This document shows, one piece after another, positions 1 to 64,000 of a DNA stretch of 64,000 nt (the first letter of the stretch is position 1; each line of letters begins with the position of its first letter). Made by a program: the position numbers and the translations under genes. The notes beneath the pieces were generated by a model. It did no database searches. It worked only from the letters and a program-made list of their open reading frames with translations, and was not told where the DNA came from. This DNA comes from Podarcis bocagei (lineage: Eukaryota). The stretch is from NCBI GenBank assembly GCA_964188305.1, contig OZ076895.1. One strand, given 5' to 3'.

Positions 1-1080
1 GCACAGAGGCTACCTAAAAATAAAATGAAAACCCTTAGGTAGCTTTCTGGATAAAATAAATGATTTTCTAAAACCACCTTTCGTTTATGCAATAATTTAA
101 TAAAAACTAAGTAATCTCACGGACAAGGTGAATAGTACTTGATGGCAGAGGGGTCCAACTCAATTGCATTTGAGCAATGCTAGGTCATAAAATAAACAGC
201 ATTGCAAACAGGACAATTCCCAGAGTCAATCTAACAACAATTTATACAGATAGTACCTTATTGAGCATGAACTGTGTTTTCTATACCTTAACTCCAAAGC
301 ACATCCTAACAGTTTGCAAAAACCTACTGCATGAGTGGTGAATAAAGCATACGGATTAGCACCACTTAATAGTTGGACTTTTTCTGCTGCTTTGTACAGA
401 AGAAATATGCAGCCTGCTAAAACCTTTTCTAGGCTCAAACTAGAATGTCAAACAATTCCGTAGAAAATATGTGGGAGTCCTGTTATACTTTGATTAGCCT
501 CAACCCTACTGCCACTTACATGGGTACAGAAGAATAGCATCTAATGTATCAAACTTTTATTAGCAGAGATTTCAAATGAAACTAGTTTTAACAAGTGTAA
601 TGGGAAAATAATATAATCCAGTTTCTGAACATAATGAAGAATATCCAGAGTTCTGATAAATGGAATATTTGCATTGTCATTTAAATAAGTGTCATAACTG
701 AAGTATCAAATAATGTTTAAGCTGGCTAGTGGATTTATCATAAATGAATGGGGGGGAAATGAGCAGAATAAGACCAACTTCAATTCCCCATTCATAGAAA
801 GAACCTATCAAGCTATGCAGTATATGTCAGTGTACCACAGCTGAGGGCAGATAACATTCCTGAAAGTTCGTAACTTCATGACTTAAAGCAAGGCAAGACT
901 CATGCTATATAAGACAAAACTTCAGAAAAGTAGACCATGCCTTGTGTTGATATCCGGTGTAAGTAGAGAAAGAATACATCTACAGGATTTAATAAGGCAG
1001 GCTTTTCCCCCAGAGCACTGCTGCCTAGCACTTTTAACACTTTTAAAAACCATATTTGGTATTAGATCCATAAATCTGTC

Positions 1081-1403
1081 TTTATTTTTTACAAAATGGA
1101 TTCCAGGAAGTTAAAAGGCAATACCAGAGACAACTTAGGCGCAGAAATCAGGTGTAGTCATTCAAAGCATTCAAGTAGGGAATATGGTAATATAAATATT
1201 CAAAAGCCTTCTCTCAGAAATATTAAAACAATATGTATAACCCATTCCAAACTAAGAAGTAACCTGAAATACTCTAGAGGCCTCAAAAGCTGTTTTTCTT
1301 TTTGTTAGATACATGAGAGAACTTGCCTTTGATTAAAGTCCTCTTTCCGAACATGGAAAGTTATCACATGGGGTCCACTGTTAAAACAGACTGCAAATTT
1401 ATT
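1081..1403 (-). terminator. Candidate METAP2 polyadenylation signals (AATAAA on the minus strand at 1398-1403 and 1081-1086)
   Basis: tttatt hexamers downstream of the stop codon; which one is used is unknown. Confidence 0.35.
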
Positions 1404-1456
1404 CTGGCATAATGTGTTCCAACAGAGTACATAGGTGAGGTAATGGCCTTGAAGTT

Positions 1457-16034
<14,578 letters not shown>

Positions 16035-18192
16035 GTTGCAGCGCCGCCGCCGCCTCCTCTCCCACGACTAGCCGCCGCCAGCGAGCGAGAGCCAGAGACC
16101 GAGGGTGAAGGGGAGGCCGCTCCAGCCCCAGATACTCTATGGCTCAGCCCTGGGGCACGTCGGGAAAAATGGAGGGCTAAGAATCCCGTCGGGTAGCGGG
16201 GGGAGGACGAGCAGCGAGCACGTGCGCTGTGGAAGCGTGAGAGAGTTGTTGTCTGTGAGGCTGTCCGTGGGAGGTGCAGTTTAGGGCCGGGCTCCTAGCT
16301 CATGCCGTCGCCTGGGCCTCCTCTCTTCACACCACGTGGTTGTTGGGTTCCCCCCCCCGCCCCTCCTCGCAACCAATTTCCCTGAGTAGGTTGCAGCAAA
16401 ACTTAACGTAGAGAGCTTCATGGCACCTTAAAAGACTAACCGTGCAAACCTATGCTGCTTGTCTGTCCGTTCAAAAGGAAGCCCCGTTGAGTTCAGCGAG
16501 TGAGTCTTCCTTTTATCTAAAACTGTGGCGGGATTGCACAGCACATTTTATTCTGGCATAAATTGTCCCTGGACCAGAGCCCATTTCATCAGATGTGTAC
16601 ATGGCACCGTAAATTCGACAAGACTGGATTTGTCTGCTTCTATCACTAATCTAAAATGCTGATTTTGAAAAAAGTTGCTTCAGAGACTTAACTCCTGTTA
16701 TATTTCGATATACTGTAGGATGGATCATAGGCCCAACATGCGCCTGAAAAACAACACTGAAAAGTACTATAAGGTACACTCAACTAAATAGACTAGGAGC
16801 ATACCTACCTGACAAGATGTTCACCATAGATTGTTTTTGTTTTTCATTTTAGTATGTTGTCAATTCTTTATTGTTTTTAATTGTAATTACCTCATTCAGC
16901 AAGGGATACCCACAGATGCACATCTGGACCCGTCAGTGCTCATTCTGAGAGTATTGTCATTTAATGAATGATAACTAACATCTGTTAGATGTGAATGGGG
17001 ATGTGTGTGCTATTAGAGCTGGATCAGGGGAGCTACTTAAGTTATGAAATAACTTAATTTTAATAAAATTAAAACATCGCAGCCAAATGCCTATCAAGCT
17101 GTTCTCAAGCCAAACAAATACTATATGCCCACCAATGTGTTTTCATGCCAGAAAAAAATTAATGCCCATAGTTACCAGCCAGAAAAATAATTGTACGAGG
17201 TGGAGGTAGGTGCAGAATGCATCCATGGCCAACTGGAGCAAAACAACTGCTGTGGTTGATGAGGGAGCGACAGATCTGGACCCTTTCATTGATCAATACT
17301 GTATATAACAATGCAGGGAAAGTAACCAGGGCTTTCCTTTATTGTAAATCTTCCCAGTTAATTTAAATGTATTGGCCCCAAAACTGGAAGAAAGGAAAAG
17401 AGAATTTACTAAGGACAGTTATAGCAGCTTATGTTTATTACTGAGGGGGCAGAATAAAAAGCCTTTCCCTGTATGGTACTATATGGAAGTGCTGCCTCCC
17501 CCTTGCCCCACTTAATTGCCTTGATTCAGAGTTTCAATTGAATATTGCAGTTTTGGGGCAATGTGTTTTTCTTTAAAAAGCAGTATTGAACAAGGGTACT
17601 AGTCTGTCCTAGAGCTGACTGCCACTTCAGCCCTTAATACATTCACTTAATTTGAGATGGAAGGTTTCCCAGTGTTTCCATTTTATTAAGATTACTTAAT
17701 AAACTTGGTTGACTTTAAAAGATTATTAGACAAATTTATGGAGGATAACACCATTAATATCTATATGATGGCTCTATTCTCTCTCCACTGTTAGGGGCAG
17801 TATTCCTCTGAATACACTCAAAGGTGCACTCCTCCTTTGTCTCCCAAGACAGATGGATGCCAACAACCAGTTGCTGGGAATCACAAGTGGCAATGCTTGT
17901 GGACTTCTCATAGGCATCTGGTTGGTCGTGGAGGGAACAGTATGCTGGACTAGATGTAGCAGGATCTTAATAAGTTCTTACTCTATGGCTTGTTAAAAGT
18001 GAGACATTTAAAACAGCCCCAAGGAATCCTGGGAATGTTAGCTTACCCTCACAGAGTTACGTTACCCAGCACTGTTAACAAACGAGCTTCCATGGTTCTT
18101 TTTTAGGGTAGGGCACTTAATGATGGTGACAAAGCACTGAAACTAAGCAAAAGCTTTGTTTTCATTGAAATAATATCAGCCACCATCTGGAG

Positions 18193-18487
18193 CAGTTAAG
18201 CATCCTAATAACCATTTACTTCTGCTGGTGCGCATATGAGTACCTTTAATAGTGGCTAGCTTGCTGCTTGAAGCTTAGAAGTGGCTGCAGAAAGGAAGTA
18301 TGGTTCGGTATAATCCACACCATGTGGTAACTAAGCAACAGGGCTTTTCAACAGTGTGTTGACTGACTGCGACCACAGAGAGGCAACTTTTATTCTGTTC
18401 ACTTTGAAAGAGACAGCTTTTAACTGTTACATTTTACATTACTGACAAGCAAGATCTGCTCTCTGTGGGAAGACTTCTAAGGTACGT
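18193..18487 (+). promoter_or_regulatory. Candidate promoter / non-coding first exon of the C3orf20-like gene
   Basis: X-box-like GTAACTAAGCAAC at 18327-18339; MYB-like CAGTTA at 18193 and TAACTG at 18421; donor AAG|gtacgt at 18481/18482. Confidence 0.35.
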
Positions 18488-19254
18488 TATAACATTTATT
18501 GACAAACAGAATCATACAAGGGAGGTTTGAAAAGAGAGAGTACAACAGAGACAGATAACAAGGAATTATCTAAACCTGTATTAAGGAGGAGTTTTAACAG
18601 GGAATTATTTTGTTTGTTCTGTTTATCAGAACAGTCCATAAATACCTGTAAATCTATGGCATTAATGATAACCTTCTAAATGCTGGTGGAAAACTGCTGG
18701 AGATCTGAAAAAAGGGAGTAAGCCGTATTAACCACATTTGATAAATATAACCAACACGATCGCATAAAATGTTCTGTAAAGGTATTTTTTGAATTTAACG
18801 AAACTCTTTTTACATTGTGTCTGAAGATGAAAGTTTAAGTCTGGCTTTATTGCTAGCTTTTGTAAACTAGAGCAATCAATAAATTATTGCTGATATTATT
18901 ATTTGTTAAAATTTGATCCTGACATTTTCTTCTAAAAGAGTCCAGAGCAACAAACACCAAAGTGGTAAAACAATACAATTAAAAATAAACATTCAAAAAC
19001 ATCTAAAAGCATTAAAACATATAAAATGTTTATTTTATTTAAAAAATCCAAAATCTGCAGAAGGGCAGTACCTCCAATTGCATCAGCCAAAATGTCATGA
19101 AATATCTTTGCTTCCTTGTCCCAAGGTGCAAAGCCCTAGGTGCAACCTGAAACCTGCATAGCACATAGTATGGCTTAGTTCAGTTAAGGCCGCAATCTTA
19201 TACATCAGGAATGGAGAAGCTTTTTTCAGCCTATGGGCTGTATTCACTCATGGA

Positions 19255-19569
19255 CAGTGCTGGATTTACATATAAGCTAAACAAGCTATAGCTTAGGGCC
19301 CCACTCTTTTGGGGGCCCCCAAAAAATTTAAAGGAAAAAAACCTGTATGTACATTTCCAAAATATAACTTCAACAATTACTTTGATAAAATACATATTTT
19401 GTTATGTGCAAATGGCTTTAGATATCTATTAGGTCCATAAATTACCATATAGCATATATTCAACACAAAAAACAGCTACAATTTGTTGTTGAGAAAGGAC
19501 AGTTGGACATATAAAGGGCCCCATTACCTTCAGTAGCTTAGGGCCTCATCAAACCTAACTGTGGGCCTG
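19255..19569. mobile_element. hAT-type non-autonomous DNA transposon (MITE)
   Basis: 8-bp TSD ctcatgga at 19247-19254 and 19570-19577; CAG...CTG termini; internal repeated tagcttagggcc. Confidence 0.7.
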
Positions 19570-20683
19570 CTCATGGACAACATCTTTAACAAACTGAAGT
19601 TCCCAGGATTCTTCGGGGGAAGTCATGTGCTTTATATGTGCCTTGGATGTGCTTTAAATGTATGGTGTGGACCTGCCATCTACAGTATTCTCTTACACCC
19701 CAACTTAAAGACTGTGACTAAATGCAGACTTTGTGGCTTCAGCATCAAGCTACCTTTCTGTTCCTGCCCCCCCCCCCAACTTAATATCCAGCCTGGAAAA
19801 TTCAATAACGTAATATCCAGCATGTTCACTGCTACAAAATGTCACAAAGGAGTTGCATAACTATGGAGTTTACATTGTTTTTAATGCAGCAAAATATCTT
19901 TATATACTTTTTGTTTTATTTTTGAAGACTTGTTTGTCAATGAAAGGAGTTGAGTTTGTAACCATTGCAATCCATTTGCATTGCCAAATGATTGGCTAAT
20001 TATTTAAAGTCGAAAAATTATTTCAACTTTATTGAAATGGCAATATACAGTAATTTTAGTCTCATTCTTAAAACCATTGGCTTGGCTCCAGAACAGTCAC
20101 ATTTAAAGCAAATGATCTGTTCAGTATTAGGTATAATAAAGATTATGGCTTTAAAGCAATGATACAGCTGTAAAAGGTGAACATATACAGTAATCCTGAC
20201 CTACTATGAGATAGATGGCCTGTCAGCCTTAATTCAGAAGTATATGTATTATAAGTTTATATCAGTCTGTATAATAATATGCCCTTAATATTATTTTGAT
20301 GTTATAGAATCAAAGCCAAAATTAATTGTGAAAATATGAATTAACTATTCAAGCTGCAAATAAATGCAGTGGATACATAAACAAATTTTATTCACAGAAG
20401 TTAGGAAACAATTTAATGTTTATTTTGGTTTCAAATGCAGGCAGTCCTTGCATAACAGTAGAAATGGCAGCTGTGTCAATTGGATCCTTGGATCAGTTTG
20501 TATTTCATTTAAAGCAATAGATTTGCAATATTAGTTTTGTCTTAATGTCCATAGTTGAAAGCTAGTTGTTCTACCACAACTGTTCCTTTCTTCACCTGGT
20601 TCAAATATGTTTTAGATCTCACTTCTGCAAGGAGTTGCATAAAATTAGTACCCCATTGCAAAGAAGTCAAACTATTTCCAAAC

Positions 20684-20687
<4 letters not shown>

Positions 20688-20724
<37 letters not shown>
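20688..20724. repeat. (TG)n microsatellite followed by a short (AC)n
   Basis: Direct reading. Confidence 0.95.
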
Positions 20725-20726
<2 letters not shown>

Positions 20727-20999
20727 ACACACAAACACACTATACCATATTACACCAATTAAATGGCTACAGGTGTCATTCATTAGCTACAAGTCTCACT
20801 CCACTGATAAGTATGCAGAATGCAAAATACTTCTCCCATGAGAGCTCTATGTGCACAGTTGTACACTTGAGAAGGCCTGCTGCGTTTTCAATTTCTGTTA
20901 GATACTACTTTAGGAACACCAAATCTGTCTTGGTTATAGATTCAGGTAGGTAGCAGTGTTGGTCTGATGCAGTCGAAAGAAATAAAAAAATTACAAAAT

Positions 21000-21354
21000 T
21001 GTCCAGTAGTACCTTAGAGACCAACTAAGAGAGACAGTGTGGTGTAGTGGTTAAGAGCGGTGGACTTGTAATCTGGGGAACTGCATTTGAATACCTGCTC
21101 CTCCACATGCAGCTGCTGGGTGACCTTGGGCCAGTTACACTTCTCTGAAGTCTCTTAGCCTCACTCACCTCACAGAGTGTTTGTTGTGGGGAGGAAGGGA
21201 AAGGAGGTTGTGAGCCACTTTGAGACTCCTTCGGGTAGTGATAAAGTGGGATATCAAATCCAAATTCCTCTTCTTCTAAGTTTGTTCTGGATATAAGCTT
21301 TTGTGTGCTTATACCCAGAACAAACTTAGTTGGTCTCTAAGGTGCTACTGGACA
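21000..21354. mobile_element. Penelope-like inverted-repeat remnant interrupted by a SINE
   Basis: Left arm tgtccagtagtaccttagagaccaactaag..tttgttctggatataagc; right arm gcttatacccagaacaaacttagttggtctctaaggtgctactggaca. Confidence 0.7.
21030..21275 (+). mobile_element. tRNA-derived SINE inserted into a Penelope-like inverted repeat
   Basis: A-box tggtgtagtggtt; CTT-rich tail; TSD ctaag; similar to 26291-26541. Confidence 0.85.
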
Positions 21355-21478
21355 TTTATTTATTTATTTTGTCTTGGTTATATTTCATTAAAAAACACAA
21401 CCATTTGTATTCTTGTGTCCCATTTTTCTTGGCATATTCATATTTTATCTCTGTAGGCACAAAATCCTACTGAGAGAA

Positions 21479-21523
21479 ATGGCTGAAACCCTGGAACAAG
21501 AACCCATATATTTCTTTGACCAG
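21479..21523 (+). CDS. C3orf20-like coding exon 1
   Basis: Acceptor ctgtag before 21457; ATG in gaaATGg context; MAETLEQEPIYFFDQ|gtattt. Confidence 0.6.
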
Positions 21524-24500
21524 GTATTTCCCATCTCATATTTGATATGTTATTACTGTATTGCTCTCTCCAAATCTATTAAGGGTTTAATAAAATCCTA
21601 TATTTTATTCTAGCTCAAAACCAAACAAAAGCGAAATATGAAAATAGAACCAGGAGAACACTTTGTTGATATAAATTTAGTCAGCACAGATCCAGATCCT
21701 CATGAAATTCACAGGTAATAGTGGTGACGTATTTAAATTGCAATAACTAATTGAATGCATTAATGAATTGATATATTGTATTAAAATGTAGTCTTTCCCC
21801 CGTTTTTGTTGGTTGGAAAGTTCAAATGGGAAAACTGTTAAGGGCATATTGCAACTTGAAAATTGTTCACATTTTGTTTTTTTAAAGGATGAATAGGATG
21901 TAAAAGGGCACTATTCCAGCAGGAAGCAAGTATGTATTCTGTACTTCCTACTTACCTAAGTCCTGCTGTTCTCATAAGAATTTAAGCCTGAATACATATA
22001 TAGCTGTGTCTGAAGATTTCTGTACATAGTTATGTCTTCTTCACACCTATAGTATTTGGTCTATATCAGGGTAGTCCAACATGCAACATTTGACACCCCT
22101 CCCCCAGCCCAGTGGCAGACCTACATTTTTGAGTCCCGCTTAGTATGAAAAGTCTGTATTCTCGAATTAAAGGCATAACATACATTTACTGTCCACATGC
22201 AGGAACTCTGGATGCATGGATGAACACAGGGAAATAAATGATGCTTTTGTGAAAGACAGTAAAGCAAAGAAAGAACCAGTTTCTACTAAAACAGATGATC
22301 CTTCTATATCCATAAACATTTGTGAGAATCCTCTGGCTCGCCTCTCCCAAATACCTTCATTTCCACCTGCAGAAGAAGACCTACGGTCAACTTCACTGGA
22401 AGAACATAAATGCATGGCTGCTACCATATTATGTGAGCTGGAAGAAACGTTGACGCATTTTACCAAGTTTAAGTTTATTTTACCACAAGGGGTTTTAAAT
22501 ATATTGAGCTCCAGTTGGAAAGATCTCATTGAAGGTGTCTGGAAAAATAAAAAATATTTGCAGGAATTAGCATACAAAAACTTTAAATCAAGGAGAAGGC
22601 AAGCATCACAGGAGTCCAACAGATTGCCACCTACATTTGAATATACTGACTATGAGACGGCTAAAAATGTGAAAAGGAAAAGCAGGAAAAGTGTTGATTT
22701 TCCCATGGGTGCGACAAAAGGAATGGACAATCCTGGAGCTCTGTCAAACAGACTCAATGGAAGCAAGAGTAAGGAATTTTACTGGTTTTCCCTTAATACT
22801 TAATATTCCAGTATCATATAGCAGAGGGTGGTTCAGCTTGGCCATTATACTACAGGGGGCGACAATATTGCAAGTGTTTGTTTGGTGTGCAACTGCTGGC
22901 ACACGTTTTCAGCCCTGGAAGGAGGTGGGGAGGGCTTACATGCACTCCACCAACATGTGGGATGGCCTGGGGCAACTTTTACATATAAGAATAGGAGCAA
23001 ACTGATTGGTTTTTATCCTAATACCAAAACTCAGGGTTTACTTTGACTACTTTACTATACATTTAGCACTCAGTAGATAAAGGTCCCCGATTAGCATAAA
23101 CAGGAGTAGCTCTCATTGAGACTAATTTCAAAGTAAACCTTCAGGCTGCAAGTCTCTAACCTAATAGCATGAATAGGCAACAATGGAGAACATTAAATTC
23201 TAAGATATAGTTTGTCTTAATACATGTTTCTATACAGTGCTTTTTGCAGGGTTAAAAATTAGGTGCTGGTGCACATAAATAAAAGTATTGTGGGCAGCAA
23301 AAAGAATCATACTCTATACCAGTAAATATGACCACACAAAAAACCAGTTGTCCATCACTCGTTTAGAATGATATTTATTCTTGACACATCTAGGCTAGAG
23401 AGAAAATGCCAGCTCTGAAATTTGCTATCTTCGTCCCAGGCCACAATCACAAGTGGAAGTAAGAGATCTCTTGTGATTAATTGAGGAAAGTTGCTGAAGA
23501 ATACCAGCAAATGGCCTTTGCAGCTGAAGTTAGAGAGGTACAAGCACTTGGGGGGGGGGGGCTGGAACTGAAAATAAACTAGGCAATTTTTCAAACCATT
23601 TATTACAGAAGCTTCTCTTTCCCATTTCAAGGTGAGTGAAAAAGTAATCATAGTATTCAGCCAGGAGAGGCAATCTGTACCCAGAGCACTTCATTCAATA
23701 ATGAAAAAAGTTAACAGCACATAAGCACTTACTCTGGCCATTACCTAGCTCTTTGCAAGTTTGTAATTATAAAACAACAAACAGTTCTTAATAAAGAACT
23801 GTGATTATGTGTGCTTATACTGCTGAGGACTCATGGTCAATACTTTTCTTTTCTCTCCTATTTAGCTGCAGTCCCTCAGCAATATAGCAATGATTCACCT
23901 TTTGCAATCAGTTTCTCACTGTCATCAAAACTATGCAAGGAAAGAGGTATTATGTGTGCACTCTCTCTTTCTTCATTCAGGTTAATGTTTAGATTAATGA
24001 GCTACAGTTGGAGGGGAGCAAGCTTATTCATTTACTGTATAAGATTTCTTACCTGCCCTTCAACATAGGGCACCAGGGTGGGTTACAACATTATAATGAT
24101 ACAGTTATGAGGGTGGGATGGGGATGACAAAAGTGAAACAGCTTTAAAAAGAGGGAAAACAATATAGATTAAACAAAAGAGGTGGGTCTCACAACACAAA
24201 ATATATTAACTGTCAAAGGGGAAGGGGGAAAGGTCCATCTTTAGTGTACGACAAAGGTGATGCTAGATGCCCTCACAATCTTCCAGGCTGCCATTCCCCT
24301 TTCTTCTAGTAGGACTACCAAGAGATGATACTTGAGGAAACTATTTTTATTTTCTTTTTAGGTTAATTGGTTCTGGTGGATGAGTGTAATAGGGAATGAA
24401 AAAGAAAATATTAAAGATGGCCTTTACTTCTAACAATAACTAATACTTGTGTTTGTGTTAACAAACCGGCTTTCTTAACTTTTAAATATATATTTTTTGA

Positions 24501-27500
24501 TTAATCAAAAAATGTACTGATGTCTTGGAATTCGACAAGCACTTAAACTTTATTTATTTATTTATTTATTTATTTGCAGCATTTCAGTTAACTAATTATG
24601 AGTTTTTTCATTTCTTCATAAAGGTTGGGTTTTTCAACATTCTGACTGTGACTCTAAAGACCTAGAATGGAAAGCACCGTATGTCTGGGCAGTGGAAAGA
24701 TTACGAATGGCAAAGATTGAAATGTAATATTAAAATGGGATTTTCTATTATGGCTTTTAAAATCTATTCTTGTTAAACTGATTTTTTTCTATTTTATTAC
24801 AGGCTAAAATAACCAGAGATAGTTTAAGATGTGTTAAATTGCTAACACAGATGCTCAAAGAGGTCCATGGGAGAGTATGGAGGGCCTCTGGCGTTTTCTA
24901 ACTGGAAAAGGGTAGCATGGAGGCACTGGCTGTATGAACCAATGGCCTGAATTGGTGCTTCCAATTGGGACTCATATATGACAGCTGTTGCAGTTTTTCA
25001 TAATCAAAGCATCTTCTTTTTTAGCCACTGTGGCTGCACAAATCACACAGTGTGAAAAGTCCTCATGTGAAAGTGTTGCTTCATGCAGTTGGTGCCTTCA
25101 TGCAATCACTGTTGGGCCCAAGAGCAATCCTGTATGACCATGTGGAGCAGGGCTGGCCATACCATTAGGCAGAGTAGGGCTTTTGCCTCAGGCAGGAGGT
25201 GTTGGGAATTTGTGTGCCAAGTGGTCTTCCCTATGTTTCCTGCTTCCCTCAGGTGCAGCACAGTTTTGACATAAGAATCTACTAACAGTCCAGGCAGGTT
25301 TTGGACGTAGACTAGGGGGGCAGCATCCCCTGGTCTTTTCCCTCAGAAAGTAAAATGTCTTGGGCTAGCCTTGATGTGGAACATAAAAAAAAACATGTTG
25401 CAAAACCACATTACAGAAACTCATTTCCTTTGGGGGGGGGAATTAAATAATTGAACATTTGGTATTTGACAGGAGTGGGAAATAAATATACTTTTTTCTT
25501 AGGGATAACAACCTCAGAATCATGATGTCTGGTAATTTTTAAAAACGTCCCCAATGTAGTGCAGACTGAATTAATCCTAGCTAGTATTTTTGAAAAACAA
25601 TAACTACCGGTATATCATTTTCAGAAGTCTTTTACTTTTTTGTGCCCTGTGTTTCCCTGTACAGTTCTAAGTGAATAACTCGATTAATCTTGATGAACTG
25701 AGATCTTCTGTTAGCTATTCCTGTTTTTACACTTGTATGTTTTATATTATTATTGGAAGATTTATTTTCATCTGAGATATAATTATATAGACAAAATCTC
25801 TGCAAACCAATCCATCCCAGAGGAGGAGAGTATGTTTTCTTTTTCAGTGTTTATCACCCCTATTGGCACATAGACCTGGCGCTGAAATCCTGATCCTCAT
25901 TTTGGAAGGTACAGCGCTGACTGCTGCCAGGTTTCTGTGCCAACGCTATTGCACTTGACTTAGTGTTATTGAATGCTTATTCCTAGCCTGGTCAGCAAAA
26001 AGGTGTCCTGAGTGCTATCTTGTTGCAGAGTTTAAGGTGTAAGGAATGTTGGCTTCCAGTGAAGGGTTCTCCTTAGATTTCCTCTAATTAATATTTAGAA
26101 TTACAAGCTTCTGGAATGCTTTCCTGCTTAATTCCCGCCTTCAGTTAAAGGTTTGGATATCTGACTCTCTCAAAGTCAGCAATGTGTAATACATAGACTA
26201 TGAGAAAATTCATAGTGACATTGAAATAAAGCTGCTTGAAGGCTCGTAGAGTAAATATGTTGCCTACCAATGGAAAGGACAGTCCAGTCCAGAGCCAGTG
26301 TGGTGTAGTGGTTAAGAGCGGTAGTCTCGTAATCTGGGGGAACCGGGTTCGCGTCTCCGCTCCTCCACATGCAGCTGCTGGGTGACCTTGGGCCAGTCAC
26401 ACTTCTTTGAAGTCTCTCAGCCCCACTCACCTCACAGAGTGTTTGTTGTGGAGGAGGAAGGGAAAGGAGAATGTTAGCCGCTTTGAGACTCCTTAAAGAG
26501 AGTGAAAGGCGGGATATCAAATCCAAACTCTTCTTCTTCTTTGAATGAAGTACACATAGTAGCTTATGCAAGTCCAAGCCAAAACAATATAACCCTCACT
26601 CTCCTTCAGCACCTACAGTGAAGAAAGCTAGCTGCCCTGTTGCATTTTCCCTGTTTTGCTGGTACTGTAGCTCAGTATCTGCTAGGATACTTAAGAGCTG
26701 CAGGTGACGTGCAAGTTTCTGTGTAAAAGGGACATGGGACATGGGACAACAATTGACTCAGAAGTACTTACCACTAAGTCTGGACTGGGGTTGAGCCTTG
26801 GCACTGGTTGGTGTTCCTTTATTAATGTGCTTATTCAGAATAACAGGCAAATAATTGGTAAAGATCTTTTGAAAATAAAACCAAAAATGTAAAATGGGGA
26901 TCAAACGTAGTATAGATTAGGATGTCTGTGTTCGGAATCAGTATTAGGACTCTACCAAGTTGCCTGAGCAGAAGGCAAGTGAGTTTAGACTTGTAACTTA
27001 CATTTTATATTTAGAAAGAAAAACAGTTTAGAGTGTATTTTCAAAGCTCTTACAGGGTTTGGAGTGAACTGAACTGCTTTTTACTCAGATGAATAGAAGA
27101 CTGGTGCCTGGAATATGCTATACTACATTGCTTATTCAGATCATATAGAAAGCTGAACTTTTTCAGCCTAAATGCTAGCTATGTTGAAGACCTTATTTTA
27201 GAGAATTTCTTAGTAAATAATTGATTAAAAAAAAATCTTCCAAACAGAACTGAGCAGCTGTCTAAGCTGAAAGAATCAGGATTTGACAAGCCTATTATTC
27301 TTCGTCATTATGGTGATATGAAGACGGAAACCTTTCCCCAAAACATCAAAGGGCAGCCCAGTAAGAAAGTCTCGTCCGAGAGCCTGTATGAAAAGCCACA
27401 GTTGCCATTGATCAAACAAGCTGATCCAGCCTTAAAAAAACTGCACTATGGATTGGTTGATGGATCATCCTTCATTTAATATCCTTTGAAAGTGTAACAT

Positions 27501-30359
27501 AAAAGAGAATTCCATCTAGCAGGAATGGGAGGAAACATTCCTACAACAAAGAAAAAGCATGGATTTAAAATTACTTAATTCACTTGGCAGGTAGGAAGCA
27601 AATTTCTTTAGGATTTCTGAGTAAACGTCTTTAAGGATTGAACTGTAAAAGGTTCTAGATCACTTTACAGGAGCAAGACGTTTGGAAAAATCTGTTTCCA
27701 AATAATGGTGTGCAATTTTATGCAGGTTAAGTCTGGAATCAAAAACGTGGGGTTTTTTTTTGGGGGGGGGGACTTGCTTTAGAACCTTTTATCCAAACTG
27801 AAAAGAAGGAAAGTCGTGAGTCATGACCCAAGCATTTTTGTTCCTACACACTTGAATGTCAGATTTTTAGATTATTACCTGCTGCTGATTTGAGAAAACT
27901 CAGAAAGGACCCCTTAGCACTTGAACTTACTAAACCTCAAACTGTCTAAAGTTTTATATAGAAATAGGTCTTTGCATGTCTATATCTATCTAGCTATCTA
28001 TCCATACATCTATCTGAGCAGACAAACACCTGCCAACAGTGGTGATGTGGAAAGTCATTCATGATAGCATCCACTTTAGCACAGATAGGTCACTGCTGCT
28101 TACCACAGTGGCTGCTTATAGTTTCAAAGTTTTGAGATGGATACTTGGTAAATCCTCTGAATACGCATTGAGCAAGTTTGAGCTGCAGTCAAATGTACAG
28201 TAGACAAGAAATAGAATGAGTAATTGACAGTTGCATCACACAAGCCATTCACGCTTGTACATCCCAATACTGACTCCTCGGTGCAATTTTTAGTTCAGCT
28301 CTACATGTATTATGAGTGAGAGAAAGCAGGCACTAATATTAGAGTTGTTTCAGTCATGGCTGCATGTCGTTATTGCAGGCACCTTTTTTAGTAGTTCACT
28401 GGGTGTATCTGGTGCTATGCATCATACATACCCATCTCCCCATAGCTGTTTGGCAAGCTTTATTTTAAAATTATTTTTATAGTATTTTAAAGATTCTTCA
28501 TTATACCATAAATAGTAATGGCTTGAATGAGGACAATAAACTGAAGCTGAGTCCTGGCAAGGGAGAGGTGCTTGTGGTTTGGTAGATTCCAGATCTGGGA
28601 AACAGAAAGATGGTCTGTTCTGACTGTGGTTGGACTTCCCTAAAAGATCACCCGGTACATTTCTGAGCACAATTCAAAGTGTTGGTGCTGACTTTTAGAG
28701 CCCTAAACGGCTTCGGCCCAGTATACCTGAAGGAGCATCTCCTCCCTCCAGGTTCAGCTGGACGCTGAGATCTTGCTCTGAGCCTCTTCTGGTGGTTCTT
28801 TCACTGTGAAAAGTGAAGCTACAGGGAACCCAGTAGAGGACCTTCTCCCATCAGATGTCAAGAAGATATATAACTATACAACTTTTAGAAGACACCTGAA
28901 AGCAGCCTGTATAGGGAAGCTTTTTAATGTGTAGTGTTTTATTATGTTTTTATATATATCTTGGAAGTCAGCCAGATGGACGGGGTATAAATTATTATTA
29001 TTATTATTATTTTAAAGTGCCTTATAATTAGACACCTGGAAATGCCATATCCATCTCAGACAAACTCCTTGACTCTTTATTTACCTACCCCTCTGGACAT
29101 GTTGCAGTCTGTCAGAGTTACTCTGATCTTCCTTGTGGTGGCTTGTACACCAATATATTTAATGACTGTCCCGATCGTGCGTTAGTTGGAACATTTACTC
29201 CTTCTGGACATGGCAGCGTTTGCTTCTCTAACAGGTAAGAAGAGATGTTCCAGAGGGCTTCCTAACTAACATCAAATGTTAACCGCAGCAGGCACTGAGA
29301 GACAGTCCTTTGGCAGTACCTGCTATACTGGATGTAGGACATAATTAAAAGGCTCCCACATTGTTTCAAGCATGACTCACTCCCTCTAAAAACTAAAAGT
29401 GTGCTTCAAAAGCTTCCATTCACCCCACCCAGAACAGCACAGACATCTTAAGGTAGCAGCCAGCGCTGCTGTATCGTATATGGTGCAGTGACAGCCACTG
29501 ATCCATCAAGTTGGGCCTGGTGACCTGCATTGGTTAGCTCAAAACACTCGACACAACAAGTGAAGGTGTTGTGCTGGTGCAGCACTTCTTATATCCTTTC
29601 TTAAGAATCTTGTTTAATTTACACGGTAGTTTAGAGCTCAAGGTAGGCCATGTACCAACTTGCTGTGTGGAATCAGAGCCTTGTAGAGTTCAGGTATCCT
29701 TCTCTCAACTTATGGTGAGTTACAAGCATTCTATACACACAATTTTTTTATATCAAATAGAACGGGAAGGGAGAGCAAAGTCTGTCACACCTAGTTTAAC
29801 ACTATCAGCCTAGACTGTGCTGCGTGCCTCTGCTGATTTGTGGATCATAGCCTTAGCAGATGAAAGTGGGTTTTTTTTGCCTTGGATAAAACCACAATGG
29901 GATATAATATATATGATATATGTCATTGATTACTGTAAAGTATGCCTAGAATAAGAGCCAGTGTTAACATGGGGTTATCCAGGCACCTTCATGTTTTGCA
30001 GTTAAAAAGTAAGGGCTACGTTACGAAATAATTTTGTGACTCTCTTAAGGCTGGATTGTTCATTCACAGCCACTGTGCACACCTGTGTTGAATGCTATAT
30101 GAAAATATAGATGAAGCGATAAATATGCAAATTACTATGTTAATTAAAAGCACCAAGATCAAAGTAGACAGCTTGAGTTACTCATTATGTTTTACTAAAT
30201 GGCACCGTGAAAAACTGGCTTTTGGTTTCTGCAGCAGCAGCAGCATAGCAATGATATTTAATCAGGAAGGAGGCATGGTGACTAATAAAGATGGAGAAAT
30301 ACTACGCCAGTGGAAATGGCCTGGAGAAGGGAAGCTTGATGACCCAGTTATTATGCAGG

Positions 30360-30427
<68 letters not shown>

Positions 30428-30784
30428 CTTTTTTCAAATACGGCTTTCCTTCTGGGGGATGCTGTTATTTACAGTGTTGTAAATTCTTCAGCTAACAGAA
30501 GTAGCTAACTACCTAAGCTAGCTCACAGTAAAATTAATGAATGAAGTTTAATGAAGAAAATGATACTTTGAATTAATTTTCTTGTTCCCAAGATGAAGCA
30601 GCACAAACACTACAATGAAGATTGAGCCATCATGGTACAAAACAGGATCATATTCATATATCAAATCCATATTTTTATAAATTACATGTGCTTTTGTATG
30701 AATGAGTTATTATAACATATTTATGTTTTTAAGTGTGTTGCAAATTGCCTGGAGACATCTGTGTAACAAGTGACTTAAGAAGCC

Positions 30785-30824
<40 letters not shown>

Positions 30825-33800
30825 AGCAGAAGAGAAGTGGGAAACTGCATTACTTTAAAACTGAACTGCTTTGCTCCTGTCTCTTTCTTTCCCCCTAAGG
30901 CAACATGCTTAACCTAGCACTTCTTAAACTGTCAAGAGTAGAAAAGTCATGTTTGCACTCGACCTTTCCTTACTATGATGTAAAATTTGAAGTAGAGATT
31001 AAATTTCACCCCTTTATCTGGCAACCCAACCCTATCCAATCCTGGCAACTAGCTATGCTCTGTACTTTCCACAACTATCCCGGCAACCTACATCTGGCAA
31101 GAAGTACAGAAGCCTAATTATATCTTGCAATTATATGTGCCTGATTATATCTTGCAGACACTAGTTTTTTTAAAGGGGGTGTGGTAGAGAACATGCTCTG
31201 CATGTGAAAGGTTCCAAGTAGACTTGGGTGAGAACCCTGTCTGAACTCCTAGAGAGCTACTGCCAATCAGTGTTGACAGTAATGAAGTAGATGGACTAAT
31301 GGTTTTGATGATGCAGTAGTTGACAGATTCCCATATTCCCGCAACAGCATTTCTGGGAAGGCGCCATAGCTTATTTGCACACAGAAGGCCCTAGCTTCAA
31401 TCCCTGGCACCTTCAGGTGTGCCTGGGAATTCTCCTGTCTGAAACCCCAAAGCCAGTCAAAGCAGAATAGACAATTGTGAGCTAAATGAACCAAACTGCT
31501 TTGGGGGAGGAATGGAACATCAGGTGGGAAGGGAGGTGGGATGGAGTATCCTGGAGAGGGGCACAGCACACTGAACCACCATAAACAAGATGGTGTCGCC
31601 ATAAACAAGATCTGTCTCTGGTTAGTGTCAGATTTCTCTTGTGGCTTCCTATCTTCATTTTGGCAAATTCCATAGCTGAACAATACTGTGAAGTACACAT
31701 CTCTCATGTCTTACCCTAGGTTAACAAGTGCATCACAGTGAAGGTTGCAGGACGCTTTGCTGTTGGATTGCTTTACAAGTGGCGACATGAAAGCGTGCGT
31801 TTGTCTTTGTCACCGGTACGAGGTGTGGCTGGTCCACAGTTAGAAAACCTGGTATGGTGCAATAGCTTATGATGCAAAAAAACCACACAACATGCCAATC
31901 AGGCTGGAGCCTGTAGAGAAGTTGCAGGGAGATAATAGCCCTCTGTGGTGGGTTGTGGGAGAATTTGGTTGCGAGAGGATTTGCAAGAAGTAAAATATTT
32001 GTTGCACAGTAGTTTCAAAAGGAATAACAGATAGAAGAGGGCCGTTTCCAGCTCTTGCACATACATACTGTTTCCATACAAATGGACTTTTCCATTCAGT
32101 TCAAAATCAGGATCAGCTTGACATTTAAATTCATGGGTATACTATTGGAAGCCCTACACAAATGTTAGAGTCATGGTGGATTGTGTGTATCCAGGCAAGT
32201 GCAATAGTGAGACAAATGAATATAGAGAAGACACTACATTATTTTCCCCTACATCAGGGATGGAGACTCCCAATTCCCACCAATTCCCAATATAACAAAG
32301 ACACCACAGTCTCCAGTGGCCTACAGTTTAAGGAAACCAACCATGAGTTATGTGCTGACAGCACCCCTGAAATCTCTCACTGCTCGGAGATTGGGGTGCA
32401 CATAGCAGTATTTTAAGCAGCTACCGCATCACAGCCAGGAGCCAAACAGAAATATGTTGCTGTTTGGTTACAGGTAATCACATACCAGTCACACAGAATT
32501 TAGCTTCTGCTATTTTCTGATGGGGTTATGTGCTTCATGGCTGGTAGCAATTCAACAGCAGATGCAGTTGCCAACAAAAGGTTTGCCTGTTTTGTTACTT
32601 GTCCTGTAGCTATGGGAAATTGTAGGACTCCTGCAAGAAAAATGGGTAGAAACTCAATGGACTGCATATGATTAAAGCAAATTCTGCTGTTTGTTCTCTC
32701 TTGGTTTTCTAGAGCAAGATATTCACAGAAGTTAATCTACCATCCGCATCAGTAAAAGGATTTTCTAAAACACATGGCAAAACGGAAGACACAAAAAAAT
32801 CTCTTAAAAAAGAAGTAAGCACCTGTCAGAAACTCAATATTAAAATAAGTAAATGTAATTTTATTTTCACACTGCTACAGCTTACTTTTTTCTAACATTT
32901 CCTCTTTCTTTGCCCATCCACTAGGATACTGTAACAGCAGCGTATTTTGCTACAATTTATTTTCATTATGCTGATTTAACACCATAAAACTTGTATGCAA
33001 AACGCCCCTTCAGCTAATGAAACTTTGATTCCTTATTTCACAATAACGTAGGAACACGTTTTGACAAACCCAATAGAAATGAAAGGCAGATGTACAATAT
33101 TTGCAGCTGTTTACTGGAATCTTGGGTGCCACAAAAAGATTCCACATATCTGCAAATGCAGAAAGGAAGACTGAATAAATATAAATAAGAGGGCGGGGAG
33201 ATAACTGAGGATGGAAAGAAGGGGAAAGGGCAGAAGCAAAGGGGACCACAAGGCAGAAGAAGCAGGGGCCAAGGCAAAGGAAATAAGAGTTGAAGCCGGC
33301 CAAAATAGTTGCCTACTGGTCTACTGGTCATGTCTATGGCTTTGTACATATTCCTCCCATTTGATGGTTTGTACTTTGATGAACTGAAAGGAGAAGGGAA
33401 GGATGAAGCAGGCAGATTAGGAGATAACGTATGGGAAAAGCAGAAGCTGAGGTGGGATCAAGTGGAGGCAATAGAATAGAACAGACATATAGGCCAAGAG
33501 AGCAGAAAGTAGAACAAAGCAGCTGAGAATAAAGAAGAGAATACCTGCCACAGAAAGGATCACACAGGATTGCCTTTTTGTTATGTATTATTTATGTGCC
33601 ATCATATTTATACCCTGCCTTTCCTCCATGGAGATAAAGGTGGTGTACATAATTCTCCCCCTCACCATATTATCCTTGCAACGCCTCTGTAAGGTAGGTT
33701 AGGATGAGAGACAGTGACTCCCAGCAAGTTTCATGGCTAAGTAGAGATTGGAACCCTGGCCTCCCAGGTCTGACACTCTAACCACTATGGCACACTGTTC

Positions 33801-36800
33801 AGTTTGAGGTGCCAGGTTCAGACTGCTTTGCTGGAACCTTTATTTAGTTTTATCTTCTGGGAATGTTTGTACCAGCCATTCTATTTTTATCTGGTCCCTG
33901 ATTACTTTTACTGTTTTTTCTTTGTTGTGCTACTCATAATTTGATCTGATTGCTGATAAAAAAAATTACCACAGGAGAGAATACCTAGAATTTCAGAAGG
34001 GGATCTAAGCCATGTCAAAGACTACAACCCTACCAGAGAATTAAAAGCGCTGAGATGTAAAATCAAGAATGTCCTAGAAGACTGGATGGAATATTACCGG
34101 ATAGCCTTAGGTCAGTCTTTAATTTAGTAGCATAAGTATTGGAGGAGGATGCTAACACTTCTAAATTCAGAGGACTGAAATAAGTAATGACATGGTTTAT
34201 ATTTTTGGTGTCAGATATTTAAATATATTTAAAAATTATAATCAGTATGTATAGACTAAACATTACAGTTCATCTGCATTTGTATCTGTTAATGTGATAT
34301 TAACCTAACAGCTGCATCTGCTTTGCAAAAAGGGAGTATGAAATCACTTAATGAAATTATATATTGCTTTATCTTTTTTTACATTTTTTATTTGAAAGGT
34401 ACACTTTCCTATAAAAATTGATTCCACATTTCATTAGTTTGTTTGCAGGGTATGCTTTGAGATCGGACTTTTGGTACTAATTATTTTCATTTATGTATGC
34501 ATGAAAATACATCACATAAAGTCATGTGTGATTGATAAAAAAAACCCATATGATATATCTATACATTTGTGAACTAAGCCAGTATTCTGTGTGTGATTTC
34601 ATTTCCCTTAGTTCCAGAGCCTATTGCATGACAGGAGAAACAGGAATATTTCCTGATCCTGCATCTCCAGGATACTCACCATATACAGTATAGCAGAAGA
34701 ATACTTTGTGTTCTTAACTTGGGTTTGAGCTGACCATTGGTCATGCTGCCTAGGGCTAATGGGAATTGGATCCAACAACATCTGGAATGTGAAAAGTTCA
34801 CCATCACTAGACTGGAAGATAAGAACTGGTACAATTTCTCTACACCAAAGAGGTGAAGCGCTGGTGGAAGCTTGAGCCTAGGGGAAGCATAGAAGCAGAG
34901 TGCAATGTGGTCTATGAACATTATCTTTCCTTTGGCCAACGTTTTATTGGAAGCAAACATCTTGCTTGATCCAAATGTGATGTTAATCTTCCTAGCTATT
35001 TTCAAAGTGCTTCCTCTTCGCAGTACAGAAACACTAAGCGTTATAAATAATATAAATTAACATTTGGTTGCAATTATTTCTTAAGTGTATAAAAAGGTAT
35101 TTTATACTCTTAACTTCTTAAAGCAGTATTTCCTGGAAGTTGTATCGAATGGGAAGGACTCCACTTGAAGGGGACATTTTGCTTTGCACTTTCAGTTCTT
35201 GTGATGTGCAGTTGTCAACCAAATTCCACATGCATCTAAGTCAGCTGTCTTATATGTGAGCTTAAGGCCTTTTTAAAGTTTGTTGCCTTGGTGGTGTATT
35301 GTTGCATTTCAGAAATCAGCTCACCACACACACACAGAACCTCAGCCTTCCCTCGGATTGCTGGCAGACGGTGCAAAACACAACATGTGGATGATTTCCT
35401 TGGCTTTCATACAGCACAGGGAAAAGAGAATGACAGGGAGACAGAGACCCCTACACCAGGCAACCACCCTCCTTTCCAGGCTGTTCCGTCTTGCGGCCCC
35501 ACTCAAGGTGTGTCACCTGGTTCTTACAGGTAAAAGCACAAGAAGTCAAATGCCTACAAACTCCCTTTGCAATGGAGAGTAAATACTTCACCATTCTGTG
35601 AATATATGGAGGAATTTGATGTAGTACTATGACGACCCTTCCTTCAGTGCAAGCATTTCAGTTTGCCAGATGGAACAATTCCCCCCTCTCCTCTGCCTGC
35701 AAGCTGTTCTGGGAGTTCTCCTGACATACACACACCCAAGGCAATTTGGCAGGGTGCATGCAGGGACCAAGGAAAAGCCTCATTGTGGATAAATTTCCCA
35801 ATTTTCTCAGAATATTACCTTTCTTTTATTAAAGTTAATTTTAAAACTTTGTGCTGGGTAAATGAAAATAAATTGAGAAAATATTCCAGATGTAAAATGT
35901 TGCAATACTGTATTAATTCTTTTTTGAAGCAATGGGTTTGGTTTCCAAATCCTCTTAATTAAGATAGGTGCTAGCTAAATATTGGGTCATGAATCAACCA
36001 CAGCACACATAAGCTCAACTGATAAATCACCAGAGAGGAGTGGGAACAACTTCCTTTATACTGGGATCTTATACTGCTCTGATTAAGTGCTTTAGGAATT
36101 CTAATGTGCTGAATATGCAGCGTGTACCTACTAAAACGATACTGCAGAGGTGCAGAATCAGTTGCACCCTGTACGCTGAATTTCAGCTTCCATCATCTTT
36201 GAATATTGACCATGTTGGCTGGGGATGATGGGACTTGGAATCCAACAACTTCTGGAGGGACAGAGGTTCCCCACATATGCTGCATTGTATGAAACAACCA
36301 TTAGAAATGGGTCTACATTGCATATCAGTGTAAATATCAGCAGAGATACCTTGGAATTGCAGAAAAACCGTGAAGTGTGTTTGTTTTCTCTTGCAGAGAC
36401 CCTCATTTATTGAGCAGCATTTTCAGAACAAATAAACCGCCCATGGCTCACCTTAATGTAAACAATGACACACTCCAAACCTCTCACAAAGCAAAGTAAG
36501 TAAAACTAAGTACCATTTACTATGTTCTTTGAAGACTTACTAAGATTCTTTAAATGCCATTTATATTATTTGGAGCATATGTTTCAAGAATGACACAAAT
36601 ACATATTCAGGTGATTTTACAGTATTTTTACTTTGGAGAAGTAAGGAAAATATGACAATTAGATCAATTTAGAATAGCTTTGCATTATGTATATGATATA
36701 TTTATTATTCTATTTATTATATCTTCCACTTTTCCTGCAAGGAGTAAAGGGGAACATACATGGTTCTGTACCCTCCAACAATAATTCATCTTTGTAAAAT

Positions 36801-39800
36801 AGACTAGAATTTAGCTGCTTGCAATCCAGTGGCCTTAATTTTACTACGTTTACTTGGATTGGATTTCTGAAGTTGCAATCTGCAACTAGGAATGTGAAGA
36901 AAGCAGTCCTTTTCCTCTGCAGCAAGCGACCAACATTTCCTTACATTTGTAATGTTATCATTGTTAACAATGCTAGGTTCAGTTCTGGTAGCCTTGGAAG
37001 CAAGTTGTTCTTGTTTTTCCACAGAAATAAGCATTTGTGTCTTACACACTTCAGGACCTTACCACTATTTATTCTTGCCCGAATTTTGTTTGAAGCTGTC
37101 TTCAGAAGTTGTTCAGCCAGTTTATCCACACAAAGAGCATCTGCTAGAGTTTTCTTTATACTAGTTTGGCTCATTCTTCTGCTCTGGAGGATCAGAAAGA
37201 GCATCAAAGTGCTGTGGACACGGTTATACCTTTAGAAAACCATGGATTTCAGCTAAAGTCAGGACTCTGGGTTTATTTGTAGAATAATGCAAGGAGAAAA
37301 GAAGTGTGGGCAAGGAGATTGAGCGGGTGGTCGCTGAGCAACTCCAGGCATGCCTGGAGGATGCGGACCATTTAGGTCCCTTCCATTCGGGATTTAGGCC
37401 TCATCATGGGACTAAAACTGCCTTGGTCGTGCTGGTCGATGATCTCTGGTGGGCCACGGACTGAGGTGAAGAACAAAATATTGTTAGTCTCTTTGCAATG
37501 TTAATTAAATGAATAACTAAACAGAAGAGCTATGGTTCGTGACAAAATGTTGGATAGCCCTCAAGGAAATAGCTGATCCCAAAAGGCACATTAAGAAGTT
37601 GTAGAGAAAAAGCATCATGATGATAAAAACAATTTTGGACAGAGATATGATTTTGCAGCAGCCTTTTGAATTACCTGGGAAACAGAGAGACTTTGTTTGG
37701 TAGATCAAGTAAGTGTAAGCTGGTTAAAGTTTTGTTACTTCAGTTCATTCACACTCCAACTTACGCTCCTTTTACCACTGCTTTCTCATGACAGTGAAAA
37801 GGCATCCACTGCATCACACAGTGCCTGCCCTGTAGTCCTTCGAAGAACGATGCTGGGAGATGAAGTGAGGATATGCAGATGCAGCAACCATCAGATTCCA
37901 TATGTTACAGACCTGGAATATGATCACATTATCAACAACCAGATGTCTTCCTCAGAGCAGATCACTGTGGTCTGTGTGACTACTTCATTGAGAGCGGCAG
38001 ATTACGACCTCAGAACAGATAAGCACCTAGAACAGCTCTATGAGAGAAAGAACAAGAACAGGAGTATGCCATGTACACAGGTAGGGCTCTCGGGTGTTGT
38101 CTCAATCGCATCAGTGACCTGGTTCACCTGTTAACACTCAGCCAAGCTATGGCTAAGCATGAACACACAAAAACTGCAGGTGCCTCACTGTCCTGCTGGC
38201 ATGCTAGCCAGAGCTAAACCGTGGGTGGCTTAGTGTTACGTCCAAACCTAGGTTTATGGTTTGTCTTGCTCCAAACAAACTATGAGCTGTAACCAACGTT
38301 TGTTCTTGGTTTGTTCCCCAGACAAACCATGATCCCAAGTTTGGATGTAAAGTTAAGTGAAAGCATGATTTAGGTCCCAGTAGCATGGCATTAGCAGGAA
38401 ATGGGGAGGGATATTTTCCTGTGAGTACCCACATGCTTGCTTGTTCACACTTAGCCATGGTATAACTTAGTGTTGCATTTGAACTGGGCCGATGACTGAT
38501 GTAAAAGCAAGAAGATTTTGAATAACATCTTGGTGTGAAAAAATTGCTTCATTTTATTGACTTCTTACAAGTACAGAGAAATTGGGTTGTTGACATAGGA
38601 GTTTAATGCCACAAGACGTCCTTTTATATCGTTTGTGGATTGGGGTATAAGTCTAGGGTTGTCATATGACCTCTTTTTCCAGAACACGTCCTCTTTTTCA
38701 TGGGTATGTAAAATGAGTCGTTATAGCGATCCATGGTTAAAAGTAGAAGTTGGCAAATGTGTCCTCTTTTTTGCTCTTCAAAATATGACAGCCCTAAGAT
38801 GGGTGAGCTTTTTCAGAACATGAATGCTATTGCTGTTTCCCTATACACACTAGATCTAAATTAACAGTAGTGCCCCCCCCTTTTTTTGGTAAGGTGGGAG
38901 TACATCAGAGGGACATTCTGACAATTAGGCATGTCCATCACTAAGTTAAATGTACTTGGGCCACTTGCCAATGTGAGCAGTAAATAGCTGAATAATTCAA
39001 TTCCTTTAATGCTGACTTGTTCAATGGGAACATTGTGCTCTGACATCTGGTAGAATAAGATTTATTATTGCTATTGTTGACCTAGTCTTATAATGATGCT
39101 GTCTTTGTTTTTGTAGGGTCGTCTGGACTCTTTTCGCCTGCTCAAATACGATCTTGGGTCTGCAGATGAGTTTACAGGCCACTGTGGATCACTACTGGTG
39201 AAAAGGCATAATATTGCTCCTGGCATGTTTTTGGTAGGTTATAACCTTCCTGTCGCACATCCAGGTCATTTCAACTCATACCGAGAAAATGGCTTCCAGA
39301 TCCTATGGCTGGAGTCTACTTCTTGTGTTCTTCGTTCAAGAAAAGTCCATTCCCCATTTCATAGCAAATGGCGATGCAGCACAAAGACAATGCTGACATC
39401 TTCCTCTTGTCCATTGGGATCAGTGCCATCACAATAATTGGAACATAAGGATGATTGGTTTCGTTCTGCAGAATAGTGAAAGATATGGCACTGACTGGAA
39501 AAAGACATAAAATTCCAGTTTCTCCCTCAGAGGGGTCTAGTAAGAGCAACTGCTCAAGTTTCTGATCTGAGAACTAAGGGAAATATCTCTTTTCTCTCAC
39601 TGTTTTAGATAGATGGGTAAAGGGAGAGATGAAAGCACTATAGTGAATCGGCCTATAATTTGTTCTCAGCAAATGATATGAACTCTAGAAAGGTGACTCC
39701 TCCACCTTATTTTCTGAATGTGGAGCCTAACCGAAGCAAGAACGAAATAGCTGGCATGATCCCTTCCCAATGCAAGGGACATGTTTGAAATACAGTGGTA

Positions 39801-42800
39801 CCTCAGGTTACCTACGCTTCAGGTTACATACGCTTTAGGTTACAGTCTCCGCTAACCCAGAAATAGTACCTCAGGTTAAGAACTTTGCTTCAGGATGAGA
39901 ACAGAAATTGCGCAGCGGCCGCGCGGTGGCGGGGGGAGGCCCCATTAGTTAAAGTGGTGCTTCAGGTTAAGAACAGTTTCAGGTTAAGAATGGACCTCCA
40001 GAACGAATTAAGTTCTTAACCCGAGGTACCACTGTACTCTGTTACAATGAATGTAGGACAAATACTTCCCAGGACTGAGAGTAAGGTTTATTCTTCCTGG
40101 CGTAACTGGATCTCTTCTCCATGACTCTCCCTGGTTACTAATGAGCACTTATTCCATTGGGCACTATATGCCTGTATCCAGTAAGTAGTGTATACCTGCT
40201 CTTCCAGAAGCAAATAAATAAATAAATAAATAAATGAGTGCATTGGACTCACCTGAAGGGTATTTTTACATACTAGCATCTTGGATTCCTGTCCAAGAAG
40301 CAAGCAAGCAAGCAAGCAAAATATCTCTGTAACTTCTAAATTTGTCCAGCAGAGGGCCCCTGTCCACCTACGTCTAGACTAATCTAATCTATAAAATGAG
40401 ATTTCCCTTCCATTTTAATCTGTTGCAACTACTTCCTATTTGTGAATTACATCAGTTACTGAACCACTACAGTTGACTCCTCCTCAATTTCAACCCAGTG
40501 AGGAAGGAGGTCTCATAAAATATATGGTTTTCCAGGGTTATCATGCATGTTTGTGCAAACTGGGGAGCACGAGTTAAAAAAAAGAAAAATTACGTGAAAA
40601 CAATTGTCACAAGCTGCAGAGCCGAAGCTAAATTTATAGAATCCTAGCCTATCTGCTGGAGCTTGTTCCCAAGTAAGCATGCAAATAATTTTGTATAATG
40701 AATATAGCTTAGTCTTTACAAACTGACAAATACCAAGGTTAGCAAGTGTTATATTTTATAATAATCTTTGATGGTTGTTGTCAGGGCTGCTTCCAGATCC
40801 TAGCTCACAGAGGATCACGCTAGCCAGCGTTCACTTTATAAAAGTCTTTATTGAGTTACAGTTTCCAATTTCAAACTGCCGCATGCAGCCCTACGTCTTA
40901 TCAGCTAGACCGGCGAAGCTCCGTCTGAGTCCCCGCCTCCTGTACACCAACTTAATAACCTCGCCTTACCCCACCTTTTCCGCCTTCCCCTCCTTCTCTG
41001 GGTCCCTCTGCCCCCCGTGGTCTCTTCCTTCCTGGACTCTTCTGACGCTGACCCCCCGGACCCTTCTGTCTCCTTGCGGCGGGCTTTAGGACCTGGCTCC
41101 CTTTCCGGGCTGCTTACTCTGCCGCCTTCCTGTGCATTTGAACTTGGCGCGCGCGCCCAACCTCCCACTTTCCGCTTGACCGTTCCTTCGCTCCCCGATG
41201 GAGGTGTGGCCACTCCTGACTCATGCCCTCCCCCCTGCGGCGAGCCACCGGATCCCGATACCTGGCGCCCTTCCTCCCCACTGCGCTCTGTTGGGGACGT
41301 TGGCCCCGATTTCCAACTGCTGCTCTCTGAACCCCCTTTTGTCCCTTTTTCCTGGGGTGTCCCCTTAATCTCCCCCCTCGCTCTGGCCACTGGAGCTCCT
41401 TTCTGTGAATCTTCCGATTCACTGGAAAGACTCGGAGATCTCGGGTCGTCGTCATCGCTCATCTTTCCTTCGGACTCCTCCCCCTCGCTCTCTGTTTCCT
41501 CCCTTGCCCTCGCCTCTGCTCCTGAACCCCTGACAGTTGTGAATAAAATGTGTCATGAAAGAGCAGGAATATAGTGTTATCTGTCTTCTGGTTTGTGCAC
41601 AGTCTCTTCAAGTTTGGCTTACCTGAATCAATTACCTTAACTGACGAAAGGCCTATAAGAATGACCTTTTGCACTTGATTGCTTTTTCCCAATCAACTGT
41701 CAAAGTAGGCCAGTTGTTTCCCTTGGTGTTAGTTGAGAATATAGGAAGCTGCCTTTACAGAGTCAGACCACTGATGCGCCTGGCTCAGTATTCTGGCAGC
41801 AGCTCTCCAGGCTTCCAGACAGGGGTCTGTCCCAACCGAACTGAAGATACCAGGGACTGGCCCTTGGGCTTTTTGCCTGCAAAATATGCACTCTGCCACT
41901 GAGCTATGACCCTTCTTCTAGAATGCTTGGCTGCCTCTTTTTATGCAGGTAAGGAAACATTCTCCCCAAACTGTGCTACGTTAGGATAAAAGAAATCCTT
42001 GAAACTATCCCATAGAAGTGATCAACCCAAACATTATTCAAGGTACCTGTTTCAGTTTCCTCAGCTTTTACATTTCGATTAAAACACTCTCTAGAGGGCA
42101 ATATCAAAAGCTTTCAGGACTCCTTTGTTTGAGAGGGTTTCCATAAATGCAGACCTGAATCTCCCCAGGCTGCCCCACATTTGACAATCCTGCGCATATC
42201 TACTCAGAAGCAAGCCCCATCACCTGTACTCAGACAAATGGGTTACAGACCTGAAGCAGAAGGTGTCTCTTTCTGCAAGCTGGCTGAGAAACTTGCCTAG
42301 CCTGGAGCATGAAACATACAATTGGCTAAAAACAGCAAATCTTAATGAGCTGGATTACTGGCCTGCCACTAAACAAAATGAACTACCCCAGGAGCAAGAT
42401 GGCAAACGCCTAGCTGAAAACAGTTGATCTAAAAAGGTTAACGATGTCTTGCAGGTGACAAGCTAAACATTAGTTCATACTACAATACAGAAGAATGCCA
42501 GTGATGGAGCCACCCTAGCCAAGGTTTAGAAGGTGCTGGGTCTCTCCAGTGCTGAGGAAAACTGTGATATTGTATTTAGTTCTGAGCAGTCAGTTCAGCA
42601 GGTGAGCAGGATGACTCATGATGGTGTGATATGGCCTGCTAATGAATTAAAAATTGGTAACGCGGCTCCAGACAAAACTGTGTCCCATTCTCCTGTATGT
42701 CTCCTCAAAGGCAGCTTTTGCATTCTACTTACAGGCTGATGTTTTATGTATTTTTGACAGATGTACATTCAAGGAAAGCTGCTCTTTGCCAACTACATTT

Positions 42801-42903
42801 TCAATGGATACAGCAAATCAGTGAAAGATCTTCAAAAGCAGATTGCCCTGACAAGGAACAATTACAACAGGGGCTACTACTTACCCCCTGATTATAGACT
42901 GAG
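21479..42903 (+). CDS. C3orf20-like / FAM194-domain protein, at least 16 coding exons, about 890 aa; final exon uncertain
   Basis: Exons 21479-21523, 21614-21714, 22203-22768, 23866-23946, 24624-24723, 27248-27478, 29085-29234, 30235-30358, 31720-31851, 32713-32814, 33975-34110, 35313-35529, 36397-36495, 37795-38080, 39117-39233 and 42761-42903 join into a stop-free 2630-nt frame. Motifs PQGVLNILSSSWKDLI, ISFSLSSKLCKERGW, DGSSFIYYPSGHVAVCQ, NVLEDWMEYYRIAL, ACPVVLRR, DSFRLLKYD and MYIQGKLLFANYIFNGY...GYYLPPDY resemble C3orf20/ERICH6-family proteins as recalled. Confidence 0.85.
21614..21714 (+). CDS. C3orf20-like coding exon 2
   Basis: ttctag|LKTKQKRNMKIEPGEHFVDINLVSTDPDPHEIH|gtaata; phase fits both neighbours. 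Confidence 0.65.
22203..22768 (+). CDS. C3orf20-like coding exon 3
   Basis: Large exon within ORF 22216-22803, containing PQGVLNILSSSWKDLIEG; cag / gtaagg. Confidence 0.85.
23866..23946 (+). CDS. C3orf20-like coding exon 4
   Basis: AVPQQYSNDSPFAISFSLSSKLCKER; tag / gtatta. Confidence 0.8.
24624..24723 (+). CDS. C3orf20-like coding exon 5
   Basis: GWVFQHSDCDSKDLEWKAPYVWAVERLRMAKIE; aag / gtaata. Confidence 0.8.
26291..26541 (+). mobile_element. tRNA-derived SINE
   Basis: A-box tggtgtagtggtt, B-box-like ggttcgcgtct, tail ctcttcttcttctt; same family as 21030-21275. Confidence 0.85.
27248..27478 (+). CDS. C3orf20-like coding exon 6 (ends at U12 donor)
   Basis: TEQLSKLKESGFDKPIILRHYGD...LHYGLVDGSSFI; followed by ATATCCTTT. 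Confidence 0.85.
27479..29084 (+). other. U12-type AT-AC intron
   Basis: 5' ATATCCTTT; branch TCCTTGAC at 29066-29073; AC 3' end; splicing restores FIYYPSG. Confidence 0.9.
28666..29011 (+). mobile_element. L2/CR1-group LINE 3' end
   Basis: Degenerate QFKVLVLTFRALNGFGPVYLKE-like coding remnant ending in a (TTA)n tail. Confidence 0.7.
29085..29234 (+). CDS. C3orf20-like coding exon 7 (after U12 acceptor)
   Basis: tccttgac...ttac|YPSGHVAVCQSYSDLPCGGLYTNIFNDCPDRALVGTFTPSGHGSVCFSN|gtaaga. Confidence 0.87.
30235..30358 (+). CDS. C3orf20-like coding exon 8
   Basis: SSSIAMIFNQEGGMVTNKDGEILRQWKWPGEGKLDDPVIMQ|gtaata. Confidence 0.85.
30362..30421. repeat. (AT)n microsatellite
   Basis: About 30 units directly after the exon donor. 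Confidence 0.95.
30785..30825. repeat. (TAA)n microsatellite
   Basis: Direct reading. Confidence 0.9.
31720..31851 (+). CDS. C3orf20-like coding exon 9
   Basis: VNKCITVKVAGRFAVGLLYKWRHESVRLSLSPVRGVAGPQLENL; tag / gtatgg. Confidence 0.83.
32713..32814 (+). CDS. C3orf20-like coding exon 10
   Basis: Strong polypyrimidine tract and tag; SKIFTEVNLPSASVKGFSKTHGKTEDTKKSLKKE|gtaagc; phase 0-0. Confidence 0.7.
33975..34110 (+). CDS. C3orf20-like coding exon 11
   Basis: ERIPRISEGDLSHVKDYNPTRELKALRCKIKNVLEDWMEYYRIAL|gtcagt; acceptor is weak. Confidence 0.8.
35313..35529 (+). CDS. C3orf20-like coding exon 12
   Basis: ISSPHTHRTSAFPRIAGRR...VSPGSY|gtaaaa; phase 1-2 fits. Confidence 0.7.
36397..36495 (+). 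CDS. C3orf20-like coding exon 13
   Basis: ttgcag|DPHLLSSIFRTNKPPMAHLNVNNDTLQTSHKA|gtaagt; phase 2-2. Confidence 0.65.
37309..37470 (+). mobile_element. L2/CR1-group reverse transcriptase fragment
   Basis: GKEIERVVAEQLQACLEDADHLGPFHSGFRPHHGTKTALVVLVDDL resembles the RT motif LDPFQSGFRPxHxTETAL. Confidence 0.75.
37795..38080 (+). CDS. C3orf20-like coding exon 14
   Basis: EKASTASHSACPVVLRRTMLGDEVRICRCSNHQIPYVTDLEYD...LYERKNKNRSMPCTQ|gtaggg. Confidence 0.88.
39117..39233 (+). CDS. C3orf20-like coding exon 15
   Basis: GRLDSFRLLKYDLGSADEFTGHCGSLLVKRHNIAPGMFL; tag / gtaggt. Confidence 0.88.
39793..40034. mobile_element. Tc1/mariner (Tigger-like) MITE
   Basis: TIRs cagtggtacctc / gaggtaccactg, TA on both sides. 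Confidence 0.85.
40779..41535 (-). mobile_element. Solo LTR (757 bp), probably Gypsy-like, young
   Basis: tgtcaggg...ccctgaca termini; 5-bp TSD gttgt at 40774-40778 and 41536-41540; AATAAA on minus strand at 40847-40852; CpG-rich. Confidence 0.85.
42761..42903 (+). CDS. C3orf20-like coding exon 16
   Basis: gacag|MYIQGKLLFANYIFNGYSKSVKDLQKQIALTRNNYNRGYYLPPDYRL|gtattt. Confidence 0.88.
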
Positions 42904-43356
42904 GTATTTTACTCTGTGTAGACATACCTGTGATACATGGCTTTAAATGTGGTTTGTTGCAGCCCATCATAATAGATAATTTGGTAGATCATATTATGAC
43001 ATTTTCACAGAGCGGAGGAAGTTTGAAGTTGTTTCGGTTTTTTCTGGTGTTAGGATTCAAAGTTTTAATTAATAGGTTAAAAATCCACAGTAGTTGTTTA
43101 ATTGGTGTGTGTGTGTGGAGCTAAAATACAGCACACCAATTAAAATTTAAGGGCACATGGTTTTAAAGGCTACTTTAGTATTAATGAGCTATGTAATATT
43201 CTTGAGATCTTCCATGTGCTGTCAGGTGAGATGCTCCTAGTCAGGCAAGCTAACCCCCAAAATCATTGCCAAAGAAATGGGTAAAACTTAGCCCTGCGTC
43301 TTAGCCCTGTATTGATTCAGCTTTTTCTTATACGACCTTGCACCCTGCTTACACAG

Positions 43357-43405
43357 TGTGGATGGCCATTGCCCGAAGCTCAGCTCCATCCATGTTCCCA
43401 TCTAA
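43357..43405 (+). CDS. Candidate terminal coding exon of the C3orf20-like gene
   Basis: Pyrimidine-rich tract and acacag|, in phase, giving (S)VDGHCPKLSSIHVPI*; an alternative in-phase acceptor lies at about 47356. Confidence 0.35.
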
Positions 43406-45546
43406 CCTTGTCTATGGGGCTAAAACAGCAAATTATTTGAAGAATTGTTGTGACAAAGCAACACAGCAGAGAGAGTGGGTGAGGAGGGCAGTATAGCTTT
43501 TAATGAGAGAAAGGAGAAATTCAGAAAGTTATATAAAAGTACAGTTTATATAAGTCAAGCATCAGAAGAATTAACAGAGAAGTTCAGAAACAGGAAATAA
43601 TGTTTTATTACATAAAGTACTTATTCAAAAGTTACAATCTCCTATGTACATTCTTGTTAGTTTAGGAAACAGGTATGATTCCCTACACAGGAAAGAATGA
43701 CAATCCAGCTGGTAGGGTTGCTCTTTCTCATGAAATACTTGCATTTGTCTGTGTACACTTTGAGAGAGTATCAAACAAATATTCAAAACAAAGGCAGCAG
43801 AAATCTGGAAAGGGCTTCTTTAACAAACAAGCTTATCAGCATCAAATTAAGCTAATATAAATGATTAGAAGAACTTGAAAAAAACAGACCTTTAGTTCTA
43901 GGAAACCTATATCACATAACTAAGCAATTGTCAATCTCAGCACAATATAAATTCACTTCCTGAAAACAGTTTGCCTCAGCTGCAGCATCTCTTTTCTGCT
44001 TTCTGGCTGAAAAACCAAGTTCCCTCTCGGTATAAATGAATTCCATTCCAAAGCAGCAGCAGTGAGGTAGAGATGGGACATCACCTCATATATTGATGAG
44101 AAATCTCTCAGCTGAATGTACAAGCTTAACCTTAAGGTAAAGTCGCAGAGGGAATTGACTTTCCCACTGTGATCACAGGCTGCCACAGTGGCAAGGACAG
44201 AGGCTGAGGCTACATACAGACAATTTTTCAGAAACTTGATGGCATTTTAAAGCCGCCATTAATCTGCAGAAGTGCACATAGCCTGCAATACAGAGCTTAG
44301 GAGAAAAGCTACCAACTTGGCCTCTCCTCTGCACTAACCTGTGGCCCTCCAAATGTTGTTGGACTACAACTCCCATTCTCGCCAATGGTCAGCAATATCT
44401 GAGGCCACACTTCAACTATCCCTGTTTTAATGGCATGCAAAGGGTGACTGGGATTTATCCAGAATGAAGCCCTCCTTTTTGTGTCCAGTATTCTCTTCCA
44501 GCCTCCTCAAGTGCTGCCTGCTTCCCTCTACTGGTCTCTGGCTAGCAACTTTTTCATTTGGTGTGACAAGAAGCTCTCTCTGCAGAGGTTGTGTTGGACT
44601 GCTGCAGAGTCATTAAGATCTTATCCGAATCATTAAGGGTTTCCCACAGAGCTACTGCATGAGGAAAAATAATACATACTGTGCCTTACTTCAGTCAGCA
44701 GGTATAAAGACAGGACCGACCCACATTCATTAGTGAAGTGCCTGAACAGTGAGCCAGCACTGTGCATTGCATAACTAGCTGTTGCCAATATCATTTAGCA
44801 AGAAATTCATCTTCAGTAGAAAGTCAAGTTATAAACAACCATTTATATAAATAGACAAAAACTGCAGTGCTGATGAAGCAGATATTTGCCCCTCTCACCT
44901 ATTTTACTGCAAACTGGAGAACTATGTATTTGCATGATGAAGAGCAGGTTTTTTTTAAAACACAGACAATGAGTTTTGGATTCTAGAGAAGAAGGAACAA
45001 ATCTAAGTATGAACCAAGATATGTCAAGTAATGGTTGATTAAGAGGAGTAAAAGACACCAAAGATATGGAACAACATTCAAGAGAAAGTGAAAACCTTTG
45101 GATTGCTTAATCTTAAAATACCCTTTCTGGGCTTCACAGCCACACTGAATGTTGCAAATGATTCAGTGAAAGTGTGAATTTAATTCAACTAATTTGGTAT
45201 CAGAAACAAAGGGCGAGACTCACCTATCACATCCTGCCACATCTCCCCCTGCACCCACCCATAACTGGCTCTGGGGTGAGGTGGGAGTACCCTCAAAACA
45301 ACACATGGGGGGAGGGGCTATTGTTCCATCTGGAAAACTGCAGTGCTTGCACAGATGGAATATTTGTAATAGGATGTTTAATTTCACTCAATGTTCTAAT
45401 ACTTATTTTGGTTATAGTAAACTTTAAAGCAAAACGTAAGCACTTATAAAGTGGTTTGCACTAGTTTAAAAGTAAAACAAAATGTCAGCTCCACATGTGG
45501 TTTACCCCCCATCCCAGCCCCAATCTATAATTCAAGTATAATCACA

Positions 45547-46127
45547 TGTCAGGAGCCAGAGTCAGGCATTAAAAACAACAATGTTAGTGAAGTTAACTCT
45601 TTATTCAAAGAAACCAAAACAGCATCTCTTCCCAGTAGGTCTTGCCCCCATTGAGGCAGCTGCAAGGACTGAAGGTCCCTGCTTTCCCACCGCTCTCTAA
45701 AGCTCCTCCTCTCCAGGATCTTTCCCAAACAGTTACAAACTGCGTCTGCATACATCTCTGCTCTGCTCTTTTCATTTCTCTGAGTTTTCTAGGAGACCGG
45801 GGGGAGGGGGGAGGGGGGAGGAGCTGGTCACAGCAGGATGGGGAGACCTCCTAGGTTCTTCAGCAGCCTGTCTCAACTCTGCCTCTTGGCCAACCTCCTC
45901 TCCAGCCTCAGAGTCTGAACTGCTCTCTGCCAAAGCCTCTTCCTGCTCACCCTGTTGTTACCTCTTCTGCTTCTGACACCTCCTCTTCCCAGTCTGCTCC
46001 CTGTTACCACTCATTGTCATCCCACCACCAGTCCCCTGGCTCTGAGTCTTCTTCCCCTGGGGGTTCCCTTGGGAATTACCTAGCTGGTGCCTCCCACCAC
46101 TCCTCTGCATCCAGCCAGACCGTGACA
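45547..46127 (-). mobile_element. Solo LTR (581 bp), probably Gypsy-like
   Basis: tgtca...tgaca termini; 5-bp TSD tcaca at 45542-45546 and 46128-46132; AATAAA on minus strand at 45600-45605. Confidence 0.8.
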
Positions 46128-49100
46128 TCACACAAGCCTCCTCTTCAGTGAGATAACTAAGTGCTCAAAGCACTTCACTTACATTAAGTATTTTGAACAC
46201 CTTTTTTATTTCCATTAATTCAAAGTATGTCTGTCGGTGGACAAGACTAAAATATGAGAGAAGCTAAAATGATCAGCAAAATAAATTAATGCCCAGGGCC
46301 CAAAAGCAAACCTACACACACACACACACACACACATTGAATTAAGGACTGCTGTTAAAAGGGAAACCAGAAACTCAGAAATACGTCCTACACTCTGGGG
46401 GTGACACCTAGGTAAGAGCGTGTAAGATTTCAGTGTGAAGGATCTAAAATGTATGCTTAAAAACCCTTGAAAGAATAGCACTTAGATTTTCTGAACTTAC
46501 AATTGTGAGAGTCCTTAACGAGAACAGAGAGGGAGACATGTTACCTGTTAGGAATCCAAATTAAAAAATAGGTGATCTGATGTACTCACCTATGGGTTTA
46601 ACTTATACAGCTAGGTTTTTTTATTATATGACTAGGTTTTAGTGAAGAATGAATAAGCAATGGAAACTTTGGACTAAGCTTGTGATTAAGTCTAGGGGGA
46701 AAAAGTAAAGTCCACTGTGTTCTGATAACCTAAAATTATAAAATACATAGTAATCAAAGTATACTGAAGTGTACCCTGATTTCTCTTATAACTCCAGTAC
46801 TTTAATTTGCTTTTTGTATTCCAGTTCTCTTGAAAACAGCCTGCAGAGTTACCCTGAACATACTCAAGCAAGGATTTCACACAATATTTCTAGTTGTATT
46901 TGCTATGCCACTGACAGGTATAGAAAAATAATTATTTTGTCTTAAACTTCACATGCTCTGATCAGAAAATGATCAGTTTCAGTTCATGTCCACCATGAGC
47001 ACCTTGGGGTTTGGATGTTTTGTCTTTTTGAGGTAACACAAATCACAGGGATTATGGAAGAGTCCAAGCTAATTATTTGCAAAGGAATGTCTTACATGAG
47101 AATCTTAAATAACGGCCAATATCTTTTTTTAAGGCTGTTGCTTTGCCCCCACTAGAAAGAAAATCTTAAGCCAAGGATAGAGTTCATAGTGTTTCAAGTG
47201 TTTGGGGCCTTCAGGGCCATTTCTTTAAAGTTCTCAGAAAATTCCAGTGTGCATACGCATGCCCATCTGGGTCACAGACTGTGTTTTAACTCTTACATAG
47301 ATTGTTGTTGAATATTTACACATTTTGCTTGGTACTTTATTTTGAAATATTCCAGGAGAGCAAGTACCCATGATTTTGTGCTATTCAGCTTATACAAAGG
47401 AGCCACCTGCACTCAGGAACAACTCACCGAATGAAGCCAGTTCCAAACTCAAATTATTATTTCCCCCTGCAAACTCACCATGAGCTGCAGAGGATCATTG
47501 TATAGGAGAAGAAGAAAAAGCCCAAGTATGGACATGACGTAGGAGAAGAAGAACCTTGGAAAAAGATATGTGAGATGGATGTTGTTTTTTGCTTTTTTCT
47601 TAAAGTCTGAAATGAAAAATGGGACTTTGGGGAGGAAACTGAATATATTTCTGTCTTTTGGGGTGATGAGTGAAATATTTTTTAAAAAACTAATTATGTT
47701 AAAATGTTAATAGTAAATTCAGGCTGCTGTACCTTTTCTAGTCCCCAGTCTAAAAAGAAATTATATTTGTGATAACAGAATTGTTACATTTATTTGACTT
47801 CACTACAGAACAAAGCAATGCACTTTGGCCTGGATTCCACTAAAGCATTGCGCTGGTGAAAGCCAGCAGAAGTCATGCTAGCACAATACGGCTTCCTCCA
47901 CTCTCATCCCATGTCCCCCAATAGTTCTGGAGGATTAGGAGACTCCCTCTGGAGCAGTGCATTAGGGGGAGGAGAGGGTAGATTGTTCCATGAGGCAAGC
48001 AGAACCGCTTGTGCTAACAAAGTGACCGTAATACCGTGATGCTGAATTCCTTGCTTTATACTTGATGTTGCAAACATACTTGTAAAACTTGCAGAACATA
48101 GAGCATCCTTAGGGTTTTGATCCAATCTGGGAATCTGCCAACCATATTGCTGCTACAACGTAATAGCAAGGCATACCTTCTATCATTTCACATTGTTCTG
48201 TGAACCGACCTGAGACCTCCAGGGTATAGGGAGCTATATAAATTCAATAAATAATAATAATACAGTTATTGTGGCTTTATTCCTTGTGTGGAAGTCAACA
48301 GCTGCCGCCGCCACCTTCCACAGTAGGGAAAATCAGCTGAAGCAGTTACTCTAATGGTGGTGGAAGTGCTGAAGCGATATACATGAAAACACTTGTAGAT
48401 CAGACTGAACATGAAACCGATAGAACAAGAATCTGAGTTACCTTTGGATGGAGCATTTTCAGAGAATATGACCCAATGGAAAACAAAGTAGAAACTAAAA
48501 TCAAAGGACACCAAGTCTCAGTTAGTCTCTGCTGCAGAAGTAAAGTTGTTTTTATCTACACAAGGTAACAGATGGAAAGAAACAGGGGAGAAGACCTGAT
48601 CAGAATCTGTTTAATTTCCCTTATCTGCAAAGGGGGGGGGGGTCACATGTGACAACTTGGGAGTGTTTGCAATACGGAAAAATTACTGCAAAAACATGAA
48701 ACAGTCAAATTATTCTCCATGGTCCAGAAGTTAAAATACAGAAGATTGTGCTGGGTTTTTGTTTTGCTTTGTAACCCTTTGCTAATAACTTATTATTATT
48801 TTAGGTTAGCATCCCAGGATACACAAGCTATGGCTTTCATTAAACAAAACAGTCCACATCTTAGGCTGTGGCCCTGATGAACCAACAGCTCAACAAATAT
48901 GCAGGTCATTAAGTGATCTAATGCAGAAAGGAGAGGACGCAAAGTGGGCAGAAAAACCCACATGGTGTTAGGTTCTTGTTAAAGAACCATTTCAAGTAGT
49001 TGCATAATTAATGTCAACATTATAATAAGCAATAAGGAAATGACAATTAGACCATTTGCTTTTACATTTTTGGAAAAAATGTCTAATAATATAAATAAAT

Positions 49101-49358
49101 AAAGATAAAATATTAAAAGAAATGCCAGTCATTTGTGGTACCTGTAAGAACCATACTATACACTTGGAGTCTAGTTGATATTTGCACATGGATATATTTC
49201 AAAAGACTAGTAAAGTCCAATTGAAGTCATGATTTTTAATGGTTATCTTCTCTTCAACATCCAATATTATCAATGCTGAATCTTTGCATGTGCTGCTGTT
49301 GTTAATCCCACTGGCCTTCCATTGTGTCCAAATAGGCAAGGCAAATTTTAGGTGGGCT

Positions 49359-49921
49359 CTATGATTCTTCATTTTTGCAGTAATTTACTTCACCTTTGTG
49401 TTTTTCAAAAAAGTCTTCCTTTTCCTGTATCTCCTCCTCCTCCTCCTCTTCATCGCCAAATGTTTGCTCTTGCATGGTTGTAAATGTCAGTGACCTGGCA
49501 GCAACCTGTGCTGCAAGTCCTGATGTGAAATTCAAATCTGCTGATATATGAAGCTCAGCCAGTCTTTGTTTGATGGAGGACTGTAACGCATCTCTCTCAG
49601 GTGGTTGCAACACATCAGCTCTGTCCACACCAGCTGACTCAGAATCTTCACCTTCTCCATTGCATTGGTAACATGTTCTTTTTTCAACTTCTGGTGAGCC
49701 ACCATTTGCAGCAATGTCGTTTTTGTTCTTACCAGATTCATCAGAGAGGTACTCCACCCTATCTTTCTCACCATCAATAGCTTGTGTTTTGAAGTCAGAA
49801 ACTGCTTCTTCCAAGCTGTCATCTCTGCTGCACACCTGCTTGCCTGATTCTGAATTTTTCGGCAATCCCAAAACATTTATTGGTTCCTCTTGCTCTGTAC
49901 CAGGCAAGGGTTTCATCGCAG
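49359..49921 (-). CDS. VEZT: VEZT last coding exon
   Basis: AAMKPL...SIKQRLAEL...[32 protein letters not shown]...KNEES*. Confidence 0.94.
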
Positions 49922-52900
49922 CTTGAAAGAGGGGGAAATATGGAATGAGTATTCAAAATAACTTCACTGTAAGTTTTAAAGGATGCATGGCTCTCAGTGA
50001 AAAAATATGAATTTCATTTACTACAGAGGATGCTGAACACATAAGGTAACAGGTATATATGCCCTCTCAAACATTAAGAGGGATAGAATAACTATAAAAC
50101 AAAATGGATTTTTTTTTAAAAAAACCCAGTAATTTCACCACCCATACACTGGAGCTGTTACATTGCTTCCCACTGGTTGCTACTGAACAAATGCAAAACA
50201 TGCTCTACCCATGTTTGCTTCTGGATGCCTTCAGTAGGGAATGTGGCCCTCACACTGATAAATTCTGATTCCTTCTGATCTAGAAGGAAAATCTGTAAGG
50301 ATCCTTCAAGAGAACAAATTGTGAATACTCTTGACAATTCTGTGAGTCTAGAGAAACCCTCACCCAATGCATCAAGCCTATCCTTGGATGGCCCCACAAG
50401 ATCTTGAGAAACAGCATCCCAGAGCCCACACACTGAATGGGCTTTACTCAGTAATCAAGTCAGAGAGCTTAGAGGCTCTTTCCATACCAAGAAAACCTAA
50501 TGCAAATAGAGCATTTAAGGTCTCTGCCTTGCATGCATTTGTGCAATTTCAATGAGCAGCCTTCAACCGCACAAGGTTGAAATAGCTCAGGTTAAATACG
50601 TATAAGTTGTGGTTGTAATATATAGTACTTTAGGACCTTGGGAGCTGTAAGGTATTACAGTCAAACCTCGGGTTACAGCTGCTTCAGGTTGCGTTTTTTT
50701 GGGTTGCGGACTGCCGAAACCCGGAAGTACCAGAACGGGTTACTTCCGGGTTTCGGCAGTCGTACATGCGCAGAAGCACTGAATCGCAACCCGCATGTGC
50801 GCAGACGCAGGTTGCGAACGCTGCGGGTTGTGAACGTGCATCCCGCACGGATCACGTTTGCAACCCGAGCGTCCACTGTACTCCTGATCATCAAAAGCTA
50901 AACTAATTCAGAAAAGAGAGTTGCATACAGATTTCCTTAAATTAACAACAAAAGTAACACTTACCATGATCACTAAACAGGAGTTGCTTCCACTTTTGTC
51001 TTTCTGCCTCTGAAGCTTTAAATCCCAGCACAGATTTTAATTCCTGCAGCACTCTCTTGGATTCCTCTCTTTCACGTTTTTGCCTCTCTCTGTCTTCCAG
51101 GGAAAAGTAATAAAAGTCATCTCTTTTATACTCGCTGTCTATATCTGCATCATCAACATATGCTTCAAGTTCCTGAGGAAAAAGTTAACAAACATCTTGT
51201 TGCATCTAAAAATTACTCAAATACTACAAGACAGTGATGGTTCCTAACCATTTATTTAAACTACAAGATTTGGATCCCAAGTATGGTTTATAGGCCAAAG
51301 GGAATTCTGAAATAACTCTACCAATATTTAAAAGAATGTTAATTAAGGTCACTTATGGTATTTCAGGTTTATATAGTTCAGACACACAAAGGCTGTGAAC
51401 AGATTCTCTAGGGTGGCTGAAATGTTTAGTTGACAATAGTAACCCACTTTCTTAAACACTTTGTATATTTAAAAGGATGCTTCACCACTAGTATCATAGC
51501 CTTATATCCAAGGTGTCACATGTTAAGAAAATGCCAAGGTTGGAGAAATCAGTGGCCTGCCATTAGTTATTGGACTACAACTCCCATCATTCCTGTTCAC
51601 TTGTCATGCTGATACAGGTTGATGCGAAGGCTATAGGTTTTTCATTCCTGCTATATACCTAGCACTAGACTCTTATCCTATATAACAACAGCAGAAATTT
51701 TCTTTGCCAGCACAAACATTACAACAAATAAAGATAGCAAGTGACAAGATGCAACTGACAACCATTTTCATCATGTTCAAGCTTCCACTCTATGAGAAGC
51801 GAATTTTTGGTACATTTTAAATGTATATTTTTATTAGGGTTTTCCAGAATAAGTAAATACATAAGCAGAGGACTTTATCTGTTGAATAAAGTATGCTGAT
51901 ACAACTGAAGAACACTATTATACTTCCCTCAATCATCAAATAAACATACACATATTGACACATTTTGTGAATTTTGCAGACTATAATATTTGTACCTGTT
52001 CTTCAGGGATTGGGTCTTTATCCTCTATATGCACAGATGGTTGCAGCAAAGGTACCATGGTGCAATGCTTGTTCTCACATGATGGTTCAGGATTGCCTGG
52101 AGTTAGTAGAGAAGCAGCAGAGAAAGTAGGAGTCAGCAGAATTGGGTTTTTGTTTTTTTTAATGTCAACCCATTGGACTCTTGTCAGCTAATTTCCCCTT
52201 CCCTACCTAAATCTGCCCCAAAGGGCTAGAAGAATCCATTAGCAGGTAGACACTGTCCTAAGTTTTAATTACTTTTTATTTAAAAATAAACATAATAAAC
52301 AACTTAAGGACATCAGTTGATATTTTTAGAAGTCATGAATCACCGCTGAAAGTACACAGTGGATCCCATGAATTTATAGCAAGCTCAGATCTACTGCTAT
52401 GAACAATCAAGATAGTATCTCCTTCCAGATTTATGCCCAAAGTCTGAGTTCATGTAGCCCTTCACTTATGTAAATCAGAAAGATATATACAATCCACATT
52501 ACCTTTTTGATGCATTTTAAAAACCTACTTACAAACCCAGGCATTTTGCTATTGCAATACTGGAGTTACTATTTACCACATATATGACTACCTACTGTAG
52601 ATTTTATTTTACCATGACTGGAATTTCTAAATGCTTTTGTGAAGACAATTTACCTTTTTTCTCTGGATTTCTTCGAACCATTTTTTCCACCTGAGAAACT
52701 GCCTCTTCCCAGCAGCTGTTGCTTGCTTGCATGTGAGGTTGAACAAGTCTTAGTTTTGTTTCTACAACTTGGTAGGCCTCCAAAGTTAGTTCTTGGCTTT
52801 CCTTGGAACTAATAAACTTCTCAAGTTCATCCTCAAGAATTATTACTCTGGACCAAAAACAACAACAAACCATTTAATTAGTACACAAATCAAATATTTT

Positions 52901-55900
52901 ATGGACCTGCTGTGGGCAGTGAGTTGATGTGACTGCAGTTATAAGTTTCCAGATTTTATATCCTCCTTTTTTATTCTAATGGTCTATCAGTTTTACCTAT
53001 GTGGGCAGAGCCCATATGTATGATATCAAAGTGCCAGAAGCAACTGGTCAGGGCTTAAAGGGTGAACTTAGTTTTAGACAAGTAATCCAAGCCTTTGAAA
53101 CAGCAGTGAAAGACCACAATCATTGCACAGTGTCTAGCAGCTGTTCTAATGAAGGCTAGAGAGAAATCCATAAATTCATAAGAACAACTTCACTTGTGGA
53201 ATGACGTTATAAAACAGTGAAAAGACATACACTTTTCATATAGAAAGTCCTGCATTCAATTCCCTGCATCTCCATCTAAAAAGACATTCAGAAAGATCCT
53301 GAATCCTGGAGTAAGTCCCACTAAACTCAGTGAGAATTAGTTCTATGTAGACATGCATAGGGACGTGGGTGGCGCTGTGGGTTAAACCACAGAGCCTAGG
53401 ACTTGCCGACCAGAAGGTCGGCGGTTCAAATCCCCGCAATGGGGTGAGCTCCTGTTGCTTGGTCCCTGCTCCTGCCCACCTAGCAGTTCGAAAGCACGTC
53501 AAAGTGCAAGTAGATAAATAGGTACCGCTCCGGCGGGAAGGTAAACGGCGTTTCCGTGCGCTGCTCTGGTTTGCCAGAAGGGGCTTAGTCATGCTGGCCA
53601 CATGACCCTGAAGCTGTACGCCAGCTCACTCGGCCAATAAAGCGAGATGAGCGCCGCAACCCCAGAGTCGGCCACGACTGGACCTAATGGTCAGGGGTCC
53701 CTTTACCTTTACCTATGCATAAGTTTACACTGTAAACCTTTGGCAAGTGAATGAAGAGATTATTAGGGAACTAGTAAACATTTCTGCTTCAAAGCATGTC
53801 TGAAGGATTAATATGAATAGATGTACACATATCAGCAACGGTGGTATTGTTTAAGAACACACACCCATGTTTTCTTTTTTAGTTTAACCCTAGCCTAAAC
53901 AAGTAGGCATAGTACCAAAATGGAATCAGTTTTCTGTTCCCTCTCATTAAAAAATTATCAGTACAGTACAATCATTTCCTTTAGTGGTAATCTCAGTAAA
54001 ACAAGTCATTAATGCACACTTGCTCACAGAGTTAAGCCCACTGATTTTCATGAAAACATACTAAAATAGGTGGGCTTCAGCAAACATAAAACTCTGTTAG
54101 GTTGTGGTCTCTTGCTTTTTGTATGTATTATTCAACAGTCTGACTCCTCTGCAGTTCTCATATAGCCAGTTCCAAATATCAGCCCTGTAATTAACCCCCA
54201 ATGTTGTCTTAATAGTATTGTATATAATTACACATGCAGTTGTGTACAGCTAGTACAAGAAACACACCTCTTTACTGAACGTAAATTAGATTGTTTAATT
54301 AAATAAGAGCTAGAATAACAAGGCAAAGAGGTTACAGCAATATCTGCCTCAATAAATCTTATCAGTAGTTTCCGATTGCAACATTAAATATTACTTTCTT
54401 TTCTAAAAAACTTGAACTACAACTCAAATCAAACTACAGGTACTGGTATCGGAACACAATGCGTTCCCAGGCAATCATTCATTAGAGAGCAGTTGCACAA
54501 CAAGCTGATGATTTCCATTATCTCCTATGGGAACATTTCTAATCCGTGGGTTCTCTCTCCATGCTTTCTGCCCAAAACTGCTGCGGCCAATCAGCAAAAG
54601 CCAAACAAAGGAAAAACTGAATTGCCCGATCTCCCCTGTTCCCTGATCTGTCTCCCTCCATGGTTTCTGCCCCAAATGGCTTCAGCTAATCAGCAAAACA
54701 GAAACAAGCAAGGAAGTGGACAAACTCTGGCTGTTCTGATATCTAAATCAGCCGTTTGTGTAGCGAGGTTTGGGTATACTTCTTTGTGTTCAGATAACTG
54801 AGATTTCAGATAATAAGCATTCTGACAGTGGACCTGTGTGTAGTAACAAATCACTCCCAGAGAACAGCTTACTCATTAAGCAAGGCCTTCAGATGGAGTT
54901 GTAGGCTGCGCACTGCTGTGTGGAGACGATTTAGTTCTCTTGACTTTTGTTCGGTTTTGACTGAACGTTCCAAACCAGATTGATGGTGTGTTTCAAAGTA
55001 CCGATAAAATTCATAGCTCCGTTTAAGCTCTTCTAAACAGGCAGCATGTGCATGACGAAGACCCTGAGTCACATCAGTAAAGGTCGAAAGTGGCAAATGT
55101 TCTGGCCTAATCAGCGTCTTGATAGATGCATTGGAGGGGGACAGCAGAAGAATTAGCCGCCTGAAGAATTCAGAACTTTGTCCAACCCAAAGTTGAAATA
55201 AAACCTACAAATACAGAAAAGTTATTATAACCCTAATTGTTACAGAAAACAATAACATTTTGTTTTTCCTGCTTTTCCATACATTGTAAGCAATTCAAGA
55301 ATAATATGATTACCAAACCACTAAAACTTTTTTTTAAAAGGTTTACAATGAATATCAATATCGGGGCAGGGTACAAGAAAATATACATTGCAGATAAACA
55401 ACAACAACAAAACTAAAACAATATAAAAGAGACTACAAATAGAATTTAAGGTAGCTAAACTCAACTGGGTAAGACACACAATAAGTCACTTAAAACCTTT
55501 AGCCAACAAGTAGGCTTTAACTAGCTGCTAAAAGACCAAGTTGGCACCTGGAAGGGGAGGACATTCCACAAAGAGAGTGCTGCCACAGAGACCACCTTGG
55601 GGTGTAGTCAGGCAGAGCAGAAATGTTTTAAATGAATGACTTATTCAGTTATGTAAGAGCTACAGTCGTACCTTGGATCCTGAACACCCTGGAATTTGGA
55701 TGTTTTGGCTCCCGAATGCAGCGAACCCAGAAGTGATTGTTCCGGTTTGTGAATGTTCTTTGGAACTCGAACATCCAGTGTGCTTCTGCAGCTTCTGATT
55801 GGCTGTAGGAGCTTCCTACAGCCAATCAAAAGCTGCAATTTGGTTTTTGAACGTTCCGGAACGGATTCCGTTTGACCTCCAAAAAACTACTGTATTTCTA

Positions 55901-58900
55901 TTAAAACCTCTAACAGAGAGACAGAGAGAGATTGGTTGTCTGACTCTTTGGATCCGCCTCAATGGCCTATAACTGCTGGAACTCATCCAGTGCCCTCTTT
56001 TTAAACAATTATATTAAATAGTAGAAAAAAGATGCAAATCAGGGATTTCCCAATTTTCTATGCTATAGCAATTTATTCTGATAAATATCAAGAGTCCACA
56101 ACTAAAGCTTACGAAAGGTAACAAACGAGTCCAGCCCAAAGATGTAAGTTAACTTAATATATTCCAGGCAGCTGACTTGAGCCCTGGACTGGATGGGTTT
56201 TTTAAAGTTAGTTAACAGGCTCAGTCAGGTTTTCTTGCTTAATTGCTACAAGTGGAAAGTAGTTACAAAATAGGCCAATGTTAAACCTGAAGGCTGGATT
56301 ACTTTTAATGCTGGCAGGCTGAAGCCATCTGTGAGATTGTGTGCTTCTTCCTCAGACACCTGCTCTTCACTGAGTCCAAGGCCCAATTCTTTGAAAGGCA
56401 CCACACAGATGTAGTTTGTCACATTGTCGCTCTCAGAATTCAGTGGGTAAGTTTAGTTAGTGTTAAGGCAGTTAAAGAAGCTTTTGTATGACATGCAACT
56501 TGGGCAAACATGAGATAGTTCTAACAAGTTTCAGAATAAAGACATTTTTGTTCCCAAAAACCCCCACAAGTGATTTGATTGGTGTGTTTTTTTCTATCTA
56601 GCAAACAATCATGAACAAAAAACTGTTAACAAAATTGAAACTGACAGGATTCATCTCAAGTGTTAATCCATCTTTATTGAATGCCAAAATTTATCTACAT
56701 TAAAAAGAACACTAATCAATACCACATACAATATTCAAAGAGGGGCAATCCATTGGCCCACACTTCAACATATGGCTAAATAGTGCGGTCGGTGGAGCAT
56801 GAGACTCTTAATCCCAGGGCTGTGGGTTTGCACGCCATGTTGGGCAAAAGATTCCTGCATTACAGGGGGCTGGACTAGATTATCCTTATGGTCCCTTCCA
56901 ACGCTGCAATTCTATGACCTCTACTCCAAAGACAGGAGGAGGAATTGCAGTTGAGCCATGTACATAAAATTTTATCTCTGTACAGTAGGCTAGTTTCCCC
57001 CCCCCCCTCTTTCTCTCACAAACAACACACACACACACTCCTCTCTATTCTTTATCCAGGAAAGGAAGAAGCATTATCAGAATATTCAAGCCAGGCAAAA
57101 ACATTTAAGGAGAGTGCAAAGTAGCACAAGTGAGGAATGTGACCTGGTGAAAGTCATGAAAGCCAGACAGGGAGTCCTGGAAGATTGCCTTTGGCTGCTG
57201 GGCCTGAGGGTCCCCATCCCAGGGTTAGTGTGCTGGACTGACACCAAGGAAACCAGATTAAAATCTCCACTCAGCCATGAAGTGGGTCAATCCTTAACTT
57301 AGCCAGGGTTCTTGCAAGCATAAAGGGACGCATGTGCTGCATGGTAGATTGAAAAAATTGTTATGAAGAAAACCAAACAATGGAGTTAGTGAATATGTAG
57401 GATATTAAGGCCAAGGACAAGAAACACAAAGTTATGTTAAGTTCTTGAGACAAAATGAACATAAAAAGAGGTCCAGCAATCATTAATTCTGTATTACATC
57501 TATTTAGCCTTTTCCAGTATGTCCTATTTTTTTAAAAAAGGATATTGTTTCAGCATATACAAGGTAGCAAGCCTTGACGCTCTGAAGTTGGCTCGTACTG
57601 ACCGATAAACTGCTTTCCGAAGACCAATGAGATGCTGACAAGGATGCTGTCCGGCTTTATTATATGGGCAAGCAGCACTGACCCTGTCAAGCAAACTTGA
57701 AAAGTAAAATGTGATACAACTGTACAGATGTCCTAAGTAATGATAAAAATACAAAATAAATCAGTATTATCATCTTACATGTTTTCATTTTATGTAATAT
57801 ACCTTCATGCATATCGAGAAATTGAACAATTATTTCATTATTATACAAATTAAAGAAGCCCACACGTTGCTAGTAGCAATGTATAAAGTCATTCAAACTT
57901 TAATCCCGCTTTAAAAGTGACGAGAAAGACAACACATTTACATAAACAAATATCATGACTTTTAGGATTGCTTCTGTCTTTATATGCAAAAATTCCTATC
58001 TGTCTTTCCCAGTCTTCAGAATCCTATATTTCATGTTTTTATAAAGAAATATATTTCTGCCAGGCTTTCAGACTGAAGAAGCTAAGTGACAAAAGGCATG
58101 AGCCACAGGTTTATTGTGGTCTTCCAAATCCTTAATAGTGAGCATGTGGCAGCTACCCATTGCAGCTGCTTCTGGCACACGATATCATTAAGAGGCTTCC
58201 TTGCTCCATACCCTCAAAAACTGCTCCTGCAGATCATGAAGCAATTGATGAAATGAGAGATTCAGAAATGGAAGTGCCTTTTGCTAATGCTCTGAGCTGG
58301 ATCCTAGCCACTAACGTTTTATTGTTTTAAAGCTGGAGAACTAGACTATTTTCTTCACACGGTCCATCTGCAAAAATAAAATATAAGTATTTTGCCTCAG
58401 GGTTTGCTCAGACTGCAGCTAACACTTAGCTCTTTTGAAGTACCGTTTTAACTATAATATTAACTATTCTTAATTGTATGCTACCTTGCCAACAATAAGC
58501 TTGGATTGTCTTACCCCATGCCTAAACATTCCACAAGACAATCTCTTTTTTTTTGTCAGTAAAGCTCAATTCAGACTAATTCTCTGCATTTGGGAACTTC
58601 GCTTACTGTAAGATGGCTACACTTTTATTTATACATGTAGCTGCTTGCATTTGCAACCTACACAGCAGATCTAGTATTAGAAGCACATGCTCTGTAAATA
58701 GAGATTAAAATATTATGTACACATGAGAATGTTTAAGCAACAAACTCTGGATAGTATTGCTGTTTCTTGTTCTTTATGAAGTATGTTAGAAGTAATCTTT
58801 GAAGCCAATATACATCTAGACTCTTATAACTCAGAGTAGCCATTCATCTAAAAACAGAATTGGAAACAAATAATCCCCTAAACACATGTTGTTAAATTAT

Positions 58901-61783
58901 GTTGCATTTAAAGGTTCCGAAGTGTTATGGGGTGGAAGAGGGCTTTCCATAACCCGTATAATGTTCTACATGTTTAAAACATCTCTCTAAAACTATTCTT
59001 AAGCAAATTACATGTCATTCAGGAGAAAAATAAATTGTAAGGAAATATGGTTTTGAATAATGCAAAATCCAAATGAAATCTTAATACAAATGAATCTTAA
59101 ATACGAAACATTTTAATATTTGTGAAGTAAAAATTGGTCCCCAAAAGAAGTGTGCACTTTTTGAATTTGGTATATTTGCAACCAAAGCATATGAAAATTT
59201 AGGAATGAATCTCTTGAGGAAAGTTTGTAGCAGGCACTTGGAAAAAGTTAAAAGCTGCTTCATCAGGATTGGGGTTTTTTTTAGGCGAGACACACATCTA
59301 ATGTTTGTTTTGCATGTAGATTTGGCTTCCTTCAGCTCCAAAGTACGAAAAATTGTTTATTATGAGTTAATTGACCTTTTTCTTTTTATCAGACTACCAG
59401 GAAGAACACAACCAACCAGCTGTGAAGCTCTTCAATGCGTGTGTCTTTTGCAGGTACTTTTTACTTAAATGCTTAACGCGGAGGTTGCCGAAAAATTGCG
59501 CCAAACGTATCAAAACCCACGTCATTCCCATTCATGCCCTTGTTATCTCCTTTCCACGAATCAGCTTGATTTAGGTACCAGTGACTTGAGTTTCATGACA
59601 AATATGTTGTGCGAATAAGTGAAACATCTTAGATTTAGACATTTTAAAGGAAAAGTTTATTCACTCCTGGTTAAACAGGGATGCTTGAACCAATTAATAA
59701 AATAACCTAAAAATCAGACTCACAGAGTAAATCCTCTGGAAATGACTTCAGTTTCTTGAATGAGCCGTAGAGATTTTCTCACAAGGTTAGTGAAGGCTCG
59801 ACAATTAGTCACCATATCTTCTAGCTGGAGCTGGCATTTTCTTAGAGACATTTGCAGCTTGGCTGTGTTCAGTGTGTCCAAACCTCGTATGCACATGTAA
59901 ACCAACAAGCCTACTCCCCCCACCAATCCAAGAGATCCATTCCATGAAGACGGAAGAATAAACAGCACGCTGATGAAGGCAAATAGTAATGAGATATCCC
60001 TGCAAAACAAAATAATAATAATAATAATAAATTTTATTTATATCCCGCCCTCCCCAGCCAAAGCCGGGCTCAGGGCGGCTAACAACAATAAAACAGTACA
60101 AAAGTACAAATAGCCAGTATAAGCCACATCTTGCTTTTTTGCAGCTTGCTCAGATTCTGGGCATGCCAGCTGTTGCCCAGCTTTCATTAAAAATAAAGAA
60201 CAGCAATGAAAAGTATGATTGTCATATGAAGGAAACCATGATATCAATAGGTATGGAACTATACAGAGTCCTAACTCAATTTTCTGGAGATGGATCTTTA
60301 TGTTTTAAAGTGTCTTTAAGAAAGTATTTTTGCTCCCCTGAAACATAAGTAAAAGCTGTCAATATAAGTTAATCAAGAAACCCAGTATCTTAGTATAGCT
60401 GTGACTGGGTAACAGTAGCTCTCTCTGCCTTAAAAACAAATGGTAGCAGTAAGAACAGGAATTCATGCTATTTCTAATTTAGGTATTATTTTGTGTGAAA
60501 TGTATGTCCTTGATTTCTTTTAAAACCTTTTTTCAAAAATTACCCTGCTAATACCAATATAATAGGACAGCAGAAGGGGGACATATTTCTTCAGGGAACC
60601 AAATGCTGATCTACTGACAGTTTTGTTTTTCAAGTTTCTGATTCATTTTATCTGACCATCACAGTCCAAAAGTGCACACTTGGTTTCCTTTAAAGCAGAA
60701 TATGAAAGACCTTTTCGTGGCATCATTTCAAATGGCTTGCTCATTATTTTTCTTAAAACCATATATGCTCAACAGCAAAGCTTCTCTCACTTGCTTTTGT
60801 CACATTTGCAGAATTGTTACAAAATTGTTGCAAAATACCAGTCTCTGCAGGGACACTAAAACATTCAACATGAATAAGTCTAGTTCCCTTCTTGCACGTT
60901 ATAAACTGTGACAAATTTGCATTTTCGTATCAAATGCTACTTCCTGAAACATTGGTCATTACAACACTATGTGTGCAACCCATGTAATCTAAAGAATGGA
61001 GCAGAAAAACCAACAGAATTGCCTAAAATGAACCAGAGACATAATATTCATATATATTCTACATCCAGGCTTGTATAGTGAGCCTCTCCCAAGACGAGAA
61101 AAAAAGATTTTAATTAAATGATGCAAAATCCAAAGAAACCTGAATTTGTGAGAAACAGCACACTCTTTCCATTATCCTCAAATAAACGTATCGGGGAGGT
61201 GGGTGGGGGAGAGTATGTTAAAGTAACCGAGAACACAGGCCCACAAAATAGAAAGCTCACTAAGAAAAATGAGCTTATCAATTGCCAGAGCAGTAAAAAT
61301 CAATGCAAGAGATAGGGTAATAAACTGTTAAGAAGGGAATATTCACATGCACACTTGTGGATAACCATCTTCAAAATTTAACACCTAGGAAAATATGCTC
61401 CTGCTGTACACTGCACAAATTAATGCAAAACAAAGAATACATAAAAGGTGAAGTCAATTCTAAATCCATGGGATAGAAGGTTGAATAATAAGAACCAGAA
61501 AGAAAGAAAGAAAGACAATTCCTGTTCTCTAAGAGGTTATATATGTGAAGAGCAAGATACTTCCTCCAACAGAGCTTGTAATCTATGCAGATAGCCCAAG
61601 GCAATACCAAATATTAGGAGTTGCTAGGGAGCGTAGCGTTGGAAGATGTCCATGTTCCTGTTGCTTGGGCTGCCCTGCAGACAGGATACTGGGGTCAAGT
61701 AGCTCAATCAGTTCAACATCCTCCTGCAGCAGAACTTCCTGTTGCAGGATGGTGCAGAGAGCCTCCGAGCGAAAACCAACATC
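49359..61783 (-). CDS. VEZT: Vezatin, last nine coding exons (5' exons not found in the window)
   Basis: Exons 61783-61608, 59999-59724, 57683-57546, 56450-56303, 55204-54873, 52847-52654, 52096-51996, 51172-50965 and 49921-49359 are phase-consistent. Motifs [92 protein letters not shown]. Confidence 0.96.
50658..50878. mobile_element. Tc1/mariner (Tigger-like) MITE
   Basis: Imperfect TIRs cagtcaaacctcgggtt / aacccgagcgtccactg; TA flanks; CpG-rich internal palindrome. Confidence 0.75.
50965..51172 (-). CDS. VEZT: VEZT exon
   Basis: [15 protein letters not shown]...[34 protein letters not shown]; cag / gtaagt. Confidence 0.93.
51996..52096 (-). CDS. VEZT: VEZT exon
   Basis: [34 protein letters not shown]; cag / gtacaa. 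Confidence 0.9.
52654..52847 (-). CDS. VEZT: VEZT exon
   Basis: [11 protein letters not shown]...[29 protein letters not shown]; cag / gtaaat. Confidence 0.93.
53360..53714 (+). mobile_element. Sauria-type SINE, full length
   Basis: tRNA-like head with B-box-like ggttcaaatccc; (ACCTTT)n tail; TSD atgcata at 53353-53359 and 53715-53721. Confidence 0.9.
54873..55204 (-). CDS. VEZT: VEZT exon
   Basis: [22 protein letters not shown]...[15 protein letters not shown]; tag / gtaagc. Confidence 0.94.
55663..55892. mobile_element. Tc1/mariner (Tigger-like) MITE
   Basis: ta|cagt...actg|ta termini; internal hairpin gcagcttctgattggctgtagg..cctacagccaatcaaaagctgc. Confidence 0.65.
56303..56450 (-). CDS. 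VEZT: VEZT exon (after U12 acceptor)
   Basis: [49 protein letters not shown]|gtaatc. Confidence 0.93.
56451..57545 (-). other. U12-type AT-AC intron in VEZT
   Basis: 5' ATATCCTTT; branch CCTTAAC at 56468-56462; ends in AC; restores MLKHYPLNS. Confidence 0.92.
57546..57683 (-). CDS. VEZT: VEZT exon (alternative acceptor at 57695; ends at U12 donor)
   Basis: [45 protein letters not shown]|atatcctttt. Confidence 0.92.
59724..59999 (-). CDS. VEZT: VEZT exon (transmembrane region)
   Basis: [19 protein letters not shown]...[13 protein letters not shown]; cag / gtgagt. Confidence 0.94.
61608..61783 (-). CDS. VEZT: VEZT exon
   Basis: [38 protein letters not shown]...LATPNIW; aag / gtattg. Confidence 0.93.
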
Positions 61784-64000
61784 CTTAATTTGAGAAAAAA
61801 CAGCACTTTCACATACACAAGCATTTGTCAAATAAAATATTTCTCCCCCCCCCCCCATCACTATGCAATATATAAAACAAGGATGGCCAATTCCTACTTT
61901 AGGAGTCTGAACCACCACCCAGGCAAATGTTTCTGCCTCCCCTAAGACCCCACAGGCAGGGGACAGGATTCAACTAGACACAGAGCTGAGGTGGGCCCAG
62001 TGCCCCTGATAAGGAAGCAAGCCACCCCTCTGCAGTCATCCAATTGATCATTTGGTTGGACAGGATGATAACTTTCCCTCCTCAGCTTATGTGCATGCAT
62101 CCGTTGAGGTGAAGGAAATTTGTGCCTGCGATAGAACGTCTCTATGAGATGGCCATATCCATCATTGGCTTGCAGCCCCTGGAAGATGTGACAAGAGGAA
62201 TGTGGCCCTCAGGACAAAAAGGGGGCTGCCAATGCTGATGTAATGCATTCTGTGGTTGCTGTTGTTATTGCTAATATAGCACCATGAGTCTGCATAGTTC
62301 TTTACTGAACAGAAGACAGATCCCTGCCGCAAATATCTTAACATTCAACATGGGAAACGACAGAAGAAGAGAGAAGTGGAGGCAAGGCTAATGTGAAAGC
62401 AATATATGGTTGTTTCAGTTGCACATGCTTTGGCTTAGTTTCAGGTTGTGTCAGATCAACAACAACAGCATTTGTACCCTGCCCATTAGGGCATGGGAAC
62501 TAGGAGGAGCATGCCAAAGACTTCTTAGTTCTATGGAAAGTCTCAATAATGGTTATGTGACTGGCTAAGATCACTTCTGCTATATGAATAGTTTGCTGAA
62601 ATGAACACACGCAACCATAAATTGAGATGCTGTGAAATACAAAGCACATAGTAATAAGATAAATTCAGTCAACAATAAGCCCTGAAGTTAGATGGATTTG
62701 TAAATTAAACTTGGCCATGCAGGTGAACAACAATACAAGTCAGAAGCCACTAACAGAGACAGAATCTTTCAAAAGCAATTCTCAAATTAAAGGAGATCTA
62801 GAACTCTTCGTTAAAGCACTCTAAAGCTGAAAACAGCATTTTTAAATTACAACGTTTGTGAACAAAATCACAAAACAAGATTTTGACGGCGTAGGTAATT
62901 TTAACTAGGGTTGGGAAGCAAGAGGTGTGTGCTTCTACCAGGCTACAGAAATGATTAAGCAATAATTCATAAATATTCAGAACATATGCAGAGCTTGAGC
63001 TTTGGTCCCCTCCTCTTTTATGCAGGTTTGAACATTAAACACTTTGCCATAATTTGTTATGTCATGTAGAGAACAAGCTATTGACTTAGCTAAAAAAAAA
63101 AAGGTAGAATAAATTTATTTATCTGGGAATTAAATAAAGCTTGTTGAGGGAAAATTGCAGAGTTGCAGCTTACCAACTGGTGAAGTAGTTCATCTTTTTT
63201 CTTATATGGTAAAAAAGAAAGCCAGCTTTTAAATTTCTCAGCTAAGTTTGATAGGACGTCTTTCTATTAAAAAAAAAATCAATACAGTAGTAATAAATAT
63301 AATAATTATCATAAAAACTGCCTTCATTTATTTCCACTGGTCTAGTCATATGTGAAGATGATGTCTGTTAAGTAGCTTAAGCCTACAAATAACACAGGTC
63401 ATTGTACCAAGAGTCAAATACACCAGCACACCAGTGTTTATAATGTTCTGACCAACATCACAATTAAGGCACCGAAAAAGGACAAGGAATAGAGAATATG
63501 ATGGGGAACTGTTTCATGATAAAATAACTGTGTACACAAATGTACTGAGGGCAGCAAGAACTATTTTTTTTAAAAATGCATAAATTATTTGAACACAATT
63601 GCTCCTTAGCAAGAGGCAGGCTATAAATGCATGCTTTGTTAGATGCGTATTGAGAATCTCCAGCTTTCCTGCAAACATCATCACAATATTCATTACAACA
63701 AAAATCCTATACAATTCATTTCAATAAAAAACAAAAGATGTTTTGATACACAAGTTTTCAACAGTTGCCTAATGAAATGGCCTATTAAGGTTCTATTATA
63801 TAAGTATTTGTATATATGGTTAGTTACTTTGGGAAGAAAAAACTGGAATATTCACTTTGTTTTTTGGCCAAGTGAATTTTCATTAAAGAGGATTTTTGCT
63901 TTCATTATCACACTGTTCATTACTCAACATGGAATCATTTTAATCAGCAACACTTGAGATGAAAATGATTATTACAAAATATGATTTTTTTGTAATAAGC

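Follow-up and report, generated by a model that had tools for sequence, protein, structure and literature searches.

A FAM194-type gene between METAP2 and VEZT in Podarcis bocagei: very probable membership of a single-copy orthologue group and possible ancient sister relationship to human C3orf20

Human C3orf20 adjoins FGD5 on 3p (PMC4139850) and has 4930590J08Rik as its orthologue in mouse (TOGA2 preprint). In the window, i.e. the whole 64,000-nucleotide stretch of Podarcis bocagei contig OZ076895.1 analysed here, a multi-exon FAM194-type gene on the plus strand, with a start ATG at 21479 (MAETLEQEPIYFFDQ), lies at a different place, between METAP2 and VEZT. The first-pass annotation described an intact FAM194/C3orf20-type gene of 16 exons and ~890 aa, spanning 21479-43405, and explained it as a duplicate of C3orf20 kept in reptiles and lost in the human lineage.

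The gene was found to be intact, though longer than first drawn. The full model comprises 2802 nt in 18 coding exons, all on the plus strand, and encodes 933 aa with no internal stop. The phases of exons 1-16 (21479-42903), read from the sequence, agree and the frame is stop-free. Their borders are all GT-AG except for one AT-AC intron at 27479-29084. A tblastn search with a Podarcis lilfordi protein (P0001) recovered all of exons 1-16, so that borders, tblastn and RefSeq alignment bear out the 16 phase-consistent exons of the first-pass annotation up to 42903.

Coding exon 1 (21457-21523, acceptor at 21456/21457) contributes 45 coding nt from the ATG and carries a GPIYFFDQ motif that is kept from coral to mammals. 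Exon 2 (21614-21714, 101 nt) is defined by AG/GT borders, phase fit and tblastn to P0001, and exon 3 (22203-22768, 566 nt), which encodes an N-terminal helical region, gave 21 phmmer matches with a best E of 7e-106. Exons 4 (23866-23946), 5 (24624-24723), 10 (32713-32814) and 13 (36397-36495) rest on tblastn, borders and RefSeq alignment. Exon 6 (27248-27478) closes with ..DGSSFI + TA, where the FAM194 domain begins; it is truncated in the P. lilfordi model and whole in the RefSeq model of P. muralis. Exon 7 (29085-29234; YPSGHVAVCQSYSDLP..) forms the core of the FAM194 domain (Pfam PF14977), which continues in exon 8 (30235-30358, also recognised by Pfam) and exon 9 (31720-31851, 100% identical to P0001). 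The acceptor of exon 8 lies in a CAG repeat, and this 3-nt NAGNAG ambiguity (start at 30235 or 30238) accounts for a one-Ser difference from the P. muralis protein (P0022). On the basis of tblastn and homologue alignment, exon 11 (33975-34110) encodes a conserved helix, ..ELK.LR.KIKN.L.DW.EYYR.., and exon 12 (35313-35529) a poorly conserved linker. A C-terminal thioredoxin-fold domain begins in exon 14 (37795-38080; tblastn, domain model) and continues in exon 15 (39117-39233; tblastn, structural superposition), and exon 16 (42761-42903; MYIQGKLLFANYIFNGYS..) encodes the last portion that is conserved in all animals.

A terminal exon at 43321-43405 had been presumed downstream of exon 16, with an acceptor at 43321, 43357 or 43384 and a TAA stop at 43403-43405. 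It is unsupported, since none of the homologues compared has a counterpart of its tail, and the read/contig depth at 43022-43504 was zero in four runs. Exon 16 is followed instead by exon 17 (46825-46917; SSLENSLQSYPEHTQ..), whose lizard-type tail SSLENSLQ.. is common to Anolis and Varanus in the homologue alignment, and by exon 18 (47356-47434), which ends with a TGA stop at 47432-47434 and encodes a Podarcis-specific tail. The GT..AG joint 42903/46825 is supported by one contig from run X1, which spans 42760-42901 and then jumps to 46823, and by a single read of raw RNA-seq data (X24). That X1 and X5 are RNA runs is a guess, and the reads, from a related species, are mostly 90-95% alike. Given this joint, the shared exon-17 tail and the identity to P. 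muralis, the 3' end is placed at 47434 and not at 43405, giving 933 aa in place of ~890 aa. Long open reading frames in intron 15 (40905-41571, both strands) and at 45775-45957 had no Pfam match and no repeat copies elsewhere inside the window.

At the 5' end, tblastn with P0001 pointed to two probable non-coding exons on the plus strand. The first (16454-16501, borders approximate) matches P0001 residues 2-17 with 94% identity and is followed by a GTGAGT donor. At the codon where the P0001 model has ATG the window reads TAT, so this exon is taken to be non-coding in the window. The second (18453-18481, start approximate) has a weak match to P0001 residues 17-29 and a CTAAG/GTACGT donor. The transcription unit thus extends past the span 21479-43405 on both sides.

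Both neighbours are on the minus strand. METAP2 (1460-16067) was recognised from open reading frame pieces and Pfam Peptidase_M24 (5567-5851); it is head-to-head with the FAM194 gene, and its CpG island, beside which the probable 5'UTR exons lie, shows a GC content of 0.59 and a CpG observed/expected ratio of 0.78 over 15401-16700. This CpG-island promoter is probably common to METAP2 and the FAM194 gene, as suggested, like the two 5'UTR exons, by the P. lilfordi gene model. VEZT (49362-64000, running off the window) was recognised from Pfam Vezatin (54872-55204, 82 bits) and is tail-to-tail with the FAM194 gene. Read coverage is unbroken from 43596 to 47500, the first mates being mostly plus. 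The VEZT 3'UTR may run back as far as ~43600, which would make it antisense to exons 17 and 18.

The AT-AC intron at 27479-29084 is of the U12 type. Introns of this class have a /ATATCCTT donor, a TCCTTRAC branch site 10-15 nt from the 3' end and a terminal AC; in the window the donor ATATCCTTT stands at 27479, and the A of the branch site TCCTTGAC lies 12 nt upstream of the AC at 29083-29084. The intron interrupts the Tyr codon (TA/C) within FIYYPSG, and splicing across it would follow from the conservation of the encoded protein. A donor [AG]TATCCTT occurs at the same codon in gar, Rhinophrynus, Myotis, Tupaia, Microtus, echidna, Nycticebus and alligator, i.e. in nine species with the lizard. 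A U12 intron also divides a Tyr codon (TA/../C) in human C3orf20 and mouse 4930590J08Rik (TOGA2 preprint; Sheth et al. 2006), but the human intron has GT-AG ends and the mouse intron AT-AG ends, as compared with AT-AC in the lizard gene. The conserved U12 intron causes annotation pipelines to split or mis-join the gene in several genomes.

The 933-aa protein consists of a helical N-terminus, a central FAM194 domain, a variable linker and a C-terminal thioredoxin fold. In the Pfam search, exon 7 alone scored 32 bits for FAM194 (E 1e-7, profile positions 28-73), which exceeds the curated family threshold of 27 bits, and exon 8 gave 19.4 bits (E 7e-4, profile positions 77-102). The P. muralis protein P0022, which is 96% identical to the lizard model, scored 96 bits (E 2.4e-27, residues 387-542). 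The FAM194 domain is predicted to form a single-layer sheet of β-hairpin repeats. Its model gave no Foldseek match at E ≤0.001. The best Z score was 6.7, for the CPAP TCP10 domain (G-box), with junctophilin at 5.9 and MORN4 at 4.9, values that chance arrangements can also reach. A weak likeness of the sheet to the CPAP G-box, OspA and MORN repeats was observed.

The best-conserved part of the protein is the previously unannotated C-terminal domain, with 49% identity between lizard and coral. It had no match in Pfam or PDB sequence searches; more widely, the family profile matched nothing among PDB sequences at E ≤1, and ESM Atlas look-alikes of exons 3 and 14 gave nothing usable. The domain model (pLDDT 79, pTM 0.78) has a β-α-β-α-β-α-β-β-α core that superposes on thioredoxins with Z 10-10.8 and rmsd 2.2-2.5 Å over 102-110 residues (targets of ~105 residues), and 404 chains were retrieved at Z ≥8. 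Catalytic thioredoxins have a CxxC active site at the start of helix 2; no C..C motif occurs anywhere in the 933-aa protein, and the family consensus at the equivalent place is VVCVxSSL. The fold is thus a thioredoxin fold that lacks the CxxC redox motif. DIM1/TXNL4A (U5-15kD) has the same fold (Foldseek E 1.8e-4 to 5e-4 and Z 9.8-10.0 for DIM1-type chains) and is likewise redox-inactive, with no CxxC. The family also has a conserved Pro ahead of the fourth strand (..NVAPGMFLMY..), which may correspond to the cis-Pro of thioredoxin. However, sequence identity to the DIM1/TXNL4A modules is 10-16%, and the module here is the tail of a protein of ~930 aa. The likeness to DIM1 is not evidence of a role in splicing.

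The gene is already annotated, as RefSeq has it in P. muralis and dozens more species. The P. muralis protein (LOC114605895; P0022, 960 aa) is 96% identical over 931 aligned residues and has the same 18 coding exons, including the U12 junction and the last two exons. It begins 28 residues earlier, at an ATG where the window has AAA. Other Podarcis members are LOC128422670 of P. raffonei and the P. lilfordi 'hypothetical predicted protein' (P0001), which differs from the window in omitting the part of exon 6 ahead of the U12 intron and in its N-terminus. Beyond the genus, members that databases name '(uncharacterized protein) C3orf20 homolog' or 'C3orf20-like', or give a LOC number only, occur in gar, sturgeon, lungfish, frogs, turtles, alligator, birds, echidna, bats, carnivores, ruminants, tree shrew and non-murid rodents. 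These proteins are 36-59% identical to the lizard protein, fall in the same length class and have the same FAM194/thioredoxin-fold layout, and wherever examined their genes have the same neighbours. Their tails after ..LP.DFRFS vary by lineage, and the placental members evolve much faster than the others.

The very low RNA depth across the gene in two raw RNA-seq runs and the lineage-specific last two exons could be read as signs of a decaying, non-functional remnant, or of an artefact of stitched open frames. This is almost certainly not the case. A remnant would not be expected to keep 2802 stop-free nt over 18 exons with proper splice signals, conserved U12 signals, a spliced contig, 96% protein identity to a congener and a C-terminal domain as close to that of coral as noted above.

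The group spans coral, gar, lungfish, amphibians, sauropsids and many mammals, with one member per species sampled. In a tree of 24 rows, amniotes including mammals formed a clade with 99/100 support. In a coral-rooted tree of 30 rows each major clade stood where expected. Across the two trees, support was 100/100 for squamates and 99-100 for amniotes. A constraint placing mammals outside amphibians plus sauropsids cost 21.9 lnL (AU p 0.02). In the 30-row tree the placental stem branch had a length of 0.85, as compared with 0.13-0.37 in other stems. The lizard gene is thus, with high confidence, a member of a single-copy orthologue group located at VEZT-METAP2. It is an ordinary and known old vertebrate gene, and neither a reptile novelty nor a relic; retention in reptiles, as first proposed, was far too narrow a description of a gene with this distribution. 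Low-scoring phmmer matches (P0012-P0021) were considered as candidates for the chromosome-3 type and rejected, all being fragments of the VEZT-METAP2 gene from various animals.

The neighbours in other species were verified by tblastn with the METAP2 and VEZT exons of the window. METAP2 on the minus strand beside the gene on the plus strand was found in gar, alligator and the bat Myotis davidii, and the gene followed by VEZT on the minus strand in Tupaia (tree shrew), echidna and chinchilla. The window METAP2 is 85-100% identical to the Peptidase_M24 genes at the bat and gar loci, and the window VEZT matches its Vezatin counterparts at the loci of Tupaia and echidna. No gene neighbours were found within 10 kb in Mustela, Rhinophrynus and Microtus. 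In Nycticebus (slow loris) only an hnRNPA1-like retrocopy lies upstream of the gene; the exons are intact to residue 658 and those of the thioredoxin fold fall outside the 10 kb examined, too little to call decay. In dog and chicken the gene order is NR2C1-FGD6-VEZT-..-METAP2 (PMC13332154, PMC6339939). With METAP2 head-to-head on one side and VEZT tail-to-tail on the other, the gene has stayed in place since at least the bony-vertebrate ancestor.

Flanked by METAP2 and VEZT, the window gene is not adjacent to FGD5 and hence is not a positional orthologue of human C3orf20; on this point the first-pass annotation was right. Human C3orf20 and mouse 4930590J08Rik belong to the same Pfam family by database naming. 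The human protein is presumably similar in length to that of the lizard. The human C3orf20 type is divergent enough to give no member in word-filtered searches. With a placental profile, none of 82 matches was from an anthropoid primate, mouse or rat; this search, being word-filtered, may miss relatives, but still reached echidna, fish and coral. The absence of anthropoid members fits the proposed loss in the human lineage. Two further genes, ERICH6 (FAM194A) and ERICH6B (FAM194B), share the FAM194 family (PF14977) with the lizard gene, but neither was matched in protein searches with the lizard gene or the family profile. ERICH6 is listed as testis-specific, and ERICH6 and ERICH6B are only ~20% similar (PMC7436996).

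The occurrence of one gene in every species sampled, a tree that follows the species tree and the name 'C3orf20 homolog' given by NCBI to many members would all suit a plain 1:1 orthologue of human C3orf20 that moved from VEZT-METAP2 to the neighbourhood of FGD5 in the lineage toward humans. At first sight the 24-row tree seems to establish 1:1 orthology with 'mammalian C3orf20', a reading that was set aside, as by synteny its mammalian proteins are VEZT-METAP2 genes, with no primate or murid among them. Relocation is, however, quite improbable. Human and mouse share the FGD5-side locus (TOGA2 preprint; PMC4139850), whereas echidna, tree shrew, bat and chinchilla, a rodent like the mouse, have the gene at VEZT or METAP2, a distribution that a single move cannot produce. 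Orthologues from apes, monkeys, mouse and rat, expected to be ~55-70% identical to the profile, should also have been found, and none was. Thus, from gene positions, the two papers and the missing anthropoid and murid matches, the window gene and human C3orf20 are most likely paralogues. A 'CxxH3orf20' gene of cattle, dog, pig, horse or sheep, which would show both loci to be occupied, was not found in the literature.

FGD5 and FGD6 are paralogues, as are NR2C1 and NR2C2. One reading, with a probability of about 0.45, is that the two FAM194 genes are ohnologues from the two rounds of vertebrate genome duplication (2R), the VEZT-METAP2 gene belonging to the FGD6-NR2C1 block and C3orf20 to the FGD5-NR2C2 block. 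The chromosome-3 type would then have been kept only in mammals, and the VEZT-METAP2 type kept almost everywhere but lost toward humans. The 'C3orf20 homolog' of nearly all vertebrates would accordingly be an ancient sister of human C3orf20 and not its counterpart, a claim put forward just as tentatively. Each of the two is located upstream of a gene of the FGD5/6 type (PMC4139850; PMC13332154, PMC6339939), the U12 intron at the same Tyr codon indicates common descent, and the coral members make the gene older than vertebrates, so that it was present to be duplicated. The chromosome-3 type must also be very divergent, since the placental profile reached coral, salmon and goby, yet no mammalian C3orf20. 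Against this, no chromosome-3 type was seen outside mammals, which requires separate losses in ray-finned fish, lungfish, amphibians and sauropsids, and the plain label 'C3orf20' that NCBI gives to the Anolis and Xenopus members suggests that those genomes hold no better candidate. In addition, the paralogy of FGD5/FGD6 and NR2C1/NR2C2 is assumed as background, and none of the trees includes both gene types.

The restriction of the chromosome-3 type to mammals, in the material examined, would also suit a younger origin, with C3orf20 as a fast-changing duplicate made at the DNA level in the mammalian, perhaps therian, stem, after which the old copy could be dispensed with and disappeared from some mammals. 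The acceleration in the placental stem (0.85) followed by absence in anthropoids and murids is as expected of a redundant copy, and the common U12 intron is consistent with such a duplication as well. Still, this course of events is doubtful. Insertion just upstream of FGD5, the paralogue of the neighbouring FGD6, would be a striking coincidence, and a copy of only ~170-200 million years should still have words in common with the placental members. Echidna, fish and coral proteins had them, but C3orf20 proper was absent from the matches.

If the 2R origin holds, the slow, coral-like copy stayed at VEZT-METAP2 and was lost in anthropoids, mice and rats, and the fast copy beside FGD5 is confined to mammals. 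Because the 'C3orf20 homolog' proteins of non-mammals and many mammals are encoded at VEZT-METAP2 and not at FGD5, orthology tables may hide paralogy. The same applies to transfer of function, including the testis specificity and knockout infertility described for the chromosome-3 gene: a published listing gives human C3orf20 as reproductive-tract specific and the IMPC mouse knockout as male-infertile (PMC7054227). By analogy, with about one chance in three, the VEZT-METAP2 protein may be a non-enzymatic scaffold or adaptor, most likely in male germ cells or ciliated cells, in which the β-sheet and the inactive thioredoxin-like module would act as binding surfaces. The suggested role in germ cells or cilia is carried over from the chromosome-3 paralogue and from the weak fold likeness (Z under 8). 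Under the 2R origin, the male-infertile mouse knockout would concern a gene other than that of birds, reptiles, frogs and fish.

The window is free of N runs and is filled by three genes, METAP2, the FAM194 gene and VEZT. METAP2, on the minus strand, was traced through ORF pieces from about 1460 (C-terminus) to about 16067 (N-terminus, which reads MAAVEERG.. and includes a poly-Lys run), with a Pfam Peptidase_M24 match at 5567-5851. VEZT, also on the minus strand, extends from 49362 to the window end, and a piece at 54872-55204 matches Pfam Vezatin with 82 bits. Between them, on the plus strand, lies the FAM194 gene, in which Pfam FAM194 was matched by exon 7 in the window itself (32 bits, E 1e-7), with exon 8 extending the profile. 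Hence, the placement of an intact FAM194-type gene between VEZT and METAP2 in the first-pass annotation was borne out. Short interspersed repeats of two families, visible as recurring pseudo-peptides, one with ..RLQRSVTGPRSPSSCMWRS.., occur at 21025-21168 and 26176-26577 (minus) and also at 4493-4762, 7110-7325, and 53239-53625; the second family looks tRNA-derived.

Exons were first spotted by eye in stop-free stretches, and the large exon at 22216-22800 was then used as a phmmer query, which gave 21 matches, the best being P0001, a Podarcis lilfordi 'hypothetical predicted protein' (920 aa, 92% identity). Tblastn of P0001 against the window placed every exon, and the borders were then fixed from splice signals and phase. 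The model has 18 coding exons (2802 nt) and encodes 933 aa with no internal stops; exon borders are AG/GT throughout, with the single exception of the AT-AC intron 27479-29084. It is 96% identical over 931 residues to P0022, the product of RefSeq P. muralis LOC114605895, the U12 junction being inside the match.

Exons 1-16 (21479-42903) had been correctly assigned previously, as judged by the splice signals, phase, tblastn and the P0022 match. However, the 3' end drawn at 43405 was wrong: the exon closing with TAA at this position, with possible starts at 43321, 43357, and 43384, is matched by no homologue and has zero coverage in four runs. After exon 16 the gene continues into exon 17 (46825-46917) and exon 18 (47356-47434), both on the plus strand, and the protein is thus 933 aa long and not ~890 aa. 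This continuation is backed by the RefSeq P. muralis protein, and the SSLENSLQ.. tail is common to the window gene, Anolis and Varanus. One assembled contig (run X1, from the first base of exon 16) and a single raw RNA-seq read (X24) show the GT..AG joint of 42903 to 46825; this support is real but thin, the reads being from a related species, mostly 90-95% alike, and X1 only guessed to be RNA. The gene is therefore real and intact, with a 3' end that needed correction.

Judging from the P. lilfordi model, two short upstream exons probably lie near 16454-16501 and 18453-18481 on the plus strand. In the window they are non-coding, with TAT where the P. lilfordi model has ATG, and they adjoin a CpG-rich stretch at the METAP2 first exon; a two-way promoter common to METAP2 and the FAM194 gene is plausible. 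A (TA)n microsatellite at 30359-30420 begins directly at the exon 8 donor (CAG/gtaatatatatat..), and the exon 8 acceptor lies inside a CAG repeat, where a 3-nt shift is possible that would change the number of Ser residues by one relative to P. muralis. Within intron 15, the stretch at 40905-41574 is G+C- and CpG-rich and has two Ser/Pro/Gly-rich open frames, one of 185 aa on the minus strand and one of 221 aa on the plus strand, neither of which gave a Pfam match; no second copy was found within the window. Candidate identities for this stretch are a CpG island, an internal promoter and an old insertion.

Contigs from two runs span 43596-47500 evenly at a depth of about 10, and the first mates of the raw RNA reads there are mostly on the plus strand. 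Although DNA may be present in these runs too, the pattern fits a long minus-strand VEZT 3'UTR running antisense across exons 17 and 18 of the FAM194 gene. At 44336-44376 there is a very short peak where contig depth exceeds 1000 and raw RNA read depth is 40-70. It has loose ends at either flank as well as an opposite-strand joint, which suggests a fragment of a transcribed high-copy repeat.

The U12 donor of the AT-AC intron, ATATCCTTT, is perfect, and the branch site, TCCTTGAC, is placed 12 nt before the intron end; the intron cuts the Tyr codon after TA of TAC within FIYYPSG. A U12 donor lies at the same codon in nine species, with AT and GT ends alternating. Public gene models are broken by this conserved intron at L006:5011-9975 and 10001-47933 (echidna), L005:2117-5074 and 10001-43935, and L003:10001-91401 (Myotis davidii). 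In echidna, an upstream 260-aa 'gene' stops exactly at the U12 donor (9975) and a 'C3orf20 homolog' begins beyond it; the M. davidii 'USP44' model, which stops at the donor (91401), is a chimera of USP44 and the first exons of the FAM194 gene across METAP2. Separate N- and C-terminal half-genes were also found in Microtus, Xenopus, Pipistrellus, Lerista and bullfrog.

Word-filtered protein searches and cluster look-ups revealed one gene per species in lizards, turtles, crocodilians, birds, frogs, a salamander, caecilians, lungfish, sturgeons, gar, teleosts and two corals. Among mammals, the same holds for echidna, bats, carnivores, ruminants, mole, hedgehog, elephant, tree shrew, two strepsirrhine primates and cricetid, geomyoid and hystricognath rodents; the family searches turned up no marsupial member. 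The gene is head-to-head with a Peptidase_M24 gene in gar, M. davidii and alligator, and tail-to-tail with a Vezatin gene in Tupaia, echidna and chinchilla, neighbours whose identities were upheld by tblastn with the METAP2 and VEZT exons of the window. The gene, which the first-pass annotation had described as kept in reptiles, is thus present from corals to many placentals; public databases already carry an annotation of it, and its conservation is wide, so that in this respect there is little new. Two JGI metagenome 'hypothetical proteins' (P0016 and P0132), with about 50% identity to the cat and tree-shrew members, correspond to the exon-3 part of this gene in a mammal and presumably represent host DNA. 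In slow loris (L007:10001-82817, annotated as 552 aa only), the exons that cover the tree-shrew protein as far as residue 658 are intact, and the next 10 kb downstream has no thioredoxin-fold exons; either a long intron or the beginning of a loss like that in anthropoids could account for this.

Maximum-likelihood trees of 24 rows and of 30 rows (coral-rooted) both match the species tree, with ray-finned fish, lungfish, amphibians and amniotes in the expected places. The mammals, with echidna branching first, form the sister group of sauropsids among amniotes, and the window gene falls next to P. muralis; forcing mammals outside amniotes was rejected (delta lnL 21.9, AU p 0.02). In the 30-row tree the placental stem has 0.85 changes per site as compared with 0.13-0.37 in other stems, and rodent branches are faster still (chinchilla 0.78, hamster 0.55). 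This agreement with the species tree looked at first like plain relocation of a 1:1 orthologue of C3orf20. However, the mammalian rows are themselves VEZT-METAP2 genes, and relocation is very improbable.

Human C3orf20 adjoins FGD5 on 3p (PMC4139850), and mouse 4930590J08Rik has been treated as its orthologue (TOGA2 preprint). A five-placental profile detected 82 proteins, out to coral, none of which was from an ape, monkey, mouse or rat; orthologues in these would be expected to be about 55-70% identical and hence detectable by profile. Chinchilla, which is a rodent, tree shrew, bat and echidna carry the gene at VEZT/METAP2, as against the FGD5-side locus common to human and mouse. A single relocation cannot produce this two-locus distribution, and both loci must already have been present in the rodent-primate ancestor. 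That each of the two genes has a U12 intron at this Tyr codon indicates that they are related by descent. Thus, the earlier proposal of a paralogue absent from human is probably right in outline, given the locus distribution and the lack of an anthropoid match, though not in treating the gene as a reptile hold-over. No second Podarcis protein appeared in the family searches, which is weak evidence for the absence of a second copy.

The likeliest single history, with a probability of about 45%, would make this gene and the chromosome-3 C3orf20 ohnologues that arose when the vertebrate genome was duplicated. In its favour, each of the two is located upstream of an FGD5/6-type gene, with NR2C2/NR2C1 in the corresponding blocks, and the chromosome-3 copy is extremely divergent. 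A young mammalian duplication giving rise to the chromosome-3 copy seems a weaker candidate, if a serious one: no chromosome-3-type gene was encountered outside mammals, NCBI calls the Anolis and Xenopus members plain 'C3orf20', and the rate jump on the placental stem with subsequent losses is as expected of a redundant copy. The probability left after these two readings and plain relocation falls to other or mixed histories.

Alignments of 11 and then 30-odd members revealed three conserved blocks: an N-terminal motif GPIYFFDQ, the FAM194 block (96 bits in P0022) and, best conserved of the three, a C-terminal block of about 180 residues (49% identity to coral, as compared with 28-29% for FAM194). 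No sequence relative was found by a sequence search of the PDB. In AlphaFold models made on the family alignments, the C-terminal block (pLDDT 79) matched essentially the full thioredoxin chain (Z 10-10.8, rmsd 2.2-2.5 A). No CxxC was found across the whole 933-aa protein; hence the block is a redox-inactive thioredoxin-like module of the kind known from DIM1/TXNL4A. The FAM194 block (pLDDT 72, core >85) was modelled as successive beta-hairpins that make up a single-layer sheet. Its matches to the CPAP G-box, OspA, junctophilin and MORN4 (Z <=6.7) were too weak for assignment to any of these types, and Foldseek gave no match at E <=0.001.

Neither domain has a catalytic motif; one is a repeat sheet and the other an inactive thioredoxin-like module, and conservation of the protein extends from corals to mammals. 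This combination suggests a scaffold or adaptor protein. Such a protein might act in male germ cells or ciliated cells, a tentative guess by analogy, the functional data coming from the paralogue only. Human C3orf20 is listed as reproductive-tract specific and the IMPC mouse knockout is male-infertile (PMC7054227); ERICH6 is testis-specific (PMC7436996). A bird 'C3orf20', which is probably the VEZT-METAP2 gene, is among brain transcripts (PMC11439032).
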